From Solirubrobacterales bacterium (GTDB taxonomy: Bacteria; Actinomycetota; Thermoleophilia; Solirubrobacterales; 70-9): 64,000 nt of DNA. The notes under the pieces were generated by a model, which made no database searches, was not told where the DNA came from, and saw only the letters and a list, made by a program, of their open reading frames with translations. Made by a program: the position numbers and the translations under genes. The stretch spans positions 846 to 64,845 of the forward strand of contig JBOGZC010000003.1 of the NCBI GenBank assembly GCA_050697075.1, read 5' to 3'. Positions 1 through 64,000 of the stretch are shown here, piece after piece; positions within the stretch are counted from its first letter, which is position 1, and the number at the start of each line of letters is the position of its first letter.

Positions 1-2
1 TC

Positions 3-296
3 GTGCACGTGAGCCGCCCGTGGGCTCCATCGGCTGTCGCGCTCTATGCGCCGGCGGCCGCCGCGTTCATGGTCGCGAGCTTCTACACCTACGACCCCTA
101 CTACCTCCCGACCCTGGAGCGCTATTCGGACGGCGGCACCGGAGGTACGCCCGCGTCATGGATCTTCGTCGTGCTCGCCGTGTCGCTTGCCGTAGGCGTT
201 CTAGCCCATCTGCATCCGCGAGCTGGCAGCATCGCGACGGCCCCGACGTTGTTCTTAGTTCTGGTCTCGGTCAGTTTTTTGGGATACGGCCACTGA
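3..296 (+). CDS. C-terminal part of a multi-pass membrane protein (5' end outside the window); paralog of 14706..15206
   Basis: Frame is open to the window edge. Hydrophobic segments. Tail FYTYDPYYLPTLERYSDGG... aligns almost residue for residue with the 14706..15206 product. Confidence 0.6.
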   Translation: MHVSRPWAPSAVALYAPAAAAFMVASFYTYDPYYLPTLERYSDGGTGGTPASWIFVVLAVSLAVGVLAHLHPRAGSIATAPTLFLVLVSVSFLGYGH

Positions 297-384
297 GCAC
301 GGCGATTGGCCTCGACCTGTGATGGCGACGGCTGCAGAGCGCGTCCAATCGGTCCTCAGCGACGGCCGTGTGCTGCCGATGCGG

Positions 385-1107
385 TCACCTGGCATCTCGC
401 CGGTTGATCAGGTCGAAGTAGAGAAGTGCGGTTGTCAACGCCCCGAACGAGGCGGTGAAGGCGTGAATCGCAACGCTGAGGACAAATTCGACCGCGGAGG
501 CATCTCGGCCGCTCACGAAGGCATGCTCAACGAGCGTCGGCCCGACCAAAACGGCCGTAACCACCACAAAGAAGACGAAAATGTGCCCGTAGTGGCGGGC
601 AGTGAGTTCCGCGCTTCGCCGGAGTGCCGGCAACCACCCCTCGTGCTCGATCGCAGCTGCCTGCGCCACGACGTACCAGCGCAGCAGCAGGATGATCCCC
701 GGGACGATCAGGAGAACGAGGCCGGCGGTGATGCCGAAGCCCGACACAATCGCTGCCGCGACCACCACCGGGAGAACACGAAGCCCGCGCCGAGCAACGC
801 TCAGCACTCGCGGGTCGCGTTCCTTTCGCACGTCGTCAACCGCATGCACGTGGAGGGCCGAGATCAGCGGCCCGATTAGGACGGAGCTCAGCAGAAACAG
901 GGTCAGTGAGAGCTCGACGCTGAGGCCCTCACGTGCCGACGGGCCGGTTCCCGTCGCCGCGAGAACGATTACGTCGTACGGGACAACAACTCCGAGAGCG
1001 AGGACGAGAAACAGAATCGGATAACGGGAGTAGAGGCGGAAGGTCGCGAGTACGACCCGACTCGCGCGTTGGGGACTACGGAGCCCGAAATCGTCTGGTT
1101 CTGTCAT
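385..1107 (-). CDS. integral membrane protein, unknown function
   Basis: 240-aa ORF with about 6 hydrophobic helices. The overlapping plus-strand ORFs are low-complexity Arg/Pro shadows. Confidence 0.6.
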   Translation of the reverse strand: MTEPDDFGLRSPQRASRVVLATFRLYSRYPILFLVLALGVVVPYDVIVLAATGTGPSAREGLSVELSLTLFLLSSVLIGPLISALHVHAVDDVRKERDPRVLSVARRGLRVLPVVVAAAIVSGFGITAGLVLLIVPGIILLLRWYVVAQAAAIEHEGWLPALRRSAELTARHYGHIFVFFVVVTAVLVGPTLVEHAFVSGRDASAVEFVLSVAIHAFTASFGALTTALLYFDLINRRDAR

Positions 1108-1247
1108 CTAGAGATGGGCACAGCCGGAAGCCGTCCGCTCGGGCTGGTCTTCGGCAACCGCCGGGGTGGCTTAGAGTCTCGGTTAGGGTCCGGACACTCG
1201 CATGGACGAGGTTCCTAGCGCGTTGTGTGGGAGACGCGTCTAGGGCT

Positions 1248-2453
1248 CTACTTGGAGGCCACCTCACGCTCAAGGTAGGCCGCAAGCATCGCCGCCGCCT
1301 CGTCCTCGTGTCCGGGCATCAGGTGCCCGTAGCGGTCGAGGGTGACGGTGATCGAGGAGTGCCCCATGTAGGAGGAGAGCGCCTTGGCGTTGACCCCGGC
1401 GGCGATCATCAACGCCGCATAGGTGTGGCGGCACTCGTGGAGGCCGATCGGATTGAGGCCCGCCGCCTTCCAGCGTCCCTTGGCGCGGCGGGTCAGCTTC
1501 AGCGTGTCGATCGCTCTGTCTGCCCCCGACCCGAAGACCAGGTCTTCCTCTCCGCCACTGCTTTGCAGCTTGTGGCCCGCGAGCAGTGAGCGAAGCGGCT
1601 TCGCGAGCGGGACGCGCCTCCTTCCGGCGCGGCTCTTCGGCTCGATCGGGCCCTCCCTGTCGTCCCAGCCCTGCTCGACGCGGATTAGCCCCCGCTCGAA
1701 GTCGACGTCGCCCCAGCGAAGCCCCTTGATTTCTCCACGCCGAAGCCCGGCGTAGAGGGCGATCGCCCACGCGGGGCGATCTTCCGGGGGAAGGGCCTCG
1801 AGGAGGGCCTTGGCCTCGGCTGGGTGGGCTACCCGCTGCCGGCGGCCTCGGTTTGCCGGGAGCGCCAACCCTACGGTCGGGTTTACAAGCACCTCCGAGC
1901 GTGAGAGCGCCCGGCGATAGATCGTTTGGAGCGGGAGCAGGGCATTTCTGACCGTCGAAGGGCTCTTTCCCTTGGCCACCAGCTGGTCGACGAAGTTCTG
2001 GACGTGGGCCCGGGTCACCGAGGAGAGCCGAAGGTGGCCGAGCTCGGGGACGATCCTCGCCCGTAACGACTGCTCGTAGCCCCTGAGCGCGGAGGGTTTG
2101 TAGGGGGAGCCGGAGCGGGTTCTGACGACGCCCGAGCGGGCGGCCTCGAGCCATTCGTCGGCCGCCTGTTCGATCGTCGTCCGTGTCGGCGCCCGAAGGG
2201 TTCCGGTGCGAAGCGCCGCGTGGGTCTCTGCCCGCCAGGCGCGGGCGTCGGTGAGAGTTCGGAACGTCTTTCGGATCGTCTTTCGGTCGCGAGCGGAGAA
2301 GACCTGGGCCTGGTAGCCGGGGCGGCAGTCGCAGCTCGAGTGCTGACGGCTCGCGCAGGTGCGGGCGTGGCGGACGACGATCCCCTCGGGGTTTGGGCGG
2401 CGGGCGGCCACGCCCGACACATGTAGCTCTGATGCCGATCGATTGGAAGTCAA
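1248..2453 (-). CDS. tyrosine recombinase / phage-type integrase
   Basis: C-terminal catalytic region ...GLRRGEI...HECRHTYAALMIAAGVN...LSSYMGHSSITVTLDRYGHL (R..HxxR..Y signature). N-terminal SAM-like arm. Confidence 0.9.
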   Translation of the reverse strand: MTSNRSASELHVSGVAARRPNPEGIVVRHARTCASRQHSSCDCRPGYQAQVFSARDRKTIRKTFRTLTDARAWRAETHAALRTGTLRAPTRTTIEQAADEWLEAARSGVVRTRSGSPYKPSALRGYEQSLRARIVPELGHLRLSSVTRAHVQNFVDQLVAKGKSPSTVRNALLPLQTIYRRALSRSEVLVNPTVGLALPANRGRRQRVAHPAEAKALLEALPPEDRPAWAIALYAGLRRGEIKGLRWGDVDFERGLIRVEQGWDDREGPIEPKSRAGRRRVPLAKPLRSLLAGHKLQSSGGEEDLVFGSGADRAIDTLKLTRRAKGRWKAAGLNPIGLHECRHTYAALMIAAGVNAKALSSYMGHSSITVTLDRYGHLMPGHEDEAAAMLAAYLEREVASK

Positions 2454-2502
2454 GACCGGTGATAGCCCAGTGCTCGCGGTGCGCGTTAGGCTGGCTTCGA
2501 GA

Positions 2503-2667
2503 ATGGTGAGGCAGTTCGAGGTTCGAATCCATCACGAGGAAGGCTCCTATTGGGCAGAGATCCCCGAGCTTCCGGGCTGCTTTGCCGCCGGGGACTCGAT
2601 CGCCGAGCTGCTCGCCTCGCTTCGCGAAGGGATCGACCTATACCTGCCGGCGACGGAGACCGACTAG
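2503..2667 (+). CDS. HicB-like (UPF0150) antitoxin-fold protein, orphan
   Basis: 54 aa from the internal ATG: MVRQFEVRIHHEEGSYWAEIPELPGCFAAGDSIAELLASLREGIDLYL, typical HicB N-domain. No hicA-like partner seen. Confidence 0.55.
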   Translation: MVRQFEVRIHHEEGSYWAEIPELPGCFAAGDSIAELLASLREGIDLYLPATETD

Positions 2668-2715
2668 GACCGCCTGAGGCGTTGCCCACCCCCGGCCGGT
2701 CCGGCTTGTCGGGCC

Positions 2716-3522
2716 TCAGTGAGTCTCAACCGGAGGCGGATGCATTCCGCCCGTCAGCGAAAGCGTGTCGCTCGGGAGGTGAAGCGTTCCGGTGACGCCC
2801 TTCTTGCTCGTGAACTGCAGGTCGGCCCGAGGGCGATTCGAACCCTTCAGTTCGCCGACCGGCGCCTCGGTGATCCTCAGCGCTCCAGCGCCGGGGACGT
2901 TCACCTCGTCTGGGCTGTTACCAAGGCTCTCGTGATTCCAAACGATCAGGAACCTGCCCGACAGGCGCCCCTGGCTATATGGGGCTGCTCCGGCATAGAT
3001 CCAGAACGTGGTGTGGCCATTGGACGCCTGCCAACCGTTCGTAGTCGGGCTGAGCAGATCGCTTGAGACCGATCCGTCCCCAGCGGCGCCGTTAGGGAGC
3101 ATCTGAGCATGGAATGCCCTTGGCTGGGGTTTCTTGCGTGAGCCCCCTCGACGCTCCAGGCTCGGCATCACGGCCTTTGTGGCCTGGTGAAGCGTCTGGT
3201 CTGGATACAGGTGGCAGTAGGCGGACACCTTCGCCGCGTAGCGCTTGACGAGGCCGAAGTCGGCATTCACACGATCGGCGCCGAGGCGTTCAATCAGGCG
3301 CAGGCCGACCAGTGAGCGCATCTCGAGCTTCCCCTTCTCGCCCGGGGGGAGTGAATCGCATCGACTGTTTCCTCCTTGCTTGACGCTGACCTGTCGGAGA
3401 CGAGTCGTGGAGCTGGCACTCGGGTTCGAAGCCCCTCCGCCCCCCACTGAAGAGCCACCGCCCCCGCCGCAGGCTGAGAGGAAGACGGCCCCGGTCACAC
3501 AGACGACGACGGATGGCTTCAC
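2716..3522 (-). CDS. secreted lipoprotein, unknown function
   Basis: Signal peptide plus lipobox (VFLSAC followed by a Gly/Ser linker). GTGA start/stop overlap with the upstream gene. Confidence 0.6.
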   Translation of the reverse strand: MKPSVVVCVTGAVFLSACGGGGGSSVGGGGASNPSASSTTRLRQVSVKQGGNSRCDSLPPGEKGKLEMRSLVGLRLIERLGADRVNADFGLVKRYAAKVSAYCHLYPDQTLHQATKAVMPSLERRGGSRKKPQPRAFHAQMLPNGAAGDGSVSSDLLSPTTNGWQASNGHTTFWIYAGAAPYSQGRLSGRFLIVWNHESLGNSPDEVNVPGAGALRITEAPVGELKGSNRPRADLQFTSKKGVTGTLHLPSDTLSLTGGMHPPPVETH

Positions 3523-4172
3523 CGGGCAAGCCCAACTCGGTAGATCAGCCTCACGTTCTTGCTCCCTCTTCGGGGGCCGCCGCTACCGAGGTGAAAGCGG
3601 ACCTTCTGATGGAACACATAAGTGCCGGCGACCAGCGGATCCATTCCCCTCAAACCCTTCTCCAAGGCGATCGACTGCCTCACTCCGTGATGCGGCTCGG
3701 CCGTCAACCTGATCAGGACTGCATCACAGAACCCTGCCTGGATTGGGTGTCTACGAGTGGCCGGGATCCAGCCGCACCCCGGATCGAGAGCGAGCAGTCC
3801 TCGGTGACCGGGGTGGCCGATCAGGGCCGAGGTCCTTGTGTCCTCAAAGCGGGCCGGCCGCTCGGCGCTGTTTCGGAAGATGAAATCGTGGGTGAGCCAC
3901 GCGCTGCGTGGCCTGTCCTCGTGAGCGAGGTTTCCGACCGAGAGCGCGATCGGGCCAACCGTTCTTGGCCGGACGATGGCGTGAATTCGCCATCGGCCGA
4001 CCGTGAGGACGTCGGGCCGAGCCGCACCCGTCTCGGAGTGGGTCGCTGCTGCCGCCCGATCGGAGCCGTTGTCGAGCCCGCCGATCGCCACCCACACGGC
4101 GAGCGCACCAGCCGCAATCAGGAGCGTCAGGCCGATTGACAATCGCCACCTTCGGTGGCTCCGCGTGCACAT
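3519..4172 (-). CDS. membrane-anchored hypothetical protein
   Basis: N-terminal TM segment (LSIGLTLLIAAGALAVWVAIGG). Translationally coupled to 2716..3522. Confidence 0.5.
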   Translation of the reverse strand: MCTRSHRRWRLSIGLTLLIAAGALAVWVAIGGLDNGSDRAAAATHSETGAARPDVLTVGRWRIHAIVRPRTVGPIALSVGNLAHEDRPRSAWLTHDFIFRNSAERPARFEDTRTSALIGHPGHRGLLALDPGCGWIPATRRHPIQAGFCDAVLIRLTAEPHHGVRQSIALEKGLRGMDPLVAGTYVFHQKVRFHLGSGGPRRGSKNVRLIYRVGLAR

Positions 4173-4230
4173 GCTCGATGGCGTTTCGCCTACCTCCCCC
4201 CAGCAAGCACCTATTCGCGCCGGACCAGCT

Positions 4231-4236
4231 TACACT
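4231..4236 (+). promoter_or_regulatory. -10 box TACACT, 6 nt upstream of GTG 4243 (predicted leaderless transcript)
   Basis: TTACACTCGCcCCGTGA motif recurs at 13581, 18348 and 20639. No Shine-Dalgarno can fit in the gap. Confidence 0.45.
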
Positions 4237-4242
4237 CGCCCC

Positions 4243-4593
4243 GTGAGGCCCTCCGATCCGCTGAAAACAAGCGCTGTGGCGGCATTCGCCCTGCTCCTCG
4301 TCGCGGTTGTTCTCTTCGCCCTGGCCATCCCCTACTGGGTCTCCGACACGACCTGCCACTTCGAGAACCTCCCCGAAGGAACCACTGCCCACCGTCATCC
4401 CTCAGTCTGGCCGCTCGGAGCGACGTGTAGCTACACAAGTTGGGATGGGACCGCCGCCAGCTATGTGGATGGCCCCGGGACGGCTATCCAGTGGACCGTC
4501 TTCGGTCTGGTCGTAACCGCGACCGGGCTCCTAGCCCTGGGCACGGCTGTCTCCTTCCAGCGATGGCGAAAGGGCGCTGCCCAAGCTGCCTGA
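4243..4593 (+). CDS. two-TM membrane protein
   Basis: Start chosen at the GTG after the -10 box. Two hydrophobic helices flank a Cys-containing loop. Confidence 0.55.
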   Translation: MRPSDPLKTSAVAAFALLLVAVVLFALAIPYWVSDTTCHFENLPEGTTAHRHPSVWPLGATCSYTSWDGTAASYVDGPGTAIQWTVFGLVVTATGLLALGTAVSFQRWRKGAAQAA

Positions 4594-4597
4594 ACGG

Positions 4598-4762
4598 CTA
4601 GCCCTGGTAGCGAAAATAGAACTCAAGCCCGAGGAGACCAGCCCCGCCCACGAAGAGCAGGGCGAGCGAGAGCGCAACGTGATCCCGGACGAGTACTGCG
4701 CCCACGGCGAACAGCACGCAGACAGTCCGTAGTAGGGCCGCTGGCAGGCCGTAATTCTTCAC
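4598..4762 (-). CDS. possible small two-TM membrane protein (54 aa, not in the supplied ORF track)
   Basis: Hand translation: VKNYGLPAALLRTVCVLFAVGAVLVRDHVALSLALLFVGGAGLLGLEFYFRYQG*. Convergent with 4243..4593. Confidence 0.3.
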   Translation of the reverse strand: MKNYGLPAALLRTVCVLFAVGAVLVRDHVALSLALLFVGGAGLLGLEFYFRYQG

Positions 4763-4824
4763 GCCGTCACTATCGGCGCTAATGGCCCATTTCTACAGAG
4801 CAGGGCGATGTACGCTCGCAAACC

Positions 4825-4932
4825 ATGAAGCCGTGGGTACTCATTCCGTTGCTCGGCGTGCTTGTGTTCACGGGCTGCGCTGGCGGCAGCGACACCTCCG
4901 AGAGGTTCGCAAGCTCGCGGTCCAGGGTTTGA
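4825..4932 (+). pseudogene. lipoprotein signal peptide followed by an in-frame TGA at codon 36
   Basis: MKPWVLIPLLGVLVFTGCAGGSDTS... is a textbook lipobox. TACGCT box 8 nt upstream. The frame stays open after the TGA. Confidence 0.35.
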
Positions 4933-5042
4933 CCCGCAGGGGGTGGGGCGCCGCCTCCGGATCGCAAACTCGACCGTTACGAAGATCCTGTTTCCCGAGA
5001 CAGCGAGGATCTGGGCGCAGCGAAGTGTCGATCACGAGCGCG

Positions 5043-5854
5043 CTACTGGGACGGCTGGTACGGGGAGGTGGTGATGTTTGACGGCAGGCGCTGCGACGCA
5101 GCTTCGTACCTATACGAACGCCGTCGCTCGCAATTGTCCGCGACCTCCGACCGCCGATTCGTCAGCACGAAGTCGAATCCGCCACCGCAGAAGATGCGGT
5201 TGCGTCCCCGGAAATCGACGATGACATCGTTACCGGCCTTCCCGCGAAGAACATCTGGGCCGCCGTTCCCGCTCAGAAAGTCCTTGCCTTCATCGCCTTT
5301 TACATAGTCGCTGTCCGCGCCTCCCGAGACCTCGTCGCCTCCTGGGGAACCGGCGAGTGTGTCGATGCCGCGTCCTCCGTGATCGAGTCGTCCCCCTTGC
5401 CTCCGAGAACCTGGTCGCGGCCGGTGCCGCCGCTGATCGAATCGTCGCCCGCTCCACCCGCGATCCCGTCCGAGTTCCGACCACCGTCGATCGTGTCGGC
5501 TCCTTCGACGCCCGCGATGATGTCGCCGCCGCGCTGGCCGTAGATCCGGTCCTTCCCGCGCATGCCGCCGATGACGTCAACGCCGTTCTCCCCGTAAAGA
5601 CAGTCGGAGGCTCGCCACCCGAAGATGGTGTCGCTCCGGCCGCCGCCTCGAAGGAGATCGCGACGAGGACCGCCGTTCATCGTGTTGCTTTTCAAGTGAT
5701 CGCCTTCAAGCGCCTTCCCGTTCGGGTTGCATCCCGGCGGGTACTGGTCCGGCGGGATCGGGGTGACGGCTGCGTAGGCGGACGCCGCCGCGATGAGCAT
5801 CGCAAGCGCCGCGAGGAAGGCCAGGGACGGCCTCACTCGGCGGGGGGTCGGCAT
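5043..5854 (-). pseudogene. RTX (hemolysin-type Ca-binding repeat) secreted protein, single-nt frameshift near 5375-5380
   Basis: 5300..5854 matches the intact paralog 30756..31556 up to GDDSIT. The paralogous C-terminus (GGRGID...GGADSDYVKGDEGKDFLSGNGGPDVLRGKAGNDVIVDFRGRNRIFCGGGFD) continues in another frame down to 5043. Confidence 0.65.
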
Positions 5855-5857
5855 CGG

Positions 5858-6364
5858 TCAGTCCAGGCCCCATACGACCGAATCGGCTGCACACGGGAGA
5901 CGAGGATGATGGTGACCCTTCCGGTGCGGTGGGTGATGCCTCGGCCTGGGACGGCCTCCGCTAACCGCGATGTTGTTCGGCCGTCTCCGCGCCTCCCTGG
6001 TCACCTTCGCCTTCAGGCGATCCGCCCCGCTGATATCGGCCTTCATCGACCACGCGCCGCCGTCGCTCGTGATGTCCAGGTCGAGGAGCTGCGTCCTGCC
6101 GCTCGGATAGTGCGCGGTCAGCTTCACGAGGCGGTTTATCTGACAAACCTCGCGGTGCGAGATCACCTGCCCGCCAATCAAGGCCTTCGCGCCGCCGAGC
6201 TCCACGGTTTCGTCGTGGGTGATCGTGCTGGTAATCGAGATCACCGTTACCGGTCCGCTATGGACGTGTCCCGACGCGATCCCGCCTTCGAGTGTCAGCG
6301 CGGCGACCATGGCGGCGATCCCGAGTACCGCGATGAACCGCCTCGCTCGCCGTCCTGTCGGCAT
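5858..6364 (-). CDS. secreted His-rich protein, tandem paralog of 6368..6835
   Basis: Signal peptide. Shared blocks GQVxSHRExCQ, AHYPxGRTQLLD, SGADRLKAKVT. His-rich tail and C-terminal C..A.SV.WGLD. Confidence 0.65.
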   Translation of the reverse strand: MPTGRRARRFIAVLGIAAMVAALTLEGGIASGHVHSGPVTVISITSTITHDETVELGGAKALIGGQVISHREVCQINRLVKLTAHYPSGRTQLLDLDITSDGGAWSMKADISGADRLKAKVTREARRRPNNIAVSGGRPRPRHHPPHRKGHHHPRLPCAADSVVWGLD

Positions 6365-6367
6365 CGC

Positions 6368-6835
6368 TCAGTCGAGTCCCCAGGCGACGGACGCCGCCTC
6401 GCAGAGGACCCTGCGGTGATGGCCGTGGTGTGCCTTGTGATGGCCTGGAGGGTGATGCGTGGCTCCGGGGCGGCCTCCGGACGTAACAATGGCCGTCGCG
6501 CCAGCGGAGACCACCACCTTCGTCACCTTTGCCTTCAGGCGATCCGCGCCGCTGAGGTCGGCCTTCATCGCCCAGGCGCCACCGGCACTCGATATGTCGT
6601 CATCGAGGAGCTGGGTCCGGCCGTTCGGGTAATGCGCCTTCAGCTTCACGATCCGGAAGAACTGGCAGATCTCCCGATGCGAAGTCACCTGTCCGCTCAG
6701 AAGGGACTTCCCGTCGCCCAGGTCGACGGTGCTCTCGTACGTGATCGTGGTGGGGGCCGGGCTTCGCCCGACCGCCGACGTAACGCCGAGCAGAAGCACG
6801 AGTCCGGTCAACAGGGCCACGATCCATCGCTTCAT
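6368..6835 (-). CDS. secreted His-rich protein, tandem paralog of 5858..6364
   Basis: Start at MKRW with GGAAGGAG upstream. Tail HHPPGHHKAHHGHHRR. 3-nt gap to the next gene. Confidence 0.7.
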   Translation of the reverse strand: MKRWIVALLTGLVLLLGVTSAVGRSPAPTTITYESTVDLGDGKSLLSGQVTSHREICQFFRIVKLKAHYPNGRTQLLDDDISSAGGAWAMKADLSGADRLKAKVTKVVVSAGATAIVTSGGRPGATHHPPGHHKAHHGHHRRVLCEAASVAWGLD

Positions 6836-7135
6836 CCCCCGACTCCTTCCAGTAGCTGGAAGCACCCTACCCGGAGGCGACCGAGTCGAGGATCTTCCAG
6901 GAATCCTCCTCGGAGCTCGCGAGAGGGAGTCCCGACGCAACAATGCGTCAAGGCGTCAAGGAAGCGAGGGTTTTCCTGATGAGCCTCGTGGTTACGCCTC
7001 GGGCAGCTACACACCCGACCTCGCGGACTGTGCGACCGGAAGGCCGCCTGGTGAATCCTCGGCCTATGACTGGCCGGCGATGTTTCCCGCGAAACCCAGG
7101 AGCGCGGGGGCGCAGGGGTACACTCGCAACGGACG

Positions 7136-7567
7136 ATGCTGGCGTGGCTCGTAAGCCTCGTACTCGCGGTTCCCGCAGGAGGAGTAGCTGCTCCGCCGCG
7201 ACCGATTCACTCGTCCGGGGCGCCCCCTCGCACGCAGTGCATCACCCTCGCCCTAGGCCGACACGGCGACGTGCGCAAACCCTGCGGCCATCGCGTCACC
7301 ACCCACACTTGCGCCGACGTGCGGCTACCCGCCCCCCGGGGTGACGCCGGCCCCGTTAGCGCCAAGGCTGTCGGTTGCCGAAAGGCCCGACAAATGGTCC
7401 GCCGCGCCGTGAGTCCGAGCAGGTGCCGAGGCAACGGTACGGCCCCCTGCCGCGTCGCTGGTTTCGCTTGCCGACAAGACTATGTAGGTGGCGGCATCAT
7501 CGGCGTTACTTGCATGGCGGGCGCTCGCAAAGTCAGCTGGCTTTGGGGCGGCTATGTGGCCCGGTGA
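7136..7567 (+). CDS. secreted Cys-rich protein ending in a W-x-W-G-G-Y module
   Basis: Signal peptide MLAWLVSLVLAVPAGG. The C-terminal Cys pattern and ...KVSWLWGGY parallel the C-terminus of 24828..25478 (...EVQWEWGGY). Confidence 0.5.
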   Translation: MLAWLVSLVLAVPAGGVAAPPRPIHSSGAPPRTQCITLALGRHGDVRKPCGHRVTTHTCADVRLPAPRGDAGPVSAKAVGCRKARQMVRRAVSPSRCRGNGTAPCRVAGFACRQDYVGGGIIGVTCMAGARKVSWLWGGYVAR

Positions 7568-8006
7568 ACCGTTGCCGCCGCTATAGGCCCACAACCGCAC
7601 GGAGCGGCCAATGATCCCTTGTCGGCCGCATCCCCGTCTTGAGGTTCCCTCACAGCCTCCGATCGAGTTCGTGTAAACGTCGCCCTCGACGTAGACCCCC
7701 GCCGGATGGTGGATGATGCGATGGTCAGGAACGGGGCCTTGAGCGGCTGGTGTGCCTGCCAATCGTCGCTGAAGATAACCGCTGAGGGATTGACGTTCGC
7801 CACGGCTTCTCGACTAGCGGGGCGCGACGAGAGGCGAACACGCGGAGGCGAACCCGGCCACCGCGCGTCACGGTCGGCGGTTCTAACTCCGCACACGGGG
7901 ATGAATCTGCGGGAGGTCAGCAGCCGGCCGAGTAGTGCACTCATGATCGGCACCGCCGTCGGTAGGCGATCTGCTTGAAGCGCTGCTGGTTCGCTAACGG
8001 CGAGTC

Positions 8007-8333
8007 TTAGAACGGGCTGACGACGTCGATCAGGTTGATGCAGCCGGATAGCTGCTTCGGGAAGCGCCGGGAAGACGCCCGCTCAACTCGGGTTGCATCC
8101 CAGCAGCCGAAGGAGCGCGTCTTCACGGCGTAGTCCACCGCGCTGCTGCCCCCGTTGGCCGGCATGGAACATTCCCAGCGCCCGTCGCCCCCGTCCTTGC
8201 ACCCGTTCAGGTCCCCGCTGCCCACAGAGTGCGACAGCGCGTCCCCGTCCACTCCGAGGATGGTCGCTGGCCGGTAGCAGAACGCCGCTACTGCCAGAAG
8301 CAGGACCGCCACGACGGTCAAGGCCTTCAACAT
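8007..8333 (-). CDS. membrane-anchored Cys-containing protein; paralog of 8913..9365
   Basis: N-terminal TM. Shared motifs W.C, GCWDATR and SGC near the C-terminus. Confidence 0.6.
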   Translation of the reverse strand: MLKALTVVAVLLLAVAAFCYRPATILGVDGDALSHSVGSGDLNGCKDGGDGRWECSMPANGGSSAVDYAVKTRSFGCWDATRVERASSRRFPKQLSGCINLIDVVSPF

Positions 8334-8356
8334 GGCCCGCGCAGTATCTCGCGAGG

Positions 8357-8362
8357 TAGGCT
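8357..8362 (+). promoter_or_regulatory. -10 box TAGGCT, 6 nt upstream of ATG 8369 (leaderless)
   Basis: Same arrangement at 11265 for the paralogous gene. Confidence 0.45.
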
Positions 8363-8368
8363 CGCCCC

Positions 8369-8839
8369 ATGCGGAGGGTGGTTGCGCTAGCGATGGTCGT
8401 AGCCGTGCTGGCGCTCGGGTGGGCCGGGTGCGGCGGCTCGGATTCCGATCAGCAGCAGGTGGCCGCCGTAATCACGGGCTACTACGTCGCCCGCGCCAGC
8501 GGTGATGGTGAGAGCGCGTGTACCTACTTGACCTCGGAGGCGCAGGCGGCGGCCACTCATCAGATCAATCAGGTGCTTCGCAGGACTGGACATGTACCGC
8601 AGGCGAGCTATAGCTCCTGCGCTGACGCTCTCAGCTCGCTGGGGCACTCCGATGCCGACGCGCTCAGGAACGTTCAGGTGCGCGACGTAACCGTTTCCGG
8701 AGAATCGGCTCAGGCAATGGCGCGCACGACCTCCCGACAACGGCAAGGGCGCACCTCAACCGCCTCAATCGTCGAGTTCCGCTTGACCAAGACGAGCGCC
8801 GGGTGGAAGATCGATAAGTACCTTGCGATAGCCGCGTAG
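8369..8839 (+). CDS. lipoprotein, NTF2-like or DUF4878-like; paralog of 11278..11751
   Basis: MRRVVALAMVVAVLALGWAGCGG lipobox. C-terminal ...TKTSAGWKID pattern. Confidence 0.7.
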   Translation: MRRVVALAMVVAVLALGWAGCGGSDSDQQQVAAVITGYYVARASGDGESACTYLTSEAQAAATHQINQVLRRTGHVPQASYSSCADALSSLGHSDADALRNVQVRDVTVSGESAQAMARTTSRQRQGRTSTASIVEFRLTKTSAGWKIDKYLAIAA

Positions 8840-8912
8840 CCCAGCGCCGCGAGGTGAGCCACCACCCGCACCGGAGGCAGCGAGAATAGGTTGAAGCCGA
8901 CTGCCCCGTACG

Positions 8913-9365
8913 GTGCCTCGCGGATACGCTTTCGCCATCGACTCGGAAGCGACCCGGCCCCAAGTAGCCGCGCAGCTTCGCCTGTCCGATGCACGCAAGG
9001 CTCGGAAGAAGCGCCGACGCTGGATCATCGGCATTGGCCTCGGGCTGCTCCTGTTTGCGGGCCTGTGCTTCGTGTGGCTCCGACCTGCAGCGTTCTTCGA
9101 CGTTGATGGGTCTGCGCTGCAAAGTTCTCTGGCCCGAGAGACAGGTGGAAGCACGTGGGCTGGGACCCATCCCTGCGAGGAGAAGGCCAACGATGTTTGG
9201 CGCTGCGGCATCCTCGATGCTGGTGGCAGCGAAGGCGTTGGGTATCGGCTGACGACTCATGGGCTTGGTTGCTGGGATGCCACTCGCCTGGGTACCGGGT
9301 CAACTGAGGGTGGTACACCGAAGCAAGCATCGGGGTGCGTAGACATGTCCGACATCTCCGGATAG
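8913..9365 (+). CDS. membrane-anchored Cys-containing protein; paralog of 8007..8333
   Basis: Basic stretch plus TM (RRRWIIGIGLGLLLFAGLCFVWL). GCWDATR and SGC motifs shared. Confidence 0.55.
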   Translation: MPRGYAFAIDSEATRPQVAAQLRLSDARKARKKRRRWIIGIGLGLLLFAGLCFVWLRPAAFFDVDGSALQSSLARETGGSTWAGTHPCEEKANDVWRCGILDAGGSEGVGYRLTTHGLGCWDATRLGTGSTEGGTPKQASGCVDMSDISG

Positions 9366-9374
9366 CGGCGAGCG

Positions 9375-9824
9375 ATGCGGAGTGTGGTCGCACTCGGAGC
9401 GGTGTTGGGCATCGCGTTGGCAATCGCCTCGTGCGGGGGTGGCTCGACCACGACCACCACAAGCGCCCAGAGTGCGCCGTTGGTGGCGAACGAGAAGGTG
9501 GCTCAGGCCAAGGAGAGGCTCATCCGTCTCGGATACAAGGTGGCCGTTCAGCCCGTACCAGCCAAGGACACAAAGCCGGGGCGGGTGGTTGCACAAACTC
9601 CCGATCCGGTAACCGAGTCCGTTTCCAAAGGTCAGACAGTGACTCTGGAGGTCAGCACTGGGCCGCCATCACCGTCGCCGTTCAGGGCGAGAATCAGCGT
9701 AGCCAGCGACGACATCTCCAGCGACCTCGTCTACCCGGTTACCAATGAGTGCCGCATCTTGAACAACTACACGAAGATGACGGTCTACGCCGGAGCCGAC
9801 CCCGAAGAAGCCGGACGAGAGTAG
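9375..9824 (+). CDS. lipoprotein with a PASTA domain
   Basis: Lipobox LAIASCGG. PASTA-like ...AKERLIRLGYKV...PGRVVAQTPDP...KGQTVTLEVSTGP. Confidence 0.7.
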   Translation: MRSVVALGAVLGIALAIASCGGGSTTTTTSAQSAPLVANEKVAQAKERLIRLGYKVAVQPVPAKDTKPGRVVAQTPDPVTESVSKGQTVTLEVSTGPPSPSPFRARISVASDDISSDLVYPVTNECRILNNYTKMTVYAGADPEEAGRE

Positions 9825-9827
9825 GAT
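9822..9827 (+). promoter_or_regulatory. -10 box TAGGAT, 7 nt upstream of ATG 9835 (leaderless)
   Basis: TANNNT hexamer with no room for an SD. Confidence 0.4.
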
Positions 9828-9834
9828 CGGCTAC

Positions 9835-10254
9835 ATGAGACGAACAAGCGTGTACTGGCTGGGTCCGCTGGGCACCGTCGCCGTGACGCTGATCTTGGCT
9901 GGATCCGGTCATGCGGCGTCTACTGGAGTGCAGGTCGTCGTAGGCGGAAAGACAATTGCCGAGCGGATTACTTTGACTCGGCACTTGAGACAGGCAAAGT
10001 TCCGGTTGCGTGCTCACGGGGGCGATGACGTTAGTAGGTACTGCGCGAGATTTAGGTTCGAGCGATTCAGGAATGGGCACTGGTTCAAGGTTGGCGGGGA
10101 GGTGCGAGACTGCATAGGGCAGGCCCCAAACCCGCGAGTCCACTACGACTCATTCCTCTATCCCCGCAAACGCCGGATACGTCAGCTGCGGCGCGGCGAC
10201 GCGCGCCTTTACGCATCCACGAGCCTCGGGCCCTCGTTGTTCTTGCGGTTGTGA
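9835..10254 (+). CDS. secreted hypothetical protein
   Basis: Signal peptide ...VAVTLILAGSGHA. 139-aa ORF. Confidence 0.5.
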   Translation: MRRTSVYWLGPLGTVAVTLILAGSGHAASTGVQVVVGGKTIAERITLTRHLRQAKFRLRAHGGDDVSRYCARFRFERFRNGHWFKVGGEVRDCIGQAPNPRVHYDSFLYPRKRRIRQLRRGDARLYASTSLGPSLFLRL

Positions 10255-10411
10255 TTCATTCCCCCTCTGGATCAGGGTCTATTACGGCTAGCTGAGAGCG
10301 AGCAGAGCTCCAAGACCCCGGGGACAATTGTCGGGCTCGGTCGACATCGTGCCTCCGAGTCTGGCGAGCCGCTCGATTATCGCCGATGCGGTGCCGCCGC
10401 CAAGATGGGGT

Positions 10412-10417
10412 TAGACT
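10412..10417 (+). promoter_or_regulatory. -10 box TAGACT, 7 nt upstream of ATG 10425 (leaderless)
   Basis: TANNNT hexamer immediately before an in-frame ATG that precedes a TM helix. Confidence 0.35.
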
Positions 10418-10424
10418 TCCATAC

Positions 10425-10610
10425 ATGCTCCGCTTACGTCGCGTGATGGTTCTCTTTGTCGCCGCGGCTATCCTCACCTTGGGTGTCTGGGGCGTTGCTC
10501 AAGTGTTTGAGGAGGATCCGGTAACGACCCCGCCGTCAAAGAAGGTCGACCGTGCTGTTCACGCACTGGCGCCGGAACAAAGTTTGCATATCCGCGAGGG
10601 TGATCAGTAA
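10425..10610 (+). CDS. small membrane-anchored protein (61 aa)
   Basis: MLRLRRVMVLFVAAAILTLGVWGVA... signal-anchor. Confidence 0.4.
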   Translation: MLRLRRVMVLFVAAAILTLGVWGVAQVFEEDPVTTPPSKKVDRAVHALAPEQSLHIREGDQ

Positions 10611-10690
10611 GGACAGGCGAGTCGGACCAGAATCAGGTGGACCGTGCGCCAGGTGAGGTGGCTGCGACGGTCCACCCGATTCCGCAACTG

Positions 10691-10990
10691 CTAGGCGCAG
10701 AGCGTCCCATAGTTGGTGATCTTGAACGATTCCCAACCCCCGCCGCCAGAGGAAGGATCTTCCTCGTCCGGGTTCAGTGTGACGACTCCGGGCCCGCCAC
10801 CGCCAATGAAGTAGCTGAGTTGTAGGCAGCGGTTGCCAAACCTGTTCTTCGCCGACCACTTGCTGGTATTGACGAAGTTATGCCAGCCCGTTCCACCCAG
10901 CGAACCGTCGAGATCTCGCTCGGCGCCCGAGTACCCGCTATGGGCCCACACACAGGCGTTCCCATCGGCGCACCCGGGCCCGTCGGCCAC
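10691..10990 (-). CDS. peptidase-inhibitor I36 / beta-gamma-crystallin-like small secreted protein
   Basis: Cys pattern C..G.C.W....YSG...............N...S...N......C...Y...........C. The upstream in-frame hydrophobic stretch lacks a canonical start (see findings). Confidence 0.45.
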   Translation of the reverse strand: MADGPGCADGNACVWAHSGYSGAERDLDGSLGGTGWHNFVNTSKWSAKNRFGNRCLQLSYFIGGGGPGVVTLNPDEEDPSSGGGGWESFKITNYGTLCA

Positions 10991-11264
10991 AGCGACCGGC
11001 GCGGAGACGAGGATGACGGCAGACGCTAAGCAGACCCCTCGGGGAATGGTCGGCCGTGGAGGCTTGGAGCCGCTGTTGCTCTCGCCAAAGCACTCGCCCG
11101 GAGGGCGACCAGCGACTCGCTGCGCAGGATCATTCGGAGCCCCAACCTGAGCCCGCGATAGGGAGTCCTAACGCAACGATGCGTCAGCGGGTCAAGGAAG
11201 GAAGGGTATTACTGAAATCACGCCGCTCAGGATGAGGTTGGCACGGCGGCCGGGGCCGCGGGTA

Positions 11265-11270
11265 TAGGCT
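11265..11270 (+). promoter_or_regulatory. -10 box TAGGCT, 7 nt upstream of ATG 11278 (leaderless)
   Basis: Same box and context as 8357. Confidence 0.45.
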
Positions 11271-11277
11271 CGCGCCG

Positions 11278-11751
11278 ATGCGGAGGGTGGTCGGGTTAGC
11301 GATGGTCGTGGCCGCGCTCGGGTGGGCCGGGTGCGGGGATTCCGACCACGTGATCACGACGGGTCCGATCCCGACGGTTGCTGGCTACTTCGCTGCTGAA
11401 GCCACCGAGGACTTCCCACGAGCGTGCGACTACTTGACGCCTGGGCGTCAGGCTGAGTTGGTGAAGGCAGCACAGAGTCTCCGACCAAAGAGCCAGGCCG
11501 CCCAAGTTACGTCGTGCCCAGACGCGCTGAGCTTCATCTTTAGAACGCCGGGTCTTCACCACGTCGTGGCGAACCCCCAAGGATTCAGCGCCAACATCAA
11601 CCCAGCGTCGGCCAGAGTCGTCGCAGAGAGTACGACCAGCGACGGCAGGAAGTCCACGACCCAGTACCACGTGGTGACCACCAAAGACGGGTGGAAGATC
11701 GCAGTCGATAGCGGGGCGACCAATGCAACAGCCCGCGTCGCTCCGCCTTAG
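11278..11751 (+). CDS. lipoprotein, paralog of 8369..8839
   Basis: MRRVVGLAMVVAALGWAGCG lipobox. ...TKDGWKIAVD tail. Confidence 0.7.
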   Translation: MRRVVGLAMVVAALGWAGCGDSDHVITTGPIPTVAGYFAAEATEDFPRACDYLTPGRQAELVKAAQSLRPKSQAAQVTSCPDALSFIFRTPGLHHVVANPQGFSANINPASARVVAESTTSDGRKSTTQYHVVTTKDGWKIAVDSGATNATARVAPP

Positions 11752-11815
11752 CCAAGGCCCGTCAGACGGCCGGGTCAAAGCGTCTGGGCGCGGCGCTATC
11801 GGTAGCCCCGACTCA

Positions 11816-11871
11816 GGATCTCTGAGAGTCCCACCGGAGCCATTCGATACGAGTCCCCAAGGAGGGGTTGC
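11816..11871. repeat. ~55-bp intergenic repeat, copy 1 (GGATCTCTgAGAGTCCCACCGGAGCCATTCGATA.GAGT....AGGA.GGGTTGC)
   Basis: Near-identical copies at 13406 and 16125; a diverged copy at 21684. Confidence 0.8.
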
Positions 11872-11882
11872 CTCAGTCCAGC

Positions 11883-11905
11883 GGCCTCAAGCCGGGCTGA
11901 GGACC
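11883..11905. repeat. 23-nt repeat GGCCTCAAGCCGGGCTGAGGACC (small hairpin CCTCA/TGAGG), copy 1
   Basis: Identical to 18317..18339, where it encodes the last codons and stop of 17798..18334. Confidence 0.75.
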
Positions 11906-11954
11906 CCGGACGGTTCCAACCCCGAGCTTCAATGCGTTTATCGCCCCGGATATC

Positions 11955-12476
11955 GTGTGCGGCAGACGCATCATGGGAAGCGCCGTCCACTCACCGCCGA
12001 GGGCTCAGGAGCGTGCCGACCGATGGGCTGGCAGGCGGATCAACGCACCGGCCGTCGCCTGCGCCGCTCTTGGAGCCTGCATGGTCTTCGCATCGCTCTT
12101 CTTGCCGCGCGTCTCCTCGGTCTCCTTCCCGCATAACGACCTGCCTGAGAACACCTTGATCCACTGGGGATGGGCTGGTCCGGTCTTGATCGCGATGACG
12201 GTCGTGTTGTTCATCCTGGTCTTCCTTGCGACGTTCGAGCGAGGATGGGCCTGGCTCTTGGCCTTCGTCGGAGTGGCTGCCGTCGCGTTGGCGATCTACG
12301 CCGGAACGGGCACCAGATCGAACGTCGAGTACGTGTCCAACGGTGTTGACGATTACGCTGGGGTGCGCTCGGACCTCGCCCACGGAAACCCAAGCTTCGG
12401 CATCTACCTGCTCGGGGTTGGCGGTCTCACCGCCGCGATTGGCGCTCTCCTGCTCGGCCGATCTCGGTCGGCCTGA
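11955..12476 (+). CDS. multi-pass membrane protein
   Basis: Four hydrophobic helices. Start uncertain (GTG 11955 or ATG 11973). Confidence 0.6.
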   Translation: MCGRRIMGSAVHSPPRAQERADRWAGRRINAPAVACAALGACMVFASLFLPRVSSVSFPHNDLPENTLIHWGWAGPVLIAMTVVLFILVFLATFERGWAWLLAFVGVAAVALAIYAGTGTRSNVEYVSNGVDDYAGVRSDLAHGNPSFGIYLLGVGGLTAAIGALLLGRSRSA

Positions 12477-12503
12477 GGATCTCTAGGAATCCTCTTCGGC
12501 TTC

Positions 12504-13070
12504 CTAGTGGGCAACCCGCCGAAGAGCCGGAGCTTGGCAGGGAAGGTGCCCGCCGAGAGAGCCGGAAACCGGTTCGGGCAGCGTATCCGGCTTGATGTCA
12601 TCGCTGACCCGCCGCAGCGAGTGGATTACGGCCGTCGTGCCGCCACCGAAGATGACTACGGTCGTGCGCCCCGTGTAGACATCTAATCCGCCGCCCGCAG
12701 GGAGCGTCTCCGCTCCGCCGACTGGTGAGGTCTTGGGAGTGCGTCCAGGATAGATCGCGGCGAAGCGCGCGCAGACGCTCCAGTTCTGTATGTCCAAAGG
12801 CGGGGGGCAACTGGGCTGCTCGCCACCGGTAGGCGTGCAGTTGCCGTAGATGAAGTCCCAGGTCTCATGGCCGAACTCGGGTCTCGCGAGAACGTCTGTG
12901 AGCCGCAGCCCTCGGAAGGAGTTGCCCAGGTAGTAGAGCGTGTAGTGATCGAAAGACCTGGCTCGGTCCAATTCGCGGTCGGCCGCGCGCGGAGTCCTCG
13001 AATCCGACTGACCGCATGCCGAGAGCACGACCATCACCCACAGCGCCAATCCAATGGCGATTGACCTCAC
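12504..13070 (-). CDS. lipoprotein, unknown function
   Basis: MRSIAIGLALWVMVVLSACG lipobox. 188 aa. Confidence 0.65.
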   Translation of the reverse strand: MRSIAIGLALWVMVVLSACGQSDSRTPRAADRELDRARSFDHYTLYYLGNSFRGLRLTDVLARPEFGHETWDFIYGNCTPTGGEQPSCPPPLDIQNWSVCARFAAIYPGRTPKTSPVGGAETLPAGGGLDVYTGRTTVVIFGGGTTAVIHSLRRVSDDIKPDTLPEPVSGSLGGHLPCQAPALRRVAH

Positions 13071-13349
13071 GAGTTGATCCTCTCACCGCGAAAGGCGGCG
13101 TGCTACGGCGAAGCCCCAACGCGGTTCGCGTACCCCCCCAGGTCCCTGACGATGCAGACAAGGCGCTGAAGGCTAGGTGCCCCGGTGCCGTAACCCCCAA
13201 GAGCCCAACGGCGGCCGCAAGTCCTGCGCGTCCTCGCCCCATCTCCAGCTTCCCACGCCCTAGCGCTCTCGCAGGAAATGCTGAGGACCACATCCATGCC
13301 ATCACCCAACTTGTGCGATCAGTCCCTTTCGGACTCTACGCAGCCGCAC

Positions 13350-13378
13350 CAAGCGGGCAGCCGATACCTCCTGGCTGA
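13350..13378 (+). other. fossil 3' end of a TolB-like paralog
   Basis: caagcgggcagccgatacctcctggctga versus caagctggcagccgacacctcctggctga at 21631..21659 (26/29). Followed by the same 55-bp repeat family. Confidence 0.6.
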
Positions 13379-13405
13379 GCCAGGCCGTCGCCCAGCTCGG
13401 CCCAA

Positions 13406-13461
13406 GGATCTCTAAGAGTCCCACCGGAGCCATTCGATAGGAGTTCACGAGGAAGGGTTGC
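13406..13461. repeat. ~55-bp intergenic repeat, copy 2
   Basis: See 11816..11871. Confidence 0.8.
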
Positions 13462-13581
13462 ATCCCGCCTCCACCATGCTGCCCGATGCGGCAACGCACG
13501 GCTGGGGCCATGGTCCGGTTCCGTTCTGACTGCGTGCCCCGCTCGTGTGGAGTTACTCCAGACCGGAAGCGCTGTCCGGCT

Positions 13582-13587
13582 TACACT
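13582..13587 (+). promoter_or_regulatory. -10 box TACACT, 6 nt upstream of GTG 13594 (leaderless)
   Basis: TTACACTCGCGCTGTGA motif. Confidence 0.45.
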
Positions 13588-13593
13588 CGCGCT

Positions 13594-14055
13594 GTGACGC
13601 GGATCGCGAAGCTCGGACTCGTGCTGGTGACCATCGTCGCCGCCGCTGCGCTCGTGGCGGGGTACCTGGCCATCCGCGACACCACGACCGTCGTCCACAG
13701 CATCGACTGCGACCTGGACAACCCGCCAGCGGACTGCGCGTCGGAATCAGACCCCTATCAGATTCGTCAGGTGGTGGACCGGTTCAATGCTGCGGCCAGC
13801 GGCCCAGACGCCGAGATCCTCTGTGGCGAGGTCCTACCGCCGTCCTCTCTCCATGTGCCGGTTGACGACTGCACTCAGAAGCTCGGTCCAGTAATGGAGC
13901 AGAACCCAGGCGATTGGAGGCGGATCACGGACATATCGCGCATCAAGGTGCACGGCGACCGGGCAAACGCGACGGTAGCCAAGGCGGCCGGACAGCCATT
14001 CGAGGCCACATTCGTCCGCGAGGACGGTCACTGGTATATGCAGGTCTTCGACTAG
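13594..14055 (+). CDS. membrane-anchored NTF2-like protein
   Basis: VTRIAKLGLVLVTIVAAAALVAGYL anchor. ...IKVHGDRANATV...ATFVREDGHWYMQVFD tail. Confidence 0.6.
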   Translation: MTRIAKLGLVLVTIVAAAALVAGYLAIRDTTTVVHSIDCDLDNPPADCASESDPYQIRQVVDRFNAAASGPDAEILCGEVLPPSSLHVPVDDCTQKLGPVMEQNPGDWRRITDISRIKVHGDRANATVAKAAGQPFEATFVREDGHWYMQVFD

Positions 14056-14113
14056 GGAGCCCTCCGTGAGTGCCCGTCGCATGGGGCCGTTGACGAGCGC
14101 CTCTCTGGTCGGT

Positions 14114-14119
14114 TAGGTT
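14114..14119 (+). promoter_or_regulatory. -10 box TAGGTT, 6 nt upstream of GTG 14126 (leaderless)
   Basis: Same geometry as 15212 and 17786, ahead of genes sharing the first ~33 nt. Confidence 0.45.
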
Positions 14120-14125
14120 CCGCTC

Positions 14126-14695
14126 GTGCTCAGACGGCTAGCGATCCTCGGGGCGGGGATCGGGTTGGTCGCCGGTGTGCTCTCAACCGTCGTGGCTGGC
14201 GCTGATTCCACCGGCACTAGCCCCTCAGCCAGAGCTACGAGCGTGGCCTTTGTTCGTGCCTTGGCCCATGGCCAGTTCCCGCGCGCCTGTCGCCTCGAAA
14301 CGAAGGCCGCGCGTCGCGGTAAGCGGTGCGAGGATCTGCACCCTCCCGGCACTAGCTGCCCGGTACAGATCATTGGCGAGCCGATCCCCCACTTCAGGGC
14401 GCGAAGGCCGAATCACCAGGTGCGCAGTCTCCGGATCGGAGAGCGTCACGCCACGGCGCGGCTGAGGTCACAGCTTCGAAGGAGGCGACGAATCGTGGCC
14501 CGCCTCATCCTCAGACGAGCGGAGCACCATTGGCGGATCAGCGGAGTTCGCCATAACGGACGGCACTACGACCTCCTCCTGGTCGGCAAGCCGTTCGGGA
14601 GCCCTGCCGAACTTCGAGCGAGCAGGCTCTTCGATGCCCTCTTCCCCAGTCCCTGCGAGCGGCCCGTCTTCCCCCATCGACACCACCCTGGTTGA
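14126..14695 (+). CDS. secreted hypothetical protein, LRRLAILGAG family member 1
   Basis: N-terminus (V)LRRLAILGAGIGLVAGVLS shared with 15224 and 17798. Confidence 0.55.
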   Translation: MLRRLAILGAGIGLVAGVLSTVVAGADSTGTSPSARATSVAFVRALAHGQFPRACRLETKAARRGKRCEDLHPPGTSCPVQIIGEPIPHFRARRPNHQVRSLRIGERHATARLRSQLRRRRRIVARLILRRAEHHWRISGVRHNGRHYDLLLVGKPFGSPAELRASRLFDALFPSPCERPVFPHRHHPG

Positions 14696-14705
14696 TGGCC
14701 TAGCG

Positions 14706-15206
14706 ATGCAGAACGAAGGCGTCCTTCAAGAGCGAATAGGGCTGGTTCTCCTGTGGTCCGTTCCGGCCGTGCTCTTCGCGGCCGCGACTTTCGAGCTTGT
14801 CCTCTTGGTCGGGCTGGTCAGCTACCACGGTGGGCAGTCGGGCGATGGCATCAGCGGCGAACGCGCGGTCGCAGGCGTGGCGGCGCTGGCGATGCTTGTT
14901 GGCGCGGCCTTGGCTGGTGTCCATGCGACCCGCCCGTGGCGTCCATCGGCGGTCGCGCTCTTTGCTCCAGCAGCCGCGGCGTTCATGGTCACGAGGTTCT
15001 ACACCTACGATCCCTACTACCTGCCAACCCTGCGGCGCTACTCCGATGGCGGAGCAATATCGCCTACCTGGATCCTTACTCTGCTTGCGGTTTCGATTGG
15101 CGTAGGCGTTCTAACTCGTCTCTCTCCGCGCCTTGGCAGCCTTGCCACGGCCCTGACCTTGCTCCTGGTGCTGGTCACGTTCACGCTCGCATCAGACGGC
15201 CACTAG
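14706..15206 (+). CDS. multi-pass membrane protein, paralog of 3..296
   Basis: Start at MQNEGV just after the upstream stop. C-terminal half nearly identical to the window-edge ORF. Confidence 0.65.
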   Translation: MQNEGVLQERIGLVLLWSVPAVLFAAATFELVLLVGLVSYHGGQSGDGISGERAVAGVAALAMLVGAALAGVHATRPWRPSAVALFAPAAAAFMVTRFYTYDPYYLPTLRRYSDGGAISPTWILTLLAVSIGVGVLTRLSPRLGSLATALTLLLVLVTFTLASDGH

Positions 15207-15211
15207 CGCGG

Positions 15212-15217
15212 TAGGCT
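15212..15217 (+). promoter_or_regulatory. -10 box TAGGCT, 6 nt upstream of GTG 15224 (leaderless)
   Basis: See 14114. Confidence 0.45.
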
Positions 15218-15223
15218 CACCCC

Positions 15224-16102
15224 GTGCTCAGACGGCTAGCGATCCTCGGGGCGGGGATTGCCTTGGTAGTGGGCCAGCTCGCGCTGTGCCCAGGTACGGG
15301 TACCAGCGAGCCGTCCTCGGCCATGCGGGTCCCGCGGCACGGGTTCTTGGTAGGCGATTACTCAGGGCACCTACGGATCTTGAATCGCCATGGCGACCCG
15401 ATCCGCAAGGTGAGTGGCTTGTTTGGTCGATACGGACCCCAGGCGATCGCCCTTGGTCGAGACCGGAGACACGCCTTCGTGTCAATCGAGCGCGGCGATC
15501 GACTTCCGGCCCTGTACCAGGTGGATCTCGCCAGTGGTGCGAAGCGGCTGATCGCCCACGGGATCAGCCCGATCGTGAGCCCGCACCGCATCCGACTGGC
15601 CTACCTCTCAGTTGTGCGCCACAACGACATTCAGTACAAGGACGCACTCGTCATCCGCAACCTGAAAACCGGCGATGAGCGACGGGTCTCGCTCGGCTCG
15701 GACATCGTCTATGGCACGCCGCCCGAGAACATCATCAGCTGGTCACTGGACGGGAAACGGATCGCCTTCGACGATGACTCGATTCGGCAGATCCGGCTCG
15801 GGGCCACACACAACCCGATCTCAAACCCGCTGGCGCCGCGGTACTGGACGGCGCCCGCGTTCCTCGATTCGCAGGTGCTCGTAGCGCTTGCCAACTGCTG
15901 GATCGGCCGACATCAGCACCTGATGGGTATCGATCGCGCAGGGCACCGCCATCCGTTCGCCACCCTTGGTGCCCCGCCCGAGAATCTCCTCAGGCTGAGA
16001 CCAGGACATCTCCTGGCTGTGACGGCTCTCTACCGGCTGACGTTGGTCTCGGACCATCACACTCGCGAGGTCGCCCGGGGCGTTACCGCGGCTGCCCGCT
16101 GA
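15224..16102 (+). CDS. secreted beta-propeller-like protein, LRRLAILGAG family member 2
   Basis: Shared N-terminus. TolB-like strings (ISWSLDGKRIAFDDD). Confidence 0.6.
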   Translation: MLRRLAILGAGIALVVGQLALCPGTGTSEPSSAMRVPRHGFLVGDYSGHLRILNRHGDPIRKVSGLFGRYGPQAIALGRDRRHAFVSIERGDRLPALYQVDLASGAKRLIAHGISPIVSPHRIRLAYLSVVRHNDIQYKDALVIRNLKTGDERRVSLGSDIVYGTPPENIISWSLDGKRIAFDDDSIRQIRLGATHNPISNPLAPRYWTAPAFLDSQVLVALANCWIGRHQHLMGIDRAGHRHPFATLGAPPENLLRLRPGHLLAVTALYRLTLVSDHHTREVARGVTAAAR

Positions 16103-16124
16103 CCGCAGCCAAGAAACCGCTCAG

Positions 16125-16178
16125 GGATCTAAGAGTCCCACCGGAGCCATTCGATAGGAGTTCCCAGGGAAGGGTTGC
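16125..16178. repeat. ~55-bp intergenic repeat, copy 3
   Basis: Lies between convergent genes 15224..16102 and 16207..16386. Confidence 0.8.
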
Positions 16179-16206
16179 GTCAATGGCCCGCTGGACAGCT
16201 GATTCC

Positions 16207-16386
16207 CTACGCCATGCGGCGAGCACGGAGGTCGCTCATTCCCCAAGCGACCATTGGGGCGCCGATGATGATCGACCACATCGGCCCGATGATGAAGCCG
16301 CCGACCTCGACCATGCGATAGATGCTGTCGCCGATCAAAGCGAGGCCAAAGACCAAGAGGAATATCGCCCAAATGCGCCTCCCCAT
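16207..16386 (-). CDS. small two-TM membrane protein (59 aa)
   Basis: MGRRIWAIFLLVFGLALIGDSIYRMVEVGGFIIGPMWSIIIGAPMVAWG... Confidence 0.4.
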   Translation of the reverse strand: MGRRIWAIFLLVFGLALIGDSIYRMVEVGGFIIGPMWSIIIGAPMVAWGMSDLRARRMA

Positions 16387-16408
16387 ACCGGGGCAAGCAT
16401 ACGCCGCA

Positions 16409-17732
16409 CTAGTTGCCGTCAAATCGCGCCACCGCAAAGTCCCGGCCACCGACCTGTTGGGAGACCCCGGCGACGACGATCCCGCCGTCGGGCTGGATCG
16501 CCAGTCCGCTGCCCCAATCCTGGCGGTGGCCATTTTCGAAGCCGATCGCCGCGCGACCGTTTCCTGAGAAGCTGTTGTCAAGATCGCCGTTCGGCAGCAG
16601 GCGGGCTAGCGCGAGGTCGTTGCTGTGGCCCGGCTTAGGGGGCGATTCACCCGCCAGAACGATCTTGCGGTCACCCTGGACTCCAACCGCCAGCGCACCG
16701 CAGTCGTCCACCGTGCCGTGACCTCCAAAGCTCACGGTCTGTTCCCCATCGTTGGAGAACTGGTGGTCGAGGCGTCCGTCGCGATGCAGGCGAAGCGCCG
16801 CGAAGCGGGTGGTTTGAGTCGGGGGACATCGCTCCGGCGACCACGATCTTGCCGTCGGGCTGGAGGGTGACCGGACCCCCGAACTTGTCCTGGTGGCCGA
16901 AGGCGATCGTCACACGACCGTCGCCGCCGAGGCTGTGGTCGAGTTTGCCGCCTGGCAGCAGGCGCGCAACCGCGAACAGTTCACCGGGACCCGTCTGAAA
17001 GGTGGCGCCGGAGACGACGATCCTCCCGTTGGCCTGGATCGTGACCCCTTGCCCGAAGTCGAACCCCTCGTCCGGTCCGGAACCGTGAGGGAACGAGATC
17101 GTCCGCCTCCCGTCTCCGGAGAAGCTGGGATCCAGCCTCCCGTTCGGCGTCAGCCGCGCGGCGACCATCTGGAAGCCGGTGCCGATCTTCGTCCCGACGA
17201 GGACGATTCTGCCGTCGGACTGGATCGCCATCGCCGCGACCTCCAGATTCCCTACCGAGGCGCGGCCATCGCGAGAGAAGCTCGTGTCCAGGGCGCCGTT
17301 TGAGTGGAGCCGGGCCACGACGCCCTGTTCGTTGGAGAACCCCGAGACGATGATCCTGCCGTTGGGCAGGACGGCGACCGCTTCGGCCTCATCCTCGCGC
17401 TGGTGGCCGAACGCGATTGTCTGGAGACCGTTGTCCGAGAAGCTTGGATCGACGCTGCCGTTCGGGTTGACCCGCGCCAGGGCGAAGTCAGCGCCTGAGG
17501 AACTTCGCCTCTTGACCCCCGCGACGACGAGCTTGCCGTTCTGCTGGAGCGCTACGGCGTTGGCGTAGTCGAAACGGGTGCCGAAGTCGATCGTCAACCG
17601 GCCGTCGCCGGAGAACGTCGGATCGAGGTCCCCGGGCGCCGCCCATGCGCTCGCGGCGGCGATCGTGAGTGCCAGGCCGACGACCACTACCGTCGCGCTC
17701 TTAACCCTCCGCGTTCCCGTCTCCCCCAGCAC
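16409..17732 (-). pseudogene. delta-60-repeat beta-propeller protein with one frameshift near 16795-16802
   Basis: Repeats DP(T/S)FSGDGR...G(K/R)I(V/L)VAG...FA(L/V)AR(L/V)..(N/D)G.LD run through 16671..17732. They continue in frame-shifted ORF 16409..16735. Confidence 0.65.
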
Positions 17733-17785
17733 AAGGCGACTCTACCTGCATCGCCACTTCGCTCAAACATCCTGGCCTGCCCGGT

Positions 17786-17791
17786 TAGAGT
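17786..17791 (+). promoter_or_regulatory. -10 box TAGAGT, 6 nt upstream of GTG 17798 (leaderless)
   Basis: See 14114. Confidence 0.45.
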
Positions 17792-17797
17792 GGACCC

Positions 17798-18334
17798 GTG
17801 TTCAGACGGCTAGCGATCCTCGGGGCGGGGGGGGTGTTGATCGTCAGCGTGCTCGCCGTAATCACAATCGGGTCCGCTACTGGCGACAGCGGTCGGGCGG
17901 AGAAGGCGCACGGTTATTACCACCGGGCGCTAGTGGGGGCCCATGGCCGCTTCATCAAGGCCGACGGCCCGCTGCCGGACTCGTGCATCGCCCCAAGACA
18001 TGGGCAATTCGTTTGTGACGGAGTGGGCGTTCTTCTCACCCGCCCCCGACCCTTCCTGCCTGTTCGAGCAAGCTCGCGGGTCTCGATGCAGTTCTTTCAC
18101 AACCGGCGGCTTCGAGACCGGCCCCACCGAGTAATCGCCTATCTCCTGCGGTTCCATAGACATCGCAGCCCGGGTTCCGGGATTGCAGCGCTGGAGGCTC
18201 ACCGCACCGTGGGTCATTGGCACTGGCGCTTCCGGCTTCCACACAACCTTCATGGCGGGAACGTGCTCAGTATCAAAACCAGGCTCCAGCGCGGGGGACA
18301 GGCCCACTACTTCGTTGGCCTCAAGCCGGGCTGA
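17798..18334 (+). CDS. secreted hypothetical protein, LRRLAILGAG family member 3
   Basis: (V)FRRLAILGAGGVLIVSVLA N-terminus. Confidence 0.55.
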   Translation: MFRRLAILGAGGVLIVSVLAVITIGSATGDSGRAEKAHGYYHRALVGAHGRFIKADGPLPDSCIAPRHGQFVCDGVGVLLTRPRPFLPVRASSRVSMQFFHNRRLRDRPHRVIAYLLRFHRHRSPGSGIAALEAHRTVGHWHWRFRLPHNLHGGNVLSIKTRLQRGGQAHYFVGLKPG

Positions 18335-18339
18335 GGACC
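18317..18339. repeat. 23-nt repeat GGCCTCAAGCCGGGCTGAGGACC, copy 2
   Basis: Identical to 11883..11905. Confidence 0.75.
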
Positions 18340-18348
18340 TCCGCTGAT

Positions 18349-18354
18349 TACACT
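18349..18354 (+). promoter_or_regulatory. -10 box TACACT, 6 nt upstream of GTG 18361 (leaderless)
   Basis: GATTACACTGGCTCCGTGAAGCCGAT parallels 20637. Confidence 0.45.
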
Positions 18355-18360
18355 GGCTCC

Positions 18361-19316
18361 GTGAAGCCGATTCGGGGAGGTCTGCTTCTAGGAGTTGCCG
18401 TCCTGTTCGCCCTCGCGCCTGCCTTGGCCGCGTACCCGGGAGCTAACGGACGGATTGCATACGCGGGCCACGTGGGGTTCGGTGAAGACGATGAGATCTT
18501 CACGATCCTGCCGAACGGCCCCGGCGTGAAGCAGCTGACGGACAACTCGGTTGCCGACTGGACTCCCTCGTGGTCGGCGAGCGGGCGCCATCTCGCGTTC
18601 ACCAGAGGGATCGCCCTCTACTCGCGACAGGTCTACACGATGGGCGCCGAAGGACAAGGGGTGACCCGGGTCACCCATGACAACGGCGATGACAACCACC
18701 CGTCCTTCTCCCCGAACGGCCGCTGGATCGCCTACTCGAAGGACAACCTCTCGACCGCCGGGCCGAACAACGCGCGGCGGGTCTCGATCTTCACCATCCG
18801 CCCAACGGCACGGATAAGCGCCTGCTTGTTCACGGCGGCTCGGCCGGATCTCCGAGTACTCGCCGGACGGGAGCCGCCTGGTGTTCCACGGCCGTCCCCA
18901 GGGCCGAGTGAAGTACGGCATCTGGACCGTCCGCAGCGACGGTACCCACCTTCGCCGCCTCACGAATCCGGGAAAGATCGGCGACCCCCGACTGGAGCCC
19001 CGACGGGCGCCACATCGCCTTTCTGCGATGCGATCTGAACAGCACCCACGGCTGCGACGGGAGCGTCTACCGGATGCGGGCCCATGGCTCCTATGAGCGC
19101 GCGGTCCGCGCGATCTCCGGGGAGGTCGCCCCGGTGTATGCGCCCACCGGGCGGAGCATCGTGCTGACCGCCTTCTTGCACGAGGACTCGTGCAGCGACC
19201 TCTACACGATGTCTCTCACCGGCTCGAACCGCAGCTTCATCACGGACAACTGCAACGAGCCGAGTGCAGGGCGAACCGCGGCTCAGCCCAGCTGGCAGCC
19301 GCTACCCACGCCCTGA
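18361..19316 (+). pseudogene. TolB-like (PD40/WD40-like) beta-propeller protein with at least 3 frameshifts
   Basis: The reading frame switches among three frames (18361.., 18881.., 19074..). The repeat logic (SPDG..IAF, SPNGRWIAYS, YSPDGSRLVF, DWSPDGRHIAF) and the SWQP C-terminus are conserved with 20652..21659. Confidence 0.65.
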
Positions 19317-19389
19317 CGAGCCCGCTTGCCCGGCCCAATTGCGCCCGATCGGCCTGGACAACCGTTGGAAAGGGTGGAAAATCGGCCTT

Positions 19390-20610
19390 GTGAAAGGTCG
19401 TCTCGTGGGCGCGCTCTGCGCCGCGTGCGTGCTTTTGATGGGCTGTGGGGGCGGCAACTCGACAAGCAGCTCCCCGGGTGCTACTGCTGGTTCAACCGAA
19501 GCCGGAACGGGTGCTCCTCGCGCCCCCGCCTGCCATGCGCGGGACTTCGAGGTGAGCCAGTCGCAGGGCGCCGGATTGGGTACGACCTACCTGGGCCTCA
19601 AGCTGCGTAACGTCACATCAGCGACCTGCCTGCTCGATCGAGCACTCCGGGCTCAGCTGATCGGGCCAGGCGGAGGCGTCCTGCTCGCCAGCAAGCGGAA
19701 CCCGAGCACGGTTCGCTCACTCACTCTGGCTCCCAACGAGGTGGCGCTGGTGACGATTGGATGGAGCAACTGGTGTCGTAGGACCGACGGCCCGTTTCGC
19801 ACCCGGGTCGTTCTGCCCACTGGCGGCGGCAACCTTCTGACGAAAAGCTTCGGGCCCGCGAGTTGCGTTGGGCCAGCCTCCGAGCCCTCCAAGCTGTTCA
19901 TCTCTGGCATGGAGCGACCGTCTGCGCACAGCGCGAACACCGCCCCCGCCTCGGCGGGGGCAGCTCAGCATCGGGCGTGCGCCTCTGGAGGTGGTTCCCT
20001 CGTTGGCGATGTAGACGGGGATGGGAAGGCCGATCGAGTCGCGATCGTCGGCAGCCCGGCCCAATCAAACGGTTGCGTCTACGGGCTCGTAGTCCGTACC
20101 GGCAGTGGAAAGCGGCGATATGGACTGGGGACCCGGACCTACGCCCGACCGCCGCCCGAGGCGCCGCAACTCGACGCCCTTGCGCGGATCGACCGGCGGG
20201 CCGGACTCGAGATCGTCGTTGACCTCTGGCAGGGGGCCTCGACCCGGTTCGCGGGGGTGTTCACGTTGAGCTCGGGGAGGCTGGTGATGATGTCGGGTCA
20301 AACCGCACCGCCTGACACTCCGGAAGGGCGAGGCTTCCCGTACGCGGGGAGCGTCACCCACCAGGACGGCGTTGATTGCTCCGGCGGCGCGGGCAGCGGG
20401 CTCATCGTGGCGAGCGGGGCCGCTGGCTTCAACGGCAAGCAGTGGAAGGTGACCAGGCGCTTCTATCGCGCGGCGGCCAGCGGCCTCGTTGAACTTCCGT
20501 CCCGTACCCAGCGGGTCCATGTCCCTTACCGGATCGGGAACAACCTCTCCGGACGGTTCCCGGAATTCGCTGACCGGCCATTCCCGAGCTGCACCGAGGC
20601 AACGCCCTGA
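19390..20610 (+). CDS. lipoprotein with a DUF4232-like domain and an FG-GAP/VCBS-like C-terminal part
   Basis: VKGRLVGALCAACVLLMGCGG lipobox. C..RDF.V...QGAGLGT.YL.L.L.N....C.L pattern. GDVDGDGKADRVAIV. Confidence 0.65.
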   Translation: MKGRLVGALCAACVLLMGCGGGNSTSSSPGATAGSTEAGTGAPRAPACHARDFEVSQSQGAGLGTTYLGLKLRNVTSATCLLDRALRAQLIGPGGGVLLASKRNPSTVRSLTLAPNEVALVTIGWSNWCRRTDGPFRTRVVLPTGGGNLLTKSFGPASCVGPASEPSKLFISGMERPSAHSANTAPASAGAAQHRACASGGGSLVGDVDGDGKADRVAIVGSPAQSNGCVYGLVVRTGSGKRRYGLGTRTYARPPPEAPQLDALARIDRRAGLEIVVDLWQGASTRFAGVFTLSSGRLVMMSGQTAPPDTPEGRGFPYAGSVTHQDGVDCSGGAGSGLIVASGAAGFNGKQWKVTRRFYRAAASGLVELPSRTQRVHVPYRIGNNLSGRFPEFADRPFPSCTEATP

Positions 20611-20639
20611 CTCGTTTGGGGCTACCCGCCCGCGAGATT

Positions 20640-20645
20640 TACACT
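20640..20645 (+). promoter_or_regulatory. -10 box TACACT, 6 nt upstream of GTG 20652 (leaderless)
   Basis: GATTTACACTCGCTCCGTGAAGCCGAT. Confidence 0.45.
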
Positions 20646-20651
20646 CGCTCC

Positions 20652-21659
20652 GTGAAGCCGATACGGGGAGGTCTGCTTCTGGCCCTCGTGGTTCTCGTCG
20701 GGGTGGCGATGTTCCCGGCGATCTCGCGGGCAACGTATCCGGGTGGGAAGGGGTTGATCGCCTACTCGGAGTCCACCCCGTACGCAGACAATCCGGGGGA
20801 TCGCGCCTCGGACATCTTCAGCGCGTCCCCGAGCGGAGGCGCCCCGCTCCAGCTCACGAACAATTCGGTAGCTGATGTGACGCCTGCCTGGTCGGCGGAC
20901 GGGCGGAGAATCGCCTTCAGCCGCTGGGATGCGCGGAAGCGCGATCGTGAGGTCTGGACGATGGATGCCAGCGGGCAGCATCGACGCCGCGTTACTCACA
21001 CTCGCGCAAACGAGACGGACCCGTTCTTCTCGCCGAGCGGCGGACGGATCATCATCGCTCGGAGTATTCGTCGCGGAGCATCAAGCGGCGGCAATATCGT
21101 CAGCATCCGAACGGATGGAGGCGCTGCTGTTCACCTCGTGAACAGCGGCCATCGCTCATCTGAGCCGACGTTCTCACCGGACGGCAGATGGGTCGCCTTC
21201 AGCGGCGCGGCGAGCAAGACCGGAAACAAGGCCGGGGTGTGGGTCATGCACCGTGATGGCTCTCATGCGCGACTGGTTGCGCGAAACCACCAAGAGGGCT
21301 CCCGCTCCATTTTCTATAGCACCCCCGATTTCAGTCCGGACGACTCCCGCATCGCCTTCCAGCGCTTCATATCCGACGACTCCAGCAGCGCCGCGAGCAG
21401 ACTTGATGTGATCGTCTCCCGCCCGAGACCAGGCGCGTCGCGGCGGAAGATCGCGGGCCTGGAGCAGCCCGCCTTCTCACCGGACGGCACCCGGCTCGCG
21501 GGAGTTCGCACCTTATACGGCCCGCTGCCGTTCGCTGATCCCGAGGCGAGCAAGATCGTCACCGTTGCCCGAGGCGGCGGGCAGGCCCAGGACGTGACGC
21601 CCGAGGCCGAAGGAACCTTCGACTCACAGCCAAGCTGGCAGCCGACACCTCCTGGCTGA
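20652..21659 (+). CDS. TolB-like (PD40) beta-propeller periplasmic protein
   Basis: VKPIRGGLLLALVVLVGVAMFPA signal. Repeats TPAWSADGRRIAFS, DPFFSPSGGRI, EPTFSPDGRWVAFS, PDFSPDDSRIAF, PAFSPDGTRLA. Confidence 0.75.
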   Translation: MKPIRGGLLLALVVLVGVAMFPAISRATYPGGKGLIAYSESTPYADNPGDRASDIFSASPSGGAPLQLTNNSVADVTPAWSADGRRIAFSRWDARKRDREVWTMDASGQHRRRVTHTRANETDPFFSPSGGRIIIARSIRRGASSGGNIVSIRTDGGAAVHLVNSGHRSSEPTFSPDGRWVAFSGAASKTGNKAGVWVMHRDGSHARLVARNHQEGSRSIFYSTPDFSPDDSRIAFQRFISDDSSSAASRLDVIVSRPRPGASRRKIAGLEQPAFSPDGTRLAGVRTLYGPLPFADPEASKIVTVARGGGQAQDVTPEAEGTFDSQPSWQPTPPG

Positions 21660-21683
21660 GGCAGTACGCCTCCCCCACCCTGA

Positions 21684-21750
21684 AGATCTCTGGGGACCCA
21701 ACCCGGAGCCCATGGTGGGTTCCCATTGATGGATCGTTCCAAGTAACCCC
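21684..21750. repeat. diverged member of the 55-bp repeat family
   Basis: GATCTCTGGGGACCCAACCCGGAGCCCATGGTGGGTTCCCATTGATGGA. Same position relative to a TolB-like stop as 13406. Confidence 0.5.
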
Positions 21751-21771
21751 ACCCGCCGTTCGGGCAAGGAC

Positions 21772-22716
21772 CTAATAGGAACACCTCGTCTTAGAGAAAC
21801 CGGCACGTTCAGCCAACCGCCTAGCGTGTGAAAACACCTGCCCGAGCTGGTCGCCGTTGCGATACAGCAATAGCGTCGGGGTGCGAAGGACTCGCTCAAG
21901 CCCGCGGTCGGCGGCCGAGGCAACCTGCTCCGCAGCGTGAGTTCCATACCGCCTGAGGCGCCGGACTGCGATCCGGATGTTGGGGGCAAAGCTCCTCCGC
22001 GCGACGCTCATGATGCTGGTGCCTCTGTTTGCACGGCCGGATTGGCTGATCGACGCAAGCGCCTCTCCTCCGTCCAGGTGCAGGGCGCGTGTCGTGAAAC
22101 AGACGCTCGGTCGCTTCGCAAGATACGCGGCGTCTGCGGATGCGCTTGGTGTCCTGGACGGCGGCCGGGGTCCTGCGCCGGGGGCGCCCGTAAGGCACTG
22201 ATTCGTCTTGCAGTCTGTCTCTAACCGGATCGTGAAGGTGAGCGTCACGTCGCCCGCTTGCCCGGTGATCCTCCAGCAACCCTGAGTCGGGAAGATGACC
22301 GTGCTCGCCAGGAAGCTGCCGCTGGAATCGATGGCCTCGTTGACTGCGGCGCGGAGAGGGGGAGCGGGGCCATCCAGTCGTTCGCCGCTAACCCGAAGCT
22401 GTTTTCCGCTGACGGCCTCCCACCAAGGGATCTTCTTCGAGTAGGACCCATCCGGGTTGATCCCATCGGGGTGCTTGTATGTCGGCAGCAAGACCCACAA
22501 CCGGCCGTTGCCGTAGAAGTTGGGCTCGTGATGGCGCGGCGGGGCGTTCCCGTTCGGCAGCGTGACCGGGCAGCTCGCGAGCGTGTTCCCTGGGGCAGGA
22601 CCGGAGGTCTTGCCACTCGTCGCCTGATCTCCGGGCGATCCTCCGCCACAGGCGATCAAGAGGGTGGAGACTGCAAGGGCGAGCGCAGTGAGTTGCACCG
22701 CCCTGACAGTCCCCAT
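21772..22716 (-). CDS. lipoprotein; the last ~60 codons look like a thioredoxin-fold remnant
   Basis: LLIACGGGSPG lipobox. Tail ...RTPTLLLYRNGDQLGQV resembles the thioredoxin C-terminus. Last gene of the sigma/anti-sigma operon. Confidence 0.5.
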   Translation of the reverse strand: MGTVRAVQLTALALAVSTLLIACGGGSPGDQATSGKTSGPAPGNTLASCPVTLPNGNAPPRHHEPNFYGNGRLWVLLPTYKHPDGINPDGSYSKKIPWWEAVSGKQLRVSGERLDGPAPPLRAAVNEAIDSSGSFLASTVIFPTQGCWRITGQAGDVTLTFTIRLETDCKTNQCLTGAPGAGPRPPSRTPSASADAAYLAKRPSVCFTTRALHLDGGEALASISQSGRANRGTSIMSVARRSFAPNIRIAVRRLRRYGTHAAEQVASAADRGLERVLRTPTLLLYRNGDQLGQVFSHARRLAERAGFSKTRCSY

Positions 22717-22774
22717 CAGCGGCCACCGGGGTCAAGCATCGCCCGGACGCGCCCGACCCGGTCAGCCGGTGCGG

Positions 22775-24079
22775 TCAACGAGCGCAGCACCATCCGAGGG
22801 GCTGCGGGAACGCGGCTCTGCCTGACGTACCGGGTGCGAACTGGCGGGCGACGTTCGACACCGCACTGATGTGCTGGTTGCCCGTGTTTCGAGTCGGTCG
22901 CATAAACAACCACTGATCGGCCTCCCGCCAGGCCACCAGCAGCGATCGCCCGTTGGGGGACCAGGCAATCCGGCCCAGGGTTCCGGGGACGGTGAGCAAC
23001 AGGGATTGGACCTTGTGTGGCCGATCAGGCCGCACAAGAACGACTTGACTCGTTTTCGTTTGGCCAAGGCCCGTCAGCTTCGTCCCAGTCTCGCTCAGTC
23101 GGACCCGTCCGCCACCGCTATCGACTACGCCCCCGCCGCCACTTCGAGTCTCGACCACGGCCAGGGTCCTACCGCGGGGGGCAAATGACGCGCTCGCCGG
23201 GTTGACCCCCTCCGGGCTCTTGGCACTCACAAGTCGCCGTCCGTCAGAGGCGAATAGTCGCCAACCACCAGAATCGAGTGCCAGCAAGCGCTCGCCGTCG
23301 GCCGACCACTCCAGGAGCTTCGGCGTCGGCCCCGGCGCGGAACCCCAGAGGACCTTCTGGGAATCCGTGTTGAGAAGCTCCACGCGACCATCGGGAGTGG
23401 CGAAGGCGATCAGGTGGGTCCCGACACCGCTTGCGCTCGCGCGAAGGACGGCTGGCCCGATCGGCTTCCACGCCGGTGCGACGCGAGCGACATGTGGCTC
23501 GATCCGCTGATCGCCCGTTCCGTCGCCAGCCACGACCCGCAGCGCGGACCCACTCAGGTAGGCGACTCGATAGCCCGACGGCGACCAGCGGGCATCGCTC
23601 ACCCGGTGGCGGCGGACGAGCGACCAATGGGGCGTGCCATCTGGGGCAATGGCGCTCAGCTGCCGACCGTGCGTCACCGCAACATAGAGCCCGTGTGGTG
23701 ACCAGGTGGCATCCGTGTAGTTGCCGAGGAAACGCATCGAGCCGTCCTCGGAGACCACCCATGCACCGCTCCCCGACCTGACCAAAAGGCGGCCGGGTGC
23801 GGGGAGTGACGTGAGGGCTCGCTTCGTTGCATGATGGCCCACGCCGGTCACATCCTTGAAGAGGTTGGCGACCTTGGCCCCGGCCGGGCTGAGGCCAATC
23901 GCCAGAACCAATAGGCCGACGACGACCGCGATCATGAGCCGCCCGGTGCGAAGACGGTGTGGCATGGGCTCGTGGGATTCGAAGGCACCACGGACAACGC
24001 GCCATGCCCGCTCCTCGGCTTCTTGCTCGTCGGGAATGGGTGCGCGACGGAGGCTCTCGCCGAGGCGTCGCTCGTTCAC
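22775..24079 (-). CDS. anti-sigma factor-like membrane protein with a periplasmic beta-propeller
   Basis: GTGA overlap with the sigma gene. Short cytoplasmic N-terminus, one TM (LMIAVVVGLLVLAIGL), then WSPxG repeats. Confidence 0.7.
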   Translation of the reverse strand: MNERRLGESLRRAPIPDEQEAEERAWRVVRGAFESHEPMPHRLRTGRLMIAVVVGLLVLAIGLSPAGAKVANLFKDVTGVGHHATKRALTSLPAPGRLLVRSGSGAWVVSEDGSMRFLGNYTDATWSPHGLYVAVTHGRQLSAIAPDGTPHWSLVRRHRVSDARWSPSGYRVAYLSGSALRVVAGDGTGDQRIEPHVARVAPAWKPIGPAVLRASASGVGTHLIAFATPDGRVELLNTDSQKVLWGSAPGPTPKLLEWSADGERLLALDSGGWRLFASDGRRLVSAKSPEGVNPASASFAPRGRTLAVVETRSGGGGVVDSGGGRVRLSETGTKLTGLGQTKTSQVVLVRPDRPHKVQSLLLTVPGTLGRIAWSPNGRSLLVAWREADQWLFMRPTRNTGNQHISAVSNVARQFAPGTSGRAAFPQPLGWCCAR

Positions 24080-24744
24080 GGCCGCTCGCCTCCCAGCCGG
24101 ACCTCTAACCGATCCAGCGCCCGACGTAAGCGCGAGTTGACGGTGCCCCGAGGGAGGCCCAGCATCTCAGCGATTTCGCCCGGGGTGCATTCGAGTAGGT
24201 AGCGAAGGACAACCACCGCACGGTGCTCGGGAGAAAGAGATGTGAGGGCCGCGAGGATCTCCTCGGAGTAGGGATGGCCCGAAGCGGGTTCGGGATCACG
24301 TCGTGGCTCAAGGTGGGCCTCGGGCTCGATCTGGGACTCCTTGCGAAGTGCCCGGGCGCGGGCCCAATCAATCGCCCTGTTGACGACGATTCGGTTTAGC
24401 CAGGAGCCGAAGGGGCGGCGCCGGTCGAACCGATCCAGTGCGCGCACGGCGGCGAGAAATGACTCCTGGGCGATGTCCTCGGCGGCGGCCGCGTCGTGGA
24501 CGACGAAGTAGGCGGCGCGGTGTGCGAGCGGCCAGTGGTTGCGATAGAGGGTCTCAATCGCTTCCTCAGACCCCGCTTGGGCGGCCCGGATCAGACGCCG
24601 CTCCTGGCGCTCAGCAACCCGGCCTCGCGCCCCGGACTCTCGGCGAGCGCCGATCCGCGCGGCGATGGTTTCAGCGGCCCCGTTAGCCAAGCTCGCTCCC
24701 CCTCCAGCCCCCGCAGGCGCCGGGGCTGGAGCTGATGGCCGCAT
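24076..24744 (-). CDS. ECF-family RNA polymerase sigma-70 factor
   Basis: Region 2: AEDIAQESFLAAVRALDRFDRRRPFGSWLNRIVVNRAIDWAR. Region 4: EHRAVVVLRYLLECTPGEIAEMLGLPRGTVNSRLRRALDRL. Start uncertain. Confidence 0.85.
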   Translation of the reverse strand: MRPSAPAPAPAGAGGGASLANGAAETIAARIGARRESGARGRVAERQERRLIRAAQAGSEEAIETLYRNHWPLAHRAAYFVVHDAAAAEDIAQESFLAAVRALDRFDRRRPFGSWLNRIVVNRAIDWARARALRKESQIEPEAHLEPRRDPEPASGHPYSEEILAALTSLSPEHRAVVVLRYLLECTPGEIAEMLGLPRGTVNSRLRRALDRLEVRLGGERP

Positions 24745-24827
24745 TGTCCTCCCAAACGCCCATACCGGGAACATCAATGAACTACGAAGCCCGGGCTCCA
24801 TGCGGTCCCTCATGCCTGAGGTGAGGC

Positions 24828-25478
24828 TCAATACCCGCCCCACTCCCACTGCACCTCGGCTACAGGCCCGGGAGCATTGGCGGGCTTCCTACTCACGCAT
24901 CGCACGAACAGGGTCGGTCCGCCGTAATACGCCTGGGTGCAGGAATAGGCGTCCACGTTGCACTGCTCGCCCTTCGGGCACGAGTTGAGGAGACGATGCG
25001 CGTTGTTGACCAACGCGAGGGCCTCTCCGCAATGCGCGAGCGTCGCGCGGATGCCCTTCGCCTGACGAGGGCCGCCAGTGAACTCAACGCTGCCTCCGCA
25101 ATGAGTGGCTCCGCGAGTCGTCGGCGGATTCCCCGCTCGCGGCCTGGCGCTGATCGTCAGCGTCACCTCGCTTCCCTTTGCGAACCGGGACCCTGGAGCC
25201 GGATACTGCGTGGTCACGGTCCCGGGGGTGGCTGAATTCGGCGCTGCCAGGTAGGAGAGCTTGAACCCGGCACGACGGAGGATCGCCGCGGCGTCGGCCT
25301 GCCGCCTGTCGATCACACTCGGCATCCTGATCACGGAGCTGCTCGTCGTGGTCACGGTTGTGGTCGAGGCCCCTCCGCACGCCGTAATGCCCATGGCCGC
25401 AGCCACCAGGATTCCCAGCACAAGCACGGAGCGTCGCTTGTGGCCTTGCCGCGGGCGGTTGATGGGGGTCTCCCTCAC
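24828..25478 (-). CDS. lipoprotein: PASTA domain plus a Cys-rich W-x-W-G-G-Y C-terminal module
   Basis: Lipobox GITACGG. PASTA-like MPSVIDRRQADAAAILRRAGFKL...PGTVTTQYPAPG...GSEVTLTISA. Tail ...EVQWEWGGY. Confidence 0.7.
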   Translation of the reverse strand: MRETPINRPRQGHKRRSVLVLGILVAAAMGITACGGASTTTVTTTSSSVIRMPSVIDRRQADAAAILRRAGFKLSYLAAPNSATPGTVTTQYPAPGSRFAKGSEVTLTISARPRAGNPPTTRGATHCGGSVEFTGGPRQAKGIRATLAHCGEALALVNNAHRLLNSCPKGEQCNVDAYSCTQAYYGGPTLFVRCVSRKPANAPGPVAEVQWEWGGY

Positions 25479-25485
25479 GCCGCCT

Positions 25486-26097
25486 CTAGGAGTTCAGATG
25501 CACCGCGCCCAGACGAAGGCGATCGAGGATCAGCCTGGCGTCTCGACGAACTATTGGCGGGGCGTCCTTGCCAATCACAACCCCGACCCCGAAGTAGCGG
25601 TGGCGTTGTCTGAAGTTGATGATCTCTTCGTAGGCGTGGGGGTTAACAGGGCCTACGCTTCCGTTTGACCATTTAGGTCGAAACGTCTTTGGCCGCGGGT
25701 GAGTGTGCGCCATGACCGTTGGGTTGGCCCCGCCAACGAAGACCGTGACGAAGGCGCCGCGTGAACCAACTTCCCTGATCTCCTGGGGCTGGAGGTATCC
25801 GCACCCCGTCCCTGGGGGCTCGCGTCGGGGTCGGAACGTCGCAGCGGTAAAGATCTGACGCGGCACAATGAGCGTCGGCTGGAGGTTCGGGGGTCCACGA
25901 TGCCAAGAGGACGGCACGCTTCCGCGAAGACCGGTCTGAGGATCAGAGAGTGACCTCCAGTCGGGCGTCGGCTGGCCGCCGTTTGACCTGTCTCCTTGAG
26001 CCAGAATGGCTCCCGCCGCAAACGCCGCCAACACAAGACCAGCAACGAGAAGCAGCAACCTTGGTCGCGGAGTTCGGCGGAAGTGCATCGGACTCAA
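25486..26097 (-). CDS. secreted or membrane-anchored hypothetical protein
   Basis: RLLLLVAGLVLAAFAAGAILA anchor. 203 aa. Confidence 0.55.
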   Translation of the reverse strand: MSPMHFRRTPRPRLLLLVAGLVLAAFAAGAILAQGDRSNGGQPTPDWRSLSDPQTGLRGSVPSSWHRGPPNLQPTLIVPRQIFTAATFRPRREPPGTGCGYLQPQEIREVGSRGAFVTVFVGGANPTVMAHTHPRPKTFRPKWSNGSVGPVNPHAYEEIINFRQRHRYFGVGVVIGKDAPPIVRRDARLILDRLRLGAVHLNS

Positions 26098-26166
26098 TAC
26101 GGCGCCGATCCCCTCCGAGGTCCGAGAAGGATGGACCGCTAGTGCGAGGCGGTTCGTACGAGAGTC

Positions 26167-27231
26167 GTGGGGCGAGCAATGTCTGTAGCTGGAATTCTCG
26201 CGCTGAGCGTTGCCCTCTCGGCGTGTGGCGGCAGTGGGGGCGCTTCGAACTCATCCAGGGGGCACCCCGCCCACACGCTCTTCCTCCAAGGGCCGGCCAA
26301 AGGGAACCTCGACAGGCTCGTCGCGCTGAACACCCGCACGCGCCGAGCACGGACACTGCCGATCATGGTGGGTTGCGGTGATGCCAACGTATGCCTCCTC
26401 CCGATCGGCGGCAAGCTGGTGATCGCATCCGGCAACACCGCCGTGTACGACCCCCAGCGCCCCGGGCAACCGCGGGTGCGCAAGATCGGAAACGCGTGGA
26501 CCATCGTTCCCTCGGCAAGTGACGAAAGGGTGTGGCTCGCGATCCGCGACCGCCGCAAGAGGAGCCGCGCTACCTGGCCAGCGCTGAAGCTGCGAGCGGT
26601 TCGCGAGAAGACCGTCGATGGCCATTTGACCCAGTCCGCGTCCGCGGCCCACGATTGGTGGCCGGGAGGCGCCGGGCACTTTCCAGAGGCCGCCGTGAAG
26701 AAGGGGCTCGTGTTCGGTACTAGGGGCAGTCTGCGCATCTGGAGCCCGAGGACCCAAGCGGCGACCCTCCGCCTGCCAGGTCGCTATCCGTTCGCCGTCG
26801 GCGCGCACGGCGACCTCCTTGCGTGGTGTACCGCGGGATGCCCGAGGTTGCGGATCACCAACACTCGGACCGACAGGACGAGGTTCGTGAAGCCCCCGAC
26901 TGGCTACTCCCTCCAGCCCTACGAATACGAGGAAAGCGGGTTCTCACCCAAAGGCTCCCTGCTCGCCGTTCCGGCGATTCCCGATCGCGAAGCCGGAAAT
27001 CCAGACAGTGCCAGGTGGTCGATTGCTCTAGTGAATGTGAGGGAGGGAACGGCGAGAATCGTCCATGGCTCGCGGCTCGACACGTACCAGGTCATGGCGT
27101 GGTTGCCATCCGGGAAACGGCTCTTCTTCAGCGCTGGCGGGGGCCGGATCATGGCCTACCGGCCCGGCGCTCGACGCGCGACCAATTTCGCGCGGCTTCA
27201 CGGCACGATCTTTCATATGGCCGCTCTGTAG
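26167..27231 (+). CDS. lipoprotein, beta-propeller-like
   Basis: ILALSVALSACGGSGG lipobox. 354 aa. Confidence 0.65.
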   Translation: MGRAMSVAGILALSVALSACGGSGGASNSSRGHPAHTLFLQGPAKGNLDRLVALNTRTRRARTLPIMVGCGDANVCLLPIGGKLVIASGNTAVYDPQRPGQPRVRKIGNAWTIVPSASDERVWLAIRDRRKRSRATWPALKLRAVREKTVDGHLTQSASAAHDWWPGGAGHFPEAAVKKGLVFGTRGSLRIWSPRTQAATLRLPGRYPFAVGAHGDLLAWCTAGCPRLRITNTRTDRTRFVKPPTGYSLQPYEYEESGFSPKGSLLAVPAIPDREAGNPDSARWSIALVNVREGTARIVHGSRLDTYQVMAWLPSGKRLFFSAGGGRIMAYRPGARRATNFARLHGTIFHMAAL

Positions 27232-27343
27232 CCAGGCGTGCCATCGGCCCTGAACCGTTCTCCCTGCACCCCTCCTCGTGACGCTGCTGCTGTGGCCGTC
27301 AGGGCGCCGGTAGGTCGCGGGTCGTAAGAGCTCACCCCCTTCG

Positions 27344-27730
27344 ATGGACCTCACCCGGGGGCGGCATCGTATGGTCGATGTGCGGTGCCGGATCGTTCCC
27401 CTTCTCGCGTCCACGCTGGCAGTGATTGCCGTGGGATCCTGCGGTGGTAGCGGCGGCATGGACTCCGCGCAAGCTCCCGCTACGCAGGAGTCCCAGGCGA
27501 CAATCCAACCCTGCGAGTATCCGAAGTCAACACCCGGGCCAGTGCCTCCGGGTCAAACCACGGCCAGCGGCGGAGCAACTTGCAGCGAGGCCCTGCGCCT
27601 TTACCGCCACGGCGACAGAGGAACGCCGTGGACCTGTCGCTCAAAGCAGCCGGGTGGGCAGAACAGCCCGGTTCAACTCTCTTGCGCTAATGGCTCCCAG
27701 TTGGTCCGCTTCGGCGGCCTTACACCCTAA
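27344..27730 (+). CDS. small Cys-containing lipoprotein
   Basis: LAVIAVGSCGGSGG lipobox. Start uncertain. Confidence 0.5.
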   Translation: MDLTRGRHRMVDVRCRIVPLLASTLAVIAVGSCGGSGGMDSAQAPATQESQATIQPCEYPKSTPGPVPPGQTTASGGATCSEALRLYRHGDRGTPWTCRSKQPGGQNSPVQLSCANGSQLVRFGGLTP

Positions 27731-27812
27731 TCCAGGGTCCCCATCCGACCCCGGGGAGGCTGTCTCTTATACGGACCCTATCCGCCACTAGGGTCGTATC
27801 CGGGTTGAGGGG

Positions 27813-28322
27813 ATGGCTAAGCGCACACATACCTGCATCCTTGCGGCGCTTGCGCTGGCGGTTCCGCTATCCGGCTGCGGCCACAACTCCCCGAGCTCCA
27901 CGATCCAGGCCGTCAGCTTCCGCGCGGACGCTGGTCCCAACCGGCAGCCCTTTCGGCCCTCCGAGTCTCAAACGATCCTCGACCTCGGCGACCTCACGAT
28001 TCGGGCGCAGTGCGCCCGAGGCGAAGGTGGCCAGCCGTTCCTGAACGTCGGGGCCTCGACGGGCGTTGACAATGCAACCATCTCCTCGCGCTTCACGGAG
28101 CGGGGGCAGCCGCCGACCCCGTACCTGTTCGTGATCGAGGACTTCGACAAGAGCTACGGCGATTACGACTTCCTCGGCCACCCGAGGCGAGCGGCGGGCG
28201 ACCTCGGCTATTCCCGGCCCGATGGTGGGCAGGTCTCGCTGTCCTACACGACCACATCAGGCGCAGGGGGTCCCGCGGATTGCTTCCTCGGCGGGGCGGC
28301 TACCTACGCTCCGCCCCAATAG
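27813..28322 (+). CDS. lipoprotein, unknown function
   Basis: GAGGGG SD-like before the ATG. LALAVPLSGCG lipobox. Confidence 0.65.
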   Translation: MAKRTHTCILAALALAVPLSGCGHNSPSSTIQAVSFRADAGPNRQPFRPSESQTILDLGDLTIRAQCARGEGGQPFLNVGASTGVDNATISSRFTERGQPPTPYLFVIEDFDKSYGDYDFLGHPRRAAGDLGYSRPDGGQVSLSYTTTSGAGGPADCFLGGAATYAPPQ

Positions 28323-28346
28323 GGGATTCGGGGCGGCTGCGGGCGG

Positions 28347-28685
28347 CTACTGCTTGACCGCGTACCCCTTGCCCCGTTTGCGAATTCTGCCCTTCTGCTG
28401 AAGGCTTCGGGCGAGGGCGTAAGCCTGGCTGGACGGGACGCCCATCTGCTTCGCGATCTCGCTCCCACCGGCACCGGGATTCTTCTTAACCGCGGCGAGG
28501 AACTGCTCTTGGCGCTGGCCGCGAGGAGCCCGCTTGCTGCTTCGCCTCCGCCGAGTGGTCGGGGTCCTACCGTTCGATCCCGTCAGAGCGCTGAGAGCCC
28601 GCTCTAGGTTCTTTCGCTCGTCATCCAGGGTCCGAATCTGTTCCCTGAGTAGTGATGCCGCCTGATCGATGGGGCTGAGCGCCAT
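28347..28685 (-). CDS. coiled-coil plus winged-helix DNA-binding protein
   Basis: N-terminal heptad-like segment, basic linker, C-terminal ...GGSEIAKQMGVPSSQAYALARSLQQKGRIRKRGKGY. Confidence 0.55.
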   Translation of the reverse strand: MALSPIDQAASLLREQIRTLDDERKNLERALSALTGSNGRTPTTRRRRSSKRAPRGQRQEQFLAAVKKNPGAGGSEIAKQMGVPSSQAYALARSLQQKGRIRKRGKGYAVKQ

Positions 28686-28754
28686 TGAGTGATACCTCCG
28701 TGTAATGGGGAGCCGGGCAGGTTAGCTGAGGGTCCTCTGAGACAATCGCGCGGA

Positions 28755-29927
28755 GTGACCGAACTCGGAGAACTTCTTCAGGTCATCCATGACTCACGCG
28801 ATGCGTGGAGCACCTTCCGAGGCGAATACCGGCTGTGGCAGGACCGTGAGCGCAGGATGAAGGCGTTCACCACCATGACCGAGCGGAGCGGCGGGACCAG
28901 CTACGCCATGGTCGCAGTGTCGAGCGGTGACGACGCCGAGCAACAGTCCTCAACGAGCGAGGGGCGCTGGCGGATCTGGGTCCAGCGGCCAGACTCGATT
29001 CGTGAAGAGATCGAGGGCAGGGACTGGGGACCGGAGACGACGGTGAAGATCGGTGAGCAGTGGTGGAGTTACGACGAATATTCCGGCGCTCGAACCAATG
29101 AGGGCTCGGACGAGGTTGGCACCAGCGTCGCCCGGTTCTCAGCCTGGCTCGAGCCCGCGCGGCTTCTGGGGTCGCTCCGCTTCGAGCCGCTCGGCGCCAC
29201 CACCATCGCCGGGCGGCAAGCCATCCGCACGCTCGCTTTCCCGGCCGAGGAGAGCGCGCTGGACGAGGATCGGCTCGACTTTGAGCTACACGGCCTCGGC
29301 ACGCCGGGCGAGGAGTACGAGTTCGCGGTGGACCTGGACACGGGGACGCTCCTGCGGGTCGAGGCGCGGTTCGGCGGTCAGCCAGTGTTAATCGGCGAGG
29401 CCGAGGCCGTCGCCTTCGACGAGGAGTTTCCGCCCGACACCTTCGTCTTCACTCCCCCCGAGGGGGAGGAGATCGAGCCGCTCGACTTTGGGCGCCCGAG
29501 CGGCGATCAGCCGATCCACGAGGCGGCCGCCGAAGCGCCCTTCACGGTCTTCATGCTGCCTCGGATTCCAGAAGGATGGACGATGACCGCATTCTCGTTC
29601 CCGCAGAGCAAGCGGCCAAAGCGCGGTCACCTAGTCGGGGTCAGCTATCACGCCGACACCGGAGCAGCCCGGCTCAACCTGTCCCAACGAGCGCGCTCAG
29701 AGGAGGGGTGGGCCGAGCACGAGGATCACTGGGATTACGAGCTGGCGGAGCACAGCGGGATACAGATGAAGGTTCATCATCGGAGCGACGACGTGCCTCA
29801 ATCGATGGTGCTGGTAACCCGGGACGAAACCGACATCACGATCAGTTCAGAGGAGCTAAGCGGCGACAAGCTTGTTGAGATCGCGGCCGAACTGGTCCCC
29901 GCGCCCACGAAGCCGCCCGAGTTGTAG
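28755..29927 (+). CDS. hypothetical cytoplasmic protein (possibly LolA/RseB-like fold)
   Basis: Long clean ORF divergent from the wHTH gene. No signal peptide. The fold call is a weak impression only. Confidence 0.5.
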   Translation: MTELGELLQVIHDSRDAWSTFRGEYRLWQDRERRMKAFTTMTERSGGTSYAMVAVSSGDDAEQQSSTSEGRWRIWVQRPDSIREEIEGRDWGPETTVKIGEQWWSYDEYSGARTNEGSDEVGTSVARFSAWLEPARLLGSLRFEPLGATTIAGRQAIRTLAFPAEESALDEDRLDFELHGLGTPGEEYEFAVDLDTGTLLRVEARFGGQPVLIGEAEAVAFDEEFPPDTFVFTPPEGEEIEPLDFGRPSGDQPIHEAAAEAPFTVFMLPRIPEGWTMTAFSFPQSKRPKRGHLVGVSYHADTGAARLNLSQRARSEEGWAEHEDHWDYELAEHSGIQMKVHHRSDDVPQSMVLVTRDETDITISSEELSGDKLVEIAAELVPAPTKPPEL

Positions 29928-29940
29928 GCGGCGGCCTGGC

Positions 29941-30180
29941 CTACTCCGGCCGATCCGCCCTGCGGTGCTCCAGCGCTCCGGCGATCCCGAGCACAAGGGC
30001 GACCAGCACGGCCATGAGGATCGCGATCCCGATGGGGGAGAGATCCGCGTTGCCGTGTCCACCGCGATCTGCGACCAAGGCAATCGCAACGGCGAGCGGG
30101 AGAGCAACGTACTTGAGGAAGCCGTGGCTCGATCTCACGGGTCCAGTATCCCGCATAGGGCGGGCACCCCCCTGTCGCAT
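29941..30180 (-). CDS. small two-TM membrane protein
   Basis: Two hydrophobic helices (YVALPLAVAIALVA; IGIAILMAVLVALVLGIAGAL). Confidence 0.4.
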   Translation of the reverse strand: MRQGGARPMRDTGPVRSSHGFLKYVALPLAVAIALVADRGGHGNADLSPIGIAILMAVLVALVLGIAGALEHRRADRPE

Positions 30181-30210
30181 TCGTCAGGTACCGGTGACGA
30201 CTGGCTGCCG

Positions 30211-30654
30211 CTAGCTGTACGCATCAGGGATCGGCGGGCCTGGTCGCAGGTGAGGCGGCAGTCGGAAGTGAAGCGGCGGGCGAAGAACGTGGCCGTGCTG
30301 CCACCACCTGACGGAGTACCGGCCAGGGTGCTTCAAGAGGCCAGGGACATCGCGCTTCAGGTCAACCACGCCGACGAACCACCTGCCGCGCTTTTCGAAG
30401 GGTCGCCGGGACTTGCAATCGGCTACGGAGGACCGGTCCTGGTTCCTGAAGCACAACTGGTATACCCGCGAGCTGCGGCGGGGCTGCTTCAGCCGGAACT
30501 TCACCCGTCCGTCCTGCTTGGCGATGGTCGTGCAGAAGTGCGTGTTGAGGAACGCGCCGCAATGGTGGTCGATGATGAAGGCCTGACTCGACCCGGCAAG
30601 GGACAGGGCGACAAGTGCCGTCCCGGCCGCGAGCACATACCAGCGGAGCCGCAT
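30211..30654 (-). CDS. secreted Cys-containing hypothetical protein
   Basis: Signal peptide MRLRWYVLAAGTALVALSLAGSSQA. Confidence 0.55.
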   Translation of the reverse strand: MRLRWYVLAAGTALVALSLAGSSQAFIIDHHCGAFLNTHFCTTIAKQDGRVKFRLKQPRRSSRVYQLCFRNQDRSSVADCKSRRPFEKRGRWFVGVVDLKRDVPGLLKHPGRYSVRWWQHGHVLRPPLHFRLPPHLRPGPPIPDAYS

Positions 30655-30755
30655 GCGCGAGAGCGTAACCCGAGCAGCGCGTCAGGGGTGGGCGAGGTCC
30701 GCAAACTCGATTTTCAGATCCGACCGCCGAGGACTGGTCCTATAAGAAGAACCAG

Positions 30756-31556
30756 CTAAGGCGTGACGCCCGGGGGTGGGCCGACGCTGATGTTCGGGGG
30801 GAGCCCGCTGACCCCGACGGCGACGGTACGTGCCGTGTTGGGGCGCTCGCAGTTGTTCGCGATCTCCGACCGTTGATTGGCAATGACGTGATCGAATCCT
30901 CCGCCGCAGAAGATGCGGTTCCGGCCGTGGAGGTCGATGATCCAGTCCTTACCGGCCTTCCCGCGCAGCACGTCTGGGCCACCGTTCCCGAACAAAAGGT
31001 CAGCACCTCCGTCGCCTTTTACGTAGTCGGCGTCTGCGCCGCCCTTGACCACGTCATTCCCTTCGGAACCGGCGATTCTGTCGATCCCGCGTCCTCCGGT
31101 GATCGAATCGTCACCACGGCCGCCGAGAACGTGATCGCGGCCGGTGCCGCCGCTGATCGAATCGTCGCCTCCTACACCCGCGATCCCGTCAGAGTTCCGA
31201 CCGCCGTCGATGATGTCGGCACCTGCGAACCCGGCGAGGATGTCGAAGCCGCGCTGGCCGTAGATCCTGTCCTTCCCCGGTCCCCCGCCGATGAGGTCAA
31301 CGCCATTCTCCCCGTAGAGACAGTCGGCTGCGCCGAATCCGTCGATGAAGTCGCCTCGCCCGCCGCCTCGAAGGAGATCGCGGCCAGGGCCGCCGTTCAT
31401 CCCATTGCTCTTCGAGTGATCGCCTTGAAGCGCCTTCCCGTTCGGGTTGCAGCCCGGCGGGTACTGGTCCGGCGGGATCGGGGTGACGGAGGCGTAGGCG
31501 GATGCCGCCGCGACGAGCATCGCGACGGCCGTGAGGACCATCAGGACGGGCTTCAT
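30756..31556 (-). CDS. RTX (hemolysin-type calcium-binding repeat) secreted protein, intact copy
   Basis: Sec signal followed by more than 12 GGxGxD nonapeptide-like repeats. Conserved N-terminal TPIPPDQYPPGCNPNGKAL shared with 5043..5854. Confidence 0.8.
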   Translation of the reverse strand: MKPVLMVLTAVAMLVAAASAYASVTPIPPDQYPPGCNPNGKALQGDHSKSNGMNGGPGRDLLRGGGRGDFIDGFGAADCLYGENGVDLIGGGPGKDRIYGQRGFDILAGFAGADIIDGGRNSDGIAGVGGDDSISGGTGRDHVLGGRGDDSITGGRGIDRIAGSEGNDVVKGGADADYVKGDGGADLLFGNGGPDVLRGKAGKDWIIDLHGRNRIFCGGGFDHVIANQRSEIANNCERPNTARTVAVGVSGLPPNISVGPPPGVTP

Positions 31557-31559
31557 CGT

Positions 31560-31952
31560 CTACGGCGGCGGCTTCACGCCGCAGCAGCCGAAGAGGCCCC
31601 GGTGGGTGTGCGTGTGGGCGAGTACGTGGCCGTGGCCGTCGAAAGCCGTGATCCATCGCGGCCGCCGGTGGCCCAGATAGAAGCGGTTGAAGAAACGCAG
31701 TCCGTTAACCCACGGGAAACGGTTTCGGACCCGCCTGGACGAGAAACGGACGACTCGCACCTTGCGATGGCGTTCGCACTTCGGTTTCTCCGACGCCACC
31801 CGGCCATGAAACACGGGACTTCCTGGGTTGAGGAGCACGCGTGTTCCGTAGATGGTGTTGCCGGGGGTTCTGCCCGGCGAGGCCTCTCCGTGCGCAAGGG
31901 CAATGCTCACAACGAAGACAGCTAAAACGGTAGCGATCAGACGCACTCTCAT
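31560..31952 (-). CDS. secreted His/Arg-rich small protein upstream of the RTX gene
   Basis: Signal peptide. GRVASEKPKCERHRKVRVVRF resembles GQVTSHREICQFFRIVKLKA of 6368..6835. GHGHVLAHTHTH tail. 3-nt gap to the RTX gene. Confidence 0.6.
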   Translation of the reverse strand: MRVRLIATVLAVFVVSIALAHGEASPGRTPGNTIYGTRVLLNPGSPVFHGRVASEKPKCERHRKVRVVRFSSRRVRNRFPWVNGLRFFNRFYLGHRRPRWITAFDGHGHVLAHTHTHRGLFGCCGVKPPP

Positions 31953-32096
31953 TGCCCCGAAAGCATCCCACGCGTCCTATCTGCGGGCCGTAGCCCAAGG
32001 GGTATAGCGGCGACACCTGCGGCCCTGCGACATTGCCGCCCCTTCACAGCGGAGGGTGAGACTCGCCTTGTCGGTCTCCTTAGGCTGGCGCTGCCG

Positions 32097-32423
32097 GCAG
32101 TTCGCGCGATCGGCGTGCGATCGGCTGGTTGGGCGACAGGCGTCGAGAATCGGCCCAATCTGGCGGGGAGTTTCGCCCAGAAACCTGACGTTCCCCGAGG
32201 TGAGAGGCGATCAGGAAGCAGTGCTTTGCAGGGACTTCCCGACTCGGAGCGGAGGGGGAGGGATTCGAACCCTCGTCACGCCCTTAAGACGTGAAACGGT
32301 TTTCGAGACGATTGGTTCGGGCTCGGAATTGTGGCGCGTTCCAGGGGATTCCGAGGCTCGCGCTGTGGTTGCGCGATCGTTTTGCGATTCGGGGGTTTTG
32401 CGAGTTTTGAGAGGCCCCTCGGG
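32097..32423. repeat. composite repeat, copy A (block 1, block 2, tRNA-Ser 3' fragment, block 3)
   Basis: Block 1: GTTCGCGCGATCGGCGTGCGATCGGC..GTTGGGCGACAGGCGTCG.GAATCGGC. Block 2: TTTGCAGGGACTTCCCGACTCG. Block 3: GTTTTGCGATTC....GTTTTG.GAGTTTTGAGAG. Shared with copies at 49738 and 52930. Confidence 0.8.
32250..32312 (-). other. tRNA-Ser(CGA) 3' fragment (anticodon arm to discriminator), no 5' half
   Basis: Minus strand: ATCGT-CTCGAAA-ACCGT TT CACGTC-TTAAG-GGCGTG AC GAGGG-TTCGAAT-CCCTC CCCCTCC G. Class II long variable arm, G73, anticodon CGA. No complementary GGAGGGG 5' acceptor strand. Confidence 0.65.
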
Positions 32424-32588
32424 CATTTCGACGCCCGGAAAGTTCTGAAGTTTCGCGGTCATTCGATTGGCTGAGCTACAGCGTGAGTGCGTGAGTGGCG
32501 ACTGCCGCGGCCAAGGCGGCCCCGCTGATTGCCGACTGACTTACTTGCGCTGTTTCCTGGACTTAGAACCGAACCGGTCTCGTGCGCT

Positions 32589-33068
32589 CTACTTGTCCTG
32601 AGCGACGGTCGCTTTGAAGAGCTGGCCGCGTATCGCACCATTCGGAAACGCGTTTGTGTGGACGTTGACGTAGTAGGCGCCCGGATTCGCCTTGATCGCG
32701 TTGGCCAGCGTGGTGCTCACGGTCGTGCAGCTCGCCGACGCCGCCGCAGCGCCCGAGGTCGGTGCGTTCAAGGGGACCGAGATCGGTCCATTCGCGCCCA
32801 CCGGCGCTTTATGGATGTGCGCCGCAAGCGGGGTCCCGATCTTGGCCACCTGCAGGCCATAGCAGAGCTTCGTGCCACTGAACGACGCGCTGAACGTTCC
32901 GTAGCCATCGGGGTCGGCGGCCGGAACATCGTGCTCGCCGTCGAGCTTGGCGAAAAAGGATGAGCCTGCTGGTGCCGTTCCCGAGGCCGGCAGCGCTATG
33001 ACTGCTACCACCGCGAGCGCCGTGAGGCAGGCTCCCGCACCGAGGACCTTCATGCGATGTCTCTTCAT
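32589..33068 (-). CDS. CHRD domain-containing secreted protein
   Basis: Signal peptide. ...AAHIHKAPVGANGPI... and ...YYVNVHTNAFPNGAIRGQL, both CHRD hallmarks. Confidence 0.8.
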   Translation of the reverse strand: MKRHRMKVLGAGACLTALAVVAVIALPASGTAPAGSSFFAKLDGEHDVPAADPDGYGTFSASFSGTKLCYGLQVAKIGTPLAAHIHKAPVGANGPISVPLNAPTSGAAAASASCTTVSTTLANAIKANPGAYYVNVHTNAFPNGAIRGQLFKATVAQDK

Positions 33069-33288
33069 CGGTTCCCTCCTCTGAGTACCCGCCGGGCCCC
33101 CTTCGGTCTGAGGCCTGGCCGTTCAGGGCAACCCTACCCGCTCAGAATGGGGAGGAGCCAATCCCGTCGCCCAGACCGAGGCCGGGCGGCCCCAGCCGCT
33201 GCGTTCGCGGGCCTCGGATGATCCACGGCGGGCTCGACGACGTATCGAGGTGGCGAAACCACCCGACGACTAAGAGAAAGGACTCATC

Positions 33289-33780
33289 GTGAACGCCAGG
33301 AGAGCGCTACCGACGTTTGCGCTGGCGGCATGCGCGTCGCTTGCCGTCGCCGCATGTGGCAGCAGCAGTTCGAGCTCGACACCCAGTACCTCGACCAACA
33401 CCGCCGTTGCCGCTCCGGGGGCGTCGGTGTCGTTCGTGACGCCGAAGAACGGCTCGACGACCTCGAGCACGGTGACCGCGAAGGTGACGGTCAAGAACTT
33501 CAAGCTCGCGCCGGACCAGGTCGGCAAGAAGGCCGTTCAGGGCGAGGGCCACCTTCATTTCTCGATGGATGGCGGCAAGTACGACCAGCCCAAGTACTCA
33601 GGCGCGAATGGCAAGCTCGCCAAGCAGCTCGGCGTAGCCGGTCAATACTCGCCTTCGGTGACCCCGACGATCACCTACAAGGGCCTGCCCCCTGGCAAGC
33701 ACACCCTCGTGGTCTACCTCGCGAACAATGACCACACGGACACGGGCGTCCAGGCTAAGACGACGTTCACGGTCAAGTAG
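33289..33780 (+). CDS. lipoprotein, DUF4399-like
   Basis: AAAGGA SD. Lipobox LAVAACGSS. ...VQGEGHLHFSMDG... and ...GKHTLVVYLANNDHT. Confidence 0.6.
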   Translation: MNARRALPTFALAACASLAVAACGSSSSSSTPSTSTNTAVAAPGASVSFVTPKNGSTTSSTVTAKVTVKNFKLAPDQVGKKAVQGEGHLHFSMDGGKYDQPKYSGANGKLAKQLGVAGQYSPSVTPTITYKGLPPGKHTLVVYLANNDHTDTGVQAKTTFTVK

Positions 33781-33787
33781 TCGCCTG

Positions 33788-34165
33788 ATGCCGCGGAGCG
33801 GTCGAAGGCGAGTGATCCGCCGATTGGCGGCGGGGCTCGGGGCGCTCACGCTTAGCGCCTCGGGCCTGGCCTGCGGCGGCTCCTCGAGCCCAAGCTCGTC
33901 CACGTCGGTCCCAAGCTCGTCCACGTCGGTCGAGGCCTACGACTTCGGCTTTCGCCCCCCGTCTGAGACGCTCAAGATCGGAGACGCGGTCACCTGGACG
34001 AACACCGGCCAGACCACCCATACGGTCAAGGGTCCCGGGTTCTTCTCCCAGGCGATCAACCCGGGGCAGAGCTACTCGTTCACTTTCAAGAAGTCCGGGA
34101 CCTATCACTACATCTGCACCCTGCATCCGACGCTCATGCGGGGGACGATCGTAGTGAGTGGTTAG
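33788..34165 (+). CDS. cupredoxin (plastocyanin/amicyanin-like blue copper protein)
   Basis: ...IGDAVTWTNTGQTTHTV... and YHYICTLHPTLMRGTIVV (H, then C-x2-H-x3-M ligand pattern). Arg-rich signal peptide. Confidence 0.8.
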   Translation: MPRSGRRRVIRRLAAGLGALTLSASGLACGGSSSPSSSTSVPSSSTSVEAYDFGFRPPSETLKIGDAVTWTNTGQTTHTVKGPGFFSQAINPGQSYSFTFKKSGTYHYICTLHPTLMRGTIVVSG

Positions 34166-34259
34166 GGGCCCGGGTTCGTAATCCGACCGGCTACGGACAG
34201 CCACGGTTTTTGGCCCAAGCTCGGTGCGCGGGGTTGCCAGTGGCCTGGCCTCCGCGGTC

Positions 34260-35837
34260 TCAGTCCGCAACCCGGAACCTGAGGCGAACGGAGGCTGATG
34301 CATTGCCAACCCCGTCGGTAGCGACCAGCGTCGCGCGGTAGCTCGCCGGATGGAGGGCCCGCCCCCCGATCCACCCTGAGAAGCGCCTCGTGTTCGAGCC
34401 TCGATCGCTGTCCTTTGCGAAGTGTCCGACCGGGGTGAAGCGTCCGCAGCGGGGGCGACCGCGATTTCCGCGAGTTCTAGGAACGCACCGGCCGTCGACC
34501 CGCCTGCCAACCGACTTTCTCTCGACCGCAAAGGCCACGCGCGCATCCTTGGACAGGGAGTAGTCGAAGGTGGTGCCCTGAGCGAGTCTCGCGACTCGTG
34601 TCTTCGGTAGGCCAGTGGGCTCGACCGCGAACTTGGACGGGCGCACAGCCGCCCTGGTGAAACGAGGGGCGACCGAGGCGGACTTGGCGGTGCCGGCGAG
34701 CGAGACGTATGTGGGCGAGCCGGTTGCGTTGCTCGTGATCCGCAGCGCGGCGCTTCGGGCTCCCTTCGCAGTGGGAGTGAACCTGACGTTGACAATGCAC
34801 CCCGACCCCGCGGGCGTGACGTTGACCGTGCAGCTGTCGCCGGTCTTCTCGAAGTCGCCTGCGTTCGCGCCAACGATGCTGACCCCGGAGACGTCCAGAA
34901 CCGAGCTGCTCGTATTCGTGACCAGGAGCGCGCGAATTTCGCTCTTGTCGCCAACAGCCGTTGCGGGGAAGGTGGAGCTCGAGGGCGTGACCTTCAGGGT
35001 CGGGGAGACCGCGATCCCGCACGGGCCGTGAGCGCCGGTGATGAAGCTCTCGTCGACGCCGGAGCCGTCGAGGTTGGACCGCACGATCGTGTCGTTGCCG
35101 GTCGTCCAGTAGGCATGGCGACCATCCACGGCGATGCCACACGGGCTGTGGGTGATGATGAAGCTCTCGTCCGCAGCGCTGCCGTCCAGATCGGCGCGAC
35201 CGATGCTGTCGCCCGCCCGATTCGCCCAGTAGAGGAAGCCGTCGGTGACCGCCGCCCCACACGGGTCCTGCGTTGCGGAGATGAAGGACTGGTTGACGCG
35301 CGCCCCGTCGATGTGCGAGTTGCCGATGCTCCCCGGGTCGCCGCCGTTTGCCCAGTAGACGTTGTCGGCGCCCACCGCGACCCCGCACGGGGACGCCCCG
35401 GTGGTTATGAATGTTTGGCTCGGGAACGATCCATCGAGGTTCGCCCGCCCGATCGTGCCAACGCCCGATGCGCTCTGACTCCAAAAGACGTGGGCATTGT
35501 CGACGGCAACTCCCGGGGAGGGACCGGCCGTGGCGATGAATGACTGGTCGACTTGGGTGCCATTGAGGTTGGCGCGGGCGACGCCGCCCGAGACGGTGTC
35601 GTGCGTCCAGAACAGATGCGCCGAGTCGATCGCCACGCCGTTCGGAGCACCGGCACCGCTGATGAACCCCTGATCGACGCCCGTGCCGTCGCGGTTTGCG
35701 CGACCGATGCTGTCGTCGCCGCGATTGGCCCAGTAGATCTGGGCGGCCGCCGGGGCCGAGAGCGTCAAGGCCGCCAGCGCAGCGGCGAGCCCCCCTGCCG
35801 CGAGCCCCCGCACCCTCGGGACTCCGATCCGCCACAC
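34260..35837 (-). CDS. secreted YWTD-like six-bladed beta-propeller, choice-of-anchor-D-like Ig domain and C-terminal domain
   Basis: Six repeats ending (Y/F)W(A/T/S)(N/H/Q/T) and SIGRAN(L/R)DG. Then LKVTPSS..FPATAVGD...LLVTNTSS...VSIVGANAGDF. Start taken at GTG 35837, 5 nt after the upstream stop. Confidence 0.75.
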   Translation of the reverse strand: MWRIGVPRVRGLAAGGLAAALAALTLSAPAAAQIYWANRGDDSIGRANRDGTGVDQGFISGAGAPNGVAIDSAHLFWTHDTVSGGVARANLNGTQVDQSFIATAGPSPGVAVDNAHVFWSQSASGVGTIGRANLDGSFPSQTFITTGASPCGVAVGADNVYWANGGDPGSIGNSHIDGARVNQSFISATQDPCGAAVTDGFLYWANRAGDSIGRADLDGSAADESFIITHSPCGIAVDGRHAYWTTGNDTIVRSNLDGSGVDESFITGAHGPCGIAVSPTLKVTPSSSTFPATAVGDKSEIRALLVTNTSSSVLDVSGVSIVGANAGDFEKTGDSCTVNVTPAGSGCIVNVRFTPTAKGARSAALRITSNATGSPTYVSLAGTAKSASVAPRFTRAAVRPSKFAVEPTGLPKTRVARLAQGTTFDYSLSKDARVAFAVERKSVGRRVDGRCVPRTRGNRGRPRCGRFTPVGHFAKDSDRGSNTRRFSGWIGGRALHPASYRATLVATDGVGNASASVRLRFRVAD

Positions 35838-35842
35838 GCCGG

Positions 35843-37642
35843 CTAGCCGACCTTGATCTTGCGCGACTTTCGGGCCAGGCAGATCGTGCCGTCGCCGAGG
35901 ATCTTCTTCTTCACCTGCGCGTAGAAGGTGCCGTTCCCGCTCCGATTCTTGATGCGCCACTTGCCGGCGTGGTCGGAGGTATCGCTGCCGACCTTGTGGT
36001 CGTTGCCGTGCCGCTGCTTGAACACGGTCACCTCGTCCTTCTTGCAGGCCTTGCGACCGCCACCGCCGACCTGTCCCGCAAAGCGGCCCTTCTTGTTGAA
36101 GTAGTCGATGAAGAGCTTTCGAGCCGCGACGTCCTGGGTCGCTTCCGCCAACGCCGAGCCGTTGCACAGGGTGGCCTTCCCGGTGAAGATGCGCTGCGCT
36201 GTGCAGCCCTCGTTGTCCGTTACCGTGAGGGAGATCGTGTAGGTGCCGGCGTTCGCGTATTTGTGTTGCACCGTGCCGTCCAGGCTTTGGTGCGTGTGAC
36301 CGTCGCCGTAGTCGTAGTCGTAGGTGGCGACGGTCCCGTCGGAATCGGTCGAGGGGGTGCCGTTGAGCTTGACGAGGACCTTTCGCTTCGGCTTCGAGTG
36401 AGTGATGAACGACGCCGTCGGCGCCTGGTTCGGGGTGATCGCGATCGACTCCAGGTCGGGGTTCGTGCCGCCGGTCGGCCATGGCGAGCCGGAGATCAGG
36501 CTCAAGCTCCCGTCGGAGGCGACGTTGAAGCCGGAGATGTTGTTCGAGACGTTGTTGCTGACGTAGAGGCGCTTGCCGTCCGGCGTGAACGCCAACGCCT
36601 TGCCGTTCGTGCCCCCGGTCGCGAACGGCTGCCCGGAGATCGCGCTCAGTGACCCGTTCGAGTTGATGTTGTAGGCGTTGACGGTGCTGGTGATCCTGGT
36701 CGCGACGTAGAGGTGCTGGCCATCGGGCGAGATCGCGATGTTCAGCGGGTGGCTGCCGGGGTTGAGGCTCAGCGGGAAACCGGGGAGGGCCGTCAGGAGG
36801 CCGCTGGAGCCAACCGAGAATCCCGACAGCGTCCCGTAGGTGCCGTCCTCTGGATTGGAGACGTAGAGGAACTTGCCGTCCGGGGTGATCCCCGACCCGA
36901 ACGGATTGCTCCCCGCCGCGGAGGCGTTGCCCGTCTGAATCGACTGGATGGAGCTCAGCGCGCCGTTGGAGGCGACCGAGTAGGCGCTGACGGTGTTGGT
37001 CTCAACGCCCATCACCGGGGTAGCGTTCTCGTTCGGCACGTAGAGGTGCTGGCCGTCGGGGGCGACCGACCCAGCGAAGGGGTTCGTCTGGCCCGCCGGC
37101 ACGGAGAACGGCGACCCACTCGCCTGGCTCAGCGTGCCGCCCGACCCAATCGTCCAGGAGCCGATTGAGCTCCCGTGGTTCCAAGCGAAGACGCGCGAGC
37201 CGTCCGGGGCGGGCACCGTTCCCAGCGGGGTGCTGCCGGCCGCGAACGGCGACCCGGACACCGCGCTGAGGCCGCCGGTCCCGGCGATGTTGAACCCCCT
37301 CACGTCGCTGCTTCCAAAGGTGGCGACGTAGAGGTGCTGGGCGTCCGGGGTGACCGACAGGCCCTCGGTGATCGTGCCACCGGTCGCGAACGGAGAGCCG
37401 GAGACCGCTGAAAGCGAGCCATCGGAGTTGATGTGAAGCGCCGAGATGTTGTTCGAGCCGGCCGGAAAGCCATTGCTGACGTAGACGAAGCGGTCGGCCG
37501 CGGCAAACGCCGGCGCGATCAGGCACACGACCATCGCAGCCAAGCACAAGTGCCGGAATCTAACCCCCCAAGTGGGGGACGCCGATCTCACCGTTTCCCC
37601 CTCGATGCAGGCGATCCTAGCCGTATGAAGACCGCGACGCAA
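35843..37642 (-). CDS. secreted lactonase-type 7-bladed beta-propeller, PKD domain and basic C-terminal domain
   Basis: Repeats ...LYV(A/S/P)N..S..(V/I)S.(F/Y).(I/V)...G.LS..SGSPF. PKD-like DSDGTVATYDYDYGDG...YANAGTYTISLTVTDNEG. Start uncertain. Confidence 0.75.
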   Translation of the reverse strand: MRRGLHTARIACIEGETVRSASPTWGVRFRHLCLAAMVVCLIAPAFAAADRFVYVSNGFPAGSNNISALHINSDGSLSAVSGSPFATGGTITEGLSVTPDAQHLYVATFGSSDVRGFNIAGTGGLSAVSGSPFAAGSTPLGTVPAPDGSRVFAWNHGSSIGSWTIGSGGTLSQASGSPFSVPAGQTNPFAGSVAPDGQHLYVPNENATPVMGVETNTVSAYSVASNGALSSIQSIQTGNASAAGSNPFGSGITPDGKFLYVSNPEDGTYGTLSGFSVGSSGLLTALPGFPLSLNPGSHPLNIAISPDGQHLYVATRITSTVNAYNINSNGSLSAISGQPFATGGTNGKALAFTPDGKRLYVSNNVSNNISGFNVASDGSLSLISGSPWPTGGTNPDLESIAITPNQAPTASFITHSKPKRKVLVKLNGTPSTDSDGTVATYDYDYGDGHTHQSLDGTVQHKYANAGTYTISLTVTDNEGCTAQRIFTGKATLCNGSALAEATQDVAARKLFIDYFNKKGRFAGQVGGGGRKACKKDEVTVFKQRHGNDHKVGSDTSDHAGKWRIKNRSGNGTFYAQVKKKILGDGTICLARKSRKIKVG

Positions 37643-37707
37643 CCGCCGCGACTACCTTCGAGCCTGAATCCTCGCCGAATCGGAGGAACAAATCAAGGCG
37701 TCAATCC

Positions 37708-38382
37708 CTATTCCGAGCCAACGTAGTCGTCGGGAGAAGCTGCGAATGCCTCGACGCAGGTGAGCGAGCAGAAGTAGTGCAGTCGGTTCCTGTATGTGAG
37801 GCTCCCGGCCGAGGTGCCGGGATCAACCGTCATCCGGCAGACCGGATCGATCGGCAGACCCTCGCTCTGCTGTCCCTCGTGGACCGCCCGGTATACGGCG
37901 ACTACGTGCTTCAAGTTCTTGAATCGCTGCGCGCCGTGCGGACGCAGTTCGATCCCGGCAAGTCCGCTCGCGGCTTCGCGCGTTGCCCCGGTCAACAGAA
38001 CCTCGTCGCCACCCGCGGCTCCTGACACCCTGGCCGCCAGGTTGACCGCGTTCCCGAACCAGTCGCCGTGACGCTCGATGGCCGGTCCCGTATGCATCCC
38101 CACGCGGACGACCGGAAACCGCGATCGGGCGCCCACCTCATCGACGATTCGCAGCCCGAGCTCGACCGCTGCGTCGGGGTCGTCGCAGCGCAGCATCAAA
38201 GCATCCCCGATCGTCTTGATTTCCTCGGCTCCGTACCGGGGGAGGAGCTTTCGCACGAAATCGCAGAAGTCGGCTGCCAGCTCGGCTGCCTCCTCGTCCC
38301 CGTGGGCCTCGGTCAGAGCCGTGAACCCCGCGAGATCGGCGAACAGGAAGGTGTGGTCGGCTCTCTCTGTGCTGTCGTTCAC
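37708..38382 (-). CDS. class III adenylate/guanylate cyclase fused to a C-terminal YHS (TRASH-like) metal-binding domain
   Basis: FLFADLAGFTALTE...IKTIGDALMLRC...VRVGMHTGPA...GNAVNLAARV. Then IDPVCRMTVD...LHYFCSLTCVEAF. Confidence 0.85.
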   Translation of the reverse strand: MNDSTERADHTFLFADLAGFTALTEAHGDEEAAELAADFCDFVRKLLPRYGAEEIKTIGDALMLRCDDPDAAVELGLRIVDEVGARSRFPVVRVGMHTGPAIERHGDWFGNAVNLAARVSGAAGGDEVLLTGATREAASGLAGIELRPHGAQRFKNLKHVVAVYRAVHEGQQSEGLPIDPVCRMTVDPGTSAGSLTYRNRLHYFCSLTCVEAFAASPDDYVGSE

Positions 38383-38412
38383 ACGCCTGATTCTCCTCAG
38401 ACCGCTAGGGTA

Positions 38413-38429
38413 ATACCCCTAAGGGGTAT
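38413..38429. promoter_or_regulatory. perfect 8-1-8 palindrome ATACCCCT-A-AGGGGTAT, CsoR-type operator candidate
   Basis: Sits in the 52-bp divergent intergenic region between the cyclase-YHS and DUF4396 genes. AT-flanked C/G tracts are typical of CsoR/RcnR operators. Confidence 0.5.
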
Positions 38430-38434
38430 CTGCG

Positions 38435-38923
38435 ATGGAATCGAGTTCGCTCAATCGCCTAGCCGCCAGCGCCACCACGCACTGCCTCACGGGATGCGCG
38501 ATCGGCGAGGTCTCGGGCATGGCGATTGCCACCGCCTTCGGCTGGGGCAACGTCGCGCAGATCGCGCTGGCGGTGGGGCTGGCCTACTTCTTCGGCTTCG
38601 CTCTCACGGCCATGCCGCTGATCCGCGCTGGTCTCAGCACGGGCGCGATCGTCTCGACCGCCCTGGCAGCGGACACCGTCTCGATCACGATCATGGAGGC
38701 GATCGACAACCTGACCGTGGTCTTGATCCCGAACGCGATGGACGCCGGGCTTACCGATGCCCTCTTCTACGGCAGCATCGCGGCGGGCTTCGCGATCGCC
38801 TATCCCTTCGCCTTCTGGGCGAACCGGTACCTGATCGCGCGTGGCAAGGGCCACGCCGTCGTGCACGAGTACCACGGGGAGGGCGAAGGCCAAACCGTCG
38901 AAGCCGCTGGGCTGCGGGAGTAG
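38435..38923 (+). CDS. DUF4396 family membrane protein
   Basis: ...ATTHCLTGCAIGEVSGMAIA... and 4 TM helices. Confidence 0.7.
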   Translation: MESSSLNRLAASATTHCLTGCAIGEVSGMAIATAFGWGNVAQIALAVGLAYFFGFALTAMPLIRAGLSTGAIVSTALAADTVSITIMEAIDNLTVVLIPNAMDAGLTDALFYGSIAAGFAIAYPFAFWANRYLIARGKGHAVVHEYHGEGEGQTVEAAGLRE

Positions 38924-39194
38924 GCACGCCCATCAATCGGGCGTGCGCGGCTGGAGCGAGGGAAAGCGGATCATGCCGCCGCTCGCTGCGCCAAGGCTCG
39001 AGTCGGGGAGCAACTGCGCTCGTCCGACCAAGAGCGAAGGGCGCCAGAACATGCTCTGCGCCTGCCTATCGGCCGCACTGCTCGTCGGTCTCAGCGACGA
39101 GGAGAAGCAGCTACGCGGCCGCGAACAGGCGGATCGTTCTGAGCCCGATGCCCTAGAGGCAGAAACGGAGCGGCTGCGGGCAGTGGAGGTTGAG

Positions 39195-40166
39195 CTAGCT
39201 GTAAGACCCGAGCGGGTTGTTCAGCTCGTGTAGTCGAGCTGCGGGCGGCCTTCGGCCGAGGGAGCCGTGTGGACGCCGGAAGTTGTAGCGCCAAAGCCAA
39301 CCCTCAAGCGCCGAGGTGCGCTCGGCGGAGCTGCGGTAGATCGCGCCGTAAGCCCAGCCGCCCAGCATCGTGCGGATGAAGCGCTCCGCCTTGCCGTTGG
39401 TCTGCGGGCGGTAGGGCCGGATGCGCAGATGACGGATCCCAAGCGCCCGGCAGGCGATCGCGTGGATTGCCGAGCGGTAGGCGGAGCCATTGTCGGTCAT
39501 CACTCGCTCGACCTTGACCCCGTGGCGGCGATAGAAGGCGAGGGCGCGACGCAAGAACGCGACCGCCGTGGTCGCCTTTTCGTCGCCGAGCACCTCGACG
39601 TAGGCGAGACGGGTGGCGTCGTCGACGCAGACGTGGACCGCCTCCCAGCCGACCTGGGCGCGACGGACGCCCGAGCCGTCGGTCCTCGTCCGATTGCCGC
39701 GAGGCCGCCCGGCGATGCGATGGCCCGCTCCGCCCTCGATCCGCCCCAGCTTCTTGACGTCGATGTGAACGAGCTCCCCGGGGCGCGAGCGCTCGTAGCG
39801 GCGCGCCGGCTCGAGGCCGAGGCGCCCGAGCCGTCCCAGGCCAACCCTGGTCAGGATCCCGGAGACGGTGGTCTCGGGCATCCGGAAGATCTCGGCCAGC
39901 TCGGCGCCGGTGAAGCGACCGCAGGCGCAGATCGCCTCGATCCGATCCTCGGGGGTGCGGTTGTGGACGCAGCGGGCGACGGACGGTCGGTCCAGCAGGC
40001 CGACCTCGCCCTCGGCCAAGAAGCGGGCGACCCACTTGCGGGCGGTCGGCTCGCTCACTTCGGCGGCCTCGGCCGCCTTCGTGAGCGACCAACCCGCTTC
40101 GACGACTCGTTCGACCAAGAGCCTGCGCTTGTTCAGGCTGAGCGCGGCGTTAGCGTGGAGCTTCAT
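39195..40166 (-). CDS. IS481-family DDE transposase
   Basis: N-terminal HTH (MKLHANAALSLNKRRLLVERV...). rve core ...LVHIDVKKLGRI...VCVDDATRLAYVEVL...MTDNGSAYRS...RPYRPQTNGKAERFI... The TAG stop lies in the flanking CTAG. Confidence 0.85.
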   Translation of the reverse strand: MKLHANAALSLNKRRLLVERVVEAGWSLTKAAEAAEVSEPTARKWVARFLAEGEVGLLDRPSVARCVHNRTPEDRIEAICACGRFTGAELAEIFRMPETTVSGILTRVGLGRLGRLGLEPARRYERSRPGELVHIDVKKLGRIEGGAGHRIAGRPRGNRTRTDGSGVRRAQVGWEAVHVCVDDATRLAYVEVLGDEKATTAVAFLRRALAFYRRHGVKVERVMTDNGSAYRSAIHAIACRALGIRHLRIRPYRPQTNGKAERFIRTMLGGWAYGAIYRSSAERTSALEGWLWRYNFRRPHGSLGRRPPAARLHELNNPLGSYS

Positions 40167-40254
40167 CCGGATACCTCCTTGAGGCTGGGTGGGTAGACAC
40201 CCCCAGCCTTCAAGGGGGCCCGGATGAAACAACGGGCTCAGGGATTACAGCTAG
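39195..40254 (-). mobile_element. IS481-family insertion sequence with 23-bp imperfect terminal inverted repeats, flanked by CTAG
   Basis: IRL 39199..39221 CTGTAAGACCCGAGCGGGTTGTT. IRR 40228..40250 (revcomp CTGTAATCCCTGAGCCCGTTGTT). CTAG at 39195..39198 and 40251..40254. Confidence 0.8.
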
Positions 40255-40403
40255 ACCAGTGTTGGGATCTTCTAGGCCAGCGCCGGGCACTGCGCGACGC
40301 AGGGGCTGATCCCAACCAGGCGCAAGCGAGAGACGCGGGCACCGTGGAGCGTTATCAACAGTAGGGTGCGGCGACTTCGTCGCTCGCTTCCGCCCATCGC
40401 GAA

Positions 40404-40808
40404 CTACTGGGGCTCGAGGACGACGACCGGGATCTCGCGGTCGGTGTTCTCCTGGTAGCGGTCGTAGTCGGGCCACTCCTTCGTCATGATCGGCCAGAGC
40501 TCGGCCTTCTCCTCGGGGGTTGCCGTGCGCGCCTGAGCGCGCATCTTGTCGCCCTTGACCTGGATCTCGACCTCTGGGTTCGCGTCGAGGTTGAGGTACC
40601 ACGCGGGGTCGTGCGGAGCCCCGCCCTTGGAGGCCACGACCAGGTAGTCGTCGCCGTGGCGGCCGTAGATCAGGGCGTGCGGCCTTGGTTGGCCTGAGCA
40701 CCGACCCGTCGTTGTGAGGATCAGGGTCTGGGTCCCCTGCCAGTCGTGGCCTTCCTTCCCGTCGGTCGCGACGTACCGGTCGATGTGCTCCTGTCCGTAA
40801 AGCGTCAT
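40404..40808 (-). CDS. deazaflavin (F420)-dependent nitroreductase family protein (Ddn/DUF385-like)
   Basis: ...LILTTTGRCSGQPRPHALIYGRHGDDYLVVASKGGAPHDPAWYLNLDANPEVEIQV... Confidence 0.8.
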   Translation of the reverse strand: MTLYGQEHIDRYVATDGKEGHDWQGTQTLILTTTGRCSGQPRPHALIYGRHGDDYLVVASKGGAPHDPAWYLNLDANPEVEIQVKGDKMRAQARTATPEEKAELWPIMTKEWPDYDRYQENTDREIPVVVLEPQ

Positions 40809-41047
40809 GTCGGCCCTCCTCGTTATCGAAAGACGTGACCCAATTGCAGCACGCGGCGCGGTGCGGCTTGGCGATCGAGCAGAGCAAGAGCGGACGCGGG
40901 CCGCGCGGGCTTTGGGACGAGCCCCGATTGACGGTTGGAGTGACCCTCGTTGAATGCCGGAAGACCGGCATGTTGGCTGGCTCGGGATCCGCCTCCAGAT
41001 CGGTCGTGGTGCCGAAAGATCCGCGAGAAGACCTTCGTGATGGGAGC

Positions 41048-41437
41048 CTACGTCGTGGGTCTCGTGAATCCGCCGAGGTAATGGGCCTTGTTGCTCAGAG
41101 GAATGCCTGCCCCGGCCTGCTGACGCAATATCGAAAGAACGGCGGCGCTCGGAGGACCGAACACCTGGATCCCGGTGGTGGCCTCCAGCGTCTCCCGATA
41201 TGCCCGCGCCGCACGTTCTCGAACGACTTCCATGTGGAACTCCATGGATTCCGCGTCCGGATGCACCTGGACAACCGCAACTTCGCTTCCGTTCTCGTCG
41301 GCGTACTCGTTGAACGCAATGAGGCGGGGTTCGTTCGCCTCGATGAAGTCAGAAAGCTCAGGAACACGCCGCTTTTCGTCCTCGAGCTTGCCCTCCTTGA
41401 GCTTGTTGGTGGCGATGAAGATGAACGGCCCGGGCAT
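41048..41437 (-). CDS. dimeric alpha/beta-barrel (ABM-like) protein
   Basis: MPGPFIFIATNKLKEGKLED...AVVQVHPDAESMEFHMEV... Start at the internal ATG. Confidence 0.55.
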   Translation of the reverse strand: MPGPFIFIATNKLKEGKLEDEKRRVPELSDFIEANEPRLIAFNEYADENGSEVAVVQVHPDAESMEFHMEVVRERAARAYRETLEATTGIQVFGPPSAAVLSILRQQAGAGIPLSNKAHYLGGFTRPTT

Positions 41438-41496
41438 TTTCGACTCCTTGAATTTGGGATCAGGTGGATTGAGTTTGCTGCGGGGTGATCTCTCGG

Positions 41497-41961
41497 CTAC
41501 CAAGGTTCGCCCTTGACCGGATGGGTGCCGCCCTTGACCACCAGCTCCCCGGTCCCAACCGGTTCTCCGCAGGCCGCACACACTGTGCGCGGATGGAACT
41601 CGGCGCCGCACGTGTGCTCGAAGATGACTGGCGCGGCGCCCGGGTTCAACTGCTGATCGCCCCACTCCTTGAGCGCAAGGACGATCGGGCGAAGCTGGGC
41701 GCCTGCCTCGGTCAGGTGATACTCGTAGCGGGGCGGGTGCTCCGAGTAGAGTCGACGCTCGAGCACGCCGACCCCTTCGAGACGGCGTAACCGAGCGGTG
41801 AGGACGTCCCGGGGCGCCCCAGTGAACCCCGCGAGATCCTCGAACCGGACGTAGCCGTAGCCGATCTCACGAACGATCAACAGCGAGTAGCGATCACCCA
41901 CGATCGCAAGGGCGTCGGCAACCGAGCAGGTCCTCTTTGTGGGTTTGTCTTTCAAATCCAC
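41497..41961 (-). CDS. HxlR-family winged-helix transcriptional regulator with a C-terminal Cys-rich extension
   Basis: CSVADALAIVGDRYSLLIVREI...RFEDL......VLTARLRRLEGVGVLERRLYSEHPPRYEYHLTEAG. C-terminal ...CGAEFHPRTVCAACGE. Confidence 0.8.
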   Translation of the reverse strand: MDLKDKPTKRTCSVADALAIVGDRYSLLIVREIGYGYVRFEDLAGFTGAPRDVLTARLRRLEGVGVLERRLYSEHPPRYEYHLTEAGAQLRPIVLALKEWGDQQLNPGAAPVIFEHTCGAEFHPRTVCAACGEPVGTGELVVKGGTHPVKGEPW

Positions 41962-42053
41962 TCTCAATATAGCGACGCCCGATGACGGCCTCGCCAGCCT
42001 CCCATCCAGTGAGTTTGCTTTTCCAACGGAGAACTGGTAGCGTCCGCGCGGCG

Positions 42054-42074
42054 TTAGTTGGAAAGTCAAACTCA
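42054..42074. promoter_or_regulatory. TTAGTTGGAAAGTCAAACTCA box, 40 nt upstream of the MFS start; candidate HxlR operator/promoter
   Basis: Imperfect dyad AGTTGG..N5..CAAACT. An identical 21-mer sits at 43657..43677, 40 nt before the hydrolase start. Confidence 0.45.
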
Positions 42075-42113
42075 GTGGCGCCAACCGGGCTCGAACCAGC
42101 GAAAGGCAGAACC

Positions 42114-43619
42114 ATGACCCGATCCGTTCAGGCCACCCAAGACGCCGATGGCCGGCTCGCGGCCGGCGACGAACGCACCCAACGCGCCAATCCCAGGCTG
42201 ATCCTCGCCGTCCTCTCTCTCGGCGGGATCTCCTTTGCGCTCCTGCAGTTCCTGGTCGTGCCGGCGCTGCCGCAGATCCAGGACTCGCTGCACACCTCCG
42301 AGAGCGCAGTCAGCTGGATCCTGACCGCCTTCCTGCTGAGTGCGTCGGTGACGACGCCGATCATCGGGCGCCTTGGCGACATGTACGGGAAGGAGCGCCT
42401 GCTGAAGATCGTGCTGCTCCTGCTGGCCGTCGGCACTCTGATCTCCGCCATCGCGTCATCGCTCACCGTGATGCTCGTCGGCCGCGTCGTGCAGGGCGTC
42501 GGCGCCGGGATCTTCCCGCTGGCGTTCTCGATCATCAGCGACGAGCTCCCGCACGAGCGGGTCGCGGGCGGCATCGGGCTCGTCTCCTCCCTGCTCGGGA
42601 TCGGGGGCGGGGCCGGCGTCGTGTTCGCCGGGATCATCAGCGAGAACCTCTCCTACCACTGGCTCTTCTGGTTCCCCCTCGGAATCATCGCCGTCACGAC
42701 GCTTCTCACCAGGCGCTACATCCCCGCGTCGCCGGTGAAGACGCCGGGCGAGGTCAACTACCGGGCGGCCGGCCTGATGGCCCTCGGGATCTCGGCGACG
42801 CTCATCGCGATCACGCAGACCAGCACCTGGGGATGGGGCTCGCCGAAGACGCTCGGCCTCTTGGCCGCCGGCCTCGCGATCATCGTCGCTTGGGTGGTCG
42901 AGGAGCTGCGCTCGCGCGAGCCGCTCGTCGACATGCGGATGATGTCCGTTCGCGGGGTGTGGACGACGAACGCCGTCGCCTTCATGGTCGGGATCGGGAT
43001 GTTCTCGTCGTTCATCCTCCTGCCCGAGTTCGTGCAGGAGCCGGCTAGCACCGGCTACGGCTTCGCCGCCTCGGCGACCGCCGCCGGCCTCTTCCTGCTT
43101 CCCGCCACGATCGCGATCACAATCGTCGGCCAGATGGCCGGCGTGCTGGAGCGGCGGATCGGCTCTCGCGGAGCCCTGATCGCCGGCGTCGTCTTCGTGC
43201 TCGCCGCCTACGTCCTCTTGCTGGCCGATCGCAGTGCCGAGCTCGAGATCTACATCGCCGCCGGCATGCTCGGCGTCGGGATCGGGCTGTCGTTCGCGGC
43301 GATGCCGAACCTGATCGTCGAGAACGTCCCCCAGGAACAGACCGGCGTTGCCACCGGGATGAACGCGGTCACGCGGACGCTGGGCGGTGCCTTCGGCGGC
43401 CAGGTAGCGGCGACCCTGCTCGCGGGCAACCTCGCAGCCGGCGGCCTTCCCACCGCCCATGGCTTCACGCTCGCCTTCGCGATGTGCCTGGTGGCGCTCG
43501 TCGCGGGGCTCGGCTTCGCCCTGGCGGTGCCGCGCCGGCGCCGCGCAGAGGAGCCGACCGCGGGCGTCGTGGTGCCCGGCCCGCAGCGCGCGTCAGAGCC
43601 CGAGCGCGCCGCCGCGTAG
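42114..43619 (+). CDS. MFS transporter, DHA2 (14-TMS, EmrB/QacA-like) drug:H+ antiporter family
   Basis: ...SWILTAFLLSASVTTPIIGRLGDMYGKERLL... (motif A region). About 14 hydrophobic helices. Confidence 0.9.
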   Translation: MTRSVQATQDADGRLAAGDERTQRANPRLILAVLSLGGISFALLQFLVVPALPQIQDSLHTSESAVSWILTAFLLSASVTTPIIGRLGDMYGKERLLKIVLLLLAVGTLISAIASSLTVMLVGRVVQGVGAGIFPLAFSIISDELPHERVAGGIGLVSSLLGIGGGAGVVFAGIISENLSYHWLFWFPLGIIAVTTLLTRRYIPASPVKTPGEVNYRAAGLMALGISATLIAITQTSTWGWGSPKTLGLLAAGLAIIVAWVVEELRSREPLVDMRMMSVRGVWTTNAVAFMVGIGMFSSFILLPEFVQEPASTGYGFAASATAAGLFLLPATIAITIVGQMAGVLERRIGSRGALIAGVVFVLAAYVLLLADRSAELEIYIAAGMLGVGIGLSFAAMPNLIVENVPQEQTGVATGMNAVTRTLGGAFGGQVAATLLAGNLAAGGLPTAHGFTLAFAMCLVALVAGLGFALAVPRRRRAEEPTAGVVVPGPQRASEPERAAA

Positions 43620-43622
43620 CCA

Positions 43623-43677
43623 CAGCGAGGTAGCGATCACCCACGATCGCAAGGGCTTAGTTGGAAAGTCAAACTCA
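43623..43677. repeat. second copy of the hxlR-proximal cassette with a 140-bp internal deletion
   Basis: 43623..43656 equals 41881..41913 (hxlR coding fragment), joined directly to 43657..43677, which equals 42054..42074. Confidence 0.75.
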
Positions 43678-43716
43678 ATTGAGATCCTGGCTCGAGACCA
43701 AGAACGAAAGGAACCC

Positions 43717-44595
43717 ATGAGCGAGAGCGCAGCGACCGAGGACTACATAGCGACCGAGAACCGGATCGTCGAGGCGGCGAACGGGACGAGCTTTGTCTTC
43801 CGTGAACTCGGCAGCGGCGAGGTGCCGCTCGTCCTCCTGCAGCACTTCCGAGGAAACCTCGACAATTGGGACCCGCGGCTCATCGATGCGCTCGCGGAGA
43901 ACCGTCGTGTAGTGACATTCGACAACACGGGCGTGGGAGGGTCGACGGGGACGACGCCTCACACAATCGCCGAGATGGCGACTGACGCGATCGCCTTCGT
44001 CGAGGCGCTCGAGTTCGACGAGATCGATCTGTTCGGCTTCTCGATCGGAAGCTTCGTCGCTCAGGAGATGGCGCTCATCCGGCCGAATCTCCTGCGGCGC
44101 ATCGTGCTCGCCTCTTCGGCGCCTCGAGGCGCGGCGGGAATGCACGGATGGGCGCCGCACGTGATCGGGCAGGTCGGAGGTCGCGAGCCCTCACCCGAGG
44201 GATACTTGAACGTCTTCTACGCCCCGTCCGCGACCAGCCGCGAAGCGGGGGGTCAGTCGGCGCAACGCATCTTCGGCGCCCGCACGGAGGACCGCGATGC
44301 CGAGACGACGTGGCAGACGCGGCAGGCCCAGTACGACGCGGTCTGCTCGTGGGGCGTCCCCGACCACGGCCTGTTGCAGCGGGTGAGCGCGATCCACCAC
44401 CCAACCTTCATCGCCAACGGCGATAGCGACCCGATGGTCCTGCCTCACTTCTCCTACCTGCTCGCGGGCCTGATCCCGCAGGCCGATGTGAAGATCTATC
44501 CCGACTCCGCGCACGGCTTCCTCTTTCAACACGCGGCAGAGTTCGCCGCGGATGTCGAGGCGTTTCTCGCCGACGAGAGCGGGCGCCGTGAGTAG
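43717..44595 (+). CDS. alpha/beta-fold hydrolase
   Basis: ...PLVLLQHFRGNLDNWD...DLFGFSIGSFVAQEMA (G-x-S-x-G nucleophile elbow)...DSDPMV...DSAHGFLFQH. Confidence 0.85.
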   Translation: MSESAATEDYIATENRIVEAANGTSFVFRELGSGEVPLVLLQHFRGNLDNWDPRLIDALAENRRVVTFDNTGVGGSTGTTPHTIAEMATDAIAFVEALEFDEIDLFGFSIGSFVAQEMALIRPNLLRRIVLASSAPRGAAGMHGWAPHVIGQVGGREPSPEGYLNVFYAPSATSREAGGQSAQRIFGARTEDRDAETTWQTRQAQYDAVCSWGVPDHGLLQRVSAIHHPTFIANGDSDPMVLPHFSYLLAGLIPQADVKIYPDSAHGFLFQHAAEFAADVEAFLADESGRRE

Positions 44596-44976
44596 GGAAG
44601 CCCCGACCCGCCGACTGGAGCGCGGGGAACCCCCTCGTGCGGGGTCCTCAGAGGCGCAATCTCCGGCCCGTACCCATTCCGCTGGCGCCCTCGGCACGCG
44701 AAGGTGCGGTCATGACCGGTAAGACGACTCCACGGCAGCTGGGACCGGACCAGCCGCCCAATGTCTTGCGGGTGATCGGCGTCGCCGCAATTTTTCCCCT
44801 TCGGCTGGCGCTCTACCACGCCTTCCCCTCCCCACCCTCGCGCCCGGTGGCTGCGGTGATCCTGCCCAGTCATTCACGCAAGGGCTACGAGACGAGCCGC
44901 GCCGGGTGCGGCGCCCGCCCCGACCGTCGCACCCGGCCGGTCGTACACACCAACGAAAGGCAACCAAAGGAGCACC

Positions 44977-45318
44977 ATGATTCGCACTAGATCCATCCAG
45001 TTCATCCCCGGTGCGGCAGCGGTACCGATCGTCGCGCTGGTCGTCGCCGGCTGTGGCGGCAGCGGCAGCGGCGCGACCGCGGCGAGCCCGCCGCCCCAAA
45101 CCGCCAACGCACACCCGGCAAAGGTCGCTAAGCCGTCGCCGAAGCCGGCCGCTCCGAAGCCGAGGACGACGACAGCTCCGCCGCCTCCGCCTCCACCAAC
45201 GACGACTACGCAAGCTGCCCCGCCGCCGCCGGCAGCCAGCGGCATCCCTCAAAACAACGGCGGCGATGGCGACGCCGATAACAACGGCGGGCCGGACGAC
45301 GGCGACGGCGGCATCTGA
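44977..45318 (+). CDS. Pro/Thr-rich lipoprotein
   Basis: AAAGGAG SD. Lipobox LVVAGCGGSG. Low-complexity PT-rich body. Confidence 0.5.
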   Translation: MIRTRSIQFIPGAAAVPIVALVVAGCGGSGSGATAASPPPQTANAHPAKVAKPSPKPAAPKPRTTTAPPPPPPPTTTTQAAPPPPAASGIPQNNGGDGDADNNGGPDDGDGGI

Positions 45319-45319
45319 G

Positions 45320-45916
45320 ATGACGACGCGCGCCCGCGTGACGATCGGCGTCATCGCCGTCACCTTGGTGGCGGTGGCGCTGATCCTCGCCCTGGCCGGC
45401 GGTAGCCAATCGAGCGACCGCCGGCCGGGGCGCTTCCCCTGGCTGCACCCGGCTTCGCCGCCGACCGCCTGGAAGGTCGCTCACGCGTCGGGCGGAGCCG
45501 CGCTCGCGTACCCGCCCGGATGGAAATCGATCGAGAGCGACCCCGGCACAGCGTCGGTGGCCCTTCTCCGCGGCGGCGACCGGATTCCCGACCGGATTGC
45601 CGCCTTCCTCAATGCGACCCCGAAGCAGGGGCCGGAGACGCTCGCGAACTGGACCCGTTTCCGCCTGCAACACAACCGTGGCGAGGACAACCGGAACGTG
45701 CGCCTGATCGCTTCCGCCAAGGACTTGAGCTTTCGCTCCGCGCGCGGCTCGTGCGTGATCGACGACTACACGACCTCGAAGGCCACCTACCGCGAGATCG
45801 CATGCATCGTGTCCAGCTCACGATCGACCGGGGTGGTCGTTGCCGCAGCGCCAAGAGGGCTCTGGGACCAACGGGCCACCACCTTGGAACGAGCCGTTTC
45901 GAGCTTCGTGCCGTGA
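45320..45916 (+). CDS. membrane-anchored hypothetical protein
   Basis: ATG 2 nt after the upstream stop. TM VTIGVIAVTLVAVALILALAGG. Confidence 0.55.
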   Translation: MTTRARVTIGVIAVTLVAVALILALAGGSQSSDRRPGRFPWLHPASPPTAWKVAHASGGAALAYPPGWKSIESDPGTASVALLRGGDRIPDRIAAFLNATPKQGPETLANWTRFRLQHNRGEDNRNVRLIASAKDLSFRSARGSCVIDDYTTSKATYREIACIVSSSRSTGVVVAAAPRGLWDQRATTLERAVSSFVP

Positions 45917-45919
45917 GCA

Positions 45920-45970
45920 GAACCGTTTTGCGATTCCGTCGTTTTGAGAGTTTCGAGAGACGCTGAGGGC
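45920..45970. repeat. orphan copy of block 3 of the composite repeat
   Basis: CCGTTTTGCGATTCCGTCGTTTTGAGAGTTTCGAGAGACGCTGAGGG versus 53209..53255 and 32378..32423. Confidence 0.65.
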
Positions 45971-46443
45971 TTCCTGAGTCGCCAGTTCTGAACCTCCCCT
46001 GCGGATATGATCGGCGGTGCTTGAGCGTTGGGGGGAGACCCGCTCGGCGGCTACGGCCGCGGATTCGGCCGATGGAACGGCCACTCCGGATTGCTGGGAG
46101 GTCATCTGCCCTCGCCCTCCGATGGCGCGTTTTCACTCTGGCGGGGCCGGAGATCGTCACAAAGTGGCGCCCTGAGAGCTCGTATTGCGGCTCTTTAGAA
46201 ATGCGGCAACGAATCTACTCGGCGGGCGACCGCTCGTCGCGTCTGTCGATGCTGGGTCAACCGCTGAGGGGATCTCAGCAGCCGTAGGGGTCCCTCTTCC
46301 CGAGGGACTTTGTGCAACACCCTCCATGGACAGCAGCAGTGTCCGGCGTGAGATACTCGGCGGGCGATGTCGGAGGATCTCGAAGATTGCATCCGCCGGC
46401 CCTTCATCGCCGAGCCGGCCCACGCTCAGACAGCGCCTCTTTG

Positions 46444-47370
46444 ATGCGAGCCGCCGGTATCAGCGAGTTCGGCGGTGCTGTAAGGCGGATCGACCTCCCA
46501 GATCCGCGCCCCCTCGCGGACGACGAGGTCCTGATCGAAGTCCGGGCCGCGGGCGTCGGCAACTGGGAGGAGGTCGTCCGGTCGGGCGAGTGGGATGTCG
46601 GCCGCGCCCCTCCCATGGCGCTGGGCGTCGAGGCCGCCGGGGTTGTAACGGCGGTCGGAGATTCCGTCGAGAACTGGGAGCCTGGCGATGAGGTGCTCAG
46701 CCACCCGCTCCCGCTGCGGGATCAGGGAGCCTGGGCGCCCCTGCTGATCGCCTCGGCGACGGTGGTCGCGCGAAAGCCTGCCGCCCTCTCGTGGGAGGCC
46801 GCTGCAGCGTTCCCCGTTCCCGCCCTGACCGCCACGCAGGTGATCGACGGAGCCCTGGCGGTGCGCCCTGACGACCTGGTCCTCGTCAATGGTGGGAGCG
46901 GGGTGACCGGCACGCTGCACGTTGGGCTGGCCGCGGCGCGCGGCGCCCAGGTGATCGCGACAGCAGGACCGGCCAGCCATGAGCGCCTGCGCCGGCTCGG
47001 AGCGGCCCACGTGCTCGACTATCACGACCCCGACTGGCCGGAGCAGGCGCGCGCGATTGGCGGCGGCTTGGGCATGACCGCCGTCGCGAACGCCGCGCCT
47101 GACGGCTCAGCCGTCGCGATCGGCACCGTGCGCGACGGCGGTCGCCTTGCGACGATCACCCAGGACCCACCGGACGAGCAGCGGGGCATCGAGGTCTCGT
47201 CGGTGATCGTGCAGCCCGACGGCCGCGCGCTCGGCGAGCTCGCCGAGCTGGTCGCGACCGGGAAGCTCGAGGTCTCGACCGCGGCGACGTTCCCGCTCGA
47301 GGAGGCCGCCGAGGCCTTGGCGGCAGCAATCGGGGGCGGCGCCGGCGGAGCGGTCGTGCTTCGCCCCTGA
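46444..47370 (+). CDS. MDR-superfamily zinc-type alcohol dehydrogenase / NADPH:quinone oxidoreductase-like
   Basis: ...VLIEVRAAGVGNWEE...GVEAAGVVTAVGDSV..W.PGDEV...LVNGGSGVTGTLHVGLAAARGAQVIA... Confidence 0.85.
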   Translation: MRAAGISEFGGAVRRIDLPDPRPLADDEVLIEVRAAGVGNWEEVVRSGEWDVGRAPPMALGVEAAGVVTAVGDSVENWEPGDEVLSHPLPLRDQGAWAPLLIASATVVARKPAALSWEAAAAFPVPALTATQVIDGALAVRPDDLVLVNGGSGVTGTLHVGLAAARGAQVIATAGPASHERLRRLGAAHVLDYHDPDWPEQARAIGGGLGMTAVANAAPDGSAVAIGTVRDGGRLATITQDPPDEQRGIEVSSVIVQPDGRALGELAELVATGKLEVSTAATFPLEEAAEALAAAIGGGAGGAVVLRP

Positions 47371-47402
47371 CGGGGGCGAGGATCTAGCCCGCCAGGGATT
47401 GA

Positions 47403-47636
47403 GTGGCGACCCCCTCTGGTCAACGACGGCCCCGTATGGTCGAGCCGGTCTTCGCCCAGATCAAGAACAACCTGCGGGCGGGGCGCTTCCACGAGCGGCG
47501 GGGATGGATCTCGGACGGCCACCGGACGTTCTACCCAGAGCTCGGCGTCGCCGATACCCGATTCCGGCTGAGCCTGTCCGAGGGCGCCGTCGATCGGGAG
47601 CAGCCGGAACGTGGCGAGAGCAGGCGGCCGAGCTAG
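47403..47636 (+). pseudogene. remnant of a DDE transposase C-terminus (IS5/IS1182-like)
   Basis: ...MVEPVFAQIKNNLRAGRFHERRG... resembles the conserved VE.VFGQIK...GFRRF.LRG tail. No upstream catalytic domain. Confidence 0.4.
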
Positions 47637-47988
47637 GGGTTACCGCCGACGGGAATCGCGCCAAACAAATAATGCAACGGCAAGGCCTCAATGTCGTCAC
47701 ACAGACCCGCACTGGATTCGGATCCCGGTAGCGGTGCCTCGAAAGGCCTGCTCAGCTAAAGGTTTGTCGATTCGGTGGTTGGGGTTTGTCCCGGACGTTG
47801 TCCTGCGCTCGTGGCGCTCCGATCTCCAGCGAGCCCCAGGCCATCTTGGTTGAGTGGAGCTAGACGGCTCCATCGAGCTTCTCGAGCGGCCCGCGGACAT
47901 TGGGGCTGAGCCCGCTCGTCCTCACCGCTACTGGCCGGCACCTTGGGCCAAGAGCCGCACGGGCTGCGGTCCAGACTCCGCAAACGCC

Positions 47989-48264
47989 ATGCGGTTCAAG
48001 GTAGGCATTAGCGGAGAGCATCTTGATCGGGCAAGGGCGGCGCTGAACCGTGCTGACATCCCGACAATCGGTCCTCTCTACTACCGGCTCAGAGAGCAGG
48101 AGGTAATCGAGAGCAAGAGGGGGCTCCTGGCGGCGGTACTAGATGCCGAGACCGCCGAGGAGGCGAAAGCCCGCGTGAGGGAAAACTTGCCCGCGAATGG
48201 CAACGGCAACTACGGCATCGGGGACCCAGAGAGCTGGGTAGAAGGGCCGACTGGCCCAGCTTGA
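47989..48264 (+). CDS. hypothetical protein
   Basis: MRFKVGISGEHLDRARAALNRADIPTIGPLYYRL... Start chosen at the internal ATG. Weak. Confidence 0.3.
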   Translation: MRFKVGISGEHLDRARAALNRADIPTIGPLYYRLREQEVIESKRGLLAAVLDAETAEEAKARVRENLPANGNGNYGIGDPESWVEGPTGPA

Positions 48265-48712
48265 CCCGGGCGGTGAGACGTGCGGTCAAGGTCGGGGCGA
48301 GGTGGCGGATGGGGCTCGCGAAGCGCGTGAGGAGGAGAATTGACCCGCTCCGAGCCCGCCGGCGTGTTTGCTGCTGGAAGTAACAGCGAAACCTGGCCAG
48401 CAGTGCAACGCTCCGTTCTACGTCGTCGAAAGGCGACCAGAGACGTCTTCGTTCACCAGAGCGCGCTCGTCGGCACGGAGGTCGAGGCCTTAGCGAGGGA
48501 GCCATGGTCACCTACGAGACCGAATCGAGCCCCAAGGGCCCCAAGGCGGCAAACGTCCAAACGAGCTAGGCGGCGAGCCATAATGGCCTCGTCGCGGCGA
48601 GCGCGATCGCCCGGCTAGGAGGGCTGAGCGAAACGGCTAGCGGAACTCATCGGAGAGTTGCGCCGCAGTTGCGGCAGGCGGGCTTCGGTTTGACGACCTC
48701 GGGCACACCCGG

Positions 48713-48955
48713 CTACTGCTCGTAGCCCTCGACCGTGCCGGCGTCGCGGACCGACGCCTCGGCGGGATCGAGTTGGAACTCCTGGCGCGCCTCGCGCTGG
48801 CGAAGCAGGTCCCAGCAGCGATCGAGCTCGACCTTCAGTTCGGCGAGCCGCTCGTGGCGGGCGTCGTCCGGGCCGTGCCCCTCGGCCTCCTGCATCAGGC
48901 GCTGCTCCTCCGCGACCAGCTCGTCGATCTGATCGCGAAGGGTCGAGTCGTCCAC
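48713..48955 (-). CDS. DUF2630 family protein
   Basis: MDDSTLRDQIDELVAEEQRLMQ......RLAELKVELDRCWDLLRQREA. Compact 80-aa helical protein. Confidence 0.7.
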   Translation of the reverse strand: MDDSTLRDQIDELVAEEQRLMQEAEGHGPDDARHERLAELKVELDRCWDLLRQREARQEFQLDPAEASVRDAGTVEGYEQ

Positions 48956-49330
48956 CGGCAGACCTTAGCGCTCCAGTTATGGTCCAGGAGAGTCGGGGAT
49001 TCGAGTCCCCTCGCCCGCAGCGATCCGCCCCGGGGAGGGAGCGAACGGGGGGCGCGAGTCTGAACCCGAGCGCGATGAAGTCATCAAGGCGATGTGCGCG
49101 CCACAACTCTCACGGATACCGGCTCGTTTCGGCAGCTCTGGCGCTGCCGACCGTGATCGTGGGCGCGGGCTAGGTCGGAGCCGGGGTGGCGACCCTCTAG
49201 CACCGCCCCGGACTCGCTCGCGTGATTATCCCTTCCTGCGGCGGGGGTGGTTGCCGTACGACTTCTTCTCGCCGATGGTGCCGTCCTTGGTCTCGACCGA
49301 GACTGACGACAGGCGGACTAGATTTGAGCA

Positions 49331-49687
49331 ATGGGTCGAGCCTGGACATGCGCTGGCTGCGGCGTGACAACAAGCTTTGGTCCAAGCGCCCCTGAGCCGC
49401 TGCACCCCGAAGGATGGGCCCAAAAAGACGGGGAGTGGCGCTGCCTCCGGTGTCGGCGTGAGGACGTTATGGCCGAGGCTTCCGAACGAGCGCCCGCCGG
49501 CACGAAGGCCGGCTGGCGGCGAGCGCTCACCGAGTTTGAGCTGCTGCGCGACCCCGCCGCCTCGGACCAATTGATCGCCAGACGGGCCAAGTGCCCCACG
49601 GCCTTTGTCGCCCCGGTCCGCGCGGCACTTCGCAAGGCGGGGAGGCTGGCGCCCCCCTCAAGCTCAACGCCGGAGAACGAGCCATGA
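49331..49687 (+). CDS. zinc-ribbon hypothetical protein
   Basis: C-x2-C ... C-x2-C (WTCAGCG...WRCLRCR). Confidence 0.45.
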   Translation: MGRAWTCAGCGVTTSFGPSAPEPLHPEGWAQKDGEWRCLRCRREDVMAEASERAPAGTKAGWRRALTEFELLRDPAASDQLIARRAKCPTAFVAPVRAALRKAGRLAPPSSSTPENEP

Positions 49688-49737
49688 TTGCTGGCTGTCG
49701 TGGCGCCAGCCGCTGCCGTGCGCCAGGCTTGCTGCGG

Positions 49738-49975
49738 AGGGCGTGCGATCGGCTTGCGATCAGCTCGTTGGGCGACAGGCGCGAACAATCGCTATCCGAT
49801 CGAGCGAAGGCGCGTCGAATTGGGCCGAATCCGAGGCGGAGCGGGAGGAAGGAATGGGCCCGTTTGCAGGGACGTTCTTCTTCGAAGCGGAGGGGGAGGG
49901 ATTCGAACCCTCGTCACGCCCTGAAGACGTGAAACGGTTTTCGAGACCTTTGAAACGGTCTTCAGAGACCGTTTC
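49738..49975. repeat. composite repeat, copy B (block 1, part of block 2, tRNA-Ser fragment, perfect 10-bp hairpin)
   Basis: See 32097..32423. Ends in GAAACGGTCT-TCAG-AGACCGTTTC (49952..49975). Confidence 0.75.
49888..49950 (-). other. tRNA-Ser(CGA) 3' fragment, copy B
   Basis: Same 63 nt as copy A except one substitution in the variable-arm loop and divergence in the 5' side of the anticodon stem. Confidence 0.65.
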
Positions 49976-50066
49976 AGCCACAGCGGCTTCCCGCGCCACC
50001 ACCTAATGCAGCGGATAGCCGCGCGTCGCAGGACCAGCGACTTCGTCGTCCCGACTATGCCTGCTA

Positions 50067-50339
50067 CTAGGCGTCGTATCGGCCGCCGAACTGCGCCGGT
50101 TGGGGCCGGCTCTTGTGCCCAGCTTCTTGGATGATCGGCGGGACCTCGGGGTCGGAGAGAAAGCTCTGAAAGCCCTCCTCGTCCCAGTCGAAGAGCACCC
50201 ACACCCGGTCCTCCTCATTGGGGTCGCGAAAGACCGTCGCGCCCTTGGACCCATGCTCCTTTCGCTTCTCGGCACCCTTGGTCGAGAAGATGCTCAGGAA
50301 CTGGTCGAAATCTTCGACCGTCGTCGTTGCTAGGAACAA
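50067..50339 (-). CDS. ABM-like / dimeric alpha-beta-barrel small protein
   Basis: MFLATTTVEDFDQFLSIFSTKGAEKRKEHGSKGATVFRDPNEEDRVWVLFDWDEEGFQSF. Confidence 0.55.
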   Translation of the reverse strand: MFLATTTVEDFDQFLSIFSTKGAEKRKEHGSKGATVFRDPNEEDRVWVLFDWDEEGFQSFLSDPEVPPIIQEAGHKSRPQPAQFGGRYDA

Positions 50340-50533
50340 GTGTCTACTCCTCTCGGGACTTAGCGTCGTTGCACTTGCGCGGCCTAAGCTCGCACCCTAT
50401 CTGCGCAGGTGAGTCGGCTCAAAGAACGCGTTTTTCACCAACCCCTGAGGAACCTGCCAAAAGCTCTCAGGCGTCGCTCCCGTTTGTCTTGAGGTTTGTT
50501 GCATTCATCATCCCTTTCCGACCCGATGGAGCG

Positions 50534-52879
50534 ATGCCTTTGACGTCGCCCAAAGCCGTTATGGCGGCTGGGAGCTCGCTGGTTCGAATAGGGGTCGTCT
50601 CGGCCGCGGCCGGGGCCCTCGCCCTATTCGTCCTTGCTCCCATGGCCCAGGCGCTCAGCTCGGTTCCGGCTCGGACCCCGATCACCAACGGGCCCGTGAA
50701 CGCGATCGCCGCTACGCCGCAGGCGATCTATATCGGCGGCAGCTTCTCTCATGTGGGGCCCAACACAGGTCCCGGCGTTGGGGTCGATGCCGCAACCGGA
50801 AGGAATAGCCACTGGCCGATGGTTGCGAGTGAGCCCGGCGCCACACCAAGGGTCTGGGATGCCGCCCCCGACGGCTCTGGGGGCTTCTACGTTGCCGGCG
50901 ACTTCACTCGCGTGGGCGGCAGATCGCTTGGCTACCTCGTCCACCTACGAGCGGATGGGAGCATCGACCGACGCTTCGCGCCGGCCCCCGATGGCCGGGT
51001 CTTCGACCTCGTGGTGTCTGGTTCGACGGTCTATGCGGTGGGCGGCTTCACCACGATCGGCGGTCAGTCCAGAGACGGACTCGCGGCTCTCAACGCTAGA
51101 ACCGGCGCTGCTACGAGCTGGGACCCGGCCGCGAACGGAATCGAGGGAGGAATAGAGGCGATCGCGGTGTGGGGCTCGACGGTCTACGTGGGGGGCGCGA
51201 TCAGAGAGATCGAGGGACAGCCGCGAAATCACGTCGCCGCGCTTGATGTATCGACCGGCGCGCTGGAGCCCTGGAATCCGCCAGACGTCCGCGGGGTGAT
51301 CGACGCCCTCGCCGTCTCGAGCTCGACGGTCTACATTGGCAAGGAGTCCACGCATATCGGCAACATGTTGGACGCGGTGGACCGATCGACCGGCAAGACC
51401 ATCGGCATCTTTCACTCGTATCCGACCGGGGCGGTCCGCGACCTCGTCGTCAAGGGGTCGAGGCTCTACGTGGCGGGTTCGTTCTCCACGATGCTGCACT
51501 TCAGGGAGAGCGGTGACGTCTTCATCCCTAGGCCCTCTCTCGCGTCCTACAACACGACTACGGGCGAGCTGACGCACTGGAATCCACGGCCGGACGACGG
51601 CGTCTCGGCAATCGCCATCTCCGGCTCGAAGGTCTACGCGGCGGGCGACTTCACCGAAGTCCGAGGAAAGTCTCGCGATCACCTGGCGGCGATCAATCGG
51701 TGGAGCGGCGTACCGACCGCCTGGAACCCGAGCGCAGACAGCGCGCCAAGCACGATTGCGGTCTCGGGCTCGACCGTCTATACGGGTGGCAGTTTCAACT
51801 CGGTGGGAGGCAAGCCGAGGGATAGCCTCGCCGCGCTCAGTCCGACGACCGGAACGCTGATGTCCTGGAACCCAAAGGTCAGTCCCGATGATTTCCCTCG
51901 TGGCGATGTGGAGGCCCTAGCGGTCCACGGCTCGACCGTCTACGCGGGCGGTGCCTTCCACGAGATCGGCGGTCAGCCGCGGAGCAACCTCGCCGCCATC
52001 GACCGAACCACGGGTGCGCCGACGAGCTGGAATCCTGGAGCCAACCACACCGTCTCGGCGCTGGCTGCCTCCGACAACGCGATCTACGCCGGTGGGGAGT
52101 TCACCTCGGTCGGCGGCGAGGTTCGCAACAACCTCGCCAAGATCGACTTGGCCAGCGGCGACGTGACCGACTGGGATCCGAACGTGACGACCACCAAGCA
52201 CTACCCGCAGTACCCCAACTACTTCCCGTCTCACCAGTGCATCGGAGACGATCCGTGCCTGTTCACCCTCGTCGATGCGATCGCGGTCGCTGGCTCGAGG
52301 GTCTACGTCGGCGGGATCTTCGATCACGTCGCCGGCAAGCCCCGAGGCAACATCGCGGCCCTCGACGCAACAACCGGTGCCGCCAAGAGCTGGAGTCCCG
52401 ACGCTAGCGGCGGCGGCTCCGCTGGTGGCTACGCGAGCGGCATGGTCGCCGCCCTGCGGGTCTCGGGTCCGATCGTCTACGCCGGCGGTGATTTCGCGCA
52501 GATCGGCGGCGAGCCCCGCGCCAATCTCGCCGCCCTGAACACAGCGGACGGCTCGGCGACGAACTGGGACCCGAGCGTCAGCTTTCACGGCGGTGACACC
52601 ATCATCAGCGCGATCGCCGTGAAGGGCCCCAACGTCTATGTGGGCGGCACCTTCGACAAGGTCGGGGCAACGGCCCGTGACAACCTCGCTGCCGTCAACG
52701 CATCGAGCGGAACCTCGACGAGCTGGAATCCAAGCGCCGAGTTCCCCCAGACCTATCTCCCTTTCTATGTCGCCGCGACAAGCCTGGCTCTGGCCCCCGA
52801 TGGCTCGCTGTGGGCCGGCGGGCGCTTCAGCTTTTTCCCAGCCGCCCCGGCGGCGGGCATCGCGCGGTTTGAGCCCTGA
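50534..52879 (+). CDS. large secreted repeat protein (about 14 beta-propeller-type blades)
   Basis: Signal peptide. More than 12 repeats of ...(V/I)Y(A/V)GG.F..(I/V)GG..R..LAA(L/I)(D/N)..(T/S)G....WNP... Confidence 0.75.
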   Translation: MPLTSPKAVMAAGSSLVRIGVVSAAAGALALFVLAPMAQALSSVPARTPITNGPVNAIAATPQAIYIGGSFSHVGPNTGPGVGVDAATGRNSHWPMVASEPGATPRVWDAAPDGSGGFYVAGDFTRVGGRSLGYLVHLRADGSIDRRFAPAPDGRVFDLVVSGSTVYAVGGFTTIGGQSRDGLAALNARTGAATSWDPAANGIEGGIEAIAVWGSTVYVGGAIREIEGQPRNHVAALDVSTGALEPWNPPDVRGVIDALAVSSSTVYIGKESTHIGNMLDAVDRSTGKTIGIFHSYPTGAVRDLVVKGSRLYVAGSFSTMLHFRESGDVFIPRPSLASYNTTTGELTHWNPRPDDGVSAIAISGSKVYAAGDFTEVRGKSRDHLAAINRWSGVPTAWNPSADSAPSTIAVSGSTVYTGGSFNSVGGKPRDSLAALSPTTGTLMSWNPKVSPDDFPRGDVEALAVHGSTVYAGGAFHEIGGQPRSNLAAIDRTTGAPTSWNPGANHTVSALAASDNAIYAGGEFTSVGGEVRNNLAKIDLASGDVTDWDPNVTTTKHYPQYPNYFPSHQCIGDDPCLFTLVDAIAVAGSRVYVGGIFDHVAGKPRGNIAALDATTGAAKSWSPDASGGGSAGGYASGMVAALRVSGPIVYAGGDFAQIGGEPRANLAALNTADGSATNWDPSVSFHGGDTIISAIAVKGPNVYVGGTFDKVGATARDNLAAVNASSGTSTSWNPSAEFPQTYLPFYVAATSLALAPDGSLWAGGRFSFFPAAPAAGIARFEP

Positions 52880-52929
52880 GTCTCACCGCCTTCGGCACTG
52901 CCATTTCATTTTCGTTGGTCTGGCATCAC

Positions 52930-53255
52930 GGCGGTTCGCGCGATCGTCGCGCGATCGGCCCGTTGGGCGACGGGCGTCGGAATCGGCGTCAATCGGCCAC
53001 TTTCCCGGCCAAGACCGCCCTTCTTGAGCTTAAGCCGTGAAGAGGAAGAAGTGCCGTTTGCAGCTACTTCCCGACTCGAAGCGGAGGGGGAGGGATTCGA
53101 ACCCTCGTCACGCCCTTAAGACGTGAAACGGTTTTCGAGACGAGGATTTTGAGTCTTGCTTGGTGCCGATTTGCAGGCCCTTCGCCCCGGTCCCTGGACT
53201 TGTGCGATCCGGTTGCGATTCCCTCGTTTTGAGAGTTATGAGAGACGCCTTGGGG
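52930..53255. repeat. composite repeat, copy C
   Basis: All four blocks present. Closest to copy A. Confidence 0.8.
53082..53144 (-). other. tRNA-Ser(CGA) 3' fragment, copy C; candidate att boundary of the phage-like island
   Basis: Identical to copy A from the discriminator through the anticodon loop. Confidence 0.65.
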
Positions 53256-53460
53256 CTCTCGAAATCCGCGAGTTCGTCGACGCAAATCCACATGGCAAGG
53301 GCTTTCCGCTCGCGGCAGCTCGTTGCATGGCCAAGTAGGGGGAGCGGTCGACCTGAATCGAGACGAGCAACGATCCCGTCCGAGCTATGGCACGAAGATC
53401 TATCGGCCTGTCAGCACCTGACGCGGGCGCAGGAGGCCGGACTCAGATCTGACCAAGAGA

Positions 53461-54069
53461 TCAGTCCTGCCAGAGCGAAGACGGCCCCCAGTAGCCTTCG
53501 GCGCGGATCGAGTCGTAGAGAATCTGTGCCTCCGAGCTGTCCAGGAGCTGAAGCTCGGTCACAGCCAAGCGGATCACCTGGCGTGTCGTGACCACCTCCG
53601 AATTCGGGGCGCGCTCGGATAGAACCCGTCTCCCGGCAGCGTCGTCCATCACTGCTCCCCAGCCCCGGATCTCGGCGATAGCTATCACAGCCGCTTCGCC
53701 TTGGCCGAGCCTCACGGCAAGTCCAGAGGCCTTTTGAAACTCGGCTGTCTGCAGCTCAGCGTAGAGCGCGATCTCATCTTCCGCGAGATCAATCACTTCG
53801 ATGTCCGCTCTGCTCCGCACTTCCAGGATTCGCCCCCACTGATCGGTCATCTCGCCGCTATCTGCGCGATCAGCGAAGTGGCGCTCGGATTGTCCGAGCT
53901 CGCTGACTCGAAATGCGGGCCCGCTCGGCTCCTCGTCCGGATCGAATACCTGCCTAGGAGTTCGGATCGTGCCGCCGAGAACCGCGCTCAGCAAATCAAG
54001 GCTGCGGGCGAGAGCCAAGTGACGCAGCGGGGTCGTGTTGCAGACGGTGTCAGGGTCGAGCGGACTCAC
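53461..54069 (-). CDS. PIN-like domain protein
   Basis: N-terminal ...VCNTTPLRHLALARSLDLL... and ...LGQGEAAVIAIAEIRGWGAVMDDAAGRRV... (PIN acidic-residue pattern). 20-nt overlap with the upstream ImmA gene. Confidence 0.55.
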   Translation of the reverse strand: MSPLDPDTVCNTTPLRHLALARSLDLLSAVLGGTIRTPRQVFDPDEEPSGPAFRVSELGQSERHFADRADSGEMTDQWGRILEVRSRADIEVIDLAEDEIALYAELQTAEFQKASGLAVRLGQGEAAVIAIAEIRGWGAVMDDAAGRRVLSERAPNSEVVTTRQVIRLAVTELQLLDSSEAQILYDSIRAEGYWGPSSLWQD

Positions 54070-55264
54070 TTAGGAACTCAAATTCCTCGGTCTGGTTCGA
54101 AGGTTCGGTGTCCGAGGGGGGCACCCGATACGACAGGAAGGCTTCGATCTCCTCTTGAGCCACGCCAGTCATCGCCGAGGCCCCTGACAGGGTTATGCGC
54201 TCGGCATCGAAGGCACGCCGTAGCAGGCGAAGAAAGCGCCGAGGGAACCTTGCCAATCCCCAGCGGCGGGGGCTCTGCATCCACTCGTCCGGCTCGGTTG
54301 AGTAGCCAAGGCTCTCTGCGAGCCGCACAGGCGCGACTTGGCGCATCCGTTCGATGTCAGGCGCATCGGCCAGACCCGCGGCCCCGAGCCGCACGAGCAT
54401 CGTCAAGTAGGAAACTCCGAAGTATCTCTGCAGGTGGACGACCGTCTCGGGGTCCCGTATCCGCACTTCCCCGAAAGCCTCGACGGCGGAGCGCAGGCTC
54501 TGCGCCGGAACAAGGAACTCCGCGGCGAAGGCATTAGCGAACCGCTCGCCCGCCTCGCGGCGCCCGAAATAGTCAACGTAGAGCGCGTCGCCATGAAAGA
54601 GCGCGTGGCCCAGTTCATGGGCGAAAGTGAACTGGCGCCGCCCGGGTGTCGTCTCGGCGTTGATCAGGATTGAGAAGCCGACGCCGCCATGGGGGACGAA
54701 AGCGCCGGAGACCGTCCTCTTGAGATCGTCACCGAGCGGGGCTAGGTAGACCGTGATTCCGATGCGGTCCGCGAGCGACAGCAAGTCACCAACAGGGCCG
54801 GTGCCTAGGCCGAATAGCGCGCGGGCGTCCTGCGCCTTGCGGCGGATGTCCTCCCTGGTCGTGAAGCCCCGTGACAGGTGAAACGGCGGCTCCATGAGCC
54901 CGGGCTCCTCACCGAGGGCATCGAGAAACCCCGCATAGTCGTCGAGAAAGCCCAGGTAGCCTTGGATCTCGGCCTTTCCGCGGGCATCAAGGCGATCGCC
55001 AGCGTCTCTGAACAGCAGCTGCTCGAACTCAACCCGCGGGCGTTCCTCCGCACCCAGCAGCTCGTCGAGCGGTATGCGGTAGATAGCCGAGAGCTTGCTC
55101 AGCTGATGGCTGTTGGGCTCACGCTCACCGCTCTCCCACATCGAGATCACGGGGCGCTGCTGGCCGATGAGCGCGGCAACGTCATCCTGGGTAAAGCCCA
55201 CGCGTTCCCTCGCGCTGGCAAGCGCTTGCGGAAGGTCCGTGGCCGGTGGCGTCATTGTCGGCAT
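54050..55264 (-). CDS. XRE-family HTH fused to an ImmA/IrrE (COG2856, DUF955) zinc metallopeptidase
   Basis: HTH: LASARERVGFTQDDVAALIGQQRPVISMWESGEREP. Peptidase: RRQFTFAHELGHALFHGD (HExxH). Confidence 0.85.
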   Translation of the reverse strand: MPTMTPPATDLPQALASARERVGFTQDDVAALIGQQRPVISMWESGEREPNSHQLSKLSAIYRIPLDELLGAEERPRVEFEQLLFRDAGDRLDARGKAEIQGYLGFLDDYAGFLDALGEEPGLMEPPFHLSRGFTTREDIRRKAQDARALFGLGTGPVGDLLSLADRIGITVYLAPLGDDLKRTVSGAFVPHGGVGFSILINAETTPGRRQFTFAHELGHALFHGDALYVDYFGRREAGERFANAFAAEFLVPAQSLRSAVEAFGEVRIRDPETVVHLQRYFGVSYLTMLVRLGAAGLADAPDIERMRQVAPVRLAESLGYSTEPDEWMQSPRRWGLARFPRRFLRLLRRAFDAERITLSGASAMTGVAQEEIEAFLSYRVPPSDTEPSNQTEEFEFLSESARP

Positions 55265-55271
55265 GCCTCCA

Positions 55272-55309
55272 TGTTACACTCTCAGCAGATCCAACTTGAT
55301 TCGGTAACA
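55272..55309. promoter_or_regulatory. TGTTAC-N26-GTAACA inverted repeat plus a TACACT box in the 67-bp divergent intergenic region
   Basis: Locally AT-richer stretch between the XRE-ImmA start (55264) and the Ubl start (55332). Short, so only a weak operator candidate. Confidence 0.3.
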
Positions 55310-55331
55310 GAAACCGAAGGAGGTGAAGCAG

Positions 55332-55565
55332 ATGTCTTCCACGACCCAAACGACGGTGACGGTGACGATCGAGGGCTCCGAGTACGAGCTCGAGGATCGC
55401 GAGTACAAGGGATCGGAGGTACGCGAGCTGGCAGGTCTTGAGAACCGCGACAAGCTCGTCCGGGAGGAAGCCGACGGGTCAGAGACGGCGATCCCTCCGG
55501 GCAGGAAGATCCGCCCCACGGACGGTGCCAACTTCTACATCTCGATCCGATTTCGTCGTGGCTGA
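55332..55565 (+). CDS. ubiquitin-like beta-grasp protein (Multiubiquitin-family-like), 77 aa, ends in Gly
   Basis: GAAGGAGG 9 nt upstream. MSSTTQTTVTVTIEGSEYELEDREYKGSEVRELAGL...IRPTDGANFYISIRFRRG*. The gene context with E2, JAB and E1 supports the call. Confidence 0.6.
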   Translation: MSSTTQTTVTVTIEGSEYELEDREYKGSEVRELAGLENRDKLVREEADGSETAIPPGRKIRPTDGANFYISIRFRRG

Positions 55566-55983
55566 GACGGAAGCGGCCGTGATGCATCCGCGGCTCGCCG
55601 AGGAGTGGTCCGAACTCTGCGGGCTTCACCCAACGGCAACCCACGCCCTCGAGCCGGAGCGGCTCGAACTGGTTTTGCAGCTGGCGCTGGACATTTACTC
55701 GCAGAGCGACACTCCGGTGGCGGTCCTGGTTCCCCCCGGCTACCGCACGACGGGCCCGGATGGGTTCCTTGTCCCAAACGGGCTGGTCTTTTCCGATGGC
55801 AGTCCTTTGCCGGTATCCGACGGAGCTGGCATCGGGATGCCCGGATGGCTCTTGGTCTCGTTTCACCACACCGATGAGAATGGCGCCTCGACTTGGAGGC
55901 CGACCGCTGACTTTCGCGTCGGGGACAACCTCATCGGCTACCTATCCTCAATCGAGCACTTCCTCGCGCACCGCTGCAACTGA
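55558..55983 (+). CDS. prokaryotic E2/UBC-fold protein (Prok-E2 family-E-like)
   Basis: GTG overlaps the Ubl stop (GTGGCTGA). PPGYRTTGPDGFLVP....GWLLVSFHH....WRPT....LIGYLSSIEHFL follows the UBC landmark order. Confidence 0.55.
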   Translation: MAETEAAVMHPRLAEEWSELCGLHPTATHALEPERLELVLQLALDIYSQSDTPVAVLVPPGYRTTGPDGFLVPNGLVFSDGSPLPVSDGAGIGMPGWLLVSFHHTDENGASTWRPTADFRVGDNLIGYLSSIEHFLAHRCN

Positions 55984-57329
55984 TGGAATTGCGCGTAGCG
56001 ACCCACGATCTTCGCACGCTACATCAGGAGCTGCTCGCCGTAGCTCCGGCCGAGGGAGCCGCCTTTCTCTCGGTCGAGCCCGCGGGGCCGAATTTCGTCA
56101 TGCGCGCGGCGCGGGTCTTCGGAACCGAGGACGCGGATCCCGGGGGCGGGGCCGCGATCCAGATTGAAGAGGAGGCGAAGGTTGCTGCGCTCGCCGAGAT
56201 AAAGCGCGCTGGCCACGCTGCGGTCGAGGTCCATACGCATCCCCGTGCGGACCGACAAGTGGCCTTCTCGCGCTTCGATGAGGCCGAGCTGCCAACGTTC
56301 GCTCAGTACGTTCGGCGAAAGATCCCGAACCGCCCTTTCGGAGCCTTAGTCTTTGGCCGGCGGTCGTACGCGGGACGAGTGTTCGATGTAGACGGGAACC
56401 CTGGACCCATGGATCTTCTGGCGGTCGGCGAGTTCCAGGCAAGACCTGAGTGGCTGAGGGCGGGGGCTGCGGCCAAGAGTTCGGAACTTGAGATTGCGTC
56501 GCGCTTTGACCGGCAGGTTCGAGCTCTCGGCCCGACGGGCCAAAGCGTGCTCCAGAGTCTTCGGGTGGGAGTCGTTGGCCTCGGAGGCACAGGCAGCGTC
56601 GTCGTTCAACAGCTCGCCCACCTAGGAATCAAACGATTTGTCCTTGTCGACGACGACCGCGTCGAAGCCACGAACCTTCACCGCCTTGCCGGCGGATCGT
56701 GGCGCGATGCACGGCTTCGCCGGCGTAAGTCCTCCGTCGCGCGGCGACTAATCCATCGTGTTTCTCGCAAGTCAACGGTCGAGACGTTCGGCAACCTTCG
56801 GTCCGCCGATGCGATCGACGCGTTGAAGAACGTCGACGTAATCATCGGCTGCGTGGACAACGACGGCGCTCGTTTGATCATGACCGAGCTCGCCGCCGCC
56901 TACCTGATTCCTTACCTCGATATAGGAGTCGGCATCGAACAAAATGGGCCACCCTCCTTTGGGGGACGGACGGGCTTCTTCTTGCCCGGCGGCCCCTGCC
57001 TGGCCTGCGCTGATGAGCTTGACTTCGCAGAAGCGGCAGAGGATCTCGAATCGGCTGCCCAACGCTCCGTGCGCCAAGTCCGCGGCTACGCTCGGGACCG
57101 CCGCGTCGAACCGGCGCTAATGCCGCTCAACACCGCGATCGCAGGAATCGCAATCATGGAACTTCTCGCGTTTGCGACAGGCGTCGATCGAGTGCGGCCG
57201 TATCAACGGTACGACGCGTTCGCCCGTCGGTGGGTTCCTGCCAACGCCGAGCGCGATAACCAATGCCCGGTATGTGGTCCTGCGCGCGCGATGGGCGATC
57301 GACTTCGGATCGAGCGTTACGCCGCATAG
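55983..57329 (+). CDS. JAB/JAMM deubiquitinase-like domain fused to a ThiF/MoeB-type E1 adenylyltransferase
   Basis: ATG overlaps the E2 stop (TGATG). JAMM-like AVEVHTHPRADRQVAFSRFD. E1: VGVVGLGGTGSVVVQQLAHLGI..FVLVDDD, VIIGCVDNDGARL, CxxC pairs CLAC and CPVC. Confidence 0.85.
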   Translation: MELRVATHDLRTLHQELLAVAPAEGAAFLSVEPAGPNFVMRAARVFGTEDADPGGGAAIQIEEEAKVAALAEIKRAGHAAVEVHTHPRADRQVAFSRFDEAELPTFAQYVRRKIPNRPFGALVFGRRSYAGRVFDVDGNPGPMDLLAVGEFQARPEWLRAGAAAKSSELEIASRFDRQVRALGPTGQSVLQSLRVGVVGLGGTGSVVVQQLAHLGIKRFVLVDDDRVEATNLHRLAGGSWRDARLRRRKSSVARRLIHRVSRKSTVETFGNLRSADAIDALKNVDVIIGCVDNDGARLIMTELAAAYLIPYLDIGVGIEQNGPPSFGGRTGFFLPGGPCLACADELDFAEAAEDLESAAQRSVRQVRGYARDRRVEPALMPLNTAIAGIAIMELLAFATGVDRVRPYQRYDAFARRWVPANAERDNQCPVCGPARAMGDRLRIERYAA

Positions 57330-57459
57330 TCGCGCGATAGCCGCGTTGCCCGGAACTGGGTCATACCCGCTCCGGGGACTCACCGTACCGGTGCGTTCAC
57401 AGGGGCGAGATCCTAGGGCTGCAATGACTCAGCTAGCCCGCTGTCACTAAGGGCGGTTC

Positions 57460-57699
57460 TCAGCCCTTTGGCGGATACGGATCATGTCCTGGAGGCACCG
57501 TGTCCTTGTCCCGGATGCGACCGTCCCTACCTTGCGTCACAAGCTCGCCGCCACCGTCGTTATGGAGGTAACGACGTGCCGCGCCTTGGGCGTCAGCCTG
57601 AGTGTCGTGGTGCGACGACGCTCGCGACGCGCCGGGCTTGTGAACGCTCCAACCGCCTTCTGTATCGGGTGAAACGGTGCGTCGATTTGCTCTTGCCAT
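57460..57699 (-). CDS. DUF2188 family protein
   Basis: ...VSPDTEGGWSVHKPGASRASS.HDTQADAQGAARRYLHNDGGGELVTQGRDGRIRDKDTV. Confidence 0.55.
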   Translation of the reverse strand: MARANRRTVSPDTEGGWSVHKPGASRASSHHDTQADAQGAARRYLHNDGGGELVTQGRDGRIRDKDTVPPGHDPYPPKG

Positions 57700-57824
57700 G
57701 AACCTATGGTGGCTCACCCAGCGGACAGACCGCTTTAGGCATCGAGCCAGACCGGCACCATGATGAGATCATCATCCCCTTGGCGACTGAAAAGGCCACC
57801 GATTTCGCATACGGGGAGCAGGAA

Positions 57825-59159
57825 ATGGCTCGTGTCTGGGTTCCGGAACCCGATCAGACCCCTGGCGATCTCCGCGATCCGTTCGAGCGCGACCGTGCAC
57901 GGATCATTCACAGCGTGGCGTTCCGTCGGCTTCAGGGAAAGACGCAGATCTTTACGAGTTCGACGGACTTTCTCAGGACTCGTGTGACCCACACGATCGA
58001 GGTAGCGCAGATCGGACGGGCGCTCGCGAAGACCTTTGGAGTTAATGACAGTCTGGTTGAGGCAACCTGCTTGGGGCATGATCTCGGTCATCCGCCATTC
58101 GGACATACGGGCGAGGAGGTGCTCGCCGAGCTGTTGCGCGAGGTGGCTAGCACCTTGGATAGCGGAGAGCTTCAGCGATCCGAGTCGGACCCTGAGGAAC
58201 ATCCCGGCTCGTTCGAGGGAAACGCGCAGAGTTTTCGCATCGTCACGCGCCTAGAGCAGAAGAGCGCAGACTATCCGGGTCTCGACCTATGTCGAGCAAC
58301 TCTTCTCGGCCTCATCAAGTACCCATATCGTGGAAGCGCTGGTCATTCCAAATTCCTCTACGACGACGATGCGGAAGCCTACGAGGAGTGGCTATTCGAG
58401 GGCACCGGGCACAGGTTGCTCACCGCGTTTGACCCATTGGACGAGCCACCCCGAACGTTGCCCTGCCAACTCATGGACTGGGCCGACGACATCGCCTACT
58501 CAGTCCATGATCTCGAGGACGGGATCGCGAGTGAGATGCTGCAACCGTGGCGTTGGAATACAGACAGCTTTATCCAAACGATCTGCGACGCGACCGCGGA
58601 CGCGCCGATCCGATGGCGGGAAGGCAAGCCCCCGTCGGCGGATGTCATCGCGCCAATCGTCGACGATCTGCGGCGGCGGCTAACGGATCCGCTCGGCGAT
58701 GCGGAGACAGTGCCTCCTGACGTCATCCGTGACGTGACCCGCCACTACATAGACAAGTTCGCGACCGCACCGACGCTCCGCCGCATTGGCCCAGGTGACT
58801 CTCTGTTCGATTACAAGCTTGAGATCGATGAGGCCATCAGGATCGAGAACCAGGTCCTTAAGACGATCACCTTCGAATTCGTGATCGACGACGCTGAGAC
58901 TCGGCGGCTCGGTTTTAAGGGCAAGGAGATCCTGCGAAGCCTGTTCGGAGCACTGTTCGAGAACACCCTGCCGGTTGCGGGACGAAGTCGGCTCCGGTTG
59001 TTTCCGAGGGGGATGCGAGACAGCCTCGATACCCTCTCGGCCACGCAGGCTGCGCGCGCAGTCTGCGACTATCTCGCTGGGATGACCGAGGGCCAAGCGC
59101 TCCACCTTTACGCCCGCCTATTCGAGCCCTCAGCGGTAGCTGAATTTGGACATGTCTAG
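57825..59159 (+). CDS. dgt: dGTP triphosphohydrolase-like HD-domain protein (dGTPase family)
   Basis: FERDRARIIHSVAFRRLQGKTQIF...RVTHTIEVAQIGR...CLGHDLGHPPFGHTGEE...DWADDIAYSVHDLEDG. Start could also be TTG 57780. Confidence 0.85.
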   Translation: MARVWVPEPDQTPGDLRDPFERDRARIIHSVAFRRLQGKTQIFTSSTDFLRTRVTHTIEVAQIGRALAKTFGVNDSLVEATCLGHDLGHPPFGHTGEEVLAELLREVASTLDSGELQRSESDPEEHPGSFEGNAQSFRIVTRLEQKSADYPGLDLCRATLLGLIKYPYRGSAGHSKFLYDDDAEAYEEWLFEGTGHRLLTAFDPLDEPPRTLPCQLMDWADDIAYSVHDLEDGIASEMLQPWRWNTDSFIQTICDATADAPIRWREGKPPSADVIAPIVDDLRRRLTDPLGDAETVPPDVIRDVTRHYIDKFATAPTLRRIGPGDSLFDYKLEIDEAIRIENQVLKTITFEFVIDDAETRRLGFKGKEILRSLFGALFENTLPVAGRSRLRLFPRGMRDSLDTLSATQAARAVCDYLAGMTEGQALHLYARLFEPSAVAEFGHV

Positions 59160-59269
59160 CGATCTCTTGAATGCCGATAGGCATCAGTCGTCCCGCGAGA
59201 GCTTCCGTCCGAGCTGCGGGGAATGCTGTGGAAGTGGCATTTCGCATTCCCCGCGCCAGGACTAGAGCG

Positions 59270-59536
59270 ATGGCCACGGCGGAGGTTCGAATCAGTCCGG
59301 GAAAGGCTGGCTGGGTCGTAGTGGGACCGGATAAGCAGGAAAGCGAGGGCTACCACCGCCAGCACGATGCGCGCGCCCGGGCGCGGAGGCTTGTGCAGGA
59401 CAGCGGGGGCGGCGAAGTCGTGATCCGGTCACGAAGCGGCCGGATTGTCGAGCGCCAGACCGTCCCGAAGGCGCCGGCCATCTTCGGCTCCCACGGTCGG
59501 CGCCAGCTGTTTTCTACCGCGAGAGCCAAGCGCTAG
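59270..59536 (+). CDS. DUF2188 family protein, paralog of 57460..57699
   Basis: ...RISPGKAGWVVVGPDKQESEGYHRQHDARARARRLVQDSGGGEVVIRSRSGRIVERQTV. Confidence 0.5.
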   Translation: MATAEVRISPGKAGWVVVGPDKQESEGYHRQHDARARARRLVQDSGGGEVVIRSRSGRIVERQTVPKAPAIFGSHGRRQLFSTARAKR

Positions 59537-59635
59537 CGGCTCCCCGAACGAAACGAGTTTCGCGGATCCAGTCCGCGTGCCCGTCCGCCTATGGAACCTG
59601 CCGTGCCCAACCCTAACCGGAGCTAATGTCGGCGC

Positions 59636-59875
59636 ATGGGGCAGGTCTCCGATCAAGAGATCAGGCAGATACTCGAGACGGCAGCCGATCCAGAGCCGGG
59701 ATCGTGGCTCGTCGGGCTGACGGTCGTCCTTCGCAGCTCCGAGGAGATCGAGGGAACAGTGAAGCTGCTTGAGGATGACGAGGTGCTGATGCATACGGAC
59801 GCCGGGGAACGACGTGCCCGGATCGAGGAGATCGAGAACGTGATCATGCACTTCCAGTCTCAGGGCCCGGAGTAG
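59636..59875 (+). CDS. small acidic hypothetical protein
   Basis: 79-aa ORF with reasonable composition. No recognisable motif. Confidence 0.35.
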   Translation: MGQVSDQEIRQILETAADPEPGSWLVGLTVVLRSSEEIEGTVKLLEDDEVLMHTDAGERRARIEEIENVIMHFQSQGPE

Positions 59876-60002
59876 GCCCACCGCGGACTAGGGCCCCCGC
59901 CCAACTAGTCCCACACGCGGGCCCGCGGGTCCCGTTCTCCAGGTAGTCGCGCGTCGACCGACTTCTTCGGTCCGTCTTCCCGTTGCGTCCGATAGTCGCC
60001 CC

Positions 60003-61196
60003 ATGGCTATCCGACAACTCACCTCCCAAACCGTCCCGATCCACAACCTGAAGCCGTATCCAGGCAACCCACGGCGTGGCGACATCGCCGCGATCAGGGA
60101 GAGCCTGGAGCAGAACGGCCTCTACAGGCCAATAGTCGCCCGGCGAGCCACCAGCGAGGTTCTCGCGGGCAACCACACGCTCGCCGCGGCGAAGGAGCTC
60201 AACTGGACAGAGATCGCGGTCACCTACGTCGACTGCGACGCCGAGCAGGCAAAGCGAATCGTGCTTGCAGACAACCGAACAAACGACTTGGCCGGCTACG
60301 ACGACCAGGCCCTCGTCGAGCTGATCACCGAGCTCCCGGACCTCGCCGGCACCGGCTACGACCAGGCCGCGCTCGACTCGCTCCTCGACGAGCTCGAGCC
60401 GGAACCACTCACGGAGGACGACGTCCCCCCTCCCCCCATCGCGCCGCGGACCTGTCCCGGGGACCTCTACGAGCTGGGGCCTCACAGACTGTTATGCGGG
60501 GACGCGCGCGATCCCTCCGCCTATCAGCGGCTCCTTGGCGACAAGCGCCCCGCTCTACTCTGGACCGATCCGCCCTACGGGGTCGACTACGAGGGAAAGA
60601 CGAAGGCGAAGCTCCGGATCGCCAACGACCGCTCCAACGGTCTTGACTCCCTCCTCCGAGACTCCTTCGCGGCAGTGAACGAGGTTCTGACCGACGGCGC
60701 CCCGCTCTACCTCGCCGCCCCCGGCGGTCGCCTCCTCCTCGCCTTTGCCCAGGCGTTCCTGGACGTCGGGTGGGACCTCCGTCAAAGCTTGGTTTGGGTC
60801 AAGGACGCAATGGTCCTCGGCCGCTCCGACTACCACTACCGGCACGAGCTGCTGCTGTATGGGTTCAAGCTGGGTCGGGGCCGACTTGGCAGGGGCGGGA
60901 AGGCCTGGCACGGCGGTGACTCGGAGACGAGCGTGTTCGAAGTCGACCGCCCACGAGCAAGTCGGGAGCATCCGACGATGAAGCCGGTCGAGCTGATCGA
61001 GCGGGCGTTGCTGAATTCCTCTCGTCGTGGCGCGGTCGTCCTGGACCCGTTCGCGGGCTCGGGTTCGACGCTTGTCGCCTGCGAGCGGACCGGGCGAAGG
61101 GCCTACCTAGTCGAGCTCGACCCTCGCTACTGCGACGTCGTCTGTGAACGCTGGGAGCGCCTTGTCGGCAAGAAGGCGCGGGTGGAGCGTGGCTAG
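60003..61196 (+). CDS. ParB-like nuclease domain fused to a beta-class N6A/N4C DNA methyltransferase
   Basis: ParB N-domain (NPRRGDIAAIRESLEQNGLYRPIVA..GNHTLAAAKEL). Motif IV WTDPPYG precedes motif I DPFAGSGSTLVA. Confidence 0.9.
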   Translation: MAIRQLTSQTVPIHNLKPYPGNPRRGDIAAIRESLEQNGLYRPIVARRATSEVLAGNHTLAAAKELNWTEIAVTYVDCDAEQAKRIVLADNRTNDLAGYDDQALVELITELPDLAGTGYDQAALDSLLDELEPEPLTEDDVPPPPIAPRTCPGDLYELGPHRLLCGDARDPSAYQRLLGDKRPALLWTDPPYGVDYEGKTKAKLRIANDRSNGLDSLLRDSFAAVNEVLTDGAPLYLAAPGGRLLLAFAQAFLDVGWDLRQSLVWVKDAMVLGRSDYHYRHELLLYGFKLGRGRLGRGGKAWHGGDSETSVFEVDRPRASREHPTMKPVELIERALLNSSRRGAVVLDPFAGSGSTLVACERTGRRAYLVELDPRYCDVVCERWERLVGKKARVERG

Positions 61197-61647
61197 GCCG
61201 ACCAAGCTCACCCCGGAGGTAAAGCAGCGGATCGTCCAGGCGGTCCGGGCCGGCAACTACGCCGAGACCTCGGCGCGCTCGGCTGGCGTCTCCTCGGCCA
61301 CCTACTACCGGTGGATGAAGCGCGGCGAGCGCGAGTCAAAGGGGATCTACCACGACTTCTTTGAGGAGGTAAAGCGGGCCGAAGCAGAGGCCGAGGTCCA
61401 CGCGGTGGCGGTGATCCGCAGGGAGATCGCCGACGGCGATTGGCGCGCCGCCGCCCACTACCTGGAGCGCCGACACCCCGACCGGTGGCGACGACGAGAG
61501 ACGCTCGAGCACGACGGCGCCTCCCGGCTCGTAATCAGTGCCGAGGACGTCGGCGACCCGAAGACGAGAAAGGAGCTACGTGAGATCACCCGCCGAATTG
61601 CAGACGCTCGCCAGAGCGGGGCCGGCGGCACTCGGGGTCCTGACTGA
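61189..61647 (+). CDS. phage terminase small subunit-like HTH protein
   Basis: GTG overlaps the methylase stop (GTGGCTAG). ...KLTPEVKQRIVQAVRAGNYAETSARSAGVSSATYYRWMKRGE... Confidence 0.6.
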   Translation: MARPTKLTPEVKQRIVQAVRAGNYAETSARSAGVSSATYYRWMKRGERESKGIYHDFFEEVKRAEAEAEVHAVAVIRREIADGDWRAAAHYLERRHPDRWRRRETLEHDGASRLVISAEDVGDPKTRKELREITRRIADARQSGAGGTRGPD

Positions 61648-63037
61648 CTCCCGCTTTGCCCTCCCGCCCCATCTGGAGCTGATCGACGAGCAGGTGGTCG
61701 AGGCGGTGTGGCGGGCGGGAAAGCGCGCCCGCCCCGAGATCGTGCTCGTCTCCGCGCCTCCCAGGCATGGGAAGTCGACGATCATCTCCGAGTACCTGCC
61801 GGCCTGGTTTCTCGGCACCTTCCCCGAGCGGCGGGTGATCTTGACCTCTTATGAGGCCGACTTCGCCGCTTCCTGGGGGGCGAAGACCCGCGGCCTGCTC
61901 GAGGCCCACGGGCGCTCGCTCTACGGGATCAGAGTCGATGAGCGCTCGCGCTCTGCCTCGCGCTGGGATCTGGCGGGGAAGCCGGGCGGGATGATCACCG
62001 CCGGGGTCGGGGGGCCGATCACCGGTCGCGGGGCGCATCTGCTGGTAATCGACGACCCGATCAAGAACGCCGAGCAGTCGCAATCGCCGACGATCCGCGC
62101 CAAGCAGTGGGACTGGTGGCTCTCGACCGCCAGGACCCGCCTCGAGCCCGGAGGCGTGGTCGTCGTCGTGATGACCCGCTGGCACCAGGGAGACCTCGGC
62201 GGGAAGCTCCTTCAGGCCTCCACCGAGGGCGGCGACCCAGTGAGGGAGATCCGCTTTCCGGCGCTCGCGGAGCGAAACGACCCCCTCGGGAGGGAGGTCG
62301 GGGAGCCGCTTTGGCCCGAGCGCTACGACCAGGAATATCTGGAGGCAAGCCGCGAGACGCTCGGCGCCCACTGGTTCGCGGCGATCTACCAGGGGCGGCC
62401 CTCGCCCGAGGAGGGGGGCATGTTCAACCACTCAGACTTCCGCTACTTCGCGATCGAGGGGGACGAGGTCGTCCTCCGCCAACCCGACGAGTCGAAGAAG
62501 CGCTTCCCGGTCAAGAGCTGCCAGAGGTTCCAGGTCGTCGACCTGGCGGCCTCCGAGAAGGAGACCGCCGACTACACGGTGATCGCCGAGTACTGGCGGA
62601 CCCCCGAGGCGGATCTCCTGGTCCGCTCGGTGGTCCGCGAGCGGGTCGCGGTCCCGGACCAGCCGGCGTTCTTCACCAAGCACCACACCGGCTGCCCGGT
62701 CAAGGTCGAGGCGATCGGCTATCAGAGCGGGATGGTCCAGACGATGAGCCGCGAGGGCTTCCCGGTCGAGTCCGTCTACCCCGACGCCGACAAGATCGGC
62801 CGTGCCGGGGTCGCCGGGGTGCTCTACCGGGGCGGGAAGGTCTACCACCTGGCCGGCGCCCCCTGGCAACACGACTTCGAGGCTGAGCTCCTCGCCTTCC
62901 CCGCCGGCGAGCACGACGACCAGGTCGACACGGTCGCCTATGCGGCCAAGGCGCTGCCGTCGATCTACGTCGGCGGCTATCGACAGAAGCGGAAGGGAAA
63001 GACGATCACCGGCGGGCTGATGAACAAGCAGTTCTAG
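61580..63037 (+). CDS. phage terminase large subunit
   Basis: Walker A-like VSAPPRHGKST. Walker B LLVIDDP. C-terminal nuclease ...HDDQVDTVAYA. Start uncertain (61538 or 61580). Confidence 0.85.
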   Translation: MRSPAELQTLARAGPAALGVLTDSRFALPPHLELIDEQVVEAVWRAGKRARPEIVLVSAPPRHGKSTIISEYLPAWFLGTFPERRVILTSYEADFAASWGAKTRGLLEAHGRSLYGIRVDERSRSASRWDLAGKPGGMITAGVGGPITGRGAHLLVIDDPIKNAEQSQSPTIRAKQWDWWLSTARTRLEPGGVVVVVMTRWHQGDLGGKLLQASTEGGDPVREIRFPALAERNDPLGREVGEPLWPERYDQEYLEASRETLGAHWFAAIYQGRPSPEEGGMFNHSDFRYFAIEGDEVVLRQPDESKKRFPVKSCQRFQVVDLAASEKETADYTVIAEYWRTPEADLLVRSVVRERVAVPDQPAFFTKHHTGCPVKVEAIGYQSGMVQTMSREGFPVESVYPDADKIGRAGVAGVLYRGGKVYHLAGAPWQHDFEAELLAFPAGEHDDQVDTVAYAAKALPSIYVGGYRQKRKGKTITGGLMNKQF

Positions 63038-63126
63038 GGCCCTGGTCGCACGAGCACGACTGGCGGTGTAGGAAACCCAGGTGCCCTACGGCGAGACGCT
63101 GCCGTTCAAAGCCCTGGTTCATGGCT

Positions 63127-63423
63127 CTAGCTGATGCGCTGCAAGGTCGACTTCACCTTCCGTAGGGCCGTCATGAGGCCACCCAAGTCATCCTCGGGAA
63201 GGACCTCTGCTCCGTTGCTCTCCCGCCGCTGAGCCGTCCGATTCACTTCATCGGCGAGCGTGTAGAAATCGTCGCCCTCGGTACGAATCTGGGTCATCTT
63301 GAGGCGAGGAAAGATGGCTGCGTGTCGATGCCATTTCTCGGCGGGCAAAAAGAAGTCGTACCCGTATCGCCCATCCTGATCCGCGGCGCGTATCCGGATT
63401 TCGTTGGTCTTGAGCTCCTGCAA
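63127..63423 (-). CDS. hypothetical protein; probably the C-terminal half of the 63453..64000 product, split by a frameshift
   Basis: Its frame is open upstream through ...GGDEDELRAALGDVEQIPEDLASLREAIADVLQELK... to a C6 run at about 63511..63516, where the upstream ORF leaves frame. Confidence 0.4.
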   Translation of the reverse strand: MQELKTNEIRIRAADQDGRYGYDFFLPAEKWHRHAAIFPRLKMTQIRTEGDDFYTLADEVNRTAQRRESNGAEVLPEDDLGGLMTALRKVKSTLQRIS

Positions 63424-63452
63424 GACATCAGCGATGGCCTCGCGGAGCGAGG

Positions 63453-64000
63453 CTAGGTCCTCTGGAATCTGCTCAACGTCCCCGAGAGCAGCTCGCAGTT
63501 CGTCCTCGTCGCCCCCCGCACATGCTTTGTGTTCATGGTGGCTAGGAGGGTGCGCAGGCGCTTGGTCATGTCACGGGTCATTTCGCCGTAGTCGTCTCCC
63601 TCCGGCTCCGCCCGGAAGATGGTCACTTCGACCTCCCCGAAGGCAGTCCTGATAAAGGCTTGGCAGCCAACCCAGTAGGCGTGCATTTCCCCCCATCTGA
63701 CGAAGCGACGGGCAGTCGCCATACGGTCGCCCTGATCGATGAGAGCGATCAAACCTTGTTCAGCAAGCGCCTTACGAGTGTCGCTGGGCGGCGCAGTTGG
63801 AAGCGCCGCGCGTTCGGCCTCGGACGACTGCAGGGAAAAGACGGCAAAGCCCTCATATGGATTGTCCGGGGTTCGCTCAACCCGATAGCGGCGCGTCTCG
63901 TCTACGTTGATTCCACGAACGCGCAGCTCGATTTCGAACTGACTGGCTTTGATCCGCCCCTGCGGGCCACCCTCTGTATAGGGGCGGATCTCGTGCTCAT
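63453..64000 (-). CDS. hypothetical protein, 5' end outside the window
   Basis: By hand translation the frame is open to the window edge (...EHEIRPYTEGGPQGRIKASQFEIELRVRGINVDE...). The ORF track shows only the part after an internal TTG. Confidence 0.45.
   Translation of the reverse strand, partial: EHEIRPYTEGGPQGRIKASQFEIELRVRGINVDETRRYRVERTPDNPYEGFAVFSLQSSEAERAALPTAPPSDTRKALAEQGLIALIDQGDRMATARRFVRWGEMHAYWVGCQAFIRTAFGEVEVTIFRAEPEGDDYGEMTRDMTKRLRTLLATMNTKHVRGATRTNCELLSGTLSRFQRT

Follow-up and report, generated by a model that had tools for sequence, protein, structure and literature searches.

The three repeats of the window, by which we mean the whole 64,000-nt stretch that was analysed, are in all likelihood (probability about 0.8) the junctions of integrative elements that entered successively via a tyrosine integrase specific for tRNA-Ser(CGA). 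Such serial accretion had been proposed by the sequence-only reading, and it is supported by the identical 3′ half of tRNA gene and repeats, by the co-orientation of the copies and by the non-core nature of the DNA between them. That elements stack up in tandem at tRNA attachment sites is well known; the series described here is unusually long and well preserved. It stems from a metagenome-assembled genome of the Solirubrobacterales (Actinomycetota; G+C content 68.7%), fragmented into 176 contigs with strain variants; that the window (contig C3) and the intact tRNA gene (contig C105) lie on separate contigs counts against the attachment-site reading.

ARAGORN called no tRNA in the 64,000-nt window and located the intact tRNA-Ser(CGA) of this genome at C105:5967-6057. 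The last 61 nt of the gene (C105:5997-6057, GTCTCGAAAACCG...CCCTCCGC) recur on the minus strand at all three positions where fragments had been reported, and the 3′ half of the gene is exactly that of the fragments; the sole mismatch, in fragment 2, concerns one base in the variable-arm loop. The 61-nt segment of fragment 1 covers the anticodon loop, variable arm, T-arm and acceptor 3′ strand, and the D-arm and 5′ acceptor strand are indeed absent from the copies. The match to the tRNA sets in at G30/T31, two bases ahead of the anticodon loop on its 5′ side (in copy 2 at G29; the G at 49948 also equals the tRNA base), so that two to three bases of the 63-nt spans given earlier differ from the tRNA. 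Identities over 61 nt (E ~1e-29 against the genome) exclude chance.

Across the genome we count ~14 such 3′ fragments, compared to three in the window, and they are restricted to island contigs. Six contigs carry more than one fragment, and on all six the copies are co-oriented (chance ~0.5^9, from nine same-contig comparisons), which is not the scatter in both orientations expected of a dispersed repeat. The orientation is also kept over the linked contigs C84, C82, C17 and C3, which are connected by exact 127-nt overlaps (C84+ to C82- to C17-) and a 98.5% end match (C17- to C3-); the array reaches far past the window. The neighbouring tRNA-Arg(ACG) island probably holds tRNA-Ser fragments as well: those on C1 and C98 seem to be part of it, possibly inverted, an observation that counts against the attachment-site reading.

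All copies share a fixed architecture of a left arm, either long or a short hairpin, the core, Box A directly after the core, and Box B. The flanks shared on both sides are real (repeat families D4, D9 and D10; alignments), and the CGATCG-rich block noted before is a GATCGC-N5-GATCGC pair at a constant distance of +125 to +127 nt from the tRNA 3′ end. Across 13 of 13 copies, the one after the real tRNA among them, this pair (Box B) keeps a position between +124 and +127. Conservation of the right arm is limited to Box A and Box B, with an unconserved stretch between them, and mean pairwise identity is 95% for the core and 52% for the right arm. At junction 1, Box A (TCCGAGTCGGGAAGTCCCTGCAAA) follows the core immediately and Box B (CGCCCAAC-N5-GATCGCACGCCGATCGC, 32106-32135) is found at +127. 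An ATCGC-N5-GATCGC pair precedes the core at -79/-80 in six of six long left arms. The P1 subtype contains TCTCAAAACTCGCAAAAC and the AATCGCAAAACGATCGC pair at -80 and recurs at C98:6632 and C57:979; P2 contains TCTCATAACTCTCAAAAC, the AATCGCAACCGGATCGC pair at -79 and CCTGCAAATCG, and recurs at C17:34512 and C57:13552. At junction 2 the short hairpin (H-type) arm is a dyad copy of the anticodon-arm half-site ACCGTTTCA; the genome has eight H-type junctions, and further ones occur in relatives G013, G015 and G018. Box B and the ATCGC pairs are putative arm-type integrase sites, as the sequence-only reading had suggested for the flanks; the fixed spacing and box-like conservation of the flanks fit such a role.

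Features of the tRNA-Ser(CGA) junction series in the window (positions are those of the window)
Feature	Position	Strand	Basis and remarks
Tyrosine integrase, tRNA-Ser-targeting family (element E0)	1248..2453	-	PF00589, E = 5e-21
E0 cargo, ~30 kb	2454..32094	.	between P′ arm of E0 and its integrase
Right (P′) arm, junction 1	32095..32248	-	family D9; alignment
Fragment 1	32249..32309	-	att core, 61/61 identical to tRNA; no tRNA called there
Long left (P) arm, subtype P1 (junction 1)	32310..32480	-	family D10; alignment
Segment E1, 17.6 kb	32310..49886	.	no integrase; Pfam
Solo left-arm remnant, core lost	45924..46106	-	D10; 88% identical to P arm C57:13300-13484
Right (P′) arm, junction 2	49734..49886	-	Box A partly diverged; Box B GATCGCAAGCCGATCGC at 49745-49761
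Fragment 2	49887..49947	-	att core, 60/61 vs tRNA
Short hairpin (H-type) left arm, junction 2	49948..49980	-	GAAACGGTCTC-TGA-AGACCGTTTC, then aaag
Cassette E2	49981..52928	.	no integrase; Pfam, gene scoring
Right (P′) arm, junction 3	52929..53080	-	Box A present; Box B GATCGCGCGACGATCGC at 52940-52956
Fragment 3	53081..53141	-	att core, 61/61 identical to tRNA
Long left (P) arm, subtype P2 (junction 3)	53142..53330	-	family D10; alignment
Element E3, right-hand part	53331..64000	.	integrase-bearing; Pfam, contig-end match

The linked contigs carry three paralogous PF00589 integrases, that of the window being 86–88% identical to the two on C17. These tRNA-Ser-type integrases begin at a conserved GACTTCCAAT motif (GACTTCCAAT...AGAGCTA at 2425-2451 in the E0 integrase, whose likely start is the GTG at 2420), and the DNA upstream of it is unrelated. 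The window integrase belongs to E0, the left end of which is junction 1. Further support for attachment sites comes from four other Solirubrobacterales genomes (L013, L017, L019 and L021), where homologues of 63–69% identity lie 150–350 nt downstream of the intact tRNA-Ser(CGA). In L016 a homologue adjoins tRNA-Ser(TGA), and in L008 one directly follows a fragment and right arm. None of the integrases of the genome under study adjoins a core with right arm, which counts against this reading, as does the absence of both core and integrase from a viral contig collection that was searched for them. In a sister system on C15, a 59%-identical integrase precedes a homologous left arm, next to which comes a 44-nt fragment of tRNA-Arg(ACG), and the real tRNA-Arg(ACG) has a matching right arm. 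In relative G003, a tRNA-Ser fragment adjoins tRNA-Arg(ACG) 79 kb upstream of the tRNA, a placement that counts against attachment sites.

The 20 kb between the copies is not core and has no syntenic counterpart in 30 congeneric genomes; it is a mosaic in which only scattered single genes find matches. Box A and Box B are missing in relative G023 and likewise in five of the ten metagenome tRNA contexts that could be read, and some relatives have an unrelated flank downstream of tRNA-Ser(CGA); a tRNA without right arm represents the empty site. Fragments in G018 differ in the variable-arm sequence and retain the architecture, indicative of host-matched variants.

That the copies delimit stacked islands is supported, with the refinements that most segments lack an integrase and that the array is longer than the window. 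The absence of an integrase from most segments (1.3–17.6 kb) was listed against the attachment-site reading. E1 encodes CHRD, beta-propeller/PKD proteins, a YHS-fused cyclase, DUF4396, an IS481 transposase (39195-40232), F420H2 quinone reductase, HxlR, MFS, hydrolase, ADH and DUF2630 (Pfam), and the solo arm within it is probably a decayed junction that divides E1 into two older segments. E2, ~3.2 kb including its P′ and H arms, carries an 850-aa DUF5122/Kelch-like beta-propeller gene (50327-52879, +) and a 90-aa ORF. E3 encodes a PIN-like ORF, an XRE-ImmA/IrrE fusion, a ubiquitin-like/E1 (ThiF) operon, a dGTPase-like HD protein, ParB-N/DNA methylase, an HTH small-terminase-like ORF and TerL (61538-63037). 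The right end of the contig, past the window, is an integrase gene 3′ end 98.5% identical to C17:89-1255. The E0 cargo codes for secreted RTX, TolB-like and beta-propeller paralogues at a G+C content of ~65%, below that of the genome.

In the proposed mechanism, each element would bring its own attP, in which a left arm and a right arm, the latter with Boxes A and B, enclose 61 nt copied from the 3′ part of the tRNA. Strand exchange may take place in or at the anticodon loop, so that the copy brought by the element would restore the tRNA and the earlier 3′ part would be displaced downstream. Repeated integrations would thus leave co-oriented 3′ fragments in series, each with the right end of one element on its 5′ side and the left end of the next on its 3′ side. 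Read in the sense of the tRNA (right to left), the window would start with the end of a ~37-kb integrase/TerL/defence element and junction 3, followed by a 3.2-kb single-gene cassette, junction 2, a 17.6-kb integrase-less island with one decayed junction, junction 1 and a 30-kb cargo region with the integrase at its end. We infer that the integrase-less segments are decayed or non-autonomous elements that may still be movable by resident integrases.

A rival reading, tentative and on balance unlikely, holds that the short integrase-less segments are active non-autonomous cassettes (right arm with Boxes A and B, cargo, hairpin arm), not debris; resident integrases would excise them and re-insert them in trans, with any tRNA-Ser core as target, which would make the array a platform for gene capture, integron-like but based on a tRNA-derived site. 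In line with this, each of the eight H-type junctions adjoins segments that lack an integrase, mostly small (1.3–3.8 kb where both ends are seen), and the H arm and both boxes occur at equal spacing in the other species G013, G015 and G018, the boxes being conserved while the spacer between them varies freely. Moreover, the cargo is 91–95% identical to that of relatives, compared to 85% for one flanking chromosomal gene, and branch points and alternative contigs of the assembly fall inside the islands. However, gene orientation is mixed and several cassettes are multi-gene, unlike integron cassettes, neither excision products nor reordered junctions were seen, the same cargo is also found without flanking fragments (C83), and autonomous elements decaying into CIMEs (cis-mobilizable elements) would explain the same anatomy.

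It is improbable that the copies go back to a single att remnant which segmental duplication or homologous recombination spread through the island, instead of to repeated independent integrations. Paralogous modules do occur in the islands (a small gene in three copies, duplicated RTX modules, three related integrase/TerL modules), and the ~40-nt Box B and 61-nt core could provide patches of homology. But duplication would age core and arms together, and the gap between right arms of ~52% identity and cores of 95–100% therefore speaks against it, as do at least three unrelated left-arm types and the same architecture downstream of the real tRNA.

Very improbable is the tRNA-derived MITE/SINE-like repeat raised as an alternative by the sequence-only reading, spreading by transposition or retroposition: the ~14 copies of a short (~350 nt) unit with a tRNA-derived segment would suit it, but we reject it since the copies share one orientation wherever a contig has several, occur only on island contigs and showed neither terminal inverted repeats nor target duplications; moreover, their 5′ boundary is always the anticodon loop, the genuine tRNA is also followed by the right arm, and the cognate integrase family adjoins the intact tRNA in relatives. 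Equally improbable are functional tRNA-like RNA modules, e.g., transcript 3′ processing or stability signals, to which the perfect core conservation and sub-threshold cmscan matches at the fragments might point: a tRNA-like fold is impossible without the acceptor 5′ strand, no Rfam family reached its gathering score in cmscan, the RF04351 matches are on the opposite strand, and the genes next to the fragments run in either direction relative to them. The opposite-strand matches probably arise because RF04351, a plastid 3′-UTR model, resembles the complement of a tRNA-Ser T-arm.

Serial integration at tRNA-Ser(CGA) follows an accretion principle stated for Islander (PMC4383910), in the CIME accretion model (PMC5704250) and for tycheposons (10.1101/2020.12.28.424599). 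Shared with the tRNA/tmRNA islands of Islander (PMC4383910) are a tyrosine integrase, restoration of the target tRNA by the element, a displaced direct-orientation 3′ fragment at the island end, tandem arrays at one tDNA and an identity block that starts at the anticodon-loop sublocation. Islander requires an own integrase for each array member and lists 125 tandems of at least two, only four of them of at least three, among 3919 islands (PMC4383910); here, ~14 fragments of one tRNA occur in an uncultured Solirubrobacterales lineage, most segments without integrase. The CIMEs of the ICESt1/ICESt3 family in Streptococcus thermophilus (PMC5704250) likewise are integrase-less segments that keep both att sites, form tandem arrays with relatives that have an integrase, located at the 3′ end of the target gene, and are predicted to be mobilised in cis or trans by a resident integrase, as may be the case here. 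In contrast to CIMEs, we saw no conjugation genes; in their place, the elements with an integrase encode terminase, ParB-methylase and defence functions, and the array is far longer. Prochlorococcus tycheposons (10.1101/2020.12.28.424599) also integrate at tRNA genes that are tracked by integrase clades, with newcomers displacing older elements inward, partial tRNAs and degenerate remnants throughout the islands, and cargo and packaging-gene (PICI-like) forms with common integrases. Phylum and integrase lineage differ, the parts examined here contain no replication module (primase/helicase), and membership of the tycheposon gene-sharing group is unlikely. The Dehalococcoides study (PMC3146451) on ssrA-specific islands describes one that was horizontally acquired and resides at the single small-RNA gene ssrA, a tmRNA target instead of tRNA-Ser(CGA). 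Integrons share the array of short cassettes, the repeated recombination site between them and the tyrosine recombinase that serves it; here, in contrast, no IntI-type integrase lies beside an attI, the sites are tRNA-derived attP-like composites and not attC hairpins, and cassette genes, in some cassettes several, are found in both orientations.

The three minus-strand sequences that divide the window are partial copies of a serine tRNA gene, and their interpretation as att sites left by serial island integration proved essentially right: the fragments are the 3′ half of the tRNA, they are co-oriented, and the segments between them are non-syntenic. The sequence-only reading had located all three correctly, and both its account of their fold (anticodon arm, long variable arm, T-arm and acceptor 3′ strand) and its claim that the copies diverge exactly 5′ of the anticodon loop hold to within two bases. 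A genome-wide ARAGORN search recovered an intact tRNA-Ser(CGA) whose 3′ half is that of the fragments; within the window ARAGORN called no tRNA, and Rfam at gathering thresholds returned nothing. The 3′ 61 nt of the gene read GTCTCGAAAACCGTTTCACGTCTTAAGGGCGTGACGAGGGTTCGAATCCCTCCCCCTCCGC. Fragments 1 and 3 are identical to this sequence at 61/61 positions and fragment 2 at 60/61, the single mismatch being a variable-loop base. The match starts at G30/T31 in the anticodon stem, and nothing similar to the 5′ half of the tRNA is found upstream of the fragments. Two further ARAGORN calls were judged spurious. One is another “tRNA-Ser(cga)”, whose sequence looks different from those of the remaining tRNA-Ser genes; the other is an additional “tmRNA” (tag AADHAGG...), which starts on and is seeded by a tRNA-Ser fragment. 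The tmRNA on contig C52 is plausibly the believable one in this genome.

Features of the tRNA-Ser(CGA) islands and related loci (C-numbers are contigs of the source genome, C3 being that of the window; positions without a contig refer to the window)
Feature	Location	Strand	Remarks
Intact tRNA-Ser(CGA)	C105:5967-6057		3′ 61 nt at 5997-6057
Fragment 1 (junction 1)	32249-32309	-	P1 arm
Fragment 2 (junction 2)	49887-49947	-	H arm
Fragment 3 (junction 3)	53081-53141	-	P2 arm
Other P1 arms	C98:6632; C57:979		long left arm
Other P2 arms	C17:34512; C57:13552		long left arm
Solo left arms without core	45924-46106; C17:42.1 kb; C95:7.8 kb
Core copies (BLAST)	C1		two partial, one degenerate
Core copies (BLAST)	C3		three partial
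Core copies (BLAST)	C17		four, one partial
Core copies (BLAST)	C57		two, one cut after 31 nt
Core copies (BLAST)	C84		one partial
Core copies (BLAST)	C98		three partial
Core copies (BLAST)	C105		one partial, 3.7 kb downstream of the real tRNA-Ser(CGA)
E3	right of junction 3		TerL, HTH small-terminase-like ORF, ParB-N/methylase, dGTPase-like HD protein, ubiquitin-like/E1 operon, XRE-ImmA fusion, PIN-like ORF
E2	junctions 3 to 2		3.2-kb cassette; one DUF5122 beta-propeller gene
E1	junctions 2 to 1		17.6 kb; IS481 copy, one decayed junction, miscellaneous metabolic and secreted proteins
E0	left of junction 1		30 kb; secreted-protein paralogues, ends in integrase at 1248-2420
Tyrosine integrase	1248-2453	-	PF00589, E = 5e-21
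Integrase paralogues	C17:89-1255; C17:46773 onward
ParB-N/methylase, HTH ORF, TerL modules	61144-63037 (+); C3:1-369; C17:43688-46776
IS481-family transposase	39195-40232	-	rve/rve_3 + LZ_Tnp_IS481; inside E1
Zinc-type ADH gene	46312-47370	+
Small gene of three island cassettes	47854-48264 (+); C84:4273-4632; C98:3313-3678
RF04351 hits	32250-32304; 49888-49942; 53082-53136	+	39-40 bits, cut-off 68
Spurious tRNA-Ser(cga)	C94:8674-8763
Spurious tmRNA	C98:2598-3011
Sister integrase region	C15:6925-8799
Real tRNA-Arg(ACG) with right arm	C1:38180-38400

Tyrosine integrases that target tRNA genes use an attP carrying the 3′ part of the tRNA; integration regenerates the gene and displaces the old 3′ part, and repeated integration at one tRNA gives rise to tandem arrays (Islander, PMC4383910). 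In tycheposon islands, too, elements are pushed inward and partial tRNAs lie scattered (10.1101/2020.12.28.424599). All anatomical predictions of the tRNA-integration model are borne out here, and direct repeats that match the tRNA's 3′ part at 60/61 or 61/61 positions stand at the element ends, all of them co-oriented.

The window is C3:846-64845 of a fragmented source assembly (3.59 Mb in 176 contigs, 68.7% G+C), which the relatives of its integrases mark as a metagenome-assembled genome of Solirubrobacterales (Actinomycetota). BLAST searches with the 61-nt tRNA 3′ part, referred to as the core, yielded ~14 partial copies besides the gene, co-oriented on shared contigs and spaced 1.3-17.6 kb apart. 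Six contigs carry two or more copies, and on every one of them the copies share one direction, which on C105 is also that of the tRNA. End overlaps order only C84/C95-C82-C17-C3 and C15-C170-C105: exact 127-nt overlaps join C17+ to C82+ or C95+ and C82+ to C84-, and the right end of C3 matches the left end of C17 at 98.5% over 133 nt. The tRNA-sense orientation is kept along the path C84+, C82-, C17-, C3-. Several contig pairs have 96-99% identical ends and then diverge (C82/C95 at the C17 right end, C57/C95, C98/C15, C1/C83); all of them are in island regions and point to structural variation of the islands between strains of the population sampled. Contigs with fragments, or linked to them, amount to roughly 200 kb or ~5% of the genome.

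One architecture, in register in the alignment, is common to all copies. Box A (TTCGAG.CGGGAAGTCCCTGCAAA) comes first 3′ of the core, followed by ~75 unconserved bases and then Box B (GCCTGTCGCCCAAC-N5-GATCGC-N5-GATCGC). In 13/13 copies with a right arm, the real tRNA included, the GATCGC pair of Box B begins at +124 to +127 nt relative to the tRNA 3′ end. The core has a mean pairwise identity of 95% and the right arm one of 52%, and boxes conserved at fixed spacing are the pattern that would be expected of protein-binding sites. The left arms 5′ of the core are of three types, the long P1 and P2 and the short H. Both long arms carry TCTCAAAACTCTCAAAAC and an (A/G)ATCGC-N5-GATCGC pair at -79/-80 (6/6). 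The H arm, present at junction 2 and seven others, is built of AGACCRTTKCA, often forms a perfect dyad (GAAACGGTCTC-TGA-AGACCGTTTC) and repeats the ACCGTTTCA half-site, which is the 3′ side of the anticodon stem. From this anatomy we infer that crossover occurs in or at the anticodon loop, that the GATCGC and ATCGC pairs are putative arm-type sites, and that each junction, comprising left arm, core and right arm, resembles an attP in its own right. Therefore, any segment could be excised as a re-integrating circle.

The proposed partition of the window at the three repeats matches our segments, to which we add E0. Read in the tRNA sense, from right to left, the window begins with E3, which, provided that C3 and C17 are indeed linked, would form the right-hand portion of a ~37-kb element, followed by the P2 arm, fragment 3 and its right arm; E2 with the H arm, fragment 2 and its right arm; E1 with the P1 arm, fragment 1 and its right arm; and finally E0. 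The whole window has ~65% G+C compared to the genome-wide 68.7%, and Pfam scans of it showed no primase or helicase module.

CIMEs (cis-mobilizable elements) are derivatives that have no integrase but retain both att sites, and a neighbouring element can mobilise them (PMC5704250). Both junctions are present, and PF00589 matches absent, in E1, E2 and the cassettes on C98, C105, C1 and C17. Like CIMEs, these segments are bounded by attL and attR, lack integrase and transfer genes, and lie in tandem with an integrase-bearing relative. The H-armed, integrase-less cassettes are laid out as right arm (Box A and Box B), 1-4 kb of cargo, AGACCRTTKCA hairpin and tRNA core, and one could go further and regard them as a maintained non-autonomous class that is shuffled in trans by the resident tRNA-Ser integrases, i.e., an integron-like gene-capture array on tRNA-derived attP with a sister at tRNA-Arg(ACG) in which the core is swapped and the arm grammar kept. 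We consider this rather unlikely; it is an extension of serial integration at the tRNA and not a contradiction to it. Integrons themselves have IntI beside attI and co-oriented, mostly single-gene cassettes bounded by attC; here, in contrast, no integrase adjoins the start of the array, the sites derive from a tRNA, and gene orientation is mixed.

Duplication of one junction in place would account for repeated cores, but fits poorly with three unrelated left arms and with right arms that have diverged to such a degree around near-identical cores. The MITE/SINE-like tRNA-derived repeat named as an alternative in the sequence-only reading is rejected: instead of being dispersed in either orientation, the copies point the same way on every multi-copy contig, terminal inverted repeats and target duplications were not seen, their boundaries are att-like, the right arm also follows the real tRNA, and there is a link to an integrase. 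A tRNA-like RNA function of the fragments is at odds with the missing acceptor 5′ strand and with the inconsistent gene orientation. Two candidates from permissive Rfam searches were also rejected as RNA genes, namely sub-threshold, opposite-strand hits to RF04351 (plastid psbI-rps4 3′ UTR), a model that presumably resembles the complement of the tRNA-Ser T-arm, and a weak tRNA-Sec hit spanning the hairpin arm.

Serial integration at tRNA-Ser(CGA) is tied to a family of tyrosine integrases. A genome-wide PF00589 scan together with Pfam identified one with a catalytic domain in the window and two paralogues on C17 with 86-88% protein identity to it. Each of the three is convergent with a TerL gene, and the TerL 3′ ends are 92-95% identical among the three copies. 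Searches for homologues covered one genome per species. In four Solirubrobacterales genomes (loci L013, L017, L019 and L021), an intact tRNA-Ser(CGA) is followed 150-350 nt downstream by a co-directional homologue with 63-69% identity; another adjoins tRNA-Ser(TGA) (L016), and a 73% homologue directly follows an H-type fragment and right arm (L008). At these canonical loci, GGACTTCCAAT...AGAGCTA comes 6-15 nt or less after Box B, and the integrase start comes next. Within the source genome, no integrase of this family adjoins the intact target tRNA. Nearest to the window's integrase among the homologues listed are those of L007 and L009 (74-75%), and in these two and in the source genome the GACTTCCAAT motif is kept and the DNA upstream of it is unrelated. 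The simpler reading is that the integrases of C3, C17 (both copies), L007 and L009 form one clade with an inherited internal gene position, and we read the 23-30 kb between right arm and integrase in this clade as cargo. A second recombination site between Box B and the GACTTCCAAT motif, which would account for the distance of the integrases from their right arms, was considered and not adopted, the inherited internal position being simpler.

Three paralogous modules, each composed of a ParB-N/methylase, a small HTH terminase-small-like ORF and TerL, are convergent with the three integrases. The integrase/TerL elements could be phage satellites or truncated prophages. A complete prophage was not called for the region above 53.1 kb, where the finds were limited to TerL, the small-terminase-like HTH protein and the ParB-methylase, with no portal or capsid gene among the genes scanned. 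Viral contigs gave no match to the core pattern or to the integrase.

A sister system targets tRNA-Arg(ACG). After an integrase on C15, 59% identical to that of the window, come a homologous left arm carrying an ATCGC pair and then a 44-nt tRNA-Arg(ACG) fragment, which matches the 3′ part at 100% identity from the anticodon loop onward. Downstream of the genuine tRNA-Arg(ACG), on C1, lies a right arm with counterparts of Box A and Box B and a CCATCGC pair. As the arms of the two systems match, one arm grammar serves two tRNA targets. Both tRNA genes lie ~50 kb apart in the core genome (synteny with the relatives G003 and G023), and some tRNA-Ser fragments (on C1 and C98, and in G003 at 836,973) seem to be located within the tRNA-Arg island.

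The 40 relatives compared differ in how many tRNA-Ser(CGA)-type cores they carry, from a single one up to five or six, with co-oriented copies on shared contigs (G013, G003 and G025); G025 carries 8-kb and 3-kb islands at two Ser tRNAs. Presence/absence polymorphism with an empty attB is also seen: in G023, unrelated DNA without Box A/B comes next to tRNA-Ser(CGA), and the readable contexts of intact tRNA copies from soil metagenomes are divided between those with a Box-type right arm (5/10) and those without (5/10). If the segments between the copies were core, they should be syntenic in relatives; none of 30 same-genus genomes has a contiguous counterpart of the 20 kb from junction 1 to junction 3, and only single genes match, at scattered loci. 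One of them, a zinc-type ADH gene, shows 92-96% DNA identity in seven other species of the genus, where it is not beside tRNA-Ser fragments, and an MFS transporter gene from the same segment has 77-80% matches only. These identities suggest that the ADH gene has spread recently between species. G015 shows 91-95% identity to the segment upstream of the C84 fragment and 85% to one chromosomal gene by the tRNA.

The array is a known kind of structure, here in a new lineage. Notable are the ~14 junctions for one tRNA, the mostly integrase-less segments and the unusually legible attP grammar, which is common to the tRNA-Ser system and the tRNA-Arg-targeting sister integrase. For an uncultured lineage of soil actinobacteria, the flexible genome is thereby mapped as stacked islands with seams readable from tRNA-Ser fragments, and the junctions preserve the complete attP grammar of left-arm boxes at -80, core, Box A, and Box B at ~+125. 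Most segments carry no integrase, and nearly all of the array would escape island finders that demand one for each island. The tRNA-Ser and tRNA-Arg systems offer a natural pair for studying target-specificity switching, along with candidate site-specific integration tools for high-G+C actinobacteria.

Several island components recur elsewhere. Relatives of the E1 IS481 transposase are multi-copy in several genomes of the genus. A small gene without a Pfam match is shared by three island cassettes at 88-89% protein identity, with a conserved part of ~95 aa (MRFKVGISGEHLDRARAALNRADIPTIGPLYY...), and two of its copies lie just upstream of H-type junctions in the tRNA sense. The array terminus was sought through the downstream flank of the G023 tRNA-Ser(CGA) (L001, G023:C1 ~10700-11600); this flank is a widely repeated short element, and no terminus was located by it. 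The ~40-100 nt sequence recurs dozens of times in the source genome, often several times per contig at roughly 400-nt spacing, and resembles a gene-start or intergenic module that is repeated in a large paralogous family.

What the first reader, a model, noticed from the sequence alone, without database searches (positions are those of the whole stretch)
55558..55983. The E2-like protein has no cysteine where a UBC catalytic Cys is expected
The 141-aa product has only two Cys residues: one in the N-terminal helix (ELCGLHP) and one two residues before the stop (HRCN). The segment corresponding to the canonical active-site region, between the PPGY..PDGF flap and the W-x-P helix, reads GMPGWLLVSFHHTDENG. 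It offers Ser and His but no Cys. Three readings are possible:
- a UEV-like non-catalytic adaptor
- transfer directly from E1
- non-thioester chemistry, for example an oxyester on Ser or His-assisted catalysis

Any of these would differ from the Cap2 and BilB paradigms.
Basis: partly seen in the sequence, partly recalled or inferred. Interest (0 to 1): 0.6.

Follow-up and report, generated by a model that had tools for sequence, protein, structure and literature searches.

The report
Serine-type (Bub) ubiquitin-like E2 enzyme
The E2-like protein really has no active-site cysteine because it belongs to the published bacterial "Bub" family, whose E2 uses a serine instead, so the chemistry is already explained; the only new detail is a stripped-down three-gene operon layout.

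Summary
Observation confirmed. The E2-like gene (best start ATG 55582, 133 aa, not GTG 55558) has two cysteines, neither at the active-site position.

- Across 40 relatives at 23-58% identity to the window protein, no column has Cys in 30% or more of rows. Ser93 (VSFHH) is invariant.
- A family profile hits Citrobacter BubB (PDB 9eae) at E 6.6e-12. It pairs Ser93/His95/Asp60 with the catalytic S333/H335/D299.
- An AlphaFold model matches BubB best: Z 12.1 against 8.9 or less for other E2/UEV chains.
- The downstream JAB-E1 fusion matches BubCD over its full length (E 7e-32). It keeps the JAB residues and the crossover-loop Tyr369, which aligns with Y370.
- The upstream 77-aa beta-grasp protein ends ...RFRRG-stop.

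This is a Bub (formerly 6E) pathway, shown in 2024 to work through Tyr and Ser oxyesters.

It differs from published Type I Bub in two ways:
- Ubl and E2 are separate genes, split exactly at the processing glycine.
- No DUF6527/BubE was found in the window, in four genomes with close homologues, or in 84 related loci.

An invariant C-terminal Cys132, confined to the close clade, is unexplained. This scan has already found Bub operons on other DNA.

The parts
55582..55983 (+). BubB-type E2 of 133 aa. Catalytic Ser93 is codon 55858-55860 (TCG), His95 is 55864-55866, Asp60 is 55759-55761. The clade-specific Cys132 is 55975-55977.
   Evidence: Read from the sequence. Start codon set by the homologues. 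Weak Pfam Prok-E2_E hit. The model fits BubB 9eae_C best. Profile alignment to S333/H335/D299. Residue conservation.
55332..55565 (+). BubA-type ubiquitin-like protein of 77 aa with one beta-grasp domain. It is made with a ready C-terminal Gly (…RFRRG-stop).
   Evidence: Weak Pfam Multi_ubiq hit. The RFRRG ending is found in 5 of 5 loci. hhalign gives 98% probability to the Ubl half of the Ubl-E2 fusions, ending at their RG junction. The AF2 model best matches bacterial multi-ubiquitin proteins, TM 0.72.
55983..57329 (+). BubCD-type JAB/JAMM peptidase-E1 fusion of 448 aa. JAB residues are E24, H84, H86, S96, D99. Adenylation residues are the GxGGxG motif at 199-204 and R234. The crossover-loop residue is Tyr369 (RGYA). 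A Zn tetrad is formed by C339, C342, C428, C431. The start overlaps the E2 stop (TGATG).
   Evidence: ThiF domain. Weak Prok-JAB hit. Best PDB hit is Citrobacter BubCD. Invariant residues.
54050..55264 (-). Divergent XRE-HTH plus M78 (ImmA/IrrE, CapH+CapP-like) fused regulator of 404 aa.
   Evidence: Pfam and PADLOC hits. NCBIfam hit. The same gene sits upstream of the operon in L002-L005.
53461..54069 (-). PIN-like / PADLOC PDC-S70-like protein of 202 aa. It overlaps the 3' end of the regulator gene. Its role is unknown.
   Evidence: PADLOC hit at 7e-11. Conserved beside the regulator in L002-L005.
55265..55331 (.). 67-bp divergent intergenic region between the regulator and the Ubl gene. It is presumed to hold the promoter and operator.
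   Evidence: Position only. Not analysed further.

Best explanation
The gene encodes a BubB-type E2 of a Bub (bacterial ubiquitination-like, formerly 6E) conjugation pathway.

Inferred mechanism, by homology to the Citrobacter system:
1. The JAB-E1 fusion adenylates the C-terminal Gly77 of the 77-aa Ubl.
2. The Ubl is taken onto Tyr369 of the E1 crossover loop as an oxyester.
3. It is handed to Ser93 of the E2 as a second oxyester. His95 and Asp60 are presumed to activate this serine.
4. The E2 passes it to a lysine on a target protein.

No cysteine is needed at any step.

The locus is a stripped-down variant of Type I Bub:
- Ubl and E2 are separate genes, cut exactly at the glycine where Type I BubAB fusions are processed, so the Ubl is made mature.
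- There is no BubE (DUF6527) protease.
- I infer that the still-intact JAB domain acts as the deconjugase.

The operon is placed under a divergent XRE-M78 (CapH/CapP-like) regulator. It lies next to a dGTPase and phage packaging genes. This fits an accessory, horizontally acquired stress or anti-phage module.
For: E2:
- The profile of 40 relatives hits Citrobacter BubB at E 6.6e-12. The alignment pairs S93 with S333, H95 with H335 and D60 with D299 (D60/D299).
- The AF2 model has pLDDT 87. Its best PDB match is BubB: Foldseek probability 1.0, TM 0.60-0.62; VIA Z 12.1, rmsd 2.7 A over 118 residues, against Z 8.9 or less for all other E2/UEV chains.
- Ser93 is present in 40 of 40 relatives. His95 and Asp60 are present in 35 of 40 and are lost together in the same 5 sequences.

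E1:
- The best PDB hit is BubCD, at 1.2e-22 for the single sequence and 7e-32 for the full-length profile.
- The RGY Tyr369 aligns with Y370 and is invariant. JAB residues E24/H84/H86/S96/D99 and R234 are invariant.

Ubl:
- It has a beta-grasp fold closest to Bil/Bub multi-ubiquitin structures.
- It ends in RG-stop in about 70 of 76 related loci.
- It aligns end to end with the Ubl half of the fused relatives.

Biochemistry of the family comes from paper 10.1101/2024.11.21.623953.

No BubE:
- In the own genome the only DUF6527 is on another contig, inside a Type II Bub operon.
- None was found in four genomes with close operons.
- None was found in the window or in 84 loci using a 4-sequence HMM at E up to 10.
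- There is no conserved fourth gene after E1 in 41 loci.

Patchy distribution: the E2 was found in 1 of 201 genomes of the order, namely the window's own genome.
Against: - Nothing was tested biochemically for this protein or this clade. All mechanism is transferred from a homologue with 21% structure-based identity.
- The window E2 scores below Pfam's gathering cut-off for Prok-E2_E (17.4 against 25 bits). Alone, it finds nothing meaningful in the PDB by sequence.
- Two features that the paper uses to define Type I Bub, the BubAB fusion and BubE, are absent.
- Cys132 is invariant in the close clade and I could not measure its distance to Ser93, because model coordinates are not exposed.
- The Bub authors found no phage protection for any Bub operon tested, so the biological role is open.
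Confidence: 0.82

Rival explanations
1. UEV-like inactive E2. The protein has lost catalysis and serves only as an adaptor or regulator of the E1 or the Ubl.
For: - There is no Cys at the active-site position.
- UEV domains (TSG101, Ube2V1) are among the next-best structural matches, at Z 8.2-8.7.
- This was the earlier bioinformatic prediction for 6E E2s, as quoted.
Against: - Ser93 is invariant in 40 of 40 relatives at only 25% mean column identity. It aligns with a serine whose mutation, together with His, abolishes conjugation in Citrobacter.
- His95 and Asp60 co-vary.
- No second, Cys-bearing E2 is present in the operon for a UEV to partner with.
- The E1 keeps its full catalytic set, including Tyr369.
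Confidence: 0.06
2. Direct transfer from E1. The Ubl goes from the adenylate or the E1 Tyr oxyester straight to targets. The E2-like protein only positions substrates and Ser93 is structural.
For: - In Type II CBASS, the Cap2 E1 cysteine was dispensable in vitro. This shows that E1-type enzymes can bypass a step.
- Oxyesters are poor donors, so a two-oxyester relay looks inefficient.
Against: - In Citrobacter, both Y370F and S333A/H335A eliminate conjugates in vitro and in cells.
- The same residues are invariant here.
Confidence: 0.06
3. The clade-invariant C-terminal Cys132 is the real nucleophile. In this reading the chemistry is an ordinary thioester carried on a flexible tail.
For: - Cys132 is present in 29 of 29 close homologues.
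- In Citrobacter BubB, the C-terminal-tail Lys358 is the site that becomes auto-conjugated. The tail can therefore reach a charged active site.
- The structural alignment runs model residues 1-133 onto chain residues 238-361.
Against: - Cys132 is absent from 38 of 40 wider family members, which keep Ser93.
- It lies after the last helix (H117-129), two residues from the end. It is not at the position aligned to any E2 catalytic residue.
- The E1 partner has no catalytic Cys to hand a thioester on. Its four Cys form the CxxC...CxxC zinc tetrad.
Confidence: 0.04

Closest known systems
Type I Bub operon (formerly 6E.1) of Citrobacter sp. RHBSTW-00271: BubAB, BubCD, BubE. PDB 9ea4, 9ea5, 9eae, 9eav. 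Ye, Gong, Chambers and Corbett, bioRxiv 10.1101/2024.11.21.623953.
   Same: - The E2 has a truncated UBC fold with a Ser-x-His plus Asp active site and no Cys.
- The E1 is a JAB-E1 fusion with an invariant crossover-loop Tyr.
- The Ubl is a beta-grasp protein ending in Arg-Gly.
- The regulator is of the CapH/CapP type.
- The genomic setting is accessory or mobile.
   Different: - Ubl and E2 are separate genes here, not a BubAB fusion that the JAB domain must cleave.
- No BubE/DUF6527 is present.
- The Ubl has one beta-grasp domain, where the Citrobacter protein has three.
- The E1 keeps a four-Cys zinc site that Citrobacter BubCD lacks at the aligned position (GGSTLS).
- The regulator is a single HTH-M78 fusion with a PIN-like partner gene.
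- The close clade has an invariant C-terminal Cys.
Type II Bub operon (formerly 6E.2): BubA, the E2-E1 fusion BubBD, and BubE. One copy lies in this same genome on contig C61 (L001).
   Same: It belongs to the same pathway family, uses serine-E2 and tyrosine-E1 chemistry according to the paper, and has a separate Ubl gene.
   Different: - The E2 is fused to the E1, and there is usually no JAB domain.
- BubE is present.
- The active site is Ser + Lys + His.
- hhalign found no similarity between the window's E2 family and the BubBD of the same genome.
Bil (BilABCD) and Type II CBASS Cap2 systems
   Same: They are bacterial Ubl or substrate conjugation systems with E1, E2 and a JAB peptidase. They are defence-associated and have no E3.
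   Different: Both use catalytic cysteines on E1 and E2 and form thioesters. The window proteins have none at those positions.
Eukaryotic UEV domains (TSG101, Ube2V1/Mms2)
   Same: They have a UBC-like fold without a catalytic Cys. They are second-tier structural matches, Z 8.2-8.7.
   Different: UEVs are non-catalytic partners of an active E2. Here an invariant Ser/His/Asp set sits at the catalytic site and no other E2 is encoded nearby.

Membership tests
BubB-type (Bub/6E) serine E2 | Truncated UBC fold closest to BubB | tested here: met
   The AF2 model has pLDDT 87. 9eae_C ranks first by Foldseek with probability 1.0. By VIA-align it scores Z 12.1, rmsd 2.7 A over 118 residues, with the next match at Z 8.9.
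BubB-type (Bub/6E) serine E2 | Invariant serine at the position of the E2 catalytic cysteine (S333 in Citrobacter) | tested here: met
   Ser93 is present in 29 of 29 and 40 of 40 sequences. The profile alignment places it on S333 (chain residue 104 plus 229) at E 6.6e-12.
BubB-type (Bub/6E) serine E2 | Type I accessory residues: His two residues after the Ser, and an upstream Asp (H335, D299) | tested here: met
   H95 aligns with H335 and D60 with D299. Both are present in 29 of 29 close sequences and 35 of 40 wide sequences, and are lost together in the same 5.
BubB-type (Bub/6E) serine E2 | Formation of a Ubl~Ser oxyester and dependence of conjugation on the Ser | not testable with these tools
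   This needs biochemistry. It is known only for the Citrobacter and E. coli ZDHYS365 systems.
Type I Bub operon as defined by Ye et al. | Ubl-E2 fusion protein (BubAB) | tested here: not met
   The Ubl stops at 55565 in frame 0. The E2 starts at 55582 in another frame. The same split is seen in L002-L005 and in the 80 metagenome loci.
Type I Bub operon as defined by Ye et al. | [quoted passage not shown] | tested here: met
   Full-length profile match to BubCD at E 7e-32, with E24/H84/H86/D99 aligned to E28/H91/H93/D104 and RGY aligned to Y370.
Type I Bub operon as defined by Ye et al. | DUF6527 serine protease BubE in the operon ('all Bub operons possess bubE') | tested here: not met
   - The own genome has one PF20137 match, on contig C61 in a Type II operon.
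- There are 0 matches in the four genomes carrying close operons.
- A 4-sequence HMM finds nothing in the window or in 84 loci.
Pfam PF14462 Prok-E2_E | Score at or above the gathering cut-off (25 bits) | tested here: inconclusive
   The window protein scores 17.4 bits, E 0.0038. Fourteen of its 70 homologues carry a precomputed PF14462 hit.
Canonical UBC E2 / BilB / Cap2 E2 domain | Catalytic cysteine between beta-4 and helix 2 that forms a thioester | tested here: not met
   None of the 29 close homologues has a Cys between D60 and W105. No column in the wider family has Cys in 30% or more of rows.
UEV (inactive E2 variant) | No conserved catalytic residue at the active site, and works with an active E2 partner | tested here: not met
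   An invariant Ser/His/Asp set sits at the aligned catalytic site. No second E2 is present in the operon.

The most novel reading that the evidence does not exclude
In this clade the invariant C-terminal Cys132 acts as a second relay or acceptor. The flexible tail would attack the Ser93 oxyester, in the way the tail Lys358 of Citrobacter BubB is auto-modified. This would give a mixed oxyester-to-thioester cascade that makes the Ubl a better donor. It might also compensate for the missing BubE, with the JAB domain taking over as the only deconjugase.
Probability: 0.07. Interest if true: 0.65.

Novelty: new variant of a known kind. Interest (0 to 1): 0.3.

Why it matters
The central point, an E2 without a catalytic cysteine, is already explained by the Bub papers. 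It therefore does not open a new question.

The locus does add three things:
- A three-gene form is widespread in metagenomes and works without two parts that the paper treats as universal or defining. These are BubE and, for Type I, the BubAB fusion that gives the JAB domain its only assigned job. The three genes are a mature Ubl ending in Gly, a Ser-E2 and a JAB-E1.
- Because the JAB domain is nevertheless catalytically intact here, it is predicted to be a true deconjugase. That is a simple, testable refinement of the Bub model.
- The coupled loss of Asp60 and His95 in one subclade supports the idea that these two residues act together on the serine.

Tried and rejected
- phmmer of the single E2 against the PDB gave only a spurious NuoL match. 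A family profile was needed.
- The Ubl profile of 5 sequences found nothing in the PDB by sequence. The fold search did find matches.
Gene context was taken from the search for related loci instead.
A narrower alignment, A5, worked.
- phmmer with the genome's own BubE found no hit in the loci. I repeated the search with a 4-sequence HMM to guard against low sensitivity, and it was still negative.
- Rfam and ARAGORN found no tRNA or tmRNA in the window. The 88-nt tRNA-like repeat therefore stays unassigned.
- The paper's Table S1 is not held. I could not check whether any listed Bub operon is split or lacks BubE.
- Two literature searches were wasted on terms that match unrelated words.
- Model coordinates are not exposed, so the Ser93-Cys132 distance could not be measured.
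- I considered a wrong start codon or frame hiding a Cys. This was rejected: the homologues fix the ATG start, and the upstream 8 codons hold no Cys.

Full report
**What is there**

On the + strand lie three tightly packed genes:
- A 77-aa ORF at 55332-55565, ending ...RFRRG-stop.
- The E2-like ORF of the finding.
- A 448-aa ORF at 55983-57329, whose ATG overlaps the E2 stop (TGATG).

Of the 70 homologues found among 5.8 billion proteins, nearly all are 131-134 aa and start MHPR. The start is therefore most likely ATG 55582 (133 aa) rather than GTG 55558 (141 aa).

**Is the missing cysteine real and non-random?**

Yes.
- In 29 homologues at 55-80% identity, none has a Cys anywhere between Asp60 (PDGF) and Trp105 (TWRP).
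- Cys13 is not conserved (2 of 29).
- Cys132 is invariant in this close set.
- A profile search of 1.84 billion cluster representatives found only 51 clusters at E 0.001 or better. Most are stand-alone proteins of 125-136 aa. Seven are Ubl-E2 fusions of 206-267 aa.
- In an alignment of 40 of these, at 23-58% identity to the window protein, no column has Cys in 30% or more of rows.
- The only invariant residues in that alignment are Ser93 and Trp105.
- His95 and Asp60 are each present in 35 of 40. They are replaced together in the same five sequences: Asp becomes Tyr, and His becomes Thr, Gln or Ala.
- Cys132 is present in only 2 of the 40.

**What the E2 is**

- Pfam gives only a sub-threshold Prok-E2_E hit.
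- The single sequence finds nothing real in the PDB.
- The 29-sequence profile puts Citrobacter BubB first at E 0.0065 and aligns Asp60 with D299.
- The 40-sequence profile hits BubB at E 6.6e-12. The alignment ...qfSwh...W.P onto RWSRHRS--WNP places Ser93 on S333 and His95 on H335. Chain residues 104 and 106 plus the 229 offset give these numbers.
- An AlphaFold2 model (pLDDT 87, pTM 0.82) has the helix, four-strand sheet and single C-terminal helix of a truncated UBC fold.
- Its best PDB match is BubB 9eae_C. Foldseek gives probability 1.0 and TM 0.60-0.62.
- VIA-align gives Z 12.1 and rmsd 2.7 A over 118 residues. That is clearly above all canonical E2 and UEV chains, which score Z 8.9 or less.

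**The partners**

The E1:
- Its best PDB relative is Citrobacter BubCD, at 1.2e-22 for the single sequence and 7e-32 over residues 8-398 for the profile.
- Across 22 homologues the JAB/JAMM set (E24, H84, H86, S96, D99) is invariant. So are the nucleotide loop, Arg234 and the crossover-loop RGYA with Tyr369.
- These align with E28, H91, H93, D104 and Y370 of BubCD.
- The E1's four invariant cysteines form the CxxC...CxxC zinc tetrad typical of MoeB/ThiF/Uba5-type enzymes. No other Cys lies in the crossover loop.

The Ubl:
- The 77-aa protein gives a weak Multi_ubiq hit.
- It folds as a beta-grasp.
- It best matches the solved bacterial multi-ubiquitin proteins of Bil and Bub operons, at TM 0.72 and rmsd about 2 A.
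- Profile-profile comparison aligns it end to end (98% probability, E 1.4e-13) with the N-terminal Ubl half of the fused Ubl-E2 relatives. The alignment stops exactly at their RG junction.

**Comparison with what is known**

Ye, Gong, Chambers and Corbett (bioRxiv 10.1101/2024.11.21.623953) renamed the "6E/DUF6527" operons Bub. Their main points are:
- The E2-like proteins of these operons had earlier been noted to lack a catalytic cysteine and had been predicted inactive.
- The pathway in fact runs through a Ubl~Tyr oxyester on the E1 (Y370) and a Ubl~Ser oxyester on the E2 (S333, with H335 and D299 in Type I).
- Y370F and S333A/H335A abolish conjugation in vitro and in cells.

The window proteins carry every one of these residues at the aligned positions. 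The structures were released in 2025. This scan has also met Bub operons on other DNA before.

**How the locus differs from the published types**

The paper defines Type I as a BubAB fusion, BubCD and BubE. It states that all Bub operons possess bubE.

Here Ubl and E2 are separate genes, so the Ubl is made with its reactive Gly already exposed. The same split is seen in four genomes with close homologues (Acidimicrobiaceae, Actinomycetota and Verrucomicrobiae MAGs). It is also seen in 80 metagenome loci of more distant relatives. In those loci:
- The ORF ending next to the E2 start ends in -RG in about 70 of 76 cases.
- The E2 shows Asp plus Ser-x-His in 82 of 84 cases.

DUF6527 is absent:
- The own genome has a single match, on another contig inside a classic Type II Bub operon of BubA, BubBD and BubE.
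- The four related genomes have none.
- A 4-sequence DUF6527 HMM finds nothing in the window or in 84 loci, even at E up to 10.
- No other gene is conserved downstream of the E1 in 41 loci.

The JAB domain has no pre-protein to cut here, yet it keeps its catalytic residues. I infer that it is the deconjugase of this form. This step is inference, not shown.

**Context**

- Upstream and divergent lies a 404-aa HTH-M78 protein, a fused equivalent of CapH+CapP. The paper finds the CapH+CapP pair next to 31% of Bub operons.
- That gene overlaps a PIN-like / PADLOC PDC-S70-like gene. Both genes are conserved next to the operon in L002-L005.
- Downstream lie a DUF2188 gene, a dGTP triphosphohydrolase related to anti-phage dGTPases, a second DUF2188 gene, and phage-type ParB-methylase and terminase genes.
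- The E2 was found in only 1 of 201 sampled genomes of the order, the window's own genome. None of the six genomes of the same genus has it.
- All this fits a horizontally acquired accessory or defence island. The Bub authors have not yet seen phage protection from any Bub operon.

**Unexplained**

Cys132 lies two residues from the C-terminus and is invariant in the close clade only. In Citrobacter BubB the C-terminal-tail Lys358 is the auto-conjugation site, so a tail residue can reach the charged active site. A relay or acceptor role for Cys132 is possible, but I rate it at about 7%. I could not measure the model distance because coordinates are not exposed.

**Verdict**

The explanation is the known Bub serine-E2 chemistry. 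The locus is a new variant: split, BubE-less and regulated by a fused HTH-M78 protein. It is a variant of a known kind and of modest interest.

Noticed in passing
L001 (own genome, contig C61:13086-16262): The same genome carries a second, classic Type II Bub operon. It has a Ubl, an E2-E1 fusion (BubBD, about 400 aa) and a 152-aa DUF6527/BubE (PF20137, E 4e-25). hhalign found no similarity between its E2 domain and the window's E2 family.
   Followed up: partly
window 49860-49947 and 53054-53141: An 88-nt direct repeat at 90% identity contains a tRNA-like T-arm and acceptor sequence (GGGATTCGAACCC). ARAGORN and Rfam find no tRNA or tmRNA anywhere in the window. These may be att-type remnants bracketing the beta-propeller gene at 50327-52879.
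   Followed up: partly
window 57460-59536: A dGTP triphosphohydrolase sits at 57780-59159. It scores 276 bits against TIGR01353, and 290 bits against the anti-phage dGTPase model, which is below that model's cut-off of 400. It is flanked by two DUF2188 genes and lies directly after the Bub operon.
   Followed up: partly
window 60003-63037: Phage-type genes: a ParB_N-DNA methylase fusion, an HTH small-terminase-like protein and a Terminase_6N large subunit. The Bub operon may be prophage or satellite cargo.
   Followed up: no
window 53461-55264 and L002-L005: An XRE-HTH::M78 peptidase fusion is followed by an overlapping PIN-like (PADLOC PDC-S70) gene. The pair is conserved upstream of the three-gene operon in all four related genomes, so the conserved unit is five genes. 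The PIN-like protein could be an effector or a partner of the regulator.
   Followed up: partly
A2 rows P0092, P0093, P0108, P0116, P0120: A subclade of the E2 family replaces Asp60 by Tyr (PYAF/PYGF) and, in the same sequences, His95 by Thr, Gln or Ala. Ser93 is kept. This is either a different way of activating the serine or a loss of activity.
   Followed up: no
L004:7233-8765 and L005:7390-8740: In two of the four related MAG loci the JAB-E1 gene is split into two frames (284+161 aa and 372+120 aa). This is either a long-read assembly frameshift or a pseudogene.
   Followed up: no
window 55983-57329: The database's own gene call for this E1 (P0124) is only 306 aa, 68% of the ORF. It starts at an internal Met and so omits the JAB domain. 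Such calls would hide the JAB-E1 fusion from annotation-based surveys.
   Followed up: no
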